The notes under the pieces were generated by a model that made no database searches, was not told the origin of the DNA, and saw only the letters and a list, made by a program, of their open reading frames with translations. 64,000 nt of DNA from Rhynchopus sp. YZ270_cl-10 (lineage: Eukaryota): contig OZ037846.1 in NCBI GenBank assembly GCA_964035575.1, forward strand, positions 1,302,001 to 1,366,000, read 5' to 3'. This document shows positions 1 to 64,000 of the stretch, in pieces. Made by a program: the position numbers and the translations under genes. Numbering within the stretch: the stretch's first letter is position 1; each line of letters begins with the position of its first letter.

Positions 1-3
1 AAT

Positions 4-1236
4 ATGGACCTGGCGATCCATTGTTTTGATGGAAGAATCGGCAGTGTTGAGGTAGATGAGGATGATTCCCCGATGGAGCTGCGCGCAAAGATTGCGTTTT
101 CGCTGGATCTCCGTGAGGACAGCTTTCACATAAACAGCGCTGATGGCGACAACGAGAACATCAACGTCAGACACCTGAGCGCAGGAGACGCCTTGACACT
201 CAAGGAGACAGCGAAATACGTTGCAGTCTCCGCGCTTCATGCTAGAGGGCAGACCGATCTGACATCAGAGCTTTTGTCAACAGTGCGCGATCCTGCTGTT
301 GCTTCCTTTCTCTTGCAGGCAGAGGTTTCAACGATAATACCAAACAAATTTCTGGCAAAATCTCCATCATTGCAGATTCTGGATTTAAGCGAAGCGGTAG
401 GAGTGACTATCATTGAGGCAGATTTTTTGGCAGATTGCTCCGGGTTAAGGTCAATCAATCTGTCAGGTCTGTCTTCCGTTGTTTCGATTGGAAGCGGCTT
501 TATGGAAAACTGCACTTCAATAAAAAAAATTGATTTGGTACCGTTCCGCTCCCTCGAGTCGATTGGAGACAGCTTTCTTCATGGGTGTACCGCGTTAATG
601 GAGGTGGGCCTTTCAGATCTGAATGTATCGCATATAGGCCATAATTTTCTCTCAGATTGCACAGCGTTGGAAATGGTTAACCTCTCTGGACTCCGCAGGG
701 TTGCTTTATTGAAACACAATTTTTTGTCAAATTGCTCTTCTCTCAAGGCGGTGGATCTTTCCGCGTTAAATGAGGTGAGACGGATATGGTATGGATGTCT
801 CTGTGACTGCAGCGCGTTAGAATCGGTCGATCTATCCGGGTTTGCGAATGTCACGCAAATTGGCGGGAGGTTTCTCGCAGAGTGTAGGTCCCTAAAACAC
901 ATCAATCTTTCTGCGTTGCGCAACGTCTCGCAAATCGAAGGGAATTTTTTGCGAAACTGCAAGATTTCTAATGTCGTTCTAACCCCTCTGAAGAACGTCA
1001 GCCACGTTGGACACAATTTTATGGAGAATTGCGAGGTTAGGGACATCTCAGAATGTAACGATGTTATTGCGCGGAGTGTACAAAGGGGGAGAAAGAGTGT
1101 TCTTATACGACAGGGTTGCGAGATGACAACACATAAAACCTCTGCATCCGAGCCAGCGCACGATGTGTCCAGGTCCATGTGGTCCCAGGTTCTCGAGGAT
1201 GCCATGTTGTGGGTGGAGCAGCTTTGCCAAGAATGA
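4..1236 (+). CDS. Leucine-rich-repeat protein with probable N-terminal ubiquitin-like domain
   Basis: 410-aa intronless ORF with about ten ~24-aa repeats of the form LxxIGxxFLxxCxxLxxVDLSGL. The N-terminal ~70 aa (LAIHCFDGRIGSVEV...LRAKIA...LSAGDALTL) is Ubl-like by pattern only. Confidence 0.9.
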   Translation: MDLAIHCFDGRIGSVEVDEDDSPMELRAKIAFSLDLREDSFHINSADGDNENINVRHLSAGDALTLKETAKYVAVSALHARGQTDLTSELLSTVRDPAVASFLLQAEVSTIIPNKFLAKSPSLQILDLSEAVGVTIIEADFLADCSGLRSINLSGLSSVVSIGSGFMENCTSIKKIDLVPFRSLESIGDSFLHGCTALMEVGLSDLNVSHIGHNFLSDCTALEMVNLSGLRRVALLKHNFLSNCSSLKAVDLSALNEVRRIWYGCLCDCSALESVDLSGFANVTQIGGRFLAECRSLKHINLSALRNVSQIEGNFLRNCKISNVVLTPLKNVSHVGHNFMENCEVRDISECNDVIARSVQRGRKSVLIRQGCEMTTHKTSASEPAHDVSRSMWSQVLEDAMLWVEQLCQE

Positions 1237-1548
1237 AGACGTAGTGTGCGTGGAAGAGTAGTGGGAAGGGCAGTGGGGGTGTGTTTGCAGCCTCCCGGTG
1301 TTGTTTTGTTGTTAAGGGGGGGGTAAAATGGAAGGGAAAAAATGTCACAAAAAAGTGTTTCTGAGATAAAAATGACCCCAAGAAGAGGGGGATCGCGCTT
1401 GGAAATACAACAGGGTTATGGTTTTGGGGATGGAAACGATCCTTTTTTGCTATTATTGTTTGAACATCTCTTGGTCTGTGACTTTTGGATGTCCGGTGAA
1501 GGCATTTCGATCAGGTTTTAATTTCTTTATTTCTTGGGAAAAGTCACT

Positions 1549-4034
1549 TAGTGCCCAAGTTTGTTGTACCCATTTAGGATAATACCCAGTGGGTATTATC
1601 CTAAATTATTTGGGTATTATCCTAAATTATTTTGGGTATTATGGGTACTGGGTACTGGGTACTGGGTACTGGGTACTGGGTACTGGGTACTGGGTACTGG
1701 GTACTGGGTACTGGGTACTGGGTACTGGGTACTGGGTACTGGGTACTGGGTACTGGGTACTGGGTACTGGGTACTGGGTACTGGGTACTGGGTACTGGGT
1801 ACTGGGTACTGGGTACTGGGTACTGGGTACTGGGTACTGGGTACTGGGTACTGGGTACTGGGTACTGGGTACTGGGTACTGGGTACTGGGTACTGGGTAC
1901 TGGGTACTGGGTACTGGGTACTGGGTACTGGGTACTGGGTACTGGGTACTGGGTACTGGGTACTGGGTACTGGGTACTGGGTACTGGGTACTGGGTACTG
2001 GGTACTGGGTACTGGGTACTGGGTACTGGGTACTGGGTACTGGGTACTGGGTACTGGGTACTGGGTACTGGGTACTGGGTACTGGGTACTGGGTACTGGG
2101 TACTGGGTACTGGGTACTGGGTACTGGGTACTGGGTACTGGGTACTGGGTACTGGGTACTGGGTACTGGGTACTGGGTACTGGGTACTGGGTACTGGGTA
2201 CTGGGTACTGGGTACTGGGTACTGGGTACTGGGTACTGGGTACTGGGTACTGGGTACTGGGTACTGGGTACTGGGTACTGGGTACTGGGTACTGGGTACT
2301 GGGTACTGGGTACTGGGTACTGGGTACTGGGTACTGGGTACTGGGTACTGGGTACTGGGTACTGGGTACTGGGTACCCAGAGAAGGCACCTTGACAGCAG
2401 CGAAGGCGCAAGACAAGGTATGTAAATATGTTAACTTTATGGTGAATATTCAACAAAGTAAGGCCGTCGACTCGTATTTCCTCCAAAAAGTCTCCAGAAC
2501 AATATTTTACACCCTCAGGCCAACTTATTTTTTAAAGAAATCACCTTCTTTAAATTCCCCACCACTCACAACTTCACTTTTAAACAGGTATCGCGAGTGC
2601 AACATCGAGAACCAACTGTGCAGAACGAGCGAACATATGGGGTGGAAAGGGGGGTGGGAACACTCTGTCAGTCACTGCTATTGCCATTAACCCAGGGAGC
2701 ATAGCTAGTGCAAGAAATTCGACTTTGGAAACCTTCCGGAAAGTCTGTCCTCTGCTTGCGGAGGACGAGGCACAAGAAAATATTGCGTTCCCCCAGAAAA
2801 CCAGTGCACATTTCACACTCCTTGTGGGTAGTCTTGTTGCCTTTTTTGTCGAGTAATTTTGGCCCAGGCATGCTCTTGAAGCATGACAATTTAGTGTGTA
2901 TGGGGCAGGGTGTTGTTTTGTTCTGAATTCTCTTTGTTATAACATCTAAGTCAATCGCGGGTGGTGGTTTGTGTAGCGTGAGGCACTCTTTTTAGCAAAC
3001 TTCCTGCGGCTGCTAAAGTGTTATTTCTTCGGATTTAACAACGTACAGCGTAACATAGTGGTTTAGCCTGGTCGACACAACCTTTGATAGATACGGGATA
3101 ACCAACCCCCTTCGACCCCTCGTGGGTTCACTGAACAAGCCCTAGTGGTAGTTAAACGCGATTGACATTTACATTCCAGAGATGAAAGAACAAGATAACA
3201 CTTCTGTACCCGCGCATCAAAATTGTGGAAAACTTTGCACCCCAAACACCCTCAACAACGCCCGCCAAAAGGCGCCCCTTGTTGCTGGGAGTTGTTCTCA
3301 TGTTTGATACCTGCACAGCGGGCATTCCTCTGAGTCCAACGCATGTTTGGCCTGTCTGCGGTGTTGTACTTCAGGTGCACGAAGACAGGGTCTGGTGGTA
3401 AATTTTGCGTAGTGTCGCATTCCCTCATGTGTGGGTCACTCACACTTGGCGGTCATGTGCCACTGCGTGGGTCTGGGAATTTGGGTACCTGGGTACAGGA
3501 AATTTGTTGTGGAAGACATCAACCACCATGCATTGAGGAGGGTAACACAGTGTTCGCAGTTTCTACCTGATAGCATTACAACATTTAACTTCTCCACGGG
3601 GGTCTTGGGCCGTTCACTCGGTTCTACCTTGACTACCGGAAGATATTCTTGAGGCCTTTTTGGTCTCTAGAATATCCGGTCTTCCCGAACGGAGGCACAC
3701 TTTGTGTGTTACTACGACCTGGCAATTTCCAGCAGTAGGTTAAGTAATCTTTCTTGTAAATTGTTGGATCATTATCTCCTCAGTGCATGAATGCCCCACG
3801 TGACTGGACACTTTTGTGTTTGTCATGTGGAGCTGTGGTTGCTCTTTCACGACTTTTTTCCTGTTCCTGGGTACCTGTTCCTGGACCTGGACCTGGGTAT
3901 CTGGGTACCTGGGTACCTGGGTACCTGGGTACTGGGTACCCAGTACCCAAAAATAATTTAGGATAATACCCAAATAATTTAGGATAATACCCACTGGGTA
4001 TTATCCTAAATGGGTACTAGAAACTTGGGTACTA
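1549..4034. mobile_element. Non-autonomous TIR element carrying the (GGGTACT)n array and shared cargo
   Basis: ~90-bp inverted repeats TAGTGCCCAAGTTTG...GGGTATTATCCTAAATTAT (from 1549) and ...ATAATTTAGGATAATACCC...AAACTTGGGTACTA (to 4034). No TSD longer than a possible TA. Confidence 0.8.
1642..2376 (+). repeat. Perfect 7-bp tandem array (TGGGTAC)x105, G-quadruplex-prone
   Basis: 735 bp of uninterrupted units; source of the GYWVLGT/STQYPVP pseudo-ORFs. Confidence 0.98.
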
Positions 4035-4712
4035 GCCTAATTACCCCTTATTTCTTTCTTTTTTGGTTTTGTTTTTTTTTTTAGTTTGGTTTATTGTTTT
4101 TTGGTGGTTCTGTTTTGTTCCATATTGTTGTTGTCAAGGTGACTAAGCACGATGCTTAGATTCATCTTTCGTTGTTTTTGTTTAGTTTTTATTTCTGTTC
4201 TTCTTCTTCTTCTTCTTTCAAAGGGATACTGAAACCACAAAAAAATGACACAAAAAATCACAAACATTCACAAAAAAAAATCACAAAAGATTCACTGAAT
4301 ATGTTTCTTTAGTGGTGGTGCCTGGTGAATCTTTTCGTTTGTGGATGTCTGTGGCTCACCTCGTATCCCCCTAATCTCAGTTGTTGGCAATAAACCAAGG
4401 TGCAGCACACCTTTCCTTCCGCCCCTGACTACACAAAGGGAGCAAGAAGCGAAGGGGGAAACTGCCCCAGTTTTTGCTTTTTTCTTATTCTTTTTTTTTA
4501 AGATTATGATAAGGTGACTAAGCAAACGAGAGGCTTAGGATCATCTTATAAACTTTTCTTTTTTTTACTGGGGGGGGGGGCGAATAAGAGATATGGCATC
4601 TATAAAGATTGGAGGCAGCGCTGCGGGGCAAACAAAACGGATTGAAAAAAGACAGAAGCTTGCTTGTTTTGTTTGAGTACTCAATTAACCACACACAACC
4701 GTACTTCAGTGT

Positions 4713-5792
4713 CAGGCTATTTCCTAACTCTGGGGCGTTTTTTCCAAAATTTCGAAAAAGAAATGCAAAAAAAGTGCGGCATTTTCGTGAGGTTTTTTTC
4801 CTGCCCAAGAGGGCGTTTTGTTGCATTTCCGAGCCAATCCCGGCTTGTGGTGGGGCATATTTGGAAAAATGGACAAAAATTTAGTGACTTAAATTTTCGC
4901 AAAATATGAACCCATACTCGTAAACAAGGGTCATTTTCAGGAAAATTCGGAAAATTCCGACATTTGGAAGCAATTTTCCCCCTGAAAAAAACAGTGGGTT
5001 TTCAGCTCCAAAACATACTGCGATTGGAATTTCCGGAATCCGCCCGCGCTGTGGTGGGGTCACTTTGCCGAAATGGCCAAATTCTTGGTTTTGGTCAAAA
5101 TCCATGTAGGGTAAAGAGGGCCAAGGTAAATCCCACAACCAAATTTTCTCTCCCTGATCCTGACGTCTTGCAACATGAAAATGCCCGAAAACACCGGCAT
5201 TTGCATTTCCGGAATCCGTGCGTTGTGTGGTGGGGTCAATTTTCCGAAATGGACAAGTTCTTGGTTTTGGTCAAAATCCGTCAGTGTAAGGTAAAGGGGG
5301 CAAGTGTTTGCCTGTAGAAACTGGTAGGGAACAAGAAGCGCCGCAGGCGCACGGTACCCAACTTTTTTTTTTTGTACCTTTTCTCCACTTTCTTTTGATT
5401 GCACGAGTTGATTGCTCTCCACGGTGGGGTCATATGTGTCCAAAAACACTCTAAGGTACTATTATTCTGAAATAAGATTCAATGGTTTCTTAAGGAATCC
5501 TCATATCGTGATATCTCTGAAAACCCTCGAAAACGAACCCCGCCGGAGGCGGCTTTTTTTTATACACATGTGCGCAAAAATACTTTTTTCTTGCTTATTT
5601 CGCACATTTGGGAGCACGGGACCCCAACATTTTTTTCCCTGGTCACTTTTTCCCAGACAGAAGTGCCCTACCTACCTTCCCCCTTAGGCGAAAAAAAAGT
5701 GCGGCAACCGGGAAAATTGGTCGGTAAAAAAAGTGCGGCATTTCCAAAATCTCAAATCCTAAAATCGAAACTCAGATTTAGGAAATAGCCTG
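4713..5792. mobile_element. hAT-type non-autonomous element
   Basis: TIR CAGGCTATTTCCTAA; 8-bp TSD TTCAGTGT at 4705-4712 and 5793-5800. Confidence 0.9.
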
Positions 5793-5914
5793 TTCAGTGT
5801 AACACATTTTTTTTTTTTTTTTCACCTTTTTGTTTTCCGGCTTTGAGCGCACAAGCAAAATACCCGATAATCCTTTTTCAGGTATTTTTTTTTTGCATAC
5901 TGTGAATAGGAGAT

Positions 5915-6021
5915 CCACCTGATTTTTACCCCGCGGATAGGGCCGGATATGTCCGGATAGGGCGAGCATAGACCGGATAGGGCCAAAAGCCGGTTTCTTT
6001 TTTAGGGGTAAAATCAGGTGG
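5915..6021. mobile_element. ~107-bp MITE family (CCACCTGATTTTTACCCC termini)
   Basis: Other copies at 23564-23671 (5-bp TSD ATTGA) and 60045-60151 (GTCGC/GTTGC); right-end fragments near 13316-13405 and 59097-59116. Confidence 0.8.
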
Positions 6022-6564
6022 GAAAACCCATAAATATTATCTCCTCTTCCCTGCAAAGAACAGGCCAAAAACCCCACCAAATCTCAACCCCCTTATCTCT
6101 TATTCGCCCCCTTCCCAGTATTCACAATATTGTCCTTTTCCTACTTTACATAAAACAATTTGTCTTTTCCCTTTTTGCGTGTTTCATATGGTAACACATA
6201 CCTCTTCAGAGGGGACAAACCCAAGGGGTGACCAGAATGTGCTTTATGCCTTATTCTCATTCAGAGCATTGGTTTGTCCCCAAGAGAGAGTCGGGTTTTC
6301 GTCTCGGATGACTCCCACGTAGTGTTAGCAAACCTGCGTGACAGAGCTGTCGGGGCTTCAGCGTTTTCCACCCCCCTTCTCCCCCCCAATATAGTTTTGG
6401 CTTGGTGCTTGGAAATAGGCCCAATTCCTTCGTGGAAGCAACAAGAATCTTCATTATCTTCATTACATCCTGAAGGCAAATTAAAAATAAATAAAATACA
6501 AAACAGTTGGAAAAGAGGAAATATAATCGATGGAAGGTGCCTGCAAAAGGGGGGGGGTTTTTTT

Positions 6565-6667
6565 TTATACCCTACAAAAGCAGAGCTTGAAAGGAGAAAT
6601 AGTTCTTCAAGATACGGTCGCCAATCATCTCCCCTCTAACAGGGTTGGGTAATTGAGCAATCAACGG
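6565..6667 (+). repeat. Short structured repeat family F5
   Basis: TTATACC...AGGAGAAATAG...GGTCGCCAATCA...ATTGAGCAATC; other copies at ~10451, ~30666, ~59619, all on +. Confidence 0.8.
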
Positions 6668-7810
6668 AAAAAAAAAGTCTTTTTTATTTTCCTATCAGAG
6701 TTACTATTTTTCGTTTTAGTCGTTTTTAGTATTTTTGTGGTGCTCACTCTCACTCATACGGATGGGGGAAAAAGCAACAGATTTTTTTTTGCGGATAAAC
6801 GAAAGTTTTTTTTCTCTCTTTTCCTTCTTCTGATTCCCTCTTCATATCTTTGACGGCAGATTCCATTTCAAGGTGAACCCAAGCAAGGCAAGGCTTGGGT
6901 TATCTTTATATAACATACTATGCACACGCCCCGAGGGGGGCAAAATACCTCCTGAATAAATAAATACTCCAGACTGAGTCCAGGCTGAGTCTGGACTGAC
7001 TCACTCAGCCTGGACTCACCCCGGGTAAATATAACTCAGCCTGGACTCAGCCAAAACTCAGGCTGAGTCGGCCCGACTCGGCTGTTCTATGTTATATGTT
7101 ATACTTTTTTCATTTTGTTCACTTTGCTATCATAACCACAACAAACATAAAAAAAAAAAAAAAGCAAGGGTACTTTTTTAGCACCCTCTGTACCTTCTTT
7201 TCATGAGAAAAAGAATGTAAATTTATATGAAACACTACTTTTCTATATTTTTTTTGGACTAGATCTATCTTCTCGCTAACTAAACCTTTCCCTTTTCCTT
7301 TTCCTTCTCCTTTCCTTCTTGTTGTGCTCGGAGAACCTGATTGCCTGCGCCCACAAGAGGCATGTGCACTTTTCAACTTCTCTTTGTTGTTCGACTACGA
7401 GATGACTAGGTTCATCTTCTTTTTTTTTTTTTTTTGTGTTTTTCATGGTGGTTTTTGCAGGGTACTTTTGTGCTTTCATCCATGGCTGGCATCGTGCGTG
7501 GGTCAGTCGGAGGTGCCTGCATCAACAACTACAGTTTTTTTTTTTTTGTCGGGTTACGGTGTCATAGTCAGCCGCCTCCCGCAATCCCTAATCTCAGCGT
7601 CAAAAAAGCACGAATGTCTGTGAACCCTGCTGCCCCAGACAGCGTGGTTCTCAGGTGTTTGTTCTAACTGATGTGGTTTTGATTTTATTTTATTTTTGTC
7701 ATTTTTTTTTTTTTTTCGTGTCTACATCCCAAGAGGATTCTTTGCACAGTCCACTTCAAATACACTCTTCTTTATTGAAACACCCCTCCCCTTTTTGCAG
7801 TTTTCATATG

Positions 7811-8423
7811 GGTCGATGCGTAAAACCCCCCCTCCCCTAAATTTCACTACGATTTTTGAGGTTTTACCAGAAATCAGTGCCGAAAACTGCCCAGAACCAC
7901 CCCCAAAACCATTTTCAGGCGGGTTTTGGGGCTTTTGGGAAAAAATATACTTATTTTGACCCATTTTGGGGTATTTTTGCGTGTTTTTGGGCTATTTTTA
8001 CTCCCTACCCCCAGAACAGATAGACACATAAAGAATGCCCAGAGTTGGACTCAACAGCTACCTTGATGGTGTCCAGGAATGTGTGAGGAGCACGATCCTG
8101 TCCCTCAAGACGAAGAAGAGATGACAGAGGCCCTTCACCGCATGGCTAAGAGAACGCGGTCTTTTATTTCTTCAGTTTCCTCAGTTTCACATACAACGTG
8201 TAAAACCTGTGGTAAGACGGGCCACAATACACCTACATGTCCAAAAAAGCGTCGCACATCATAAAAAAGACCCCAAAACACCCCCCCAGGGTCCCCAGGC
8301 CCCCCAGACCCCCCAAACACCCCTTGTACATGCACCTCGACCTCTCATAGCCTCCCAACAGAAATAAAAAAAAATCAAAAATCGTAGTGAAATTTAGGGG
8401 AGGGGGGGTTTTACGCATTCACC
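7811..8423 (+). mobile_element. Internally deleted DNA transposon with CCHC zinc-knuckle remnant
   Basis: ~50-bp TIRs flanked on both sides by CATATG. ORF 8079-8264 ends CKTCGKTGHNTPTC (CX2CX4HX4C), typical of transposase C-termini. Confidence 0.75.
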
Positions 8424-8493
8424 CATATGAATCTCAAGTTTTCAAAAAATGCGCGGAGCTCACAAAAACGCGAAAACAAAGCGAGATCAATTA

Positions 8494-8913
8494 CAGTGGT
8501 TAAAGAAAGTTCCGCCTAAGAAAAGTGCCCGCCTAAGAAAAGTTCCGCCTAAAGTAATTTCCGCCATCGATTTCAATTCCGCCATTAGTTTAGGCGGGGA
8601 TTTATTTTATGCCCAAAAAAAATTTTTTTGAGGATTTTTTCCTAAGGATTCTGGGGGAGTTCTGCGTGAAATTGTGCCAAAACCAGAGCAAAACAGAGAG
8701 ATCCAACCATTTTGAGCTTTGTGTGTGATTTTATTTTTATGGAATGTTTTCTTTTCTTTTCATTTTTATTTTCTGGTCGAAAAAATCTCCTAAGGTGGGG
8801 GAAAAAATAAGTTACCCCCTTGCAAAAGTGTCCGCCTAAGAAAAGTTAAAGTAATTTCCGCCATCGATTTCAATTCCGCCATTAGTTTAGGCGTAAACTT
8901 TCTTTAACCACTG
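8494..8913. mobile_element. Tc1/mariner(pogo)-like MITE
   Basis: TA|CAGTGGTTAAAGAAAGTT...AACTTTCTTTAACCACTG|TA; subterminal CCGCCTAA repeats. Confidence 0.88.
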
Positions 8914-9126
8914 TATATTCAAAAAAATTTCACAAAGCATTGTATCACAAAAAGCACGGATTTCCACGCTCAAAATAGGTTTTCCGTGCTGCATACTTTA
9001 TACACCCCGGATACTCAATATGCACCGTATTCTTCAATAGGCGACCCCCAGTAAGATAAATGCCTGATTATTCAAAGAGCCTGACCCAAGCCTCTCTCGT
9101 CCGGTCGCGTACCATGGGTTTCTATT

Positions 9127-9253
9127 GATCCTGGTCGTTACCTGAGGAGTGGAGGCGGGAGTAGGACGTAGTAGCGGTATCCACGAAACTAGAGATCAGC
9201 GAGGAATCGGCTGCGTGGAGCTCGCACGAAAAACAAAGCGAGGTGTCTACACG
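9127..9253 (+). ncRNA. Repeated structured element with hammerhead-ribozyme-like core (putative)
   Basis: CTGAGGA (9142) - GTGGA/TCCAC stem - GAAAC (9185); upstream GATCCTGGTC can pair with ACTAGAGATC. Second copy 61963-62085; diverged copy 57422-57513 lacks the core. Confidence 0.4.
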
Positions 9254-9961
9254 TTGGCAATTATTTAATTTTTCAAAAAAAAGAGGCCTTTTTCGAGTGA
9301 ACTTTTTGGAAAGTGGAGATTGCACAACTGGCAACACAAACCGAGGGCAACTACGCTACTCCAAAAATTTACCAAAAAATGAAAAAGGCTGTCAGCCCAG
9401 AGTCGATGTACTCTGCCACACCTTGGGGGGAGGTGTGCGGGCTGTACCCCTGCTTTTTTTTTTCCCCTCCATCATCTTTTACTACAAGGGCGGCCTCTGA
9501 GCCGTAACCTACAAACAACCTCCTTGCGACAGCAAAGAAGTACCGGGAGTGTTCCGCACTCACGAGAAACTTATCGTGGCGAAGGGGGGGTTTTTTTTTT
9601 CATAAAAGTTGCTCTTAAGGGTTCAGGACGACTGACGTCTGTACCTTCCGTAGTACAAAAGGCTTCGGCCAAACATTGAATACAAACCCTAGGTTCCCCA
9701 AGTGGGTCCTTAGGTGATTGTCGATACAAACAACAACAAAAAATATATCAGCCTTTCCCAGGGTGTGCTTTTTGAGCTCGGAAAGCAGCAGGAGAGGGTT
9801 TTCCTGGAAAAAATCTTGCTGCTCACAAATCTCGAAAAAAACCCCCCCTCGAAATTGCACCTATTCAGAATCAGGGCTGGAAAGGCTTCAAAAAAACCTC
9901 TTTATGCTTATGTACAGTGGAGCTCATTCTTGGGTGTCTACACTAATACAACTAAGTTATA

Positions 9962-10328
9962 CCGTAATCGTAAGAATTCTGGGGCGTAAAATTTTTGGGA
10001 CGTAAATATTCTGGGACGTAACAAAACTGGGACATTTTGGACTTTTTTAAACTTGGGACATTTTTACGTCCCAGAATTGTCTGTGTGACCTTCCCCCCTG
10101 CACTTCGGTGCAAACCCAAACATGTCCAACAAACAAAAAAAAATATACATACTTGGGCCGGTTATGATCCCTCCGCCAACCAGCCGCACCCCACCACCCA
10201 CACCCCAAAAAATTGACAAGTACCCGGAAAACCGCCCGAACAATTCTGGGACGTAACAAAACTGGGACAATTGGGGGAAAATCTGAAACTTGGGACATTT
10301 TTACGCCCCAGATTTTTTACGATTACGG
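9962..10328. mobile_element. TA-target MITE (CCGTA termini)
   Basis: TA|CCGTAATCGTAA...TTACGATTACGG|TA; internal TGGGACGTAA repeats. Confidence 0.88.
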
Positions 10329-11035
10329 TATAAAAAAGAGAGAAGAAATATTTTTATGCTTCATTCACTCGAACAACCCCTCTCCCCTAAGAAGGAGCAC
10401 GGATGAACAACGCAACACCTTCCCTCTCACAAATGAGTATACATTTTTCTTTTTATACCTACAAGCGTAGCTCAAAAGAGAAATAGTTCCTCAAGATACG
10501 GTCGCCAATCATCCCCTCCAACAGGGTAATTGAGCAATCAACGAAAAAAACCTTTTTTTTTTCCTTTTACTTACCCTATCAGACATACTTGGACCGCCCG
10601 AAATATATTTCGGGCATTTCGGGCGAATTAGGGGCGGATTTCGGGCGATTTTGTGCGCCCGAAGTCGCCCGAAAACGCCCGAAGTCGCCCGAAATGCAGA
10701 TTTCGGGCGAATTCGGGCGCTTTTTCCTTAGTGAAAACCGACTAGGTAGGGTTCTACTCATTTTCGCAAAAAACTTTTTATATTTGGAAGTATTTGACAT
10801 ACAAGTATAACGGCCGTCACGACGGGGAAATTTTTTTTTTGTCGGGGAGGTCACGGCCGTGAAGAAAATCTGAAAAATTTAACGGCCGTGAAATTTTGCA
10901 TTGATCACGGCCGTGAAATATTTCCACGCTTTTTGCTTGTTTCTTCTTTTTCGTTCGTAGACAGGGCCAACCCCTTTCCCATCCCTCCCAAGTCATTCTT
11001 GGGGGGTAAAAGCAACATAAAAAGTGCAAAAAAAA

Positions 11036-11239
11036 AGTCGGCCCCACTGCGATCGGGAAGCTGACGACACGAATGAGCACTTATGGTGGTCCTGCCCTGC
11101 CTGCGATGCTATACGCTCAGATCCTAGTTTCCACTCCGTCACAACTGCTGACAGGTCGCCGTGGCCTAACTGTGTGTCGAACTGTGGAGTTATCCCTACT
11201 GCCCTGAAGGACAGTATTGATGCTACCTCCAGCGTCTGA
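11036..11239 (+). pseudogene. Non-LTR retrotransposon C-terminal zinc-finger remnant
   Basis: RPHCDREADDTNEHLWWSCP resembles the CxxC...DTxEHLxWxCP motif found downstream of LINE reverse transcriptases (first Cys lost). Confidence 0.6.
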
Positions 11240-12454
11240 TGGGGAGCATCCTCATACACCGGTTGTCTCTGAACAACAGCCTCCGTATCAACAATCTGCC
11301 AGTCACGCCTGGAGAAGTTTTTGGGGTGCCTCGGAGGTCTTTATACAATGCAATGTGTCCTAGTTTCGAGTACGAAACGTTTCTCCATGCATTGCACGGG
11401 AAACAATATGACAAAACAGGTGCAGGGTGGTTCCGTACTTATCATAGAACCTGGCACCTTGTGTGTCTCCCAAAGACCAAAAAAGCGTTGTGAAGTTTTG
11501 AAGGAAGGAAAAATAAAACGTATCAACAATCTGCCACTCACGCCTGGAGAACAGCTCAGCTGCAACCTTTGTTCCGCCCCCACTATGACTTCGACCGGAT
11601 TCCACTCTCACAGGAAATGGACTTATCCAAACCATCACCTGCGTGCCCTGCTGCGCTCCTGGCTCTCTTGGTCTCCCGCTGCCCGCTTACGTTTTCACCC
11701 TACTGTGAATTGTAGTTGGAGCGTGTGGCATTTCTGAGCACTTGTACGTGCTCCCGGTTCTTCAGAGTAGCATATTTCTCGTGTTTCAGCACTTGTAACC
11801 GGTTCTTGAGCAAAGTACTCTTCTCATATTTGATGGGCTTTCCGTTGTGGAACACACATCAATACTGTGAGACGAACCTCATCTGTGTTGAACCATTTGC
11901 GGTGTTCTTCAGCTTCCAGTGCAAAATCTTCCGACAGAATCAGCACACCATTGAACAACTATCCTCCGTCTTTTTTGTCGGAAAATAGACCGCATCACGT
12001 TCTGCACACCTCTGGATCTTCTTCGCTACGTTGGCGAGATACGCGCAGAGGGAGGGGTCCACCCTTTTGCTCCCGTGAACTTGTACTGTTTGCCCGATGT
12101 TTTCTTTGGCACAAGAGTGATGAACGGGGTTGAGTGAGTCCAAACACATCCTTCTCGGGCAAAGACTAATAATTGAGGTTGTGAGACGCTCAGGATGCTG
12201 CGAATTCAGTATGCAGAACTGAAAGGCAGTGTTGAAACCAGAAGATTACAGATGGTGGGTCAGATGCTGTGTCACTTACCCCATCAGGTAGATGAGAGCC
12301 AGCACCTTCAGAGCAGTGAACACAACACACCGTGGGTACAATACATGTGCCAAAAGGCAACAAGACCCTACAAGGAGTACCCAGTACCCAGCGCAGTTTT
12401 CTGTGCGATATCACTTAACCGGTCCTCTCCTGCCCTACCCTCCTTTTCTTCAGG

Positions 12455-13312
12455 TGGTGTGGCTAAATCCAGTACAAAAACAGCACAAAAGAAGTACAAA
12501 AGAAGTACAAAAATTACACTTTATTTTGGGGGTGTTTTCGCGAAAAATTATTTCCCTGTATAAACTTTTTGGGGGTCGGGGTCGGGGTCGGGGGGTCGGG
12601 GGAAATTTTTTTTTTTTTTGGCCTACAAAAAATTGGGGAATTTTTTTTTCTTCTTCGATTATTGGGAGTCCGTGCGTGCTGTGATGGGTCACTTTGCGTT
12701 GAGAAATGAGTATTTTTGACCTAAAATGCATGCATCAGTTTTTACAGGGCATTTTCAGGTTTAGTGTAAAATATGGTCAGTACTTGACCACTGAGGGTAA
12801 AGTGCAAAGTAAACGTGGGGCAGTTTGCATAGCTGCGAACTTTGCTGCATGTTGTGACCCCACCATTTTACGGACGGAGCTCGTAGAACCCAATGAGGAG
12901 TGAGAAAGAAGGATATGGCCAACGAAAAAAGTAGCGTACCGTGCGCTTGCGGCGCAAGATTGCAACCCACCCTTTCCCATGACATAGTTCAGCAGCACAA
13001 ATGTGCAAGTATAAGCGCAATTTTTTGAAATGTTGCGCACCTGGCTTCGCCAGAAACTTTCGTTCTAGCAAAATACTAGGTAAAATTTACGGAACTGACG
13101 ATAATTACCAACGACAGTGCCAATTTATGTCGACATTTTTCAGAAATGTTGCGTACCGTGGCTTCGCCAGGAACTTTTGGGCCATGACTTGGGGCGATTG
13201 GGAAAGTACGAATTGGTACCAAAAATAAAAAAAAACCCCTTTTTTTGGGTATACAAAAAAAATACAAAAGAAGTACAAAAATTACACTTTATTTTTGGAG
13301 TCAGCCACACCA
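12455..13312. mobile_element. TGGTG-terminus TIR element, 5-bp TSD, innermost of the nest
   Basis: TGGTGTGGCTAAATCCA / TGGAGTCAGCCACACCA; TSD TCAGG. Confidence 0.85.
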
Positions 13313-14446
13313 TCAGGGGTAAAAATCAGGTGGGTTGTGGGAATATAGGGGGAAATGGGTGGGGTTTGGTCTGTACATTCCTATCCGGGTAAAAATCAGG
13401 TGGGATGGTTCTTGAGTGGCGCCTTTTCTCGTACTTCACTGTGTGTTCCTTCAAAGACTTGTACAAAAATTTCACGGCCGTTGTTTTTTTTTAACGGCCG
13501 TGAAATTTTTGTACATAAAAAGGGCGCTTTTTTTTCACGGCCGTTTTTTTTTATTTTTCACGGCAACGACGGCAGTGGGTCGAGCATTTTTTTTTCATTT
13601 CCGTGACGTCCGTTTTACTTGTATGATTTGATGTCAAATCTGTCAAAATAAGCAATAATCGAAAACTTTTGTACACCTGAGTGCACTTTGGAGGCCCGTG
13701 AGAGTCACCACCAAATCACGGGTTTTCTGACTATCATTTGCTTATTCCCACCCAAAACACACTATGAACCGGGTTTTCACTATTTTTTCGTATTTCAGGG
13801 AGAATTTTTGTGAATTTTTGGGTCACAGGGTGGTTCTGACCCATTCTGGGGGGTGTTTCGGGCCTGTAGTTGCTCAAGAGATGCCCACAAACGTGAAAAA
13901 TCGCCTTTTTACGTTTTTAGTAGTATTTTAGTGTAAATTGTTAGGGAAATCGGTTTTATACGTGGCTGCTAACAGAGCTGCACTCATATAAGTTGGGTTC
14001 TACTAGGAATTTTTGCTCAATTTTTTTTTCTTTGAACAAATTTTGTGCCAATCTTTCAAATAAAGCGTTAGATTTTTACACTGGTGGCATGCTTCCCAGC
14101 ACACATAAGATACTGGTTGTGCGCCCGAATTCGCCCGAATCTGCCCGAAATCGCCCGAATTCGCCCGAAATGTGCCCAAATTCGCCCGAAATGCGCCCGA
14201 ATTCGCCCGAATTACGTATAAATTCCCTTTAAAACGCCCGAAATATATTTCGGGCACATTTCGGGCGCTCGGGATCCGCGCCCGAAAAATTCGCCCGAAT
14301 TCGCCCGAAATATATTTCGGGCGGTCCAAGTATGATCAGAGTTACTATTTTTCCTTTCAAAATACAACCTTCACATACTCTCTTATGATTCCCCTCCCTC
14401 CAATCAGAAACACCCTCCCCTCCCCTCCCCTCCCCTTCACGTTATC

Positions 14447-15574
14447 ATGGAGCCCATCAGCGAAGTGTTGAGCATAGCTGGGCTACGCCATGACGCTGCC
14501 AGCGCCTGTCAGAAGCTTGGGATCTGCAGTGCCGGGGATGTGGAAAGATTGGATGTGGCACGTGATATGCAGTACTTAGAGCAGCAGGGACTCACTTATG
14601 TTGATATCATTAAGATGAAGGAGGCGACGGAAACCTTGGGGAGACATCCAGTGAAGACAACAACTCTTGCGAAGGCGACGGGGAAGATGCACAGCCGCGA
14701 CTGGGTTGAACCAAACACCCTTTCCCCCGCACGATCTCCAAAACACATCGAAAATGCATCGTTCCTTGCAGGGATCTCCGCCACCACCTCGCATAAGGTG
14801 GCCAAGAGTAAGGCACAACGTCCGGTACAAAAAATTCATCCACAGTTGTATTTCGCAGATGAACACATTGCGTTGAGTCCCATCAGTATGCATCCCATCA
14901 AGCTGAGAGGTGTGGTATGGCCTACTGCATTGCATTACGTGGAAGGGGTGAGGCATGACCGTACTATTTATGCCGAATTGATCAGAAAAATTCACGATCC
15001 GGCGGATATGCTTGCCGCAAGCAAGAAGATCAGGCATTTTGCGAGGGGCACCGAAAAGGAGGATATGGAGCTCTGGAGGGAGGTCTTCGCAGCGAAGTAT
15101 TCGCAGCACGACAGCGCGCGGACCGGGTTGGTTGACACGGGAGATCTCGAGCTTGTGTACTCAGCGCCCGACGCGGTGTGGGGTGCAGGGCTGCACGGAG
15201 ACGGGGGTAACGTCATAGGGAAACTGCTCACCGAGGTCAGAACTAACATTCTGTACGGAAGTCTGCCGAGGTCATCGTCGCCGACTCCCCATATTGACAT
15301 TCCTACCTGTTCGGTCTGTGAAAAATACCCGCAAAGTGCAAACTCAACGTGGTGTACTTACTGTCGTGCTCATGTCCAACGTGGTTCTGATGAAAATGCC
15401 GCCGCGTTAGCACCGCGTGCAATGCGCGCAGAGTACCCCTTGTCGCGTGGCGCCTGTCGTATCTGTCAGCGGGTAAATGCTAATGCAGGGTTCTCGTGGT
15501 GTCAGACGTGCTTTGTGAAGGAGCGTGCAAGGCTCTATGGGAAGACAGAGCATGTACAGGCGAGGAGGTGTTGA
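14447..15574 (+). CDS. NADAR (YbiA/DUF1768-like) domain protein with SAM-like N-terminus and two C-terminal C4 zinc ribbons
   Basis: Motifs WPTALHY, AKYSQH...LVDTGDLELV...DAVWGAG...GGNVIGKLLTEVR match the NADAR pattern; C-terminal CSVC..WCTYC and CRIC..WCQTC. Confidence 0.85.
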   Translation: MEPISEVLSIAGLRHDAASACQKLGICSAGDVERLDVARDMQYLEQQGLTYVDIIKMKEATETLGRHPVKTTTLAKATGKMHSRDWVEPNTLSPARSPKHIENASFLAGISATTSHKVAKSKAQRPVQKIHPQLYFADEHIALSPISMHPIKLRGVVWPTALHYVEGVRHDRTIYAELIRKIHDPADMLAASKKIRHFARGTEKEDMELWREVFAAKYSQHDSARTGLVDTGDLELVYSAPDAVWGAGLHGDGGNVIGKLLTEVRTNILYGSLPRSSSPTPHIDIPTCSVCEKYPQSANSTWCTYCRAHVQRGSDENAAALAPRAMRAEYPLSRGACRICQRVNANAGFSWCQTCFVKERARLYGKTEHVQARRC

Positions 15575-16433
15575 GGAAGAAAATGTGAGAGAGTTGGCGC
15601 AAAGTTTCTGTTCTTTTTGTTCAATTTTTGTTTTGTAGGATAAGAGGGGTGCGGTGTGGTTTGTCTCCTTTTGTGCTGTGTGTTAGGAGTGATGTCGCGT
15701 TGTGCCCCCTCTTTTGTATTGTAGACCTTTTATTGATTTTTTTTTGTCAAATTTTGTACTTTTGTTTTTGCTAAAAATTCTAAAAAGAAAAAAATGGAGT
15801 TACCCCCTCTATCTTTCGTTTGACCCAAACATTGCTCACTTTGCTTTAAAAAACGCACATAAAAAAACCACATCTAACCAGAACTAACACAACCCCAACA
15901 CTTAACGTACCACCCCATCAAAAAAAAGGTTATCAACAGAAGAGAATAAACGCACCCATCGATCAAGAAAAAGCGAGAGTAAAAAAGGAGTAGGTAAAGC
16001 AACACCTAGGCCAAAGCAAAAAGCAAAAATATACGGCGGGAAAAAGGAAGCAAACCAAAAGGCATCAAACCACCTGCAACAATGTGCCTCTCGTCGTGCC
16101 AGATGGACGTTCAGGAGAGACAGGCACGTGCACAGACAAGGGGTCTCGAGAAGGTATTTCTTTTCCCTACCCACATGGCCCGCATCTTCCATCTTACCAA
16201 AAAAGACCCCCTATATTATATCCGTGTTGTTCTGCAGCACAACGATAGTTGGTAAAAGATGTTTGTGTGCACGGAGGAGAGCAAAAGAGTCAAAAGCTTT
16301 CTTTTGCTGTTTACAGTTTTCCCCTGCTAGAAACTCCCAAAAAATGCAAATACTCCTGTGTGGAGGGGTTTGATAGCCTTACAAAGTACTACAATGAAAT
16401 ACAATACAAAACAAACAAACTTTCAAACCTCCC

Positions 16434-17395
16434 ATGCAGCTACACTATATAACTGAATTGTTGGTACGTCGGTTGCGTACATTAATTTCACCTACCACCA
16501 CACAGGACACACGGCAGCATGCCATCAACCAGCGCATCGTTGATGTAGTGGCGCTCATTGACTACGTCTGCCGTATAAATGAGGACAGCACACCCAGCAA
16601 GACTGCCATCAGACCCACCTACGACCTCCTCACCACTCTTGCCGCGTCAACGCGCGCAGGGCCTGAGGTATGTAGCTATTCAGTTACAGCACTCCATAAA
16701 TTGGGCGTCTAAATAAGGCGGTTGGCGTTTTTTGGACCATATTTTGGAGTACTTTGCCCCTTTGAACATACAAAACACAGCTTCTGGTGACAATGCTTGC
16801 GTACATCACGCGTGTGACGGAGCAGGTGGACCTGCAGTACGCCAACGCGACCCACCTCGTGCTTGGGGCCTTCATCGTTGCCGCCAAGTTCTACGATGAC
16901 ACGATCGGGTTCTGTCCCAACTCGGTATGGCAAATGGATGATACAAAATGCTATCTTGTTGTGACTCTTTTTATTTGTGCTTGCATCCCCAGAGTTTGGG
17001 TGATCTATGAAACGGGGAGAGATTTTTTTTTTTTTCACTAGCTTCTCAGTAAGCTCTCACAGCCTGTTACGTGTCTCACGGAGACGGATCATAGATCATC
17101 CAAGAGCGGCTTTCATATCAGGTTTCCTTTTTACTGTAGGCGGCAGGGTACTTTGTGCTTTCATCCGGATGGCTGGCATCGTGGGTCAGTCGGAGGTGCC
17201 TGCACCAACACTTACAGTTTATTACAATAATAACATCACAAACAGGACTTCGCTGTCATTTCCTCGTCGAGTCTCTCTGACGTGAACAAGCTGGAACGCA
17301 CGATTCTCTCCCACCTGGACTGGAGCCTCCATGTAGATGCCGAAGAATACGAGGACTTAGTATCCATGATTGAGGAGCGTTCGTACCTGGCGTGA
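16434..17395 (+). CDS. Pho80/PREG (P/U-type) cyclin, spliced
   Basis: Exons 16434-16463, 16506-16667, 16781-16924 and 17246-17395 joined by GT-AG introns give ...IVAAKFYDD...NSDFAVIS...DVNKLERTILSHLDWSLHVDAEEY. The first 42-nt intron is in-frame and uncertain. Confidence 0.88.
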
Positions 17396-17952
17396 AAATA
17401 AAATAAAAAAATAAATGAAAAAAGAAAGAAAAATCCTTCAAAGAAAAATATTTTGTCGGCGTACATCCTTTGTGGGGGTTGTGCGCTGGGGGGGAAATAA
17501 AAAAGGAAAGGTAGTCATCATTTTTTTTTATATTTTGTTTTCGATATGTACGCATTGTCTGTGTACATTCAGATTTTTTTTTTTAGTTTTTGTTTTTTTT
17601 TGTTTGGGGGATTTCCTACAATGCCTACCTCGCTAATACCCACTTACTTTATAATACCCATGGTGTATCATCGTAAGTGGGTATTAGCAAGGTGGGCATT
17701 TCAGCAGCACCCTTTTTTTTTTATTATTTCTTCATCATGTTGACGGTTCTTTTCGTAAAGATGTGTATACCCGCCACGTTTTGCAAAATATGTCCAGAAA
17801 AAAAGCAAGGGTACATTTTTCGCACCCTCGTTGCCTTCTTTTCGTTTAAGAAAGTATATGATAACTCTTTCATGTAAAGATGTGTATACCCCTGCTTATT
17901 CGACTCTTTTCAACTTTTCTTATTTTTTTTTTTTTTTTTTTGTGAAAAAAAG

Positions 17953-18488
17953 CAGGGGACATTGGTAGTTTGAGATTTTGAAAAAAAAGCCGGTGTGAGC
18001 CAAAAAAGCCGGTGTGAGGCATTTTTTTTTCCCCCACGCATTTTTGGCAGAGACCTCCACAACTCTTTCCCCTCCGCGCCCTTGTCTAACCATATGACAT
18101 CAAAACTTTTCTGGCGAAGCCACGGTACGCAACATTTCAAAAATTGTGACATAAAATCGCACGCTTTTATAGCCAAACCATGGTAAAGGTAGCTGTGACT
18201 ATGGCATAGGGTAGAGCTGTGGGCTACCGCTCGTCATTTTTAGCTGCGCCGCAGGCGCACGGTACGCTACTTTTTTATGAGAGTTGCGAACATCTATTTC
18301 TTTTGATTGAACGGACCGATTGGTCTTTATGGTGGGGTCACATGCACATAAGAAACCGCTACAGATGTGGTTGTAGCCTTGTATGAGGAGATAAAATTCA
18401 GAAAAAAATTCAAAAATCCGCCTTTTTCTTTTTTTTTTTTTTTTCCTCAAAATCCCACACCGGCACACCGGCATACGAATGTCCCCTG
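17953..18488. mobile_element. hAT-type MITE
   Basis: TIR CAGGGGACATT; 8-bp TSD AAAAAAAG; GCCGGTGTG subterminal repeats. Confidence 0.85.
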
Positions 18489-19721
18489 AAAAAAAGAAAT
18501 GTTGTGCTTATCAATTTATTGAAGGCATGTGTTGAAATACTGTTTGTGTGGTATTGCAACGGCGCATCAAAGCATGTGTCGACAGAGAAAAAGAAGGGGG
18601 GGGGGGATAACAAAAAACAGATGAGTGACCAAGGAGGCCACTGTGCATCGTTCTTTGTGTTTTTTTTTTTTTTTCTTCCCCCAGTGCCTGCGTCCCACCG
18701 ATGTACGGTGAGGCGTTTAGCACAAAAAAAAAAAAAAATCAACTTATTTTTTCTCTTTTCTCTTTTGTATGTAGAGTATTCCCTATGAAAGAAAAATACC
18801 TTGTAACTGTTATCCCATAATAATAGTCTAAAAAGCAAGCATTATTTTTTTCTTTTTGTTGATTCCCCCCTAACAAATGACCCCAGTTACTTACCTAAGG
18901 TGGGTAATGAGGTGATTGTTGGGGGAAAAAGAATACAGGACAGCAGAAGGAAATCAACCCCGAAAAAAAGAGGCAAAACAACCCAGCACCTTTTTTGAAT
19001 GCAAAAAAAAAAAAAAGTAAAAATCTACATCCACATGACACTGTCATCGCAAATGATGGCATGGTGACACTCAGGGATCGCGTAGAAGTGTTTAGTATAG
19101 TGGAGTGCATCCTCGGGGTGACTACACTAATACAATCAAGAAAAAAATCTACTTTTTTTTTTAAAAAAAAAGGGGAATTGCGAAGTGTTCCCCTCCCACT
19201 CCAAGACAAGAACAATTAAACAGAGCACAAAGCACTTTCAAAACATACAAAAAGCATTTTCAAACTCCCCCTCCAAGACCTTACAGTGGCTGAGACAGAG
19301 GATAAGTCGCAATCTCATACAAAGTAACCCGCCCTTTCTCTCACCATCGAATTCGGTTTTCCTTCCCCCCCTCCCCCCCCCTACCCAGAGGTGATTTTCT
19401 CACACTTTGCTGGATGCTTCTTTGGCGCCCTTTTTGCCAAACAGTTCCCTCCCCCTCCCGCTTGTCCCCTTCCCAAGCAAGATGATGAAATATGAGGTGC
19501 TTAGATTCATTTTGCATTTTTTTGTTGTTCTCTTTCCTTTTCACCTATTAGCAAAAGCCAACTAAAAAAAAGGCTATTTTATTTGGGAAAAATGATTGTG
19601 TATGCCTGCTTACAGTTTTACCTGTAAGCAACACTCAGGGGGGGGGTTTGATGCCCCCCCCGTGGAGGGTCAGTGCCTGCGTCCCAGAGGCGTTTTGCAC
19701 TATCGCAAAGGGTGGAGCTTG

Positions 19722-19877
19722 CTGGCGACGCGGGATGAACCGAGAGCTGACTTAAGGTGCCCGAGTGGTCGCTCATCAGATCCCACAAAGGGTGTAGGTT
19801 CATCTAGACAGCAGGACGGTGGCCATGGAAGTCGGCATCCGATAATGAGTGTGTAACAACTCACCTGCCGAATGAAG
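19722..19877 (+). rRNA. Isolated 28S/LSU rRNA fragment (uL11-binding GTPase-associated centre region), pseudogenic
   Basis: CTGGCGACGCGGGATGAACCG...CATCAGATCCC...AGACAGCAGGACGGTGGCCATGGAAGTCGG...GAGTGTGTAACAACTCACCTGCCGAAT matches conserved eukaryotic LSU sequence; no flanking rDNA. Confidence 0.92.
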
Positions 19878-20167
19878 CTAACTTCACTTTAATAGTGGCC
19901 AATGCGTGTTATCGCTCTTTGAGGTTAATTTCCAGCATGCACAGAAAATAGTAAATTTTTTTTTTGAATCCTAAGCTAGACACACCGTATGTTGGTGTGT
20001 CACGTCTTCCAGTTTGTAAGAAGTTGAAAATGGGAAGTGCATTCATGTTTTACAAAAAAGAAAAAGGATTTTTCAACTTTATTTGTTTCTCTTTTGCTGG
20101 TTATCCCCTTTTGAAGCTTCTTCTGCATTGGCATTTTTTAGTTTGTTTTTTTTTTTGAAAATTGTAT

Positions 20168-20466
20168 CAGGCTCTCCGCTAGGATTTCCGATTTTGAAAA
20201 TGTTCTGTTGATGGTCCACGTGGTGGGGTACATGCTTGCGCCGCAGGCGCACGGTACGCAACTTTTTTTTTTTCCAACGCCCGATTTTGACTTTTTTGGG
20301 ACGTTTGAGCACTCACCTCTCCATATTTTCTTCTCCTGAGCTTTTTTGACAGGTAGAACGGGTCTGAACCACTCAGCAGAACTTTTTTTTTTTTTTTTTT
20401 TTTTCCCCCATTTTCAAAAAGTTCTGTTGACAATCAACAGAACTTTAGTACCTAGCGGAGTCACTG
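20168..20466. mobile_element. hAT-type MITE
   Basis: CAGGCTCTCCGCTAGG / CCTAGCGGAGTCACTG; 8-bp TSD AATTGTAT. Confidence 0.85.
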
Positions 20467-20534
20467 AATTGTATGTTGCCTTTCGTGGCTCATCAAATTT
20501 CACCTTTTATTTGGTTTTGTAACAGTAAGAAAAC

Positions 20535-21234
20535 AAGGGTCCTCAAGGGGGTGCAAAAAAAATTTTTTGCACCCAAAAAAAAAAAAAAAGAAAATTCGGG
20601 GGGTGCAAAAAATATTTTTGCACCCCCCCAAAAAAAAAAAAAGTTTTTTTGGGGCGGAAAAAATTTTTTGAGGGGGGATTTCAGGCTTCAGCAGGGATTC
20701 TCTGGCTTTTCGTCAGCACCACAACAGACACAGCCAAGCACCACTAGGTGGCTGTCACACTCACAATGTGTGAAAGTGGTGCCAGGGATGCTCCCTGCGA
20801 TTGTCGCCACCTTTAGCAGTCCAGGAAAGCAAGCGAAGTGATTATGTGGAAGTGTATTTCGTTTTATGCATGGGTACTGAGTGTAATTTTCCGCTCGCTG
20901 CGCTCGCGGAGGTACACCTTAAAAATTTTTTCCGCTCGCTTCGCTCGCGGAAAGACACCCCAATGTGAAATAAAAAAACGGGCGCAGGAAAATTTTTTTG
21001 AGCCTCCCACGATTTCACAAAAACCCAAAAAAATAGCGTCAGGCCCTGGTTTCCCCATTTTCCCGTGAATTTTCACACCTCTTCCAACTTTGTCAGGGAG
21101 GAGCGCGCGCGAAGCGCGCGTGACGACCGCTTGTGTGGGGAGAAAGCTCGGAATGGACTTTTCTGAAGGGTTTTGTACAGAAAAATTTTTGCACCCCCAA
21201 AATTCCCAGAGAGGGGTGCAGGCTGAGGACCCTG
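20535..21234. mobile_element. hAT-type MITE
   Basis: (A)AGGGTCCTCA / TGAGGACCCTG; 8-bp TSD AAGAAAAC; GGGGTGCA subterminal repeats. Confidence 0.85.
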
Positions 21235-22995
21235 AAGAAAACGGCAAAAAAAAAAAAAAGAGGAAAGCGACGTGCCGCGATGTTCACCAACCAAATTTTT
21301 TTCAAGAAAAAGAAAATAAAAACTTCATTGAAAATTTCGCACATTTCGAACAAAAAAAAAATTAAAACGAAAACGAAAACGAAACATTCCTTTTCCTCCC
21401 TCCAGCTCTGCATTGTCTGTTGCACGGGCCTTATTGAGCTAGAGAGAGGGGGAAAAAAAAACTTCATTTATCCTGTTTGTTACGTTTTGTCTTCTTTTTC
21501 TTCCCCTCTCGTTCCCCGGTTCAACTCTTTTTTTAAAAAAATGTGCCTTTTTTTTTTTTTTTTTTTGCATTTTTTTTAAAAAAAAGTGACAGGGGGCAGT
21601 CACTGCACACCACCGCCGCCTCTCACCCCTACTTTGCTCCTTTCCTTTTTCTTCCCCCTCCCGTCACAACACAGCCTAGCACTCACAACATCCAAAGAAC
21701 GAAAAACGGCTTCGGCCGATTGAGTACAGACCCTTTATACCAATAGGTCTAAAGGGTGATTGTCACTACAGCAAAAAAAAAAAAAAAAAAAACGGGAAGT
21801 ATGGTGTGGAGTTCATCCTCGGGTGTCTACACTAATAATCTTCAACAAAAAAAACAAAAAAATCGCACAAAAAAAAAAAAAAATGCTGTTGCGTGGCGAG
21901 AAAGCCACCCAAGATTGACTATCATGTTGCTGTAGTGCATCAAGGTTTTTTTTTTTTTTTAGAAGAGAAAAAAGTTTGTCCTGCACCAACAAGAGAAGGT
22001 CCTGTGGATATTGAGTACCCCGGGAGGTGAAGGAAGCGTTATTTATAAAGTCCAGAGCATCTTTGGTGGTGCCTGCACGATGAATAATAACGGTGAAAAT
22101 TAAGCAGGACTATGTTCGTCTCACCATTTTTTTTTTTTTTTAGTGACCGTGTGCATGCCAATGAAGTGCTCTCTGGGGTTCGATAAACCCAGTGTCTGCG
22201 TCCGCTGATGAATGGTGAGGCGTTTTGCACTTGCAGCTTCTCTCTCTCTCTCTCTTTTTTCTTTTTTTTCTACTGAAGTTTCAACTTGTGCACGAAGCAT
22301 TTTACTTTTCTTTTCTACGTTTTGCAAAACACACACCATAAAAAGAAAGATGGGACCATTTTTGTTGATCCCTCACCATATACTATCAATTTATTGATTG
22401 CATATGATGAAAATACTTTTTTTTGTTCTCTTTTCGATATTCGTACCCATCCCGCACTCCCCTCTTTCTTGAAAGAAGAAAAAATAGAAGAAAAAAAGAA
22501 GAAGAAAAAGCAGCAAAACAAAACAACATCACAAAGCAAAAAAAAAAAATCAAAAATCAAAAATTCTTCATAAAACCCCCAATTCAAGCCCCTTTTATTC
22601 AAGGTGACTAAGCATGAGAGGCTTAGGGGCATCTTATAAACTTTTTCCTTATTTGTAGCCTTTATTTTAAAGGTGTGCGTCCAACGTATTTTTAAATTCT
22701 GCTGTTCAGGAACGGGGCCCCATTTTTTTTTTTTGTTTTGTTATTTGCACCCCCCTGCAATTAATATCCCCCTTTTTGGCTGGGGAAAAGACAATCATCC
22801 CCAACAATATTGTGGAAACCAGCGCAGCTTTTGCTGTGCGATAACGAAATGTGATCAAAGGTGACTAAGCAAACGAGAGGCTTAGGTGAAGGGTCATCTT
22901 ATAAACTTTTCTTTATTTTCTTTTTTTTTCTTCAATATTCCACCCTTTTTCTCTCTCTCCCTCTCTTCCACTCCCTTTTTATTATTTGGATTTTT

Positions 22996-23253
22996 GAGGT
23001 GATCCAGCGCACACTTTTCCACACTTTTTCACACCGTGAAAACGTGTGAAACCAAGGTGAAAATGTGTGAAATTAAGTGAAAATGTGTGAAACCAAGTGA
23101 AAATATGTGAAACCAAGTGAAAACACCAAGTTTTTTTTCTGGAGGAATCCACTCAGAGTGCGTGAAGCAGTTTTTTTTTCACTTTCGTACACACTTTTTC
23201 ACACCGTGAAACCATGTGAAAATGTGTGAAAAAGCGTGAGACTGGATCACCTC
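22996..23253. mobile_element. MITE with GAGGTGATCCAG termini
   Basis: 12-bp perfect TIR, internal TGTGAAA repeats; TSD ambiguous in T-rich flank. Confidence 0.75.
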
Positions 23254-24231
23254 AATTTTCCTTTTCTTTTCTCTCAAGGGTAGATGTCCCGCCTATTGTG
23301 CTTGTTACATCTTTCCATCTTTGTGTTCAGGTCTTCATTTTCTGTCGTCTATCGTTCTAAAACGGGCTTCATCTCACAAAATATTGTACAAAAAAATAAG
23401 AGGGGTTTCTTCTCTGTTTTTTTTAAAATACCATATTCAGAAGCCTAACTAAACCCAACAAGATTTTATCAAAAAACAAATTCTTCTTTTGAGCAGAAGA
23501 TGAAGGGCGTGCTCATGAGAAAAGAAAACAGTACTCTCTTTTTTTCTTCTTTTTTTCCATTGACCACCTGATTTTTACCCCGCGTAAAGGCGCGTAAAGG
23601 CTGGGAAAAATGGGTGGGGTTTGGCCTATACTGGCCTGTACGGGCCTATACGCGGGGTAAAAATCAGGTGGATTGAGTGAGGCTAAGGTTCATTATATTT
23701 TTTTTTTAAACGAAAAGAGTGAGGGGGAATTTTTTTCTTTTTGTGTGTCCAGTTTCCCGCGTGAGAACTGTATCAAATGCAAAAAAATAATAACGCGCCA
23801 TCAAGCAGAGGTTTGCTTCGGTACCGCCCTTTTTGTAGATGTGTGTGCACGAGAGGAGGGGCACATTCATCTTCTGCTTTTTTTTTTTTTTGCTCCGCGA
23901 TAACGAATGTGATCAAAAGGTGGACTATGCAAACGAGAGGCTGAGGATCATCTTATAAACTTTTTTTTCTTTTTCTTTTCTCCCCTCGGCCAATGCGCCA
24001 TTTTTATCTAAGATTTTATGGATGCGGCCTTCCGCGGTCCGTCCATCTTTTCACAGTATTTTTTTCTTCTATTATTTTTCTCATTTCCTTATTTTCACAA
24101 ACTCCCCTTTATCGTGCTCTCTCAAATGTGTGTTTTGTGTTTGCCTTTTTTTGTAAGGCCCCTCACTTTTTATCTTCAACGGTGTGTTCTGTTTCTTTCC
24201 CCCGTCTCTTTTCTCTTTTCTCTTTTCTTTA

Positions 24232-24377
24232 CGCACACTACTGAACGGAAAAGTGTCAACGTCGTTCACCCAACCGTGCTCCGCAACACCACCACCCAAA
24301 TAGGTAAGAGTATGTGTGGAAGCGTCAGCAAACAACTACAAGAAAGGGGGTGAGGGAACGACAAAGTGGCAGTTTTT
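24232..24377 (+). repeat. Short structured repeat family F8 (~145 nt)
   Basis: Nested helices AAAAGTGTCA/TGRCASTTTT, GTCGTTC/GAACGAC, CCGCA.CAC/GTGTGG. Other copies 30507-30663 and a MITE-interrupted copy at 31651/32147-32195, all on +. Confidence 0.8.
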
Positions 24378-25160
24378 GATATGCCACAAAAAGGTCTTTA
24401 GGCTACTTAAGGTCATCTAAAGTAACTTCTTCTTTGGCTCATGGTTGGGGTGTCCACCCCCGGTACAGCCGGTCATGCACCAAGGTACACGAGAGGGCTT
24501 TGTATTTCAAGTCAGCTCTTCTGTCTTTCTTCTTGGTGTGTGTTCACATGAGAGCAATTCATGTTTACCAATGTTTGGTGTGGCTGAATGGGTAAGTACG
24601 CAAAAGAAGTGCGTACCTTTGATACACCCCTTTAGCCACCCCCAAAGTTTTTTTTTTTAACCCAATGCCGTCACTCTTCCCTCCACATTCCCCACAGCAG
24701 CAAACTAACGAAAAAAAAATTCTTTTTTTTTTGGTGGCCAAGCATGACTCAGCACAGAGAGGCTAGGTTCATCTTATAAACTCTTTTATTCCCCCCCTCC
24801 CCTCAGCTTTACCCACCCCTCTCTAGATGCAGTGTGTGCCCTACCGTGCGGCACATGCTTCATCTCTCCAATTTTGGTTACTCTTTTACATGCAGGTTAC
24901 CCAAGTGAATACCGTTTTCTTACAAATTGTCGACCGTACTAATGTTCGACCTTGTCAGAATTTTTCTGGAAGTTCGACCTGTTTTTACGGTCGATAATTT
25001 GTACGAATACGGTACATCTCATCTGATGGTTTTCCTTTTCCTTTTATTACAGGTGATTGTCGACACAAAAAACCCCCCTTTTCTTAGTACTGAGATCGTG
25101 GATGAGTCGTAATCCCAAACAACGTAACGCACCCTTTCTCTTAGACATGATGTCTACAAA

Positions 25161-26038
25161 CAGTGTTTCCGCGACCCAAAAATCGGACGAAGTTCGTCCG
25201 GTAGGAAAAAAAAAAAAAAAACTGCCGGACGAAGTTCGTCCGGACGAAGTTCATCCGGGGAGTGGGAAAAATGGGTGGGGAGAGGGCCCGGGGTGGACGA
25301 GTGGGGTGCGGCCCCGCAGGGGACGCACCCCACCCCGTATAGAAAAATAAAGGCCTCCCCTCTTTGGCGTCGCGCAGATCTGCGGCCGCACTTATGGTAT
25401 CCCCCTCTATCATTCCCCTCAAACCCTTTGCGGGTTTGCGCACGGAGTACAGCATTGAACAGCTAGGCAGATTGTACGACCAGTTCTTCACCCCCCACAA
25501 ACTGTCCTACATGCATCACGATGTCGTGGGTGGGGATGCGCTGAAGCCGGTGTACAGCGACACCGCTGAACGGAAGCAGTTCCAGACAGCCAGTATTGTG
25601 CAGGGGGTTGAATTCAGTGACCTGTTGGCAGAGTGGCAAGAGCTCAAGTCGGTGTTGAGGGTGTGCACCTCAATGACAACTCTTCATGACGTTCTGATGT
25701 ATGTTGAGCTCAATGAGGAAGGTGACACCGAGTACCCTCAGATGAGGACGTTACTCCGTCTCTTGTTCACTCTTCCTGTGGGTACAAGCACAGCTGAGCG
25801 CTTATTCCACCACCCGCCACGCTTTGTTTTCGAGTATCTCGTAACGTGAGTTTCTCACCTGTTGTGTCTCACGAGAGACCGTGAGGCGAGACAACTCCGC
25901 CGGAGGCCCCCGACCCGGCGCGCGAAGCGCGCCGGGCTCGACCTGTATTGTGTTAAGCACTAGTAAAAAAAAATTTTTGGGGGGAAAAAATAACTCGTCC
26001 GCCCCCTTCGAAAACACCGGAAGAACGCGGAAACCCTG
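25161..26038 (+). mobile_element. Deleted hAT transposon retaining the C-terminal dimerisation domain
   Basis: TIR CAG(T/G)GTTTCCGCG; TSD TCTACAAA; ORF 25364-25849 with EYPQMRTLLRLLFTLPVGTSTAERLF. An empty-site paralogue of the target lies at ~28075-28120. Confidence 0.92.
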
Positions 26039-26287
26039 TCTACAAACTTAGAAAAAAAACAAAACAAAACAAAAGCACAAAGCACAAAGCAGTACCTTTT
26101 ATACCCCCCCGGTGGTGGTCACTTTGTGTTCTTGTGTCACTGTTTTGTCCTTACTTTTATCATACCCCACTCATTGCGTCACGTGCCCCAAATTGAAATT
26201 GATTTTTTCTTTTGTGTTCCACAAAAAAGAAACTGTTGGCGACCTGTCAGTTTTGGGAGTTTTGTGGAACACCATTTCTTAACTTGG

Positions 26288-26350
26288 ATAACGATTGTAA
26301 TCAAAAAAAGGTGACTAAGCAACGAGAGGCTTAGGGTCATCTTATAAACG
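26288..26350 (+). repeat. Short hairpin repeat family F1
   Basis: AAGGTGAC-TAAGC-loop-GCTTA-GG-GTCATCTT-ATAAAC; about 12 copies (4136, 4511, 6869, 22601, 22858, 23918, 26308, 24731, 27153, 43697, 47682, 60561), all on +. Confidence 0.9.
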
Positions 26351-29300
26351 TTTCTTCCTTTTTATTTTTATCAATTTTTTTTTCTTTCGAACAACGACAA
26401 AAAGAAAGAAACACACTCATCATTTGTGCTACTCAGCGCAGAAGATGAACTCGAACTAATGAAAACCAAAACCAAAAAAAAGGGGCAAAACGGCTGTAGT
26501 AATGTGGTGTGTGTCGTGTATTTTCTTCTTTTTCCACAACCTTCCTTCACCCCCTGTAAGGGTAGTCGAAGGTGAACGGTGGTGCCTTTCGAGGCAGATT
26601 CGTCTTTTCAAGTTTTTCTTTTCTTTTGGGCATCGTGGGTGAGACAACAGGAAACTTCTAGTACAGACCTTGAACCCAACCCGGTACCAGGCGATCTCAA
26701 AAAAAAAACAAACAAACAAAAAACACAGTGGATATTGCACAACTGTGGCAACACAACCGAGGCAACTACACTACTCCAAACAATTTATCAAAAAAAATAC
26801 GAATAGTGGAGCACACTCTGAGATGGCTACACTAATACAGCCAAGTTTTCAAAAATAAACAAAAAAACATAGTCTTCACACCCATTTTTTGATATCAGGT
26901 GTGAGTTTGGGTATCAGAAACACTTTTTTTTTTTTGTTTTCCTGCTTTTTCTTCTTCATTTTCCTCCCCAAATCACCTCCCATCTCAGCAATGCAGCTAT
27001 TTTGTGGCCTTTTTTTTTTTTTTTTTTGCCTCAAGCTGTGAAAGCCTGTCTTAACTATCCCGCACCACACACCCACTCCCTTTCACCACTCACAAAGAAC
27101 CCCCATATTTTGTGGAACGACTTTTTTTTTTTCTTTGAGAACGAAATGTGATCAAGGTGCCTACGCAACGGAGAGAGGCTTAGGATCATCTTATCAAACT
27201 TTTCTTTTCTTTGCAGGTGTGTTACTGGTTTTCCCTGCTTTTTAAAATACCCGGAGGACAAAAACTCTTTAGCTTGGCACTGAGATTTTTTTTACTCCCT
27301 GTATTTGCGCTTTTATTTTTTTAAACGGTGGCTAAGCAACCACGCTTACGCTTTCGTCTTACCTTTTTTTTTTTCTCCCACTCCCCCCCCCCTGAAAACC
27401 CTGGGCAGAATGGGATGTGTTTGTACCCACTCATCTTGCTCAGCGCGTTTCTTTTCTTTTATTTTCTTGTTTACGTTTTTTTGGGATTATTTTTATTCCT
27501 TCGTTTTTTTTTTTTTGCGACGTTGTGCTTCCGTCAAGGAACAAAGCCTTCCCTCAACAACCCGTGGATGAAGGCTAACCCACCATTTCTAATAACTTTC
27601 CATTTCAATAATAATATCAACAACCACAGCACGTCTGTACATAAAACAACGACCTTTCCCCAAATCTAAAATGTGAATGCATATTAACCTCTGCGACTTA
27701 AAATTTTTTTTTAAACTTACTGGTGGTGTCATCCTGGGTTTCTGAGTGGGAAAAATTGGAAATTTTCCAAAATTTTCCACAAAGTGGGGGTGTGTCTATT
27801 ATAAGGGGTATCTTGTACGTAGCGATTAGTTTTATTGATTACAGAGTCTGTAGATAAAGCTAAAAGTTAAACCCTTTCTTATCTTCGACCACCAGTAAGT
27901 CACTTAAGTCGTGCAGCTATGAGTAGGGATCCATGAGGTAAACATGAATACCCACACCACTCACATACCCCAATAGCGTTGCTGAATGGGTGCACAAAGT
28001 ACGCAAAAAAAGTGCGAATCAGCTCCCCCCCTTGAACCCCCCTTCAGCACACCCAAAACTCCCCCCCTTTTTTGTAACGCACCCTTTCTCGACTTGATTG
28101 TCTACAAATCTTAGAAAAAAAAAACAAAACTCAATACCCACAAAAACAAAAACAACAAGAGCAACCCTGCAGAATTAAAATTTTAAAAAAAATTGAGTAC
28201 AGATCCTGCACTAGCAGGTGATTGTCGACACAAAAAAAAAAAAAACAACTCCACTAATAAGCCAAGAACGCGCCCACACTCACACACATTAGGACAAATG
28301 TTTTGCTAGGGAACTACCCGGCCCCACATTTTACTTTTTTTAAACACACACAGCACACACAACACAGCTCCTTTTTTCAGCCCCCCTCCTCCTCCTCCCC
28401 CCTCAATGAATGCTGGTTACTTCCTCTTCTTCTCTTTCGCTCGAACGGCATCGTTTTTTTGTTGACACAACACAACAGTGAATACGGAATAGAGGTTGTG
28501 ACCAGCATTTTTTTTTTTTTACAGTTTCCCTTTTTTTAGCAACTCCTAAGTGAAGCCCCTCCGGGGGTTCGATAACCCCGGATTCCCCGGGTGGAGTGTG
28601 TCAGTGCCTGCGTCTCAGAGGCGGTTGCACCTATCAACCTTCACTTTTTATTTTTTGGTTTTTTTCCAGTTGGAACACAACATCCATCACAATGAAAACA
28701 ACACACTCAAGGGCATATTTCTCCTTGAAAATCTCGACAGGAGGGAGGAGGGGAGAGAGGAAAAAAATTAGTGGAGCTCATCCTCGGGTGTGTCTCACTA
28801 ATGCATCTATCTTTAAAAAAAAATCGATGAAATTGGTGGTATCATACGGTATAGCTGGCTTGAGGTGAAGCCCCAACCAGGTTCAGTGGGCATGACCCCG
28901 GGAATGCCTGTAGAGTTATCCTAACATTTTTGCTATGTTTTTTTTTATTTTGTGTGATTTTTGTGCTACACATTGCGTGACAACTGTATGTGATGATGCA
29001 ATACGGTGTGTTTGCTTTGAAACAAACGATAAATATTTTTTTACAAAAAAATAACACAGTGGGGCTGCTGCACTACACCAAAAAAAAAAAAATACACTCT
29101 CACAACTGGGTACCATTCCCGCTCCCAAGATTCCCCCCCCTACCAAATGGTCGTGCGAAGAGAAAAAAATATTGTGGCTTGCTGTCCTGTGATAGTTTGT
29201 CTATAATCAAATAATCCTCACCCCTAAGCACCACTCTCACATTTATCAGGGCTTTGGCACGAAAAAGGAGGTCTTTTTTTTTTCGTATTTTCTTTCTCTT

Positions 29301-30300
29301 TACCATGTACAGATTCTAAGACGCATGCTTGACCCTTCAGGAAGGCGTTTTTTTAGTTTTGTACTCGGTTGTTGTCGCAACCTTCACCTACAAAAATATA
29401 CTGCAAAACAAAACAAAACAAAACAAAGAGCAAACATACCAAAAAACTTCATAAAAATCCATTCAAAAAGCCAACACAACACAACACGCACCCCCCCCTC
29501 CCGGGCCCCTCGAGAGGGCTCTCAAAAGAATGAAACAAATAACCCCCCTTCTCCCTTCTTGAACAGAATTCCCTTACAACGTTGATTTTTCACCTTTCTC
29601 TCTTTTCCCATATAGATGACCGTAGCAAGGCTTAGTATCATCTGCCCCTCACCAACTATCAAGCAAAATTAAACAGAGCACAAAGCACTTTCAAAAACAT
29701 ACAAAAAAACATTTTCAATCTGCCCCTCCCCAACCTTAAGATGGCATTTTCTGGCGGGGAGAGAGATCATTTGGACGATGCTACCATTGTATTGTCTACA
29801 TGGTAGACGGCCACACCCCATCCCAATTTTCCCTTCTTTTTTTTTTTTTGAAGACGTATGCGTATGAGAGGCAGTATTCGTCTTTCAAGCGTTCCTTTTG
29901 CTTTTTTTTTTTATTCTTTTCCGAACTATCGTTCCCACACATCACTTTCCCACACTTCCCAATCCACATTGCGTTTTTTTTTTTTTTTTGAGCTATTTTT
30001 GAATATTTTGGAAGTAGATTCTGATTATTTTGTCTTTCCCCTTCCCCCTTTGCTTTTGACATTGGGTTATGTGTCCAACCCCAACCAGCAAAAAAAAAAA
30101 AAAAAAAAAAAAAATAGTGGAGCACACTCTAGGGTGGCTACACTAATACAACCAAGTTTTCAAACTAACAAAAACAAACTTTCAAACCCTACACCCCCAA
30201 ATAGCCCTGGCTCCTTATGATGAGCGTGGTCACAGGGCTGAACCCTGGTCAAGGAGCAGACCGCACCGAAACCAGAAATTAACTTTTTTTTTAAACCCTC

Positions 30301-30479
30301 TGGTGCTATGGGAAATCGGTCAACGACCTGTCAATATAGGGGGTGTGCCCTTTTTAAATTTACCATTGCATTTTGCGTGTGTTTTTTTCCCTCACCCAAA
30401 ATCGTGAGGGAAATTTTAATAATGGCACCCCTACGTCAACGACCTGTCAGCAACAATATCGACTCCCTCCGGAGCACCG
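30301..30479. mobile_element. TGGTGC-terminus MITE (second copy 61274-61419)
   Basis: TGGTGCT...AGCACC(A/G); the 61274 copy has 5-bp TSD TTCAA; CGACCTGTC internal repeats. Confidence 0.75.
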
Positions 30480-31659
30480 CCCTTCCTTTTTTTTTTTTTT
30501 TTTTTACGCACACTACTTTGTGAGCGGAAAGTGTCACGTCGTTCACTCACCCAACCGTGCTCCGCAACACCACCACTCAACAGGTGATTTTTAGTGTGTG
30601 TGGAAGCGTCAACGCATCAAACAACTACAAGAAGGGGGGTGAGGGAACGACAAGTGACACTTTTTTTATTCCTACGAAGCTTGCTTTAAAGGAGAAATAG
30701 TATTACCGGTACGGTTGCCAATCATCCCTCAAACAGGAGGATTGTGCAATCAACGAAAACAACTTTACCGATCCTACTATTTTTATTTCGTATTTCACTG
30801 GATGAAAGCACAAAAGGGTCCGGATGGTACTCTGTGCTTTTATCGGGTGCTGGCATCATAGGTGGATCAGACGGAGGTGTGCCTGCCATTTGGGTTTTGT
30901 CTTTTTGTTAGATGTTTGTACCCACAAGAGGCACGTTCATCTTTCAAATTTTATTTATTTTTCTGTTCTCAGTCTCACGTTTTTTTAAAACCAAGAATGG
31001 GAGAGGTAGAGGTGGGCTGTACTGCGAGAAAAAAGCAACAACAAATTTTTGCAGAGCGATAAAACGAAAAAGTTGTTTTTTCTTCTTCTTTTTATTCGCT
31101 TTATATCCTGAAGTCAGATCTATTTGCTATAGATGCGTTTTTAGCACGGTTCAACTCTTTGTTTTTTTTTCTCATTTCCTCCCCCCCTGAACACAACAAC
31201 ACCAACAAAAACTGGAGATGTGTACCTTAGTTGCACACCCCCCCTCCCCATGTATGACTTCCCACAACAATTCTCACGACATAAGCGTAAAAAAACGTAT
31301 ATTGTGGTTTTTAAAAAGGCGTTTTTAGACACTTTTTAATCAGTTGTGGCTGTACCAACACAGACCCCCCCTTTTTGGGCCAAAAACCTGCACTTCGGGA
31401 TCTCCGAAGTTTTTAACACTCGCACATCTACCCCTTCCCCCCGCAAGTGTATCGCAATAGGGGAGGATAGCAACGCTGTTGTGATGATTGAAAATCACTC
31501 AGAAGTGCTTTATTTTTTTTTATATTTATTTTCTACAATTCGTTTTCCGCCCCTAATAAGGGGGAAAAAAACAATGATGGATACCTATTGTCTTTTTTTG
31601 GGTATCGTACCAACTCGAGAGAGGGTTTTATGATTATTTTATAATATTATGCACACTAC

Positions 31660-32146
31660 TGGTGCTTCCCGGGGGGTGTGCATTTCACAAATTTTCACAA
31701 AATGTGACAAGTTTTCACAAATTTTCACCACACGAAAACTGCTACAAAATTGTGAAGGCTGGCGAAAAGTGGTGAAAAGTTGTGAAAAAATGTGAAAAGT
31801 TGTGAATAGTTGTGAAAAGTTGTGAATTGATTTTTTTTTTGTGAGTGCTTTTTTTTTGGGCGGGTGGTGACCCACCCATTGAGGGGCACGCTGGGATTCA
31901 CAAGATAGAACGTGATGTGGTGTACCTGTGTACCTGTGTACTGTGTGATGTGCGGAAATGACGAGAACTTGTCCATTTCGGCAAATTGACCCCACCACTG
32001 GCCGGACGGATTCCGGAAATGCAAATGCCGGCGTTTAAAAGCTTCACCAACGAGAGAAAAAAGGGTAGTGAAAAGTTGTGAATAGTTGTGAAAAGTTGTG
32101 AATTGAATTGAAAATTTGTGAAATGCATACCCCCCGGGAAGCACCA
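31660..32146. mobile_element. TGGTG-terminus TIR element, 5-bp TSD
   Basis: ~38-bp TIR TGGTGCTTCCCGGGGGGT; TSD ACTAC, confirmed by the uninterrupted F8 copy at 30507 (GCACACTACTTTGTGAGC). Confidence 0.92.
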
Positions 32147-32454
32147 ACTACTTTGTGAGCGGAAATTGTCATGTCGTTCACCCAACCGTGCTCCGCAAAG
32201 TGTGGAATGTGCATCACGGCGAGGGAACGGCAAAAGTAAACACTTTTCTAGGGAGTTCGATCGGCATTTAAAACAACTTTTTTTTTTTTTTTGCGAAAAC
32301 ACTTTCCCCCCACATGGTTTTTGAACCTTCCAACATAGTAAAGAGATTCAGACAGCTTAATAGGGGGACGGGATGTACACACACATACACACACCTCGAC
32401 CTCTTTTGCTGATGGGTCCTTTCTTCTTATTTGCTTTTTTTTTTTTTTTTTTTT

Positions 32455-34263
32455 CACGGGTCGGGAAAGATCTTTTTTTTTTTTTTTTTTTCGAGAAAAA
32501 AAAATCCTCTTCTCCCGAAAAATAACTATTTATTCACCTCCTTTTAGCGGGGTTTTATTTTGCGATAACTTCACGCATTTTTTTCCCAGGCGAGGGCTAC
32601 TTAATTTGCCGAGCGAAGCGAGGCAAATTGAGTGCACGAGCCTGGGAAAAAAATAAGTGAAGTATCGCAAAATAATCCGCTAAAAGGAGGTGAATACGTA
32701 ATTTTATTTCACGGGAAATAAAGTATACGAAAGGATTTGGCACTTTTAGCGTGACTTATTTATTGTGCAATAACTAACGAGTATGTGTCCTCACAGGAAG
32801 CTCTCAGCAGGGCGTTCGCCCCGGGGCGAAAAATATTTTTTTTCGTTAAAAAAATCTTTTCCTGAAAAAATGACATTTTATTTCGCCCCAGGGCTTCGCC
32901 CCACCGGGGCGAAACCCTGTATAAATAAATAAATAAAAAAAAAAAAAGGGGAAAAAAAAAAAAAAAAAAGAGAGAGAGATTTCTCCCCACCACCCTGTAG
33001 ACCCCCCCGGAGGGGGGGTCGCAGAGGGGTGTCCACTGTACTCAAAATCATCCGCAAACCCGCCTGCCGTGAGAGGAAGTTTCCCCAGCACTCCCGCTCC
33101 TCAATCCTGCAGTCTGCTGAAGGTGCCCCGTACCCCCTGTTATAGAAGGTGTCACTGCTCGTGTCAACTCTATCTTCAACGGCAGAGAGACGTTTTAGTT
33201 TATTGAAAATAATCAAACTAAGGATGAAGTCTCATATGACAGATGCCTCTCTCTTGTGCATCTGTTTGATTAAACAGCACAAAGAGACCCTCAGTGAGGG
33301 GGGGATTGATGAAATTCTCCATCGTTTTGCTGGTTTTAGTATCAGGAAAGTTCAGCTGTAATAGCACTTGTGCTGGGGAAGGGATCACGCGCAAATCGCA
33401 ATTTTTTTTGACCACTCAGTACCAGGGATTCACCCCCCACGAACTAGCTTCTCTCCGGCGGGAAAATTTTTTTTTGACCTATTTTAAGCACTAGTAAAAA
33501 AGCAAAAATTTCGGATTTTTTGGCATTTCGCCACGATCAGGAAAAAACGATGGCGATAGCGAACGCCCTGGCTCTCAGGGAAAAAAAAAAAAAAGAGCGT
33601 GAAAAAAAAAAAAAAAAAGCTCTCGTTACCCTCCCGCCAGCGCTACCGGGTCCCGCGGACCCCTAGATAGGCCCGCTGAGGGGCTGGCGGGATTGAGGAG
33701 GCTGGAGGGAGGCTAAAAAAGGCTGGACGGTCCCTCCAGCCCTACTACCTACATGTACCAAAATTTGGCGTGAAATTATCATTAAATAAAATCCCGCTAA
33801 AAGTGCCAAATCCTTCGTATACTTTATTTCCCAGTGGAATAAAAAAAAAAAAAAAAGATTTTTGAGAGAAAAAAAAAAAGAGAAAAGATTTGAAAATCCT
33901 GGAAAAATCCTGAAAAATCCTGGAAAAATCCATGAAATTTCATGAAAAATCTCGAGATCTTGAGAAATCTTTGAAAAAAAAAAAAAAGATTTTCAAAATC
34001 TTTTTTTTTTTTTTCCCAAAAAGATTTTTCAAAATCCCAAAAATCTTTTTTATCTTTTTTTTGAGAAAAAAAAGATTTTCAAGATCTTTTTCATCTTTTT
34101 TTCTCTTTTTTTCCTTTTTTTCCTTTTTTTTTCAGGATTTTTCAAAGATCTCAAAGATCTCGAGAGATCCTGAAAAAAAAAGACAAAAATCCTGAAAATC
34201 TTGATTTTTTTTTTTTCTCTCGAAAAAAGACAAAAAAAGACAAAAGATCTTTCCTGACCCGTG
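32455..34263. mobile_element. CACG-terminus (CMC/CACTA-like) non-autonomous element
   Basis: CACGGGTCGGGAAAGATCTTTT / AAAAGATCTTTCCTGACCCGTG in T-runs (2-bp TT TSD plausible); AGATCT/AAGATTT subterminal repeats. Confidence 0.82.
32808..33570 (+). mobile_element. Deleted hAT transposon with dimerisation-domain remnant, nested
   Basis: TIR CAGGGCGTTCGC; TSD GCTCTCAG; 33149-33361 encodes SSTAERRFSLLKIIKLRMKSHM...IDEILHRFA. Confidence 0.92.
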
Positions 34264-34932
34264 TTTTTTTTTTTTGCTGAATTTTTTTTTCTCTCTTATT
34301 CTTTTATCATTTTGCTCCCTCTGCGTTGTTTTTTTGAAAATAATAAACAACTTTTTATTGGCAGTTTCATGTTTTCAAACGCATCATCGTTGTATGTGTC
34401 AATGCAGTGCAGCCTAGATAAGATAGGCAATCAGACTCGTTGAATGCGTCAGTGACTGTGTAGTGCGTTTGCGTGTAGCCTGGGCATACATAGAAGGCGA
34501 ATTTCGTATTCCTACATTCGGATCTGAATATGGCATATTCACCTATATTCGGGTATTCGCTTTCTAGGATGCCTAGGGCAGTTAGGAGCATCGCAGACCT
34601 GCTATTGGCTCTCTTCCGCTAGAATGTACCCTCGTGCAAATTCTTTCTCTAAGTGACCACACGAGAGGGCTTAAGTTTATCATAAAATGCGTAAGGCAAC
34701 ACCGGAGGGGTAAAAAACTAAGGATTTTTGGGATTTTCAAACCTCGGAAGGTTTGTACCCCCACCCGATTGTTTGTCGTACTGGATTTCAATGATGACAT
34801 AGGTGAGTGACGACGTGAAGCAATGTTTTTTTTTTTTTAAAGGGCGACTTTGAAGTTGCGTTAGCAATTTTTTTTTATTCGCCCAATCACCGGATATTTA
34901 ACCCCCTCACATACCCGCACACATCTCCCCTC

Positions 34933-35592
34933 CAGTGTAGTCTAGCTTGCCCAAACTGCTAGTGCATCGGCACTACCTATTTAATTTTGAAAAATTTCTT
35001 GCTAGTGCCGGGCACTACCACTGGCACTACCACTTTTTTTTTCTTTTTTCAGAAAGTTTACACTTGACAGACACGCAGAGACATAAGCCTCTGAGAGTGA
35101 CCAGAACTGGCCTCATGAACAAAGTGACCCCGTCACAGCCAAAGCGCGACTCAATTGATCAAACGCCGAAGGAAAAGGTAACATGCAGCATGGCGAAATA
35201 ATAAAAGTAGCGTACCGTGCGCCTGCGGCACAAATTTGCAACCTTCCCATGACATCGTGTGGCTGTAAAAATGTACAATTTTAAGCGCAGTTTTTTGAAA
35301 TGTTGCGTACCCTGGCTTCGCCAGGAACTTTGATGCTATGACCACCGTTTCTTTTTGTACATGTACTGAGGTTACTGATAATTCGTGTCTGGTGCAAATG
35401 TCAATGAAGTTGAACTCCGCAGTTGGATACCCGGGGAATTCTCACATTCCGCCGGGGCCCCGAATTTGAGCTGGGTCGGGCTCGACCGAGTTTTGAACCT
35501 AGCGTTTTTATTATTTTTTTTTTATTTGCAAAAAAGTGGTAGTGCATGGCACTAGCTTTTTTATTTTTTTGGAAATCTCAGGGACTACGCTG
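34933..35592. mobile_element. hAT-type MITE
   Basis: CAGTGTAGTC / GACTACGCTG; 8-bp TSD CTCCCCTC; GGCACTACC subterminal repeats. Confidence 0.85.
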
Positions 35593-35872
35593 CTCCCCTC
35601 CCCCCTTTTTTTTTTGTTTTGCTTCAGCAATGCAAAAAAAAAAATAAAATCCCTTACTCATTCACCCCGCCCCTCTCCACCCCCTCCCTCACACCTCGTC
35701 TTCCACTTCTTTGTGGCGGGCCTGTATATCTCTATAAATTTAACAAAATAAAAATGCCGTTCAGGTACACGACCTACCCTCACGGGTGGTTGTAGGTTCG
35801 GCAAAAAAAAAATCAAAAAAAAAAAAAAAAAAACCTTGATGCGAACTACCCCTTTGAAGGTTCTTTTCATCC

Positions 35873-36003
35873 TAAAAGTTGCTCTTAAGGGTTCAGGACG
35901 AACGACGTCTATACCTTCCGTAGTACAAAAGGCTTCGGCCAAACATTGAGTACAGACCCGAATTCTCCCACCTGGTGGGTTTACTCGGCGATTGTCGACA
36001 CAA
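35873..36003 (+). repeat. Structured repeat family F6 (UUCG tetraloop plus variable stem)
   Basis: GGCTTCGGCC...ATTGAGTACAGAYCC[variable hairpin]GGYGATTGTCGACAC. Copies at 9603, 21707, 28192, 41183; 3' stubs at 25051, 54086, 61802; all on +. Confidence 0.85.
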
Positions 36004-36116
36004 CAAAAAAAATCGGTCTTTTGCGGAGTGTCATATCCAGAACCGAAAAAAAAGACGTACTGGGAGTCGGTTCACATCTTCAAGCGCGTATGTAAAAGTG
36101 TACATAAGACCTTCCA

Positions 36117-39100
36117 CACGGCGGGGTCCGCACACCCCGAGGGTCCGTAAAACGGCATGTTAGGACACTCCCTCTTTACGGAGTGTCATTACGTACCCTA
36201 GGGTACGTAATTACGGACCCTAGGGTCCGTAATTACGTACCCTAGGGTCCGTAATTACGTACCCTAGGGTCCGTAATTACGGAGCCTCCCAGGAAAAGGG
36301 ACTCTCGAAAATTTTTTTTTGCCCCCGTTTAGGGCTAATTTCGACGATTTGAGGCCATTAAAAGCAAAATTTGGCACTTTTGAGCATCTGTGGGGGTCTA
36401 AAACACAGTTTAGAGTACCACAATTTTTAGTGGGTTTTACCGAAAACAAGTCAATTTTTGGGCCGAAAAAAAATTTTTTTTGACATCACAAAATTGCCCT
36501 TGGTGGGCCTATGTGTCCTCAATGCTGGGCGAAAAATGCAAATATAGCTATTTTTAACTTTCACACACACGGGTTTTACCTGTGTACCTGTGTATCTGTG
36601 TACCTGTGTACAGGATATTTGTTGTGAAAGACATCTTCCACCATGCATTGAGGAGGGTAAGACAGTGGTCGCAGTTTGTACTTGATAGCATTACAACATT
36701 TAACTTCTCCACGGGGGTCTTGGGCCGTTCACTCGGTTATACCTTGACTACCGGAAGATATTCTTGAGGCCTTTTTGGTCTCTAGAATATCCGGTATTCC
36801 CGAACGGAGGCGCACTTTGTGTGTTACTACGACCTGGCAATTTCCAGCAGTAGGTTAAGTAATCTTTCTTGTAAATTGTTGGATCATTATCTCCTCAGTG
36901 CATGAATGCCCCACGTGACTGGACACTTTCGTGTTTGTCATGTGGAGCTGTGGTTGCTTTTTTCACGACTTTTTTCCTTGTACACCAGTGTACCGTGTAC
37001 CGGGGTACCTGGGCCGAAAATACACCAGTACCCAGGTGCCTGGGTGCCCAGACACACCACTGTACCCAGAATCCAGTCTCCCACCCAGAAAACCTACTCA
37101 TACACCAGAAAAGTGAAAATAGCTACTCGATCAGAAAAGTCGGCTACGACCAGAAAAGTAGCTGGGAAAAGTTCAGAAAAAGCCAGAAAATTTCAACAAA
37201 ACGCATTTTTAGGTTCTCGAAGACACTGGGTACTGGGTACTGGGTACTGGGTACTGGGTACTGGGTACTGGGTACTGGGTACTGGGTACTGGGTACTGGG
37301 TACTGGGTACTGGGTACTGGGTACTGGGTACTGGGTACTGGGTACTGGGTACTGGGTACTGGGTACTGGGTACTGGGTACTGGGTACTGGGTACTGGGTA
37401 CTGGGTACTGGGTACTGGGTACTGGGTACTGGGTACTGGGTACTGGGTACTGGGTACTGGGTACTGGGTACTGGGTACTGGGTACTGGGTACTGGGTACT
37501 GGGTACTGGGTACTGGGTACTGGGTACTGGGTACTGGGTACTGGGTACTGGGTACTGGGTACTGGGTACTGGGTACTGGGTACTGGGTACTGGGTACTGG
37601 GTACTGGGTACTGGGTACTGGGTACTGGGTACTGGGTACTGGGTACTGGGTACTGGGTACTGGGTACTGGGTACTGGGTACTGGGTACTGGGTACTGGGT
37701 ACTGGGTACTGGGTACTGGGTACTGGGTACTGGGTACTGGGTACTGGGTACTGGGTACTGGGTACTGGGTACTGGGTACTGGGTACTGGGTACTGGGTAC
37801 TGGGTACTGGGTACTGGGTACTGGGTACTGGGTACTGGGTACTGGGTACTGGGTACTGGGTACTGGGTACTGGGTACTGGGTACTGGGTACTGGGTACTG
37901 GGTACTGGGTACTGGGTACTGGGTACTGGGTACTGGGTACTGGGTACTGGGTACTGGGTACTGGGCACCCAGAGAAAGCACCTTAAAAGCAGCGAAGGCG
38001 CAGGTTACGGGGAAGACAAGGTATGTAATTATGTTTAACTTTCAGTTACTAGTGAAGATTGGACAAAAAAATGCCGCATATTTCAACTTGTTCGTGTTTT
38101 CAACTCGAAATAAACGCGTAATGTTCACACTATTAAATAGCTATTTTTTTACGCACCAATCATTTTGTGTCACCTCATGACATGAAGGAGGAAATAGAAA
38201 CAAAGCATTTTGAACACACTTGCGGTTCTGGGGACGAACCGCGCTGCAGAGCCACTCCTCAGGTCGAGGTGTGTGCGTTTCACCACAACCTCTCCCATGG
38301 GTTTTATCGTGTGATGAGTGTTACGTTTCTATTTGGTTCCACAGGCGCTCGTTACCTGCTTCACATAATTCACCTCGCTTCACTCGAACCATTTGTGCAG
38401 CAGGTCACTCTCTCGACCTGTAGCGTGGAAAAAATCTATCTTATTTCACGGCAATAAATAGCCTTTTTTATTAACCTCACCTTTCCCGACTACTACGTTT
38501 GTATACCATAACTTAATCACACCCCACATTTACACTTATCACAGGATCGTGAAGTCTGAACTGCACCCGCGATTGCGATGAGAAGCTTCACCGCGGTCCG
38601 ACATTCAACAACTCAAAATCTACCCGCATCAATCTATTCTCGAAGATCTGGGTGGAGGGGGGTGGGTACACTTAGTCAGTCACTGCTATAGCCATTAACC
38701 AAGGGAGCATAGCTAGTGCAAGAAATTCGACTTTGGAAACCTTCCGGAAAGTCTGTCCTCTGCTTCCGGAGGACTAGACACAAGAAAATATTGCGTTCCC
38801 CCAGAAAACCAGTGCACAATTCACACTCCTTGTGGGTGGTCTTGTTGCCTTTTTGGTCAACAGTAATTTTGGCCCAGGCATGCTCTTGAAGCATGACAAT
38901 TTAGTGTGTATGGGGCAGGGTGTTGTTTTGTTCTGAATTCTCTTTGTTATAACATCTAAGTCAATCGCGGGTGGTGGTTTGTGTAGCGTGAGGCACTCTT
39001 TTTAACAAACTTCCTGCGGCTGCTAAAGCGTTATTTCTTCGGATTTAACAACGTACAGCGTAACATAGTGGATTAGCCTGGTCGACACAACCTTTGATAG

Positions 39101-40074
39101 CTATGGGATAACCAACCCCCTTCGACCCCTTGTGGGTTCACTGAACAAGCCCTAGTGGTAGTTAAACGCGATTGACATTTACATTCCTAAAGATGAAAGA
39201 ACAAGACAACACTTCTGTACCCGCGCATCAAAATTGTGGAAAACTTTGCACCCCAAACACCCTCAACAACGCCCGCCAAAAGGCGCCCCTTGTTGCTGGG
39301 ACTTGGTTCTCATTGATACACTGCACAGCAGGCATTCCTCTGAGTCCAACGCAGTTTGGCCTGTCTGCAGCGTTGCACCGAAGGTGCACGAAGACAGGGT
39401 CTGGTGGTAAATTTTGCGTCTCGCATTCCCTCAGGGAAGTTTAAAAACTCTTGAGCTCGGTTTGTTGTCAAAGAAATATTCAACCATGTATTGAGGAGGG
39501 TAAGACAGTGTTCGCAGTTTGTACTTGATAGCATTACAACATTTAACTTCTCCACGGGGGTCTTGGGCCGTTCATTCGGTTATACCTTGACTACCGGAAG
39601 ATATTCTTGAGGCCTTTTTGGTCTCTAGAATATCCGGTATTCCCGAACGGAGGCACACTTTGTGTGTTACTACGACCTGGCAATTTCCAGCAGTAGGTTA
39701 AGTAATCTTTCTTGTAAATTGTTGGATCATTATCTCCTCAGTGCATGGTGGAAGACGTCTTTGACAACTAACCGAGCTCACGACTTTTTTCGGTATGTAA
39801 CTTGGGATAGGCCCACATGATCATGGTCTATCATGTGGTACCTGTGTACCACTCGGTTTGCTCCCAGGGCTTTTCGACCAGCAGTCACACATCCAAACAG
39901 TGATTTCCCACCTTAGACCACGTAATTACGTACCCTAGGGTCCGTAATTACGGACCCTAGGGTACGTAATTACGGACCCTAGGGTCCGTAATTACGGACC
40001 CGGGTCCGCACTTGAGGGTCCGTAAAGAGGGTCCGTAAAATTTACGGACCCTCGGGTGTGTGGACCCCGCCGTG
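36117..40074. mobile_element. CACG-terminus (CMC/CACTA-like) non-autonomous element with second GGGTACT array
   Basis: ~35-bp TIR CACGGCGGGGTCC; 2-bp TSD CA; 22-bp palindromic subterminal repeats TAATTACGKACCCTAGGGTMCG at both ends. Confidence 0.9.
37225..37965 (+). repeat. Perfect 7-bp tandem array (ACTGGGT)x~106
   Basis: Same unit, strand and downstream flank (CCAGAGAA.GCACCTT...GCAGCGAAGGCGCA) as 1642-2376. Confidence 0.98.
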
Positions 40075-40692
40075 CAATGTATTTTCAATGGGGGGGGGGG
40101 GGGGGGGGTTTTTTTGGCCGTACTTTGTGATTTTCCTCCGGGGCTGGTATCGCGGGTGACTCAGTAAGGGGGTGCCAGTGGAGGCACGGCTATCCATAAG
40201 CAAAAAGAAGAAGAAGGAAAAAAATATAGTGGAGCTCATCCTCGGGGGTTTACACTGATACGACCAAGTTTTTCAAAATAAAGTACCACCCCCTCTACAG
40301 CCCAGTGGAAGGTTGCCGTAAGGAAGAGAATGCTGTGGAGGTTTTACGAGATGAGTATTAAGAAATACCATTTTCTCCCCGCTCCCTCCCTCCCTCCCCT
40401 TTCTGTATCTCGCTGCTGCTGTCTTCTTCAGTAACGTGCTTTCTTGTATATTTTTTTTTCGAATAAAAAGATTGACACAGCAATACAAGCTTTTTCGTTT
40501 TTGTCACCTCATAAAGGAGGAAATAGAAACAAAGCATTTTGAACACACTTTTGCGGTTCTGGGGACGAACCGCGCTGCAGAAGCCACGCCTCACCAAACC
40601 AGGTCGAGGTGTTGTGCGTTTCACCAACAACCCGGGTTTTATTGTACTGTGTACCTGATTACAGTTTTCCCTGTAAACCACTCCCATGCGCA

Positions 40693-40768
40693 ACACTCCG
40701 GGGGTTCGATAACCCGCGGAGTGTCAGTGCCTGCGTCCCAGAGGCGTTTGCGCTATCAACTTCACTTT
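40693..40768 (+). repeat. Structured repeat family F4 (two hairpins; GGTTCGA T-loop/B-box-like loop)
   Basis: ACACTCCG-GGG-TTCGATAA-CCC-GCGGAGTGT followed by AGTGCCTGCGTC..GAGGCGTTTGCRCT. Copies or parts at 7340, 18682, 19632, 22165, 28559, 43802, 52595, 60500, all on +. Confidence 0.8.
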
Positions 40769-41418
40769 ATTGTGTGATGAGTGTTAAGTTTCTATTTCTT
40801 TCTCCGTGCAGCGTTACAACAAATGATACAACGTGGCAGAACGTACATCATTTTGTAAAAAAAAATGTCGTACGTATTTAGGAAAAACCCCGGGACCAGA
40901 ACCCGGGCTAGTTCACACCTAGACAAAAGAAGATATCCACATTGCCCAGGCAGAACAAAAGAACGTGAACTAGTAAAACTCAAGTATAAAAAAAGCTACA
41001 TTCCAGAGTTGAGGACGATTTACGTCTATATCTTTTACAGTAGGACAAGAACCTTGGCGACCAAATAATATTGGCGGATTTTGGGGGTTTTCTTGCAATT
41101 GGCGACTTTTTTTGGTCGCCAATATTACTTGTCCTACTGTAAGTACAATAGCCTTCCCTCGGGCGACATTGACCACCTGCTCGTACAGATCCTGCAGTAG
41201 CAGGTGATTGTCGACACAACATAAAAAACCCCCTCTGGGTAAACTCTACATCCCTACCCATCCTATTTCTCAAGGTGGTACGCTAAGCTCGTGAGAAGTT
41301 CCAAGCTTATGCGAGACTTACGTTCGTCTTATCCTCAAATCGCAAAAACCCGAGGGGGGAAAAAAAACGTTTCTTTAAGGATGATGGACAACTTCATCAT
41401 CCGCTTATTTCAAGCATA

Positions 41419-43196
41419 CCGTACCGGTCACATTTCTTGATTGTGAAAATGCTTTGATCTTTTGCGCATTTTTAGGAGAGTTTTACCTTTTTTTTTTACG
41501 GTCAGTAATATGTTACCCAAAGGTCTAACTCCCCTAAAAATGCGGAAAAGGTTAACCCTATACACCCCAAGAGCCACTTTAATGGCTTTCGAAATGACGC
41601 CATGCTGTTAGACAGGTTCAACTCATTTTTGTAAAAACATTTTTTTTATGTGGAAAGAATTTGCACCGATCTTTCAAAAGAAGCAAGAGTCGAAAACTTT
41701 TATGCATCGGATATTACTTTCGGTGCTGGGGGCTGGGGTGCTACTTTCACCAAAAGTGACGTTTTTTCGCCCACACCCCCAATCTGTACCTTTCGCGATA
41801 CCCAATGCCGCCAAGCCCTTAGTCGGGTTCTACCCATTTTCGTGAACACAATTTTTTATACATTTCGAAAAATTTTTCGCCGATCTTTCAAAAGAAGCAA
41901 GAATCGAAAACTTTTATGCATCGGATATTACTTTCGATGCTGGGGGGAGGCGGGGTGGGGGTGTGAGCACCCCTGTGACCCCCCCCATATTCTAAAATCT
42001 GTAAGACAACGTGCTCTGACATAGGTTCTACTCATTTTCGTAAAAACACTTTTTTTATGTTGAAAGAATTTGCACCGATCTTTCAAAAGAAGCAAAAATC
42101 GAAAACTTTTGTGCATCTGATATTACTTTCGATGCTGGGGGGAGTAGTACCACTTTTCACGGCCCTTTGGACGGGCATCCCCTATTCTGGTTCCTCAATG
42201 ACACCCCATGCTCTGTATGAGGTTCTACTCGTTTTCGTTAAAATATTTTTATATATTTCAAAGATTTTGACACGAATCTTTCAAAAGAAACAAGAATCGA
42301 AAACTTTTACGCATCTGATTGCACTTTGGATCTGTCTACTGCTACCCACCCAAGAGGCACCCCTTCGACCCGAAGGACATGGTTATGACTAGGGGTCATC
42401 ATGATCTGATAATGGTTCTGCTTGTTTTCGTAAAAATCCTTTGGTTTATAGGGAAACTATTTGACTCAAATCTTTTAAAATAAGCAAAAATCGAAAACTT
42501 TTGTGCATCTGTTTGCCATTTGGATGCTGGGGCGAGTTGCCACCAAAACCACAAAAACACCCCACACACACGACCTATGCAGAGCACACAGTAAGCCGAA
42601 TTTTCACTGTTTTTTCGTATTTCGGGGTGCTTTTTTCATGGATTTTCGGGTCACAGGGTCGTTCCGACCCATTCTGGGGGCTTTCGACCTCAGGAGATGC
42701 CCAAATTGTGAAAAATCGCCCATTTTTTACGTTTTTAGACATGTTTCAGTGTAAATCGTTAAGGAAACCAGTTTTAGACATGGCTGCTAACAGAGCTGCA
42801 CTCATATAAGTTGGGTTCTACTAGGACTTTTTGCTCGATTTTTTTTTCTTTGAAAAGATTTTGTGATCAATCTTTCAAATAACGCCATTTTCGGACAACA
42901 ATAATTTACGGGTTTTTCCTCGGCCGGCCGAATTAGTCAAAAACCAAAAAGTGGATTTTATGCTTACCTCATTTCGGGGATAACATTTTTTTTCGAAAAA
43001 AAACTTAAAAAAATGGAATTGAAAGCCGTGTTCAAAATCTTTCAATTGCGGCCAGGTACGATCAAAAATTTGCATCTGGGGTCCCCTTACCGGTTGGAGA
43101 GCCCCAAAAACCAAAACTCAAAAGTGGCTTGAAAAAACGGCTTGGGAGGTATAGGGTTAAAACATTTTTTACGGTCAATATATGTCACCGGTACGG
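41419..43196. mobile_element. TA-target MITE (CCGTACCGG termini) hosting a piggyBac-type insertion
   Basis: TA|CCGTACCGGTCACAT...ATGTCACCGGTACGG|TA. Confidence 0.82.
41556..43156. mobile_element. Non-autonomous piggyBac-type element with internal ~200-bp degenerate tandem repeats
   Basis: TTAA|CCCTATACACCCCAAG...CTTGGGAGGTATAGGG|TTAA; five repeats of GGTTCTACTCATTTTCGTAAAA...TCGAAAACTTTT. Confidence 0.88.
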
Positions 43197-44040
43197 TAGT
43201 TTTCTTTATTCATACAATTTTCTCTCTTGACGCAGCACAAATAATATAAAAGCCAACTCTTGGTTTTGCACATGAAAAAGCTGTGTTTTTTTTTCTATAT
43301 TGTTCTTTGCATTGGGTACATTTAGTGCACCCTATTACACCTTCTATTCAGTAGAATAGAAAAGTATTATAAAATAATGTTATTATTTTTGCATTTCCTT
43401 CCCCACTCCTTTGGCATATTTCTCGAGATGTAGGATTTTGTATGGGGTCCACCCCACATCATGGCACACTGTCACCGAGGTGGCTTTTTTGTTATTTTCA
43501 AATAAAAAAGACCTTTTTTTTTTTTTTGTGGCTACTGTGGGGAGGATTATGTACAATGCGCCCGTTTTACCATGTTCTCCGCACCTTTTTTTTGAGGGTC
43601 TTGTAATTAAACCCCCAAGGAAGTTACTACTCATGGCTAAGATCATCTCGCCAAACGTTATTCTGAGAGCCTGTGTGTATCTCACTACAGATCTATTAAG
43701 CAAACGAGAAGGCTTAGGGTCATCTTATAAAACTTTTCTGATTGTTTTTTTCCCTCTTTTCGTTTTCAAAGGTAACACCTCCGGGTATGCGGGCTCTGAC
43801 AGTCCGGAGTTCGATGACCCGCGGAGAGTCCCTGAGGCGTTTGTACTATCAACTTCACTTTTTTCTCTCAAGATGACGAAGCCAAGAGGGAGAGATCATC
43901 TTATTTTATAAACAGTTGTGCGCACGTACGAGAGGCACATTTTCATTATTTCAAGTCTTCTTACAAAAAGATTTGTTTGATGTGCATGTGTTTCATCTTG
44001 ATCTTTTCTTCTTTTCTTTAAGTCATTAGGTTTCCTTTTT

Positions 44041-44125
44041 ACTGTAGGCGGCAGGGTACTTGTGCTTTCATCCGGATGGCTGGCATCGTGGGTCAGTCGG
44101 AGGTGCCTGCATCAACAACTACAGT
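44041..44125 (+). repeat. Structured repeat family F7
   Basis: Nested helices ACTGTAG/CTACAGT, GCAGGGTAC/GTGCCTGC, GGCTGGC/GTCAGTC. Copies at 7457, 17133 (inside cyclin intron 3) and 30825, all on +. Confidence 0.85.
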
Positions 44126-44424
44126 TTCTTTGGTTTTTTCTGGAGATATAATGCAATCTGTCGCAATCTTTCATAAAAATTTTCTATAATTTATTTACAA
44201 AAAAAAAAAAAGCTTATTTACAAAACTTGTTACGAAGAACAAAAAAACGTTTTGCAGTCTTCATATTTACAACGGAAGGCAGCAGAGTCTACACTGGTAG
44301 CTAGGCTATTCAATAATATTTACAAAAACAAAAACAAAAACAAAACAAAAAACAAAAACACCACAGTGAAGACTGTCTTTTTGGCAGCTACACTACTCCA
44401 ACAAATTATCAAACAAAAAACAAT

Positions 44425-44471
44425 TAGTGGAGCACACTCTAGGGTGGCTACACTAATACAACCAAGTTTTC
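44425..44471 (+). repeat. Short hairpin repeat family F2 (and related F3)
   Basis: TAGTGGAGC-hairpin-KCTACACTA-ATACAACCAAGTTTTC at 9915, 19097, 21803, 26803, 28769, 30115, 40228, 52302, 59505 (+) and one partial reverse copy at 62104. F3 (GTGGAGATTGC..GCAACTACAC) at 9312, 26727, 44385, 59139. Confidence 0.88.
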
Positions 44472-44999
44472 AAAAAAAAAACAAAAAAAAAACCATGTGT
44501 CATTACACTAAATTACACTTTTGCTAAAATAGACGCTACCATTTAAGTACTATTTTTTTGTTAAAAATAATCATCTACACAAAACGCAGATAGGAACTTA
44601 TCTATCTGGGCGATCCTCATTTATATAAAATTTAAAAAAACGTTTTTCAAAACAAAAAACAAACAAACAAACAAATTTCAGAAAAAGGAAAAAAAAACAT
44701 CTGTCAAAGATGTGATCAAGCAGAACGGATACATTTTTGACTTCTACAGTATAACCCTATCTGTTCAATATCCGGGTAGTTATCCACACAGCAACAACAA
44801 CAACAACAAAGACAAATGTAGGTACCTGCACAGATCCCGTTTTTCTTTTTTTACACCACTTTCTCCTACGATTTTTTTTGGGGGTCTGAGCGCTCTATCA
44901 CCTTCTTCTTCCGGAAGGTTATTTTCTTTTTCAATTTTTTTCCCAAGATGAGAAGACACGTTGGACAAGATCCATCCTGTTAAAAGTATTATCTTTTTT

Positions 45000-47627
45000 C
45001 ACGGGTTGCCTACGATCGTAGTACGATCGTTTACGATCGTACCAAAAAACGATCGTAACGATCGTAAAATATCGTACTACGATCAACTACGATCGTACTA
45101 TGATCGTAAACGATCGTAGTACGATCGTAGTACGATCGTAGTACGTTTGCCAAACGAAATAACGAATATCGCTTGAAATACCGTCCGATATTCCTTGCAT
45201 GGTGTGCATGAAGCACACACAAGGTATATCAAACGATAATCAATCAGATAAAACGTTACATCATTGGAAAATTGTTGGCACCGCCGCCCTGTCTTCGTAT
45301 TTATTACGTCGACAGGCCAAACAACGTTGGGCTCAGAAGAAGCAGTGCTAGACAGTCACTGGGGATCAACATGAGAACCAACTCCCAACAACACAGGCTA
45401 CCGAAGTAGCAGGTGGGGTGTTGCGGGTGTTTGGGGTGAAAGAAAATCGATTTTGGTAAGTTGCAGCAGAAAATTCTTAAGTTTGCAATCGCGAGAAGGG
45501 TTACACTGCTCTTGCGAGCTGTGAACCGGTAAGGTTGAGAAGGGTGACACGGCATACAAGTACAAGTACAAGTAAGACGTACCTTCTGCAAAGGCTGAAT
45601 TCGCAATTCTAAGGGATATGAATTCAGCCCCCACATGTTTTTTTGAGATTATCATTCCATGGTATACTACGCGTTCCCGAAGAATGAATCACCCCCTCCT
45701 CGTTCATGCAAACTCAAGAAAATTCTGAAGTAACTACAACCTGGCGTGCGGGTACAGATGCATTGCTTTGTTCTTTCCTCAAAGTCATGTGTGATCTCTC
45801 GGGTCTGTACTAAAGTCAGTGTTTAGATAAGCATCCACTTGACTCGTTCTAACAACCGTTGAAATCTAGAACAAAACAATACACTGCCCCTTCTCACACC
45901 AAGCCGCCATGCTTCAAGAGCATGCCCTGGGCAAAAATTACTGTGACAAAAATTAGTTTTCTGGGGGAACGCAATATTTTCTGTCTATTTTCTCCGTGTC
46001 TCGTCCTCCGCAAGCAGAGGACAGACTTTCCGGATCCCGAAGTCGAATTTCTTGCACTAGCTATGCTCCCTGGGTTAAATGGCTATAGCAGTGACTGACT
46101 AAGAGTTTCATAATAATTAGGGTGGTCTATGGGGTGGGTTAATGGAAAAGTTGGTATATAAACCCGACTTTTACGATCGCCACCTGGTTTTGAAATAATT
46201 GCACCAGCTCTTCCGTCGGCACTGCTTCGCTGTCACGATGAAGGGTCGTCGGTTCGGGTACCTGTTAAGAGAAATTGAATGTAAAAGTAGAGACTACAAC
46301 AAAAAAACAAACAAACAAACAAACAAGAAGCCGCCCCGTACCCCTTAAACGTAAAAGTGACATTTTTGTGGACAAAAAAAAAATTATTACGCGTCCACTC
46401 GACGTTTGGATAAAGAAAACTAGAGATGAAAGGGGGTTTGGGGGGAAGAGTTTAATTCTTGAACGCATCCCCACACTCAGTCACACTTTTTTTTTTTGAA
46501 AAACACCAAACGCTGTTCACAATAATGAACGAAAAATTGACAATTTTCCTGAAGATGTAATGTATGTGCGAGAGATGGGGAGCACGGGAGGGAAAAAACG
46601 ACTCGTGGATACTGAAAAATTTCACTAGAAATGCACGCATGTCTTATATAAAAAAAAATAGCTAAAAAATAGCGGACATGTCGAAAAGGGAGAAAACCGG
46701 GGGGTTAAAAACATACCTTGCACTCGGCCCACTCTCCAGGTACAAAGAACATCACTGCACGACAAACCCACTACTACAATAGAAAATAACTATTTTTTAC
46801 CGAACAGAAAGGTCGTTTTATCGATGAGTGTTTTCTGAGTGCACACTCAGTGGGGACAAAATGCAACACTTCAAGGCATGCAATACTCCAAGGAATTTGC
46901 TAAGGAAAAGTCGATATTGTGGGCCCCTGTAGTAGTGCATATAGTTTACCCCCAGATCGTCAAAACACCCGATTTTTGCGTTTTTTTGCACTTTTTGGTG
47001 CCCAAAAACCCAACTCAGGGGTCAAAATTTTCCCGAAATAAAAATTTTTTTTTTGAGATTTTTTGATTTTTTGACAAGGCGCTGGCCCATACAAAATGCA
47101 CTGGTGGTACAGAAAATGACTGGGGAATTAACTCTAGATGCTCAAAACAGCCCAATTCTTGCTTTTTTTGACTTTTTGGTCCCAGAAGGGTACCTAGGGT
47201 GTAGTGAGCAGGCCTCAAAAACACTTGTGAAAAAAAAAATTGGGGTTTTTTTTTTTTGAGATTTTTTCAAAAATCGACTTGTTTTTGGTAAAAATCACGA
47301 AATTTTGGGTTCGCGGAACCGCGTTTTAGACCCCCCTAGATGCTCAAAAGTGCCAAATTTTGCTTTTAATGGCCTCAAATCGTCGAAATTAGCCCAATAT
47401 AGGGGCAAAAAAAAAATTCGAGGGTCTAGGTATGGAGAGCGAGCACCTTAGAAGGAAGATCGTACGATCGTACTACGATCGTTACGATCGTAGTACGATC
47501 GTACGATCATAATACGATCGTAAGTACGATCGTACTACGATCGTACTTTGATCGTAGTACGATCGTAGTACGATCAAAAAAGAGCTACGATCGTAAGAGA
47601 TCGTACTACGATCGTAGGCAACCCGTG
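45000..47627. mobile_element. CACG-terminus (CMC/CACTA-like) non-autonomous element
   Basis: TIR CACGGGTTGCCTACGATCGTAGTACGATC; TT flanks; dense TACGATCGTA palindromic subterminal repeats. Confidence 0.9.
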
Positions 47628-48115
47628 TTTTTTATTTCATTTTTTTTTTTCTCGAAGTTATCATTGGCTAACCTCATTATTTTGGTGACTAAGCAACGAG
47701 AGGCTTAGGGTCATCTTATAAAACTTTTCTTTTCTTTTTTCTTTTTCTTTTCTTTTCAAAATCATCTTCGCTTCTTAACCGTTTTGTTTTTCGTAGGATG
47801 GGTACTAGATGTCTGCGTGTGGTACACCTAAGGCTGTTTCGTCTTTGCGAATGGGTGTAAAATGTGTGGTTTTGTTTTTGTTTTTTTTTTCATTCGCAAG
47901 ATGCTCTGTTTTCTTTGGTGATGCAGATTTAAAAAAAAAAGGAAATACTACGGTGTCAATAACTATCTTCGCCCACACAGGAAAAACGGGAAACGAAATA
48001 GGGGGAAAGTTTGTTAGTTGTACGCTTCCACCCTTCCACACACACTCAGGACTGTTGTAATGCTCTTTTTGTTATCTTTTCAGTTATTTATTTTCTTCTT
48101 CTACTTGATCCTTGT

Positions 48116-48173
<58 letters not shown>

Positions 48174-48749
48174 CGTTTTGAAAACTGATATGTTTACAAA
48201 AACAGAGCCAAATAGAAAAGGTAAGAAAATGAGAGTCCTGAAGTACAGAAAGTGGTGTGTGAGAAGGGAGGAGCACAGGTGAGGGTGAAAACAGTTAGAG
48301 CGACCGTAGCATTTCCCCTGTCAACTGCGTTTGACCTATAAAAATACTACGGTGTCAATAACTATCTTCGCCCACACAGGAAAAACGGGAAACGAAATAG
48401 GGGGAAAGTTTGTTAGTTGTACGCTTCCACCCAGGACCCTATGGGACGCGGTAGCGCAGAAAAAAAGATGCCCCAACCACTCCCCAGCCTTTAAAACAGA
48501 GAGAATTCCTCGTCCAAAACTACAGCCTCCTGAGCGATCGTGCCTCGTGTGTAATCGTCTGCCTCTTGCATCAGAATGTTAACGTAGATGCTTCTGATCC
48601 GTATGTACCTGTTTCTGGCGACGTCGACTCTTGCAAGCAGCAGGTATGCCTGGTAACACGTTAAGTACCCCCGTTAATACAATGCACTGCCGCCATCAGG
48701 TTGTCGGGAAGGTTGGCAGGTTAACAGATTTGGTGAATTAACCGCATAT

Positions 48750-48978
48750 CGGAGCTAAGGAGCTAAGGCGCTAATGAGCCAAATGAGCCAAGGAGCCAGG
48801 GAGCCAGGGAGATAATGAGCTAATGAGCAAGGGAGCCAAAGAGCTAATGAGCTAAGGTGCTAATGAGCTAATGAGCAAGGGAGCCAAGGAGCTAATGAGC
48901 TAAGGTGCTAATGAGCTAATGAGCAAGGGAGCCAAGGAGCCAAAGAGCTAATGAGCTAAGGTGCTAATGAGTTAAAGA
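48750..48978 (+). repeat. Degenerate 8-bp tandem repeat (GAGCTAAT/GAGCCAAG)
   Basis: About 28 units with higher-order repetition, inside the SDR element. Confidence 0.9.
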
Positions 48979-49420
48979 GCGTAGCAGATCGGTTACTAAC
49001 GTGTCCGGTTACTAACCGTCATGGCATCCTCATGAAGGGTGAGGGCGCATGTGACTACTTGCAGGGAAGCCAGAACCGCAGATAACCTTGTTGCGTATAC
49101 CTCTTTGGCGAAAAGTATGTGTGTCTGGGTCGCGCGTACCTAGTGAATCTCGGTTCGGGGAATCCATCCAGAATAGCCGTCCATTCGGAACCAGCGAAAA
49201 AGGTGACTGCAAAAGAAAACCTGAAGTTTGAATAAAATGGGTTTCAATGCCCAAGACAGCGAAGCGGTAACAGCAGAATACGTAAGATTGAACAGCAGGT
49301 AGCAATGGCCCAACACAGCGACGCGCTTAACGCAAAAAAAAAACGAAACTTGCCCAAGCGGGACCCATGGCCCAAAACAATGAAGCGGTAATTGCATAAA
49401 CGTAAGCTTGAATAAAGCGC

Positions 49421-50685
49421 TACCCCATAACAATATCAGGTGGTTAATATCGACTTCTTACCCCATAGCAACATCAGGAGGTTAATAAACCAAGCGGATC
49501 GACTTCTTACACCATAGCAACATAAGGTGGTAAATAAACCAAACGGATCGACTTCTTACACCATAGCAACATCAGGAGGTTAATAAACCAAGCGGATCGA
49601 CTTCTTACACCATAGTAACATAAGGTGGTTAATAAACCAAGCGGATCGACTTCTTACACCATAGTATCATAAGGTGGTTAATAAACCAAGCGGATCGACT
49701 TCTTACACCATAGCAACATCGGGTGGTTAATAAACCAAGCGGATCGACTTCTTACACCATAGCAACATCGGGTGGTTAATAAACCAAGCGGATCGACTTC
49801 TTACACCATAGCAACATCGGGTGGTTAATAAACCAAACGGATCGACTTCTTACACCATAGCAACATCGGGTGGTTAATAAACCAAGCGGATCGACTTCTT
49901 ACACCATAGCAACATCGGGTGGTTAATAAACCAAGCGGATCGACTTCTTACACCATAGTATCATAAGGTGGTTAATAAACCAAGCGGATCGACTTCTTAC
50001 ACCATAGTAACATCGGGTGGTTAATAAACCAAGCGGATCGACTTCTTACACCATAGCAACATCGGGTGGTTAATAAACCAAGCGGATCGACTTCTTACAC
50101 CATAGCAACATCGGGTGGTTAATAAACCAAGCGGATCGACTTCTTACACCATAGTATCATAAGGTGGTTAATAAACCAAGCGGACCGACTTCTTACACCA
50201 TAGCAACATCGGGTGGTTAATAAACCAAGCGGATCGACTTCTTACACCATAGCAACATCGGGTGGATAATAAACCAAGCGGATCGACTTCTTACACCATA
50301 GTATCATAAGGTGGTTAATAAACCAAGCGGACCGACTTCTTACACCATAGCAACATCGGGTGGTTAATAAACCAAGCGGATCGACTTCTTACACCATAGC
50401 AACATCGGGTGGTTAATAAACCAAGCGGATCGACTTCTTACACCATAGTATCATAAGGTGGTTAATAAACCAAACGGATCGACTTCTTACACCATAGTAT
50501 CATAAGGTGGTTAATAAACCAAGCGGACCGACTTCTTACACCATAGCAACATCGGGTGGTTAATAAACCAAGCGGATCGACTTCTTACACCATAGCAACA
50601 TCGGGTGGATAATAAACCAAGCGGATCGACTTCTTAACCCCATAGTAACATCAGGTGGTTAATAAACCATGCGGATCGACTTCTT
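49421..50685 (+). repeat. 49-bp minisatellite, ~25 units
   Basis: Unit CCATAGCAACATCGGGTGGTTAATAAACCAAGCGGATCGACTTCTTACA with a few recurring variants. Confidence 0.97.
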
Positions 50686-51297
50686 TCATCACGCACATGG
50701 ATGGAACGTGCAGGACGTATGCTGGGGTGCGACGTTCTCTGCAACCGTCTTTGCTTTCGCGACGCTGAGTGCGAACACGACCTGCGTCTGCTACCGTGCA
50801 AGGTGGAGGTTGCTCGAGACTGTTTCGAAGGAAAAAGAATCCTCAACTGCAACAGACGAATGGATGTACCAGATAGGTGGGAAGAAGCATTGGGAGGACT
50901 ACAACACAGTGGTGCGTGGGTACCTGCGCGGTGAGTGCTGTGACACGGACGTTGCTAAGGCGTGGGCGGAGGCGGGTGGGAGAGGCACACCAGCACGCGA
51001 AGTTCCTTCCGGAAACGTGCAGTGGTGTGTGTTCCTGTGTGCATCATTGCCATGCGTCTATGTGTGTCGATGTGATGGACCGTAACTTATCTGGACAGTA
51101 TTATAAGTTTACGCAAAAACTGTACTTTATGATTCTTTCGAGTTAAAACTCTTTTGTAGTCCAGATATGATATTTTCGATGTATTTGTTTGATCTGCAAG
51201 GTACGTCGCTATTTTTGGTTTCCTTGACACAATAAGTTGGACTAGTCGAAAGTGTTGAGTGCAATGGTGCGGGGTTCTAATTTTGTGTCAGAATGCC

Positions 51298-51872
51298 CGG
51301 TGGATAATAAACTAAACGGATCGACTTCTTACCCCATAGTAACATCAGGAGGTTAATAAACCAATCGGATCGACTTCTTTCCCCATAGTAACAACAGGAG
51401 GTTAATGAACCAAACGGATCGACTTCTTACACCATAGTAACATCAGGAGGTTAATAAACCAAACGGATCGACTTCTTACCCCATAGCAACATCAGGAGGT
51501 TAATAAACCAAGCGGATCGACTTCTTACCCCATAGTAACAACAGGAGGTTAATAAACCAAACGGATCGACTTCTTACACCATAGTATCATAAGGTGGTTA
51601 ATAAACCAAGCGGATCGACTTCTTACCCCATAGCCACATCAGGAGGTTAATAAACCAAGCGGATCGACTTCTTACACCATAGTAACATCAGGAGGTTAAT
51701 AAACCAAACGGATCGACTTCTTACCCCATAGTAACATCAGGAGGTTAATAAACCAAACGGATCGACTTCTTACCCCATAGCAACATCAGGAGGTTAATAA
51801 ACCAAGCGGATCGACTTCTTACACCATAGTAACATCAGGTGGTTAATGAACCATGTGGATCGGCTTCTTATT

Positions 51873-51875
<3 letters not shown>
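51298..51875 (+). repeat. 49-bp minisatellite, ~12 units
   Basis: Same unit, mostly the CATCAGGAGG variant. Confidence 0.97.
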
Positions 51876-51917
<42 letters not shown>

Positions 51918-52701
51918 CGTTTTGAAAACTGATATGTTTACAAAAACAGAGCCAAATAGAAAAGGTAAGAAAATGAGAGTCCTGAAGTACAGAAAGTGGT
52001 GTGTGAGAAGGGAGGAGCACAGGTGAGGGTGAAAACAGTTAGAGCGACCGTAGCATTTCCCCTGTCAACTGCGTTTGACCTATAAGAAAAAAAAAATATA
52101 GGAAAAAAAAATACCCCTTTTCAGAAGGGGGGGGAAAAATACAGTATCACACCAAGGTGGACTCATTTAAAAAAAATCGTCAATTTTTCGCCAAAAAAAT
52201 GTCGATACTGAAAATACACGTGTTGGGAACGCGCGTGACCATATTTTTTTTTAGTCTGGGCGTTTTTTTTTTCACTGGCGTGACGGGAAAAAAAAAAGCA
52301 TATAGTGGAGCACACTCTAGGGTGGCTACACTGATACAACCAAGTTTTCAAAAAAAAAAAACGTCACGCTCGTTCCCAATCCGTGGAAGAAAAAAAAACA
52401 AAACAAAAACAAAAGCAAAAAAAAAACAAAAAACGGTACGAAAACAAAAATCGCATATTTCTTTCTCCTTCTGACCTTCTGACATTCTGACCTCCAATCA
52501 CATGCACTGGGCACTCCATTGCTATAACCTGTATATTATTTTATCATGGCCGTGGGAACTACACTCTCTTCTTATCAACAACCCGCGGACCACCCTGCAT
52601 CCACCGGTGTACGGCGTTTTGCACTTTCAACTCTTTTCCCCCCCTCAACCCTACCTTCACCACACACACACCTCCAGCATCACAAAAGCGAACACCACAC
52701 A

Positions 52702-54035
52702 ATGCTCAACACAACACGCCCTGAGATGTGGTGGCGCGAGCTGCCTGCAGAGCTTTCCTTCACCCGCCCCGCCGAGATGGCACGGTGGGCCATGGAGACC
52801 GCAAGCGACCCACGCACCAAAGAATGGCCTACTATGGCGTCACCAAGCTTCAACTGGAGCTGCTCGCTGCTGTACGTCCTCTTTATCTATTTGGCACCGA
52901 AGGTGATGGAGAAACGCGCTGCGTGGGATCTTCGTTCCGCAATGGTTGTGTACAACGTTGGAGTCATTCTACTGAACCTTTACATGTTCCTCGAGATTCT
53001 GCACCAAACCGTTATGTTGGATATGAGCTGGGTCGGCAACGCGGTTGATTACTCTGAGAAAGGTACCGGGCTTGCCGCGGTGTTGTACTTATACTATATG
53101 TCGAAGCTTGTGGACTATGCCGACACCTTCTTCCTTGTCATGCGCAAGAACGCCCACCAGCTCTCCTTCCTGCACGTCTACCACCACACCTTCATGTTCT
53201 GGGTGTGGTGGCTCGGGATCCGCTTCGCGGCCGGGGGCGACTCCTGGTTCTGCGCCTGGGTGAACTGCTTTGTTCACGTCGTGATGTATTCCTACTACCT
53301 TTCTTCCTGTCTGGGGATCCGTCTGCAGGGAAAGCGCTATGTGACTCAGGTATGTTGGGTAAGAGGGAGGTTTTTTTAAGGCTTTGGCGTCATTTTAAAG
53401 AAAGCTTTAAAAAAGCTGAAAAGCGATGAAAACCATGCCGACCTAATTCATTGGTGGTGAGTCAGGGCAGGGGGGTTTCCACGTTGGTTGAGGAGCAACC
53501 CACATATGGGGGTAGACGGGGGTGAAACGTTTTTGTTTTGAATTAAACTCTTTCCCCCCAAACCCCTTTTTTGTCTTTGTTTTCTTTATCCAAACGGCAA
53601 GTGGATGCGTAATAATTTTGTCTTAGCCTTGCTGTTCCCTCGATAAACCATAAATTGTTGGTTGTTGGATCGCACGAAAAAAAAAAAGGCGAGGTGAAGT
53701 CGATCAATTTATCAATTTGTCAAAAAAAAAAAAAATAACACACTTTTTTACAGCTCCAACTCCTGCAATTCGTGCTTGTGATTGGACACTCGGCATACTC
53801 GCTTCACATTGACGCACACTACCCACACTGGATTCTGTGGGCGCTGATCGGCTTCCTCTCTTCGCTGTTCATGCTCTTCAGCAACTTCTACATCCAGGCA
53901 TACTTTAAGGGGGGGAAGAAGTCCACCAAGACTGCGTCCGACTCTGTTAAGGTGGCAAAGGTGACTAAGGTGGACAACCCTGTCCGTGAGCCCTCCGTAG
54001 ATGCGAAAGACTCAGGGCTCCGGAAGAGAATATAA
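52702..54035 (+). CDS. ELO/GNS1-SUR4 family fatty-acid elongase, two exons
   Basis: Exons 52702-53349 and 53754-54035 (GTATGT...TTACAG intron). Motifs KLVDYADT, FLHVYHH, NCFVHVVMYSYY, TQLQLLQF, LFSNFY; basic C-terminus RKRI. Start codon inferred. Confidence 0.95.
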
Positions 54036-54393
54036 AATCCGCAAATAAATTCGAAAAAAAAAACTTTGTTCCGTTTTTGGAGCGAAGTGATTGTCGACAC
54101 AACAAAAAACAAAAAAAATGGGGGATTGATTTTTTGACGGTCCCTAGAACCTCCGTTCTGAGGGAAGGAAGCAACTGTTAGGTTTTACCTTCTCCATTCC
54201 CGTTTCTCTCCCCCCCACCCCCTCCTACTAATTGACAAACAGTGCAATTGAAAAAAAAAAAACCCCCCAAGAAATACAAAGCTTTTTTTTTTGCTTCGAC
54301 ATTTGAAAATACTGTAAAAAATAGGTGCACCTCTGATTGTTTCTGGAAACTTTGCGAGCATCCATCCCTCTTCCCTTCCCCCCCCCCCCTAGG

Positions 54394-55548
54394 CATAGGT
54401 GCCGGCCGAGTCGTTTTTGGGCGAGTTGTCCGAACTCCACGATTTTACCAAACAACTCGCCCAAAACTCGGACAACTCGGCCACAACTCGCCCTATACTC
54501 GGCACAACTCGCCCTATACTCGGCACAACTCGGCCACAACTCGCCCATTTTTACAGGCAAAAACATACAGGGATGGGAGGTGACGTTGTAAGGTTACACA
54601 CATGTAACGTTGGTACAACACATGATCTCAAGAAAAACAACCAGGGCTAAGGCCAAACGCCACTCATTACATGCACCTTGTCATATGACTAGTCATAGGT
54701 GGTAACTAGGTCGTGGTGGTCCATGGGCCACCGTGCACACTCACGGTTTTTGGTAATTGCTGGGGGGAATGGGATATACTCCGTACATGGATACCCACAT
54801 AGAACACACGGTTCCCCAGACATCTGTCAGGCAATCACTGATTCACTTCACACAGGTCGGGCAGGCGCTGCCTGCCCATCCTCTTTTCCTGTCTGCTATC
54901 GATTCCAGGTTCACAACGTTCACACGTTTAGTCAAAATGCTTTGGGCGACGACTTCCTTTGGGATACACAAAACCACACAAAGCGCACATTCACAGACCA
55001 GCTGTGAAGCGTGGGATGCACAAGATAAAACGTGATGTGGTGTACCTGTGTACCTGTGTACCTGTGTACCTGTGTACCTGTGTACCTGTGTACCTGTGTA
55101 CCTGTGTACCTGTGTACCTGTGTACCTGTGTACCTGTGTACCTGTGTACCTGTGTACCTGTGTACCTGTGTACCTGTGTACCTGTGTACCTGTGTACCTG
55201 TGTACCTGTGTACCTGTGTACCTGTGTACCTGTGTACCTGTGTACCTGTGTACCTGTGTACCTGTGTACCTGTGTACCTGTGTACCTGTGTACCTGTGTA
55301 CCTGTGTACCTGTGTACCTGTGTACCTGTGTACCTGTGTACCTGTGTACCTGTGTACCTGTGTACCTGTGTACCTGTGTACCTGTGTACCTGTGTACCTG
55401 TGTACCTGTGTACCTGTGTACCTGTGTACCTGTGTTTTTGTAGCCATAAAAAATCCCAAAAAAAAACAACTCGCCCAAAAAAAATGGGCGAGTTGTTGGC
55501 CGAATTTGGGCGAGTTGCCGAGTTGTTTTAACTCGCCGGGCACCTATG
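54394..55548. mobile_element. CATA-terminus TIR element, 6-bp TSD, carrying (CCTGTGTA)n
   Basis: CATAGGTGCC / GGCACCTATG; TSD CCTAGG; CAACTCG subterminal repeats. Confidence 0.88.
55040..55435 (+). repeat. Perfect 8-bp tandem array (GTGTACCT)x~49
   Basis: Uninterrupted units; the same upstream flank with only ~3 units occurs at 31900-31941. Confidence 0.98.
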
Positions 55549-55552
55549 CCTA

Positions 55553-56954
55553 GGGGGGGTCACATCCCATGTAAAAAGTGGGGACCCCGACCAAAAAAAA
55601 ATTTTTTTGAGCAAAAAATGGACATCACCTCGAAAAACCAGAAAATATGGTCCCCAGGTGACCTACAATTCAATTCCGCCTGGTTTTGGACACTTCTGAG
55701 CACTTGTGGGGGTCTAATTTGAAATTTTCAAAAAAAAAATAACGGCCTGGGACAGGGTTTGTACCTGGGCACCTTTCAAATCGGGGTACAATCAAAACCC
55801 ATTAAAAACACCGCTGGGACTCATTGAGAGGGCGGGAAAAGTGCCGGGGACACTGTATAGGCGGTTCTACGCCAAGTCCGCTCTAAAATCCTTGTGTAGA
55901 CGCAGTGGAATGGCAGTAAAGGCAAAGCGCCGTATCCACTGTGGAGTGGGCCTGCTGAAGGTGTCCTCAGAGGCGATTCTGCCAGCCCTGGGGAAATTGG
56001 GTTAGGAACACGCGCAAAAAGGGGAGGAAAGTGGCTTGTGTGGTGTATTGGGCCTCCCACGCGCATCCTCGCGGGTCATTGCGCACGACTTGTCTTCAAG
56101 CAGTCTGGCCTTGCCACATTGGAGCAGTGCGTAAGTTCCCCAAGACGGCGTTCCTTGCCCTTGTGAGCTTTGAGGACGTCCCGCTCTTGCAGCTGTATAT
56201 TGTGGCGTGCCTGGCCGTATCCACGAGGGATGTCTCTTTCCTCCCACAATAATCTGAGCGTGGGGTCTGAAGAAGATAAAGAAGACGAGGCTGATGCGGG
56301 GCGGTGCTTTAGTCGAGTCCACGACTGGATATCCATATACGTGGCTAGTACAGGGCTATTGAAGGCTGAACTGCAAAACCAAGGGGGGGAATTGGTCATT
56401 GCAATATCTGGAAAGTCATACGAGGTGTTTTTTTTTGAAGGGGAGGTACCCTGAGGGACCGGGTGAGGCAGTGACGGCAGATCTGCTTGATAATTTACAC
56501 CTGACTAGTTTTCCTCCCTAAATTGATCACTCCCTGGCCTATTAATGGTGTGGGTACCTAAGCGTGTGTAGTAATGGGTCACTACGACCCACAAAATACA
56601 GATGCCAGGTGACCGTCTTGTCTTCTTTTGGCTGTATTCAAACGCACTTAGATGACATTAGGCAAGATGTATCCTTTACTTCCTAGAATATGAGGCATGG
56701 GCTGTTGCCGTGGCCATATCTTGTTTATGTGCTAAAAAATAGGAATAGGCAAGGTACAGACCCTGTCCCACGACCCCTTTTTTTTTCGGAATTTTGATTT
56801 TCTGGTCACTTCTGGTCACTATTTTTGGTATTTTCGGGCCTCCAGGACGTTTTCTGGGGGGTCTTGGGTAGTGACTTGTGGGGTCGGACACTGCTCTGCG
56901 CGTAGATATACAAAATCCTGAAAAAGTGCAGGGTTCCCCCCTTCTGACCCCCCC
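55553..56954. mobile_element. Probable TA-flanked element with GGGGGGGTCA termini
   Basis: TA|GGGGGGGTCACA...TCTGACCCCCCC|TA; GC-richer decayed coding-like interior. A related left end starts at 57924. Confidence 0.55.
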
Positions 56955-56958
56955 TAGG

Positions 56959-57919
56959 CATACCGTGCAGACGAGTCGTCTACTCGTCTATCCTCGTCTT
57001 TTTGGGTCACGACCCAAAAACTCGTCTTTTTACTCGTCTTACTCGTCTATCCTCGTCTCATACTCGCCTATCCTCGTCTATCCTCGTCTGTACTCGTCTA
57101 TCCTCGTCTTGACGAGTGCTGTACTCGTCTCATACTCGTTTGTTAGGCCCTGTGAGGTGCTCACGGGTGAGCGTTGTCCGGCCAGCCAGTAGACCTCTTC
57201 GCCGGTGTCTTTCTGTGTCTTGCAGTTGACAGTACCAAAGTCCATTATTAATGTACTTTTGAGTAACCCGTACAACTGTCTCGTGTGTTCCAGTGTGTCG
57301 ATGTTGTCTGGTGATCGATATTGCTCTCCATCTCCGCACGTAAACGTGCTGCAACACAAACGTTCCACCTACGTTACCTACAACTGCTCAGATGGCAAAG
57401 GGGAAGGGGAGGGGGAGGGGACTCGTTACCTGACGTACAAGGAGGCAGGAGCACATAGTAGCGGTATCCGAACTCCGAAATAGGAAGGTGACAGCTGCGT
57501 GGAGATCACACGACTACACGTCTTCAATTTATATACAATGGGTTTTTGCCGCTGTGCATTGTAGTATATGTAGTATATACGTACCTCCCCCCGTGTATTT
57601 GTCCTGTGTATATGTCCGTGTTGGTCGAGGCTCGGACATATCCGCAAACCCGCAAAAGGAATATACACATGCCTTCTGACATTACACATGCCGGACCTAT
57701 GCACAGTTCAGGTAGTATATACTACATATACTACAGTGCGCAGCGGCAAAAACCCATTCCGAGCTTTCCGTCCGGTACGTTGGCGGGGCATCTCCGGTCA
57801 TATGTGTATAGATGTATATAAAATGGGACACTCGTCTGTACTCGTCTGACGAGGATAGACGAGTATCGAGACGAGGATCGCCACTCGTCTCACTCGTTCC
57901 GACTCGTCCGCATGGTATG
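56959..57919. mobile_element. CATA-terminus TIR element, 6-bp TSD
   Basis: CATACCGTGCAGACGAGTC / GACTCGTCCGCATGGTATG; TSD CCTAGG; ACTCGTC subterminal repeats. Contains a 44-bp-arm inverted repeat at 57537-57758. Confidence 0.9.
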
Positions 57920-60900
57920 CCTAGGGGAGGGTCACTGGGTGAACAAAATCCATTTTTTTGAAATTTAAATTTAGACCGTTCTAAGTACAAAAAAACCATA
58001 CATTCGGACCCTGGGGGTGTGGGAAATGAATTTCCGCCCGGTTTTGACCCACTATATACCCCAGAGATTACTTTTTTGAGCTTCTTGAAAAAATGAGACA
58101 GAACTTGTACCTACCCACCGAGACGGAACTTGAACCTTTTCACCCCTCCATTCATCGAACCTAAATGCGGTCTATCTCCGGTGTAAAATCACTCAAAACC
58201 CCCTAAAAAATGCCACGGGGTGTGAAAAATCCCCAGAACGCGCATGAGACTGCGGCTAAGTTTGTTGCGAGGCCTTCTATTTGGAAGCTGCCTATGTGTC
58301 AGGTGCCTTTGGATAAGGTACAGAGCGCTGTGGGGAGCCAGTTGCGGGGTCTTGTTTGGCACGATGTTGCAGGGAGCTGGAGGACTGTGACTCTTGCTCA
58401 AACTTGCTGGGACTGGGACTCTTGCTCGTACAGTGACTCCCGCTCTTGTGAATCTCACTTCATCCTCTCTGTCCCGACTCTCTCTCCACTCACGCCCCAC
58501 TGCTCACGGTGCCCCCGGCACTACCCCAACCCCAAAAAAACACTTCCAAAAGTGTCAAATATGTCCAAAACAGGTTGGAATGGACTCACAGGCCACTTTT
58601 GGGGTATATTTGTGCCAAAGAAGGTTTTGTGATGTCAAAAAATAACCGTTTTTTTGGTTTTTTCTTGAAAAATCGCTATTTTGCCCAAAATGGCCAAAAC
58701 CGCCAAAAAGCCGTTTTTTCACTATTTTTTTCCATTTTTTTGTATTCTGGGGTGGCTTCTGGGTCGTTTTTCGGCCCACAGGCCCCCTGTGACCCACTCT
58801 GAGGGTGTTTTTCACCCGCAGTTGCCTTGGAGATGACCAGAAGTTTAATAATGAGTTTTTGGTACGGTCATTTTACTCACAGTCGTATCCCCTACCCCCT
58901 CTTTTTTTGGAGGGGTGAATGACAGGGGCGGGAAAACAGCCTTGAAGAAATTACTTGAAAATCATCAAGTGCAGACACAAATTTCTTCTTTCCTTTTGCG
59001 CAGCAGTGGCAGGTGGCGTACTGTGGTCTGGCTGAGCGCATCCCTGAACCTATACGTTCTATATGCACCCAAAACGGTCCTGTACGCGCCAAAACGCGGG
59101 GTAAAACATCAGGTGGAATTGTCGAACAAAAAACAGACAGTGGAGATTGCACAACTGTGGCAACTACACTACTCCAACAATTTATCAAATAAAAAAAGAT
59201 TGCATGTATCTTATCGAGGGAGCCCTATTGTACTTTTCTCTTCTTTGATTTGAAAGTATGAAACCATTTTATTTTTATTATTTTTTTTTTGAAAGCTCCC
59301 CCCAAAAAACAGAACTAATATTTGACCCTTACCCCCCCAAAGTGGGAAAAGTAAACTATTTTGAGTAGATTCGTCTTTCCAGAGACATTGAGTTCTGTCT
59401 TGGGTAGGCGATAATGTACTCGAAATTTAATCCGACAAAAAATGAAGAAGCGAGGGAGGGAAGGGAAGGGAAGGGAAGGGGAGGGGAGGGGGTAAATTGA
59501 ATATACGGTGGAGCTCATCCTCGTACACAACCGAGTTTTCCAAAAAAAGAAGAAAAAAGAAAAAAGAAAAAGAAAGAGGTTGTTCGAGCATCTGAGCCCC
59601 CCCTTTTTTTGTGTATTTTTTATCCTAAGCGTAGCTTAAAATGAGGAGAAATAGTTCCGATATCGGTCGCCAATCACTCAAACAGGGCAATTGAGCAACC
59701 AGAAAATCGCAAAAAAAAGTGCAGCCGGATTTCTGATGCATTTTCATGGTAAAGTGCATCAGAAATACACTACAAAGCACCACGGGGAACTTTTGTAAAA
59801 AAAAAAAACTTGGTTTGTAAAAAACTAGGGGTTTTTTCACACCCCTCATGTTTTTTTTTTTTACTGACCCTTCTTTTTACTCTGTGGTCACTTTTGTAAA
59901 GACTTTCGCGGCTTCTATCACGCGAAGAACGATGTATCGAAGAAACACAGTTCCTACAAGGTGACTGACTCACTTAAGAGAACGAGGCCGATGATGTTGT
60001 CTCTGAGACGTGGTTATTATTATTATTTTTTAAATTTGTGTCGCCCGCCTGATTTTTACCCCGCGTAAAGGCGTGTACGGACGGTCCGTATATGCCTGTA
60101 CGGTCCTATACGGCCCTATACGCGCCTATACGCGGGGTAAAAATCAGGTGGGTTGCGTGCAAAAATACCTTCAAGGCTCTCTGCAAGAAACTGCTCTGTC
60201 GTCACGAAGCTCTTTCAGCAGTTCTCTTTGTTTTTTTTTAAAAGGGTATTTTGCGTCTGCGCACTTTTTGTGTATCCTTTAATAAGAAGGTGTGCGCTGA
60301 GATGAGACTTTCCCTTCACATTGTTGTGCTCGTTCTCGGGGTGACAAAAGGAAGCTGTGTATTATCCTTTCCTCCAAAAAGTCAATATGGTGCTAACCTC
60401 TTGTTGGAAATAATGGGCCAGATCATTGCTGTGTGTGTTTTTTTTTGTTTCTTTTTCTTTTTTTAGGATATTTTGTACATTTTTTTTTCGCCGAAATTCG
60501 GTGAATGCGAATCCACAAGAGGCGTTTGCACTCGCAGGTCACATTTTTTTGATTGTGATCAAGGTGGCATAAGCACGAGGGGCTTAGGGTCATCATTTTT
60601 TTTTTATTTTAAGTCGCGGTTGTACGCGAACTTGCAAGGAAAAGAGGATATGGGTCGGTTCAGTGTATTCCACAGAACCGACACCTTTTGGTATGTCTCA
60701 GCTGAAAACCAAATAATTTTTATATAAAAGAGTTTTTGAAGGAAAGAAAACCCATCATGTTTTTGACTTTTTGATTGTACTCACACAATTCCCCTCTTTG
60801 TTCTCAAAAGTACAAAAAAAGCAACAATTTTTTTTTGTAAAAACCAAAATGGTTGGCAATCTTGCAAATGGTGATACATTGTGGGCTGTCGATGGACAGC

Positions 60901-62266
60901 AAAATCAGAATTATATCATGCAAACGATTGACGAAGAAGAACAGATTAAGAAGACAGTCTAAACAGAGATAGAGAACGAAATTCCCGTCTGAGACTCTCG
61001 TTCTATTCGAAAACAAAAGAAAAAAATATGGCCGTCGAAAAATTTCCGAAAAATGGACGGATTTCCCTTTGGTTTTGTAGCGATTTTGCTTACACATAAC
61101 TCGAAAAACACCATCCAAAATGAGACGAGAGTGGGGTGTTTTTTTCTTTTCTTTTTTTTTTTTTTTCTAAATATTTTATGATTTCTTCAATATTTCTCAG
61201 GTAACTTTCTTTTTAAATTTTTTTTAAAACTTTTTTTTAGGGTGCAGTGTTGAGAGGCGCATTCACCATTCAATGGTGCTTTCGGAAGTCGGTCAACGAC
61301 CTGTCAGCGACGTGTCACGACCTGTCGGTGACCTGTCGGCGACCTGTCAATATCAGGGGGTGTGTGTATAGAGTCCCTGTGTCAGCGACCTGTCAATATC
61401 GACCCCTCCCGGAGCACCATTCAAGATTATTTTTTATGTTTGGGAAAGGGGGAAAAGATATAGTACGCAGTGCAGGGAGGTTATCATTCACAATTCAAAA
61501 CGTGGAGTCGCCCTCCCTAGAATTTACGCTAGTCAGCTAAATGTGGGGGGGTGGGGCTGCGTCAAAAACAGAATTTACCCGTTTCTGCCTGCCGTTGATC
61601 TTTGTTACCCCCTCTCCATACACACGCCCAGATCCTTCACCCATCTCCACGAGCATTTTGCCGCAAACCCCGGAAAGACAAAAACAAAACAAAAACAAAA
61701 AAAAAAAACAAAAAAAAAATCTAGAATTTTAAATAGGATATGCTCCTAAGTCAAGCATTCCCCATTCTCCCACGACACCCTTCCCCCCGATTAAAAAAAA
61801 AAGGTGATTGTCGAAACGACAAAAAAATACCGTTTCTAAGCAGGCATTTCTCCAAAAAAAAAGGGGGATGGGCATTGCCTACAGGGCTTTTTTCTATTTC
61901 AAATTAAAAAAAAACCTGCCCAAACCCTATCTCACCCGGGCCTAGCTACCCGGGTATCCAATGATCTCCCGTTCGTTACCTGAGGAGTGGAGGTGGGAGT
62001 AGGACGTAGTAGCGGTATCCACGAAACTAGAGATAGGCGACGAACGGCTGCGTGGAGCTCACACGAAAAAAAGCGAGGTGTCATCGATTAATTATTTATT
62101 TTGAAAACTTGGTTGTATTAGTGTAGACACGCTTATTTTGTTTTTACACCTTCGTTGTTCGCTGTCGGGTGTATTTTTTATTTTTGCTTTTTCATCGGAA
62201 TATCAATCATCAACCAAAACACACCACCAAAAAAGGGGGCGAAAAAAAACAAAACAAAGGTAATAA

Positions 62267-63525
62267 ATGATTCTTCGATCCGTAGGTGGCTCTTTGCTGC
62301 GGTGCACAGCTAGGGTGTGGGGTGTGGGCGTGAGCGGCGGAGTACCGACAGCACTGCGTGGTGCACGCCGCGCTGTACATGGTGAGGGCGGCACATCAGC
62401 ACCACCACCGGCACACCCGCCACGGAAGCGGCAACGACGCTATAGGGCTTCAGCATCGCTTGCATCAGTTGTCGAGAAGGAGGCGGTATGTGAAGGGAGG
62501 GGGAGAGGGGAGGGAGGGGGGTGCACGACGGTGAAGTAAATGACATCGTGATGTTACAAGTCATTTTATTTGTCAAAATACAGCTTGACAAATGGGACGC
62601 AGCAACGGTGAATGTGTGACTGAGTGTGGGGGATGCGTTCAAGAATTAAACTCCCCCCAAACCCCCTTTTTCGTCTTTGTTTTTATCCAAACGTCGAGTG
62701 GATGCGTAATAATTTTTATCTCCCCGTTTAGAAGCAGAGTGTGCTACGTTACGATTATTCACTAAATACAGGAAGACAAATGGGACACGGCAACGGTGAA
62801 GGAGACGCTTGCGATCCTAGAGCGTGCGACGATGCCTGCGTTCAACATTGTCGATACTTATGAGCACAGTCGAATGGTATGCTAAAACAGTGCTGCTCAA
62901 ACGCATCCCCCAAAACAGTATCCCCACCACCACCACCACACAGGACTTCTATGGGCGGGAGTGTCGCGATCCGAGCCTTGTTCTCACTGTCGAGTCCTTC
63001 AAGCTTGGAATGACCCCCGAGGACAGACTGGCACTGAACCTGCCAGCGAAGGTGTTCCTGCGTCTGCTCGAACTCTTTGTGCCACCTGAGGTGTGTGTGT
63101 GTGTGTGTTTTTTTATATAACAATTCTCTCCGTCGATTTTTGGTTTTTTGTCTCAGCTGTGCACACAAACGCCACAGATGATGCGCACAATGGGATTTTC
63201 ACATAAGACATCGATGTTCCACAGTTAGGGACGTTTGACACGGCGTTCTTTTTGGATTTTTTTTTCTTCTATTTTTTGCGTTCCATCCTCATGGTCTTCT
63301 TCACAACCTTCAACACCTCAGGAGTGGATGCTCGACCATTCCGTGGAAGAGCGGCACAACCGCCGCATGATGGAGTGGATGCGATACCAGCCCAACACAC
63401 CCGGCGCAGCTTCCTTGGAAGACTTCAAGAACGACCTCCCCCCGCAAGACTACCACTACGTCAAGAACCTTGCTGAAGCGCCCCCACGCCGTGCGTACCC
63501 CAGCTCCTGGCCACTCCGTCGGTAG
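62267..63525 (+). CDS. Hypothetical spliced protein (~224 aa) with mitochondrial-presequence-like N-terminus
   Basis: Exons 62267-62485, 62772-62876, 62944-63090 and 63322-63525 join in frame via GT-AG introns. The N-terminus MILRSVGGSLLRCTAR... is Arg-rich with no acidic residue in the first ~38 aa. No family recognised. Confidence 0.75.
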
Positions 63526-64000
63526 TCACCAAAAAGAAGGGGAAAAAATGGGGTAACTAGATTCCAAAAATCCAAAACCATTTTTCAAACTTTTCGACCG
63601 AGCTTTTTTCACTGTTCTCGGAAAGATCCTTTTTTTCTGAGACAACTTTTTAGACGAGCGGTGTACCGGGCAATACCGAATGACTTTTGTCTTCCGGGAA
63701 AAAAATTCTACCCCAAAATTATTTTCATTCCCCCCCCCTCCCCCTCCACCCCTCTCCCCCTCCACCCCTCCACCCTTTTCTCCAGACACAAAAAAAAAAA
63801 CACATGCTACACACACACACCACTTCTATCTTATAATGAAATCGATGCATATCTGGCTTTTTGCCGCCATCGCGTTGGGTGCGATCACTTTAGTCTGGCG
63901 GGCTGCTGACTATGCACGCATGCCTCTGAAGGCACAGGGGAATGGTAGCACACGGGCACATGCCGATACAGCTTCTCTCCTCGAAACCCCTGCTCTCTGT

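Follow-up and report, generated by a model that had tools for sequence, protein, structure and literature searches.

Nine families of short repeats, predicted to fold into hairpins, face almost without exception the same way in the 64-kb stretch of DNA analysed here (the window). Searches with nhmmer profiles and covariance models recovered 55 copies, 54 on the + strand and one on the − strand, which bears out the initial annotation's estimate of about nine families and about 50 co-oriented copies, down to its sole minus copy, a partial F2 at 62104-62130. We read these families, with fair confidence, as promoter-less SINE-like retroposons, predicted RNA hairpins that are likely copied back by a borrowed reverse transcriptase, analogous to SIDER and NARTc.

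The 55 copies (F1 12, F2 10, F3 8, F4 6, F5 4, F6 3, F7 5, F8 4, HH 3) passed a conservative cut (nhmmer E<=1e-3, covariance model E<=0.002) with profiles seeded on the repeats; three short F3 copies came from a 3'-tail model. The labels F3, F5, F6 and F8 were assigned in the follow-up and may not equal the earlier numbering.

4129..4168, +, F1, 8-bp stem, 2-nt 3' bulge, 5-bp stem
4506..4555, +, F1
6869..6912, +, F1, CCAAGC/GCTTGG double change, GCAA loop
22598..22643, +, F1
22843..22908, +, F1 with 5' extension
23904..23962, +, F1 with 5' extension
24735..24782, +, F1
26294..26350, +, F1 with 5' extension
27140..27199, +, F1 with 5' extension
43691..43733, +, F1 without 5' part
47684..47724, +, F1
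60549..60597, +, F1 with 5' extension
9916..9958, +, F2, AGTGGAG/CTACACT helix, G.A mismatch, AC-rich tail
19098..19140, +, F2
21805..21842, +, F2
26804..26849, +, F2 immediately 3' of F8
28769..28813, +, F2
30115..30160, +, F2
40226..40272, +, F2
44425..44470, +, F2 immediately 3' of F8
52303..52348, +, F2 about 200 bp 5' of the elongase start
62104..62130, −, F2, 3' half, sole antisense copy, tail-to-tail with an HH copy
9604..9729, +, F3, full-length, C(UUCG)G hairpin, A-rich tail
35874..36003, +, F3, full-length
40992..41221, +, F3 split at a TA by an inverted-repeat MITE (41035-41142)
21699..21771, +, F3, 5'-truncated
25040..25070, +, F3, 3' tail only
28190..28235, +, F3, 5'-truncated
54080..54104, +, F3, 3' tail only
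61801..61821, +, F3, 3' tail only
18681..18725, +, F4, 3' hairpin only
19597..19886, +, F4, full, interrupted by an rRNA piece
19705..19878, +, insert in that F4, between CTATC and AACTTCAC
22160..22242, +, F4, 5'-truncated
28538..28646, +, F4
40641..40768, +, F4, full, filled site
38164..38334, +, F4-less paralogue of 40498-40797, empty site
43781..43861, +, F4
6571..6720, +, F5 including its 3' extension
10457..10583, +, F5, 3' extension split by a 3.75-kb TIR element (10584-14334, repeat ATCAGA)
30670..30756, +, F5, member of an F6-F5-F7 run
59623..59703, +, F5
24230..24377, +, F6, long closing stems, invariant 21-nt core
30505..30665, +, F6
32147..32246, +, F6 with internal deletion
7456..7537, +, F7
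17117..17220, +, F7, in the cyclin gene's last GT-AG intron
30816..30889, +, F7
40120..40176, +, F7, diverged
44025..44127, +, F7
9312..9379, +, F8, outer helix as in F2, upper stem different
26727..26796, +, F8
44365..44417, +, F8
59139..59193, +, F8
9074..9254, +, HH, type-I hammerhead-like core (CTGAGGA at 9142), then F2-type helix
61909..62089, +, HH, core at 61980
57421..57529, +, HH, decayed core, within a TIR element

Strand concordance within families is strong (p=1.6e-13), and after merging at 1 kb 17 of 18 clusters are entirely + (p=1.4e-4). Six additional weak matches to F1 that did not enter the training set (covariance model E 0.12-2) are all on +, and a reversed-sequence control of the profile search gave nothing under E=0.05. 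Polarity is near-absolute also within introns and across a 35-kb stretch without genes. The ends of DNA transposons in the same window behave differently, as the initial annotation had said of transposon cargo: seven of the eight such families with at least three copies are mixed in orientation, against one of eight F clusters. Among the 15 of 90 joints listed, about nine connect short repeats of different kinds elsewhere, at other loci, and none changes strand. T-tract targeting was considered as a cause of the polarity and rejected, the T-tract bias being just 57:43.

The host, a marine protist, is, judging from an elongase 80% identical to that of Rhynchopus euleeides, a diplonemid. Pfam identified four genes, which serve as context:

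1..1236, +, BspA-type LRR gene
14447..15574, +, NADAR-domain gene
15881..17827, +, cyclin-like gene whose three GT-AG introns an X5 contig skips
52546..54036, +, fatty-acid elongase

The claim that the genes lie on + holds for all four. Polarity relative to genes is measured in one window with genes on one strand only; 134 further open reading frames on both strands have no credible Pfam match. Directional transcription, which the initial annotation had assumed, suits the lineage: in D. papillatum the gene clusters are unidirectional, and its genome has RNAi genes and about 2500 gene models for retroelements (PMC10161547).

Over the family bins, depth summed in the DNA run X1 reaches about 57-1290 times that of single-copy sequence, pointing to somewhere between tens and about a thousand copies in the genome, a rough figure as read depth is no true copy number. 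The X5/X1 depth ratio is 0.12-0.53 for seven short-repeat bins, 0.10-0.25 for genes, 0.005-0.018 for four transposon-end bins and 0.071 for a fifth. The representation of the short repeats in X5 thus exceeds that of most transposon ends roughly 10-100 fold. This run is RNA-like but carries no record as RNA, its contigs are strandless and its depth is a poor measure of expression.

Do the repeats fold as single strands? Of 54 stretches tested, 38 fold better on + than on − (background 49%). The predicted structures support strand-specific folding on + for F1 (10/11), F2 (8/9), F7 (5/5) and F4 (5/6); F3 (2/5 better on +), F5 (1/4) and F8 (2/4) do not discriminate. The single-strand claim is supported for F1, F2, F4 and F7. 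The helices originally quoted are present (F1 AAGGTGAC/GTCATCTT, F4 GCGTC/GGCGT, F7 GGCTGGC/GTCAGTC), and G-U columns outnumber A-C columns 16:5 (p=0.027, in alignments fitted to the structure). The compensatory pair CCAAGC/GCTTGG does occur at 6869; tested against shuffles, however, covariation is not significant in F1 (223 of 500 shuffles reach it) and weak in F2 and F8 together (16/500 shuffles by cells, 36/500 by score). Helix modules recur across families: F2 and F8 share an outer helix, and an F2-type helix is found in HH.

The ends of the elements point to retroposition. All eight F3 copies keep the 3' end and five lack the 5' end; F1 keeps its 3' tail in 9 of 12 copies and has the 5' extension in five. 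Right flanks are T-rich in F1, F6 and F7 (53-68% T) and A-rich in F2, F3, F5 and F8 (55-72% A). The reported lack of target-site duplications (TSDs) holds as to excess, direct repeats of at least 7 bp occurring at 6 of 62 loci (control mean 4.0, maximum 7), but not at one locus, where the F4 copy at 40641..40768 has the 8-bp direct repeat TTTATTGT on both flanks and the paralogue at 38164..38334 is empty. A deletion at a microhomology in the empty paralogue could also have produced this repeat, the 5' copy of which looks like the beginning of F4 itself. No Pol III promoter boxes (A/B) were seen in 19 representative copies, and no autonomous partner element was found in the 64-kb window.

Two sites in the window have a hammerhead core together with stem II, both in HH and both on + (0.02 expected per shuffled window). 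The core is of type I, with stem III almost absent and a CUAG palindrome, in agreement with the description of the Penelope type in PMC6765202; a 2-nt insertion precedes it, and the third HH copy lacks it. Rfam does not match it, and no HDV-like motif was found on the + strand of the window. HH resembles Penelope-associated minimal hammerheads and non-LTR retrozymes (PMC6765202, PMC6155905, PMC8557442, bioRxiv 10.64898/2026.07.22.740005) in this core, in the palindrome in loop III and in its unit of about 180 nt. It differs in the insertion, in being dispersed as monomers rather than tandems and in that no Penelope ORF was seen in the window; the eight other families are without a core, and animal retrozymes, as described there, avoid introns.

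Under the retroposon reading, one-strand read-through of the chromosome, shown in a relative, would transcribe sense copies without a promoter of their own, and mRNA processing would free short RNAs from the long transcript, HH perhaps being released by its Penelope-type hammerhead just 5' of the F2-type helix. A LINE- or Penelope-type enzyme may then bind the 3' helix and AC-rich spacer and prime on an A or T run matching the RNA tail, which would fix the 3' ends, leave the 5' ends ragged and conceal duplications within homopolymer runs. Sense landing is the weakest step: new copies might be primed on the template strand where DNA is transcribed, and the few antisense copies might be purged since, in a lineage that has RNAi, they would form duplexes with sense copies nearby. 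Ageing copies would decay and receive DNA transposons, as seen in F3 and F5.

The missing TSD excess and the insertions in homopolymer runs would equally suit single-stranded DNA elements (Helentron-, REP- or IS200/605-like), whose HUH enzyme would read imperfect DNA hairpins such as those of F2 and F8 with their fixed G.A mismatch. DNA hairpins, too, gain stability from G-T pairs and GNRA-like loops. Orientation would then be set by one replication fork, the match with genes being coincidence or reflecting origins at transcription starts. Helitron-like ORFs are known from D. papillatum (PMC10161547). Such an origin is nonetheless unlikely, given the hammerhead core joined to an F2-type helix, the enrichment over transposon ends in the RNA-like run, the common orientation of T-flanked and A-flanked families, and the lack of BIME-like inverted pairs or subterminal inverted repeats around the repeats in the window. 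Polarity even in introns and gene-free DNA would be forced, without target duplication, if short structured RNAs were cut and joined into a long nascent transcript that templates repair of its own locus. The shared helix modules agree with this, as does the insert in F4, which from 19753 on is eukaryotic LSU rRNA in sense (128.7 bits), bluntly joined inside the ATC|AAC motif that F4, F5 and F7 carry after their last helix; other F4 copies run directly on into AACTTCAC and a T run. We hold this quite improbable: the insert is one case and may be ordinary break-repair capture, D. papillatum having about 3600 28S pieces and 1400 NUMTs scattered in its genome (PMC10161547), although the piece here sits inside a repeat at a defined junction; tails and 3'-anchored truncation suit ordinary retroposition, and no candidate enzyme was found.

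Could the repeats instead be domesticated signals, sense hairpins steering trans-splicing, polyadenylation or mRNA decay like Leishmania SIDERs? X5 contigs over elements 3' of the cyclin stop reach depth 25-27 (33 for the spliced contig), one F3 tail lies about 45 bp past the elongase stop, the F7 5' end has a pyrimidine tract plus AG, and post-transcriptional control is expected in the lineage (PMC10161547). However, copies occur about once per 630 bp of available non-coding DNA in random-like placement (44 clusters observed, 39 simulated), many are decayed or broken by transposons, no distance to genes is fixed within the window, and covariation is weak. This is again quite doubtful, and we found no evidence for the processing or regulatory role first proposed. 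Multi-copy small-RNA genes in polycistronic units (snoRNA clusters, SRP-, tRNA- or SL-derived) would also lie in sense within introns and spacers, and F7 and F3 have ACA-like triplets 3 nt 5' of the T run. They are a very remote prospect: Rfam matched only the LSU piece (E<=1 over the window, E<=10 in four local scans), no tRNA was found in the window, 19 representative copies showed no C box, A box, B box or Sm site, F1 and F2 lack a guide pocket, and the copy number suggested by depth runs from tens to about a thousand.

The retroposon reading finds a close parallel in Leishmania SIDER1/SIDER2 (PMC2323293, PMC2689281), which the initial annotation had proposed as a loose analogy: non-coding, decayed, high-copy, intergenic elements found in RNA, with a sense excess, in a euglenozoan host with directional gene clusters. 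SIDERs, however, have a 79-bp signature, known ingi parents and vestiges of TSDs of about 13 bp in 19% of copies; their sense excess is about 4:1 and is reversed in spacers (PMC2689281), against 54:1 here, spacers and introns included. The present elements are shorter (20-180 nt), belong to many unrelated families and show no HDV-like fold on +. T. cruzi L1Tc/NARTc (PMC5814959) offers a short non-autonomous partner cut from polycistronic RNA by a ribozyme, an approximately ten-fold sense excess and about half of copies without TSDs; the NARTc ribozyme is HDV-like, lies 5' and comes with an internal promoter (Pr77), whereas only one of the nine families here has a ribozyme-like core, a hammerhead. 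T. cruzi SIRE (PMC6681497) is likewise short, non-autonomous and interspersed in a euglenozoan, but is about 430 bp long and has its counterpart in VIPER repeats. The main text of the D. papillatum genome paper (PMC10161547) names no comparable hairpin families.

At 48166 and 51911 a 176-nt repeat with an A tail would read antisense. With the mostly antisense spacer SIDERs of Leishmania (PMC2689281), it implies that retroposition alone does not force sense orientation. The initial interpretation is upheld in part, for strand-specific folds in four families, presence in an RNA-like run, directional gene clusters in the lineage, the likeness to SIDERs and the dismissal of T-tract targeting, and not for covariation, regulatory role or degree of surprise: the polarity is less surprising than first held because the sense bias of euglenozoan retroposons is already published (SIDER, PMC2689281; L1Tc, PMC5814959). 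The novelty lies in how small the elements are, in the helix modules that they share and in a polarity that is nearly absolute.

The nine short-repeat families (F1 to F8 and HH, the hammerhead-like family) comprise 55 dispersed, non-coding copies of 20-180 nt in the window, drawn with a conservative cut from self-comparison, profile HMMs and two covariance models. The initial annotation had claimed near-total co-orientation with the genes, with one exception, and this is what we found: 54 of the 55 copies lie on the + strand, the exception being a partial F2 copy at 62104. All four genes identified by Pfam are on the same strand, and the sense excess is that of this one gene cluster:

1..1236, + strand, LRR gene
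14447..15574, + strand, NADAR gene
15881..17827, + strand, cyclin gene
52546..54036, + strand, elongase gene

Taken alone, the agreement in orientation inside families has p=1.6e-13. Weaker matches were kept out of the tally; some of these (for instance 7397, 19473, 23678, 29625, 43868 and 59508) are all +, and a few weak ones at E>0.04 (30528, 30796, 45790 and 48015) are on the - strand. Transposon-type repeats were said to occur in both orientations, and they do: when all dispersed repeats were clustered without selection, orientation was mixed in seven of the eight other families with at least three copies, and in one of eight hairpin-family clusters. We used these counts in place of a Fisher test on five hand-picked mixed families. 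Array-like clustering of the families was rejected (44 clusters versus 39 simulated, no excess over chance).

The elongase shares 80% identity with a protein of Rhynchopus euleeides, about 73% with that of R. humris and 68-70% with those of two Diplonema species, which identifies the window as diplonemid DNA; its alignment against metagenomes gave no related locus. Introns are GT-AG in all four cases checked. The 134 further open reading frames of the window had no credible Pfam match on either strand, and Pfam and ORF searches found no reverse transcriptase frame there. According to the accessible part of PMC10161547, D. papillatum has unidirectional arrays of up to 120 genes, some intergenic regions longer than 10 kb, about 2500 gene models for retroelement proteins, and RNAi genes. 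Within the one-way cluster studied here, 35 kb (17400-52500) contain no recognisable protein gene.

Could a preference for T tracts explain the polarity, as the initial annotation allowed? Runs of at least 8 nt number 127 for T and 96 for A, and F1, F6 and F7 have T-rich flanks, F2 and F8 A-rich ones. T-tract targeting fails, because a 57% prior still leaves an orientation bias of p=1.6e-12 and because T- and A-flanked families face the same way. The Helentron/HINE pattern was not seen either: T-tract insertion does not account for the strand bias, and of the subterminal inverted repeats expected of such elements there is only a 7-bp closing repeat in F7.

A fixed 3' end, a simple tail and variable 5' truncation are clear in F1, F3 and F4; in F2 both ends are fixed. 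The F3 copies, one of them split and the others 126, 130, 73, 46, 31, 25 and 21 nt long, form a 5'-truncation series whose 3' end is constant and whose tail is A-rich; the 3' end is kept in 8/8 copies and the 5' end is missing in 5/8. F1, which keeps its tail in 9 of 12 copies, and F4 are truncated similarly, but have T tails. In line with the lack of a target-site duplication pattern noted initially, flanking direct repeats were not in excess, at 6 of 62 loci against 4.0 in the control (homopolymer-only repeats were excluded by design). The single 8-bp case is an F4 site at 40641..40768, whose paralogue at 38164..38334 lacks F4; microhomology deletion is an alternative to insertion for this pair. 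DNA transposons sit within one F3 and one F5 copy, and these two copies are therefore older than the insertions. Three F2 copies are almost identical.

The initial annotation also proposed that the + strand folds as a single strand, and predicted folds agree with this for some families only. Of the 54 stretches compared, 38 fold better as the + strand than as the - strand (background 49%), an advantage carried by F1, F2, F4 and F7, with no discrimination in F3, F5 and F8. G-U column types outnumber those of A-C 16:5 in F1 and F2/F8 (p=0.027, in structure-fitted alignments). With so few copies, compensatory change fell short of significant covariation: F1 was not significant (223/500 shuffles), F2+F8 gave a weak signal (16/500 by cells, 36/500 by score), and F6 and F7, with too few copies, had 1/33 and 0/19 covarying pairs. 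We set aside strong covariation scores because the alignment was structure-fitted and had taken in opposite-strand shadow matches. In F6 at 30505-30665, a 5' segment, partly missing in the 24230 copy, is complementary to the element's own invariant internal core and would form a long-range pseudoknot.

HH carries a type-I hammerhead-like core in two of its three copies, against 0.02 expected per shuffled window. Both have CUGANGA, stem II, GAAA, NUH and stem I; an insertion of 2 nt separates stem I from the core, and stem III is a single A-U pair closing CUAGAGA, which contains a CUAG palindrome. The copies are not in tandem, the layout that cleavage as dimers would call for. This core is close to the Penelope-type hammerhead, as described in the accessible parts of PMC6765202 and PMC6155905, and may be capable of self-cleavage. 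It had no Rfam match; the core pattern was absent from the viral contigs scanned, and HH had no match in phage records.

Beyond the window, we relied on read mapping over 14000-19720 in four of seven listed runs. In the DNA run X1, summed depth over repeat bins was about 57-1290x single-copy, a rough figure since depth is not copy number. Another run, X5, is not recorded as RNA; we treated it as RNA-like because one of its contigs skips three GT-AG introns, those of the cyclin gene. The X5/X1 ratio, a poor measure of expression, was 0.12-0.53 in seven short-repeat bins, 0.10-0.25 in gene bins, 0.005-0.018 in four transposon-end bins and 0.071 in a fifth. On the 3' side of the cyclin stop, X5 contigs, which are strandless, span 18751-19108 and 19224-19695 with a depth of 25-27. 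Among the 15 joints displayed out of 90, about nine join different short repeats elsewhere (F7 to F4, F4 to F7, F7 to F2) and none changes strand, which hints at co-orientation genome-wide.

The window holds further repeats, which we list as separate observations:

16995-17105, cyclin intron, folding better on +: single hairpin GGGTGATCTATGA/TCATAGATCATCC at about 100x single-copy depth, an extra family akin to the outer helix of F1
19205-19341, 29660-29745, 25090-25141, 7157-7202, 17798-17843 and 16400-16470: more families that are co-oriented and either two-copy or of high depth, AC-rich or with weak folds on +, whose sense is undefined because the - strand folds better
53540-53619 and 62611-62717: repeat in two introns, same orientation, with an opposite third copy (46379-46489) in transposon cargo (45000-47627)
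5338, 12915, 13117, 18098, 18245, 20222 and 35190, mixed orientation: transposon-end family at about 2000x single-copy depth, strongly depleted in the RNA-like run
1642-2376 and 37234-37960: two related TIR elements with long (GGGTACT)n arrays
55040-55435: (GTGTACCT)n array within another TIR element
25343-25849: 168-aa open frame within an inverted-repeat element, no Pfam match; by eye we take it to resemble a hAT transposase C-terminus
48166-48341 and 51911-52088, A-tailed when read on -: 176-nt segments, 99.5% identical, preceded in both cases by a T run of 34-43
47943 and 48342: 91-bp exact repeat; a block of 3.4 kb that contains 49-bp tandem arrays lies between the 176-nt segments, and 47943-52088 is possibly a CRE/SLACS-like or other antisense retroelement relic

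What are these elements, and why do they face the same way? We lean slightly towards promoter-less SINE-like retroposons. Read-through transcription would supply the RNA, and a borrowed reverse transcriptase would bind the 3' helix and prime in a matching homopolymer run; the sense orientation could come from template-strand priming combined with loss of antisense copies. They are not classical SINEs, because they lack a Pol III head: no A or B box occurred in 19 copies, and there was no tRNA and no SRP, 5S or tRNA match in Rfam. Rfam, which the initial annotation had suggested for comparison, matched none of the nine families. Small-RNA genes seem very improbable; snoRNAs (C/D, H/ACA) were rejected, with no C box in 19 copies and no relevant Rfam match above chance. 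Several likenesses were dropped for lack of support: twister for F2/F8, the 7SL Alu domain for the F4 3' hairpin, a spliced leader for TACAGTTT in F4/F7, SECIS and K-turn. F1 has the topology of group II domain V and lacks its catalytic triad.

Single-stranded DNA elements tracking replication are an unlikely source. It is a little less likely again that modular hairpin RNAs enter the polycistronic transcript by cutting and ligation at a shared ATC|AAC, from which they are written back into the locus being transcribed. F1, F4, F5 and F7 carry ATCAAC or a near match behind their last helix. F2 and F8 are both closed by an AGTGGAG/CTACACT helix that contains a G.A mismatch, HH ends in a helix of this type with an A-U pair at its base changed to C-G, and a GAGG(C) turn is common to F1 and the F4 3' hairpin. 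Such write-back, if real, would mean forced sense orientation, no target duplication and helix modules shuffled among families, a transcription-coupled RNA mobility without known counterpart. It would also take up other RNAs as bystanders, 28S pieces among them. One F4 copy is split, precisely between CTATC and AACTTCAC, by a sense-oriented fragment of LSU rRNA, and at other F4 loci AACTTCAC is followed by a T run in 41-55 contigs; about 3600 28S pieces are dispersed in the D. papillatum genome, according to the part of PMC10161547 available. Domesticated cis signals appear no more plausible than RNA write-back.

Coming back to the retroposon reading, the families may work like SIDER or NARTc. 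The loose analogy to SIDERs drawn initially stands for the sense excess in directional gene clusters, common to both, and fails for the 5' end. The SIDER/ingi clade has a 79-bp signature with a 5' HDV-like ribozyme; here, a relaxed HDV descriptor had no match on + and one unrelated site on -, and the Rfam search gave no HDV family. Our families are therefore not SIDER/NARTc members, as judged by the HDV fold. In the accessible portions of the respective papers, sense SIDERs are about four-fold commoner overall, but antisense in spacers (PMC2689281), L1Tc is about ten-fold sense with half of its copies lacking duplications (PMC5814959), and vestiges of duplications remain in 18.9% of SIDER2 copies (PMC2323293). 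R. humris introns contain CA-rich motifs (PMC12621601, in part), which may include AC-rich tails like those seen here.

The families are real and apparently undescribed, while their kind has a published analogue. We found no account of them in the diplonemid literature, the search of which did not extend to the repeat supplement of PMC10161547, which could bear on novelty. SINE, hairpin and Penelope had no match in seven supplements of that paper, and the available portions of PMC8557442, PMC6681497 and PMC12278014 hold nothing on diplonemid elements. The F1 pattern was absent from the viral and metagenome contigs scanned, and the F2 pattern from the prokaryote genomes scanned.

Diplonemids are abundant marine protists, thought to regulate their genes post-transcriptionally, and their non-coding DNA is barely annotated. 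Sense-locked hairpin repeats, dense in introns, UTRs and spacers, are raw material for mRNA control, as with the SIDERs of Leishmania. They also make it testable whether the sense bias of retroposons in polycistronic genomes is set when copies insert or by selection afterwards, since a genome likely to carry thousands of them allows orientation to be measured by age and position.

Follow-up and report, generated by a model that had tools for sequence, protein, structure and literature searches.

Conserved flanks around a variable stem with compensated changes have been described for stringent LINE/SINE 3' ends (PMC3747384). In Leishmania, SIDERs show a sense bias of about 4-fold (PMC2689281). 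Diplonemid genes are arranged in unidirectional, likely polycistronic clusters, LINE-type ORFs and RNAi genes are present, and diplonemid repeats are largely unclassified, many of them without an obvious origin (PMC10161547). We found no description of the repeat presented here, which we call family A, in the literature on diplonemid SINEs, repeats, snoRNAs and ribozymes, and seven supplementary text files for D. papillatum held no match for three motifs, "snoRNA" or "ribozyme".

The locus at 35873 was originally predicted to be a conserved core with an exchangeable stem and a UUCG tetraloop, reminiscent of a ribozyme or riboswitch. Across the window (the whole 64-kb stretch of DNA analyzed), this constant "core" is the 3' end shared by the copies of an abundant, A-tailed repeat that varies on its 5' side. 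The feature is the 3' stem-loop of an A-tailed, high-copy dispersed repeat of ~130 nt, which we consider likely to be a non-autonomous SINE-like retroposon. It is real, structured and mobile-element-like; it is likely to have been copied through RNA and unlikely to be a ribozyme.

Copies of the repeat and their ends

Profile and pattern searches identified nine dispersed family A loci in the window, all on the plus strand, which is the gene-coding strand (Table 1). The nine comprise three long copies, three shortened ones and three 15-nt stubs of the 3' arm. They share a common 3' end and an A-rich tail, and start at different points on the 5' side; in eight of the nine, the 12 nt that follow the 3' end contain at least nine A, against a background of 2.3%. 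If both of two weak minus-strand candidates (36475-36523, E 0.011; 45787-45814, E 0.49) were real, the strand count would become 9 to 2. The palindromic MITE-like insert that splits the third long copy appears to duplicate TA, and palindromic MITE-like inserts are also found at 24910-25014, 32517-32710, 23564-23671 and 60044-60152.

Table 1. Family A copies in the window and the parts of the copy at 35873
Feature	Position	Strand	Evidence or remark
Long copy of the family A repeat	35873..36003	+	nhmmer; contig depth plateau, loose ends before 35873
5' hairpin, loop 35901-35905	35888..35917	+	pair probabilities 0.57-1.0
GGC-UUCG-GCC hairpin, 3 bp	35931..35940	+	contig alignment without a substitution row inside
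Conserved 5' arm of the 3' stem-loop	35945..35957	+	ATTGAGTACAGAYCC pattern match
Variable covarying stem, insert specific to the subfamily	35958..35988	+	shuffle test, covariation; contig loose ends behind 35959 carry alternative inserts
Conserved 3' arm, the 3' end that the copies share	35989..36001	+	GGYGATTGTCGACAC pattern match
A-rich tail	36002..36012	+	10 A per 12 nt, background 1.2%; depth ~100-fold lower beyond 36015
Second long copy, other insert subfamily	9603..9729	+	nhmmer
Third long copy, diverged	40991..41219	+	two interruptions: palindromic MITE-like insert (about 41037-41139), small local inversion
5'-shortened copy, begins at the UUCG hairpin, AAAAACGG flanking both sides	21703..21771	+	nhmmer
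5'-shortened copy, minimal stem, A runs on either side	28190..28233	+	nhmmer
Diverged short copy, 3' arm partly deleted	26653..26699	+	E 5e-8, but a seed of the model; absent from the original prediction
3'-arm stub and A run	25052..25068	+	pattern, nhmmer
3'-arm stub and tail, about 50 nt past the elongase stop codon	54086..54103	+	pattern match
3'-arm stub, A runs on either side	61803..61817	+	pattern match

The high copy number is apparent from contigs of two sequencing runs, 1036 from run X1 and 608 from run X4, that align to the 275 bases of 35836-36110; the contigs listed extend into unrelated flanks. Over 35906-35995 the summed depth is 4.9-8.0e5 in run X1, against 877 on the 3' flank, and 1.3-2.3e5 in run X4, against 138, or about 600-1700 times the flank. 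Summed depth is no copy number, and these values suggest hundreds to low thousands of copies. Because the two runs may include the window's own source, they inform on copy structure and not on independent occurrence. Runs X6 and X11 are of low depth (listed contigs about 2-8x) and the RNA status of X11 is a guess; neither was used for expression or for other species.

In the contig alignment, depth breaks off sharply at the 3' edge and ramps up at the 5' edge, where loose ends precede 35873, 35927 and 35942, points that the 5' starts of the copies in the window match; the ramp is modest and in part an edge effect of short contigs. Several alternative inserts begin behind 35959, and the commonest substitutions of the 5' half fall at 35902-35904, in the loop of the 5' hairpin. 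Three distinct head-to-tail joints lead from a tail into a further partial copy. Directly upstream of the 35873 copy lie two more hairpins, at 35836-35872 and about 35755-35803, with an A run between them; the raised contig depth at 35836-35872 shows that this segment is also repeated. Pattern matches at three metagenome loci had neither stem nor tail, were by estimate about as numerous as expected by chance, and were rejected. Pattern scans gave no match in viral contigs or in prokaryote genomes, and the sequencing runs listed as containing this DNA included no RNA run.

Arms, variable stem and searches for known RNA families

The arms had been described as nearly constant, and their recurrence is indeed far above chance. 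With up to two mismatches, the 5' arm ATTGAGTACAGAYCC has five matches in the window (four on the plus and one on the minus strand) versus 0.15 expected, and the 3' arm GGYGATTGTCGACAC has eight, all on the plus strand, versus 0.13 expected; the match at 20796 lacks family context. Constancy does not extend to every copy, as the copy at 41183 retains only GTACAGATCC and the 3' arm of the copy at 21719 misses the pattern at two mismatches. The upstream tetraloop hairpin GGCTTCGGCC is present at 9661, 21708 and 35931, as had been noted, and in the copy at 41150 the UUCG loop is replaced and the stem altered.

The five inserts listed originally were found in place (that of 9689 begins at 9688). 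The idea that the insert always base-pairs was borne out for five of six inserts, which beat shuffled sequences at p<0.05 with the CC/GG ends forced shut, and not for the three stubs, which have no insert at all. The insert at 21731 gave p=0.055, and Fisher's method p about 1e-6 across the five distinct inserts. In the alignment of six copies, 94.2% of 52 cells are paired versus 82.0±3.2% after shuffling, and none of 500 shuffles reaches the score, in a control that ignores the relatedness of the copies and covers six sequences only. RNAalifold places a 5-bp stem on the same alignment, with three of its five pairs changed on both sides, whereas double-sided change is seen in none of the four pairs of an arm-arm helix, that is, no covariation. 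G-U pairs are tolerated in the variable stem. The covariation and the shuffle tests on the inserts support a structured RNA stem under selection. "Exchangeable" describes this stem only in that it differs among copies: as the inserts share an inner CCC..GGG(T) stem and differ by indels, they look related by descent, with a stem that diverges and is not exchanged. Left unconstrained, 35873-36006 folds in another register, in which the originally proposed stem is not formed, and in folding energy the two intact long copies have no advantage over shuffled sequences (z = 0.13 and -0.67).

This last result counts against the reading as a ribozyme or riboswitch, as do the searches for known families. 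There is no ribozyme among the Rfam families matched at E<=10 over 35800-36100, and none of the 42 Rfam matches at E<=5 in the whole window overlaps a copy or is a ribozyme. A scan of the window at gathering thresholds reported only an LSU rRNA fragment, looser scans gave only weak unrelated matches, and a tRNA scan of the window found none. Descriptors for HDV, hammerhead and pistol ribozymes, run without a positive control, matched none of six copies on either strand; the HDV descriptor, which stands for the HDV-like/Pr77 nested double pseudoknot (P1-P1.1-P2-P3-P4, catalytic C in J4/2), had no match in the rest of the window either. The CUGANGA hammerhead core is absent from both strands of the six copies ±60 nt. 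Two sets of candidates were discarded: a loose twister pattern matched only the MITE-interrupted copy and had no Rfam support, and by-eye likenesses to a group I intron core, SECIS/K-turn, U6, the spliced leader and a tRNA-Lys head were based on motifs of no more than 5-9 nt.

Host setting, strand orientation and sister repeats

The three genes identified through Pfam (LRR, NADAR and ELO) are all on the plus strand, which fits the unidirectional, likely polycistronic clusters of D. papillatum (PMC10161547). The elongase gene (52702-54035, +) consists of two ELO-matching exons on either side of an apparent GT-AG intron; exon identity is 80%, 73%, 70% and 68% to proteins from clusters named Rhynchopus euleeides, R. 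humris, Diplonema ambulator and D. japonicum, respectively, and the best non-diplonemid matches reach about 45%. The host, eukaryotic by its LSU rRNA fragment, is therefore likely a diplonemid, a marine protist. By eye, a cyclin-like gene lies in pieces at about 16650-17400 (+), two fragments without a Pfam match, with a family-F hairpin inside its apparent intron.

Sense orientation is not confined to family A. For eight hairpin families chosen by eye (A and seven others, B-H), the plus strand accounts for 50 of the 51 nhmmer hits at E<0.01, including 42 of the 43 that belong to the seven further families (e.g., at 9914, 4504, 19669, 7457, 6562 and 24228). Other dispersed repeat pairs are in the same orientation in 28 cases versus opposite in 24, and A runs (96) are not more numerous than T runs (127) on the plus strand. 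The 3' flanks of families D, F and several E copies are T-rich and not A-rich, so that these may differ in mechanism. Families B and C have common AGTGGAG..CTACACT arms around different stems, and are often chained after A tails. In the shuffle test, inserts of families B/C, E and G were significant in only 5 of 25 matches, of which two are off-family and several have inserts too short to fold alone; a shared design is therefore suggested by eye more than by test.

One sister repeat has a hammerhead-like core. It is found at 9074-9252 (+) and 61909-62082 (+), with CTGAGGA at 9142 and 61980, a 5-bp stem II, GAAA, stem I downstream, and a family-B hairpin downstream of the core. These are the only two strong cores in the window, related to each other, and compare with 0.08 expected. 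The 61980 copy has a 9-bp stem I, and in a third copy at about 57420-57515 (+) stem II is changed yet paired and the core is broken. Stem III and the cleavage triplet are non-canonical, the 9142 copy is not called by Rfam, and minimum-energy folding gives a structure other than the hammerhead. The sister repeat may contain a type I hammerhead, decayed or variant, like those associated with Penelope-like elements (PMC4209133). It is a better ribozyme candidate in the window than family A.

The window contains several other repetitive features. A family-E hairpin is immediately followed by an isolated LSU rRNA fragment (19715-19916, +); in D. papillatum, scattered 28S pieces reportedly number about 3600. 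Perfect arrays lie at 1642-2376, 37225-37965 and 55040-55435, two with a 7-mer as the unit (105 and 106 copies) and one with an 8-mer (49.5 copies); the 7-mer arrays are part of a larger element that is duplicated and whose inverted ends are at 1549-1655 and 3936-4034. Tandem arrays of 49 bp (49449-50685 and 51305-51870) flank a short ORF (50669-51085) without a Pfam match and are adjoined by a near-identical duplication of 213 bp (48132/51876). An ORF remnant at 25343-25849 (+), also without a Pfam match, resembles by eye the C-terminus of a hAT transposase.

Mechanism, alternatives and comparison with known systems

In family A, the confinement of covariation to the stem matches the pattern of stringent LINE/SINE 3' ends (PMC3747384), and the 3' stem-loop is likely retained for recognition by a reverse transcriptase. 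This enzyme would be of the LINE type and encoded elsewhere in the genome, and would bind the stem-loop such that arm sequence and a paired stem matter and stem sequence does not. Since no Pol III promoter was found, we infer that source copies would be transcribed by read-through within polycistronic Pol II units. Priming by the reverse transcriptase would take place at A-rich sites, and its frequent early stops would leave 5'-truncated copies and stubs. Antisense insertions might be disfavored or purged, for instance via added U tracts or double-stranded RNA in pre-mRNA. No reverse transcriptase family was matched in the 132 window frames scanned out of 139 listed (four of the other seven overlap genes scanned before). 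An 8-nt A-rich duplicate flanks three of the nine copies, contains non-A letters in only one, and is absent at the two intact long copies, so that target-site duplications are weak. A SINE in the strict sense also has an internal Pol III promoter or a head derived from tRNA, 5S or 7SL RNA. Family A is short, non-coding and present in many dispersed copies that are 3'-anchored, 5'-variable and A-tailed, all as in SINEs. In the 35873 copy we find one B-box-like 9-mer with a mismatch at 35891 and no A box. As it lacks the Pol III-type head, we file family A as SINE-like and not as a SINE.

Two alternatives assign the structure a function for the host, and we regard both as improbable. The long form could be a box H/ACA-type RNA with two hairpins (in order, hairpin, H box, small insertion hairpin, hairpin and ACA), or a derivative of one, that later spread by retroposition; its variable stem would be the upper stem above a guide pocket. 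A length of about 130 nt would suit, as would the processing of euglenozoan snoRNA genes from polycistronic transcripts (PMC2613932). In both intact long copies the upper stem of hairpin 1 is followed at a distance of exactly 14 nt by an H box (ANANNA, here ACAAAA), with ACAATA at the corresponding place in the third. Seven of the nine copies have their first ACA 9 or 11 nt past the variable stem, which is outside the 13-16 nt rule (PMC2613932); later ACAs at 14-16 nt fall inside the A/C tail, where an ACA comes cheap. The "pocket" of hairpin 1 is self-paired, no copy has an Rfam snoRNA match, and the guides of trypanosomes and Euglena are described as single hairpins, in trypanosomes with an AGA box, which is absent from all nine copies. 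Equally improbable to us is a cis-regulatory hairpin selected by the host, such as a protein-binding, processing or stability signal in UTRs or intergenic RNA, like exapted SIDERs. The near-exclusive sense orientation and the stub just past the elongase stop codon would fit, regulation in diplonemids is inferred to be mainly post-transcriptional (PMC10161547), and Leishmania provides a precedent (PMC2689281). Against this, copies are truncated, interrupted or reduced to stubs without the stem, and most lie kilobases away from any gene found.

We give less credit still to the remaining two. A new class of self-cleaving ribozyme would free the element RNA from its co-transcript as do the HDV-like ribozymes of L1Tc/ingi. 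The covarying peripheral stem and the hammerhead-like core of the sister family point this way, and a promoter-less element in a polycistronic genome needs release, as described for trypanosomatid retroposons (PMC4035085). However, the searches found no known ribozyme fold, the core does not covary, long copies fold like shuffles, and the conserved part is 3'-terminal, unlike release ribozymes, which are located 5'. Very doubtful, too, is a DNA-level element, Helitron-like or MITE-like, with a subterminal hairpin read as single-stranded DNA. The position of the hairpin, the weak target-site duplications and the 5'-variable copies are compatible with it, and Helitron-like ORFs occur in D. papillatum (PMC10161547). 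The A-rich tails, the G-U pairs in the stem and the lack of terminal inverted repeats speak against it, as does an orientation that tracks transcription, given that the inverted-repeat elements in the window face both ways.

As a plain SINE-like retroposon, family A is a modest addition. More speculatively, and with considerable doubt on our part, it could be one of several promoter-less retroposon families in diplonemid polycistronic units, all with fixed arms around a stem of free sequence, that form a dense layer locked to one strand (in the window about one element per 1.3 kb). In this view the hammerhead-like core of one sister could free that sister from the co-transcript, family A may have an H/ACA-type RNA as its ancestor, and the families together could serve as a post-transcriptional code across the genome, parallel to the SIDERs of Leishmania. 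If the strand lock held genome-wide, one could test how elements without promoters come to be expressed and filtered in genomes that lack transcription control at the gene level, and whether diplonemids, as Leishmania, recruit retroposons as RNA regulatory signals.

Among known systems, retrozymes and the hammerheads of Penelope-like elements resemble family A as small non-autonomous retroelements with a structured RNA (PMC4209133; bioRxiv 10.64898/2026.07.22.740005). In contrast to retrozymes, family A is A-tailed and dispersed and has no CUGANGA core on either strand. The SIDER, RIME and NARTc elements of the ingi clade share with it a polycistronic euglenozoan host, non-autonomy, intergenic dispersal and sense bias, and the clade is poly(A)-tailed, as family A is A-tailed (PMC2689281, PMC4035085, PMC12278014). 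Family A is far shorter, lacks an HDV-like 5' fold, and is conserved at its 3' end, whereas the hallmark of ingi-clade elements is a 5' stretch of 77 nt. Likeness to box H/ACA RNAs and to snoRNA-derived retroposons (snoRTE) lies in the two hairpins, the placement of ANANNA, the terminal ACA and the overall length; ACA spacing, the closed hairpin 1 and the missing AGA box set family A apart. From SINEs with stringent, LINE-derived 3' stem-loops, family A differs in having no tRNA, 5S or 7SL head and no A-box/B-box pair, in its weak target-site duplications and in its strong strand lock. It resembles them in being short, non-coding and dispersed, with an A-rich tail and 5'-truncated members, and in ending on a 3' hairpin with conserved flanks and compensatory changes in the stem (PMC3747384).
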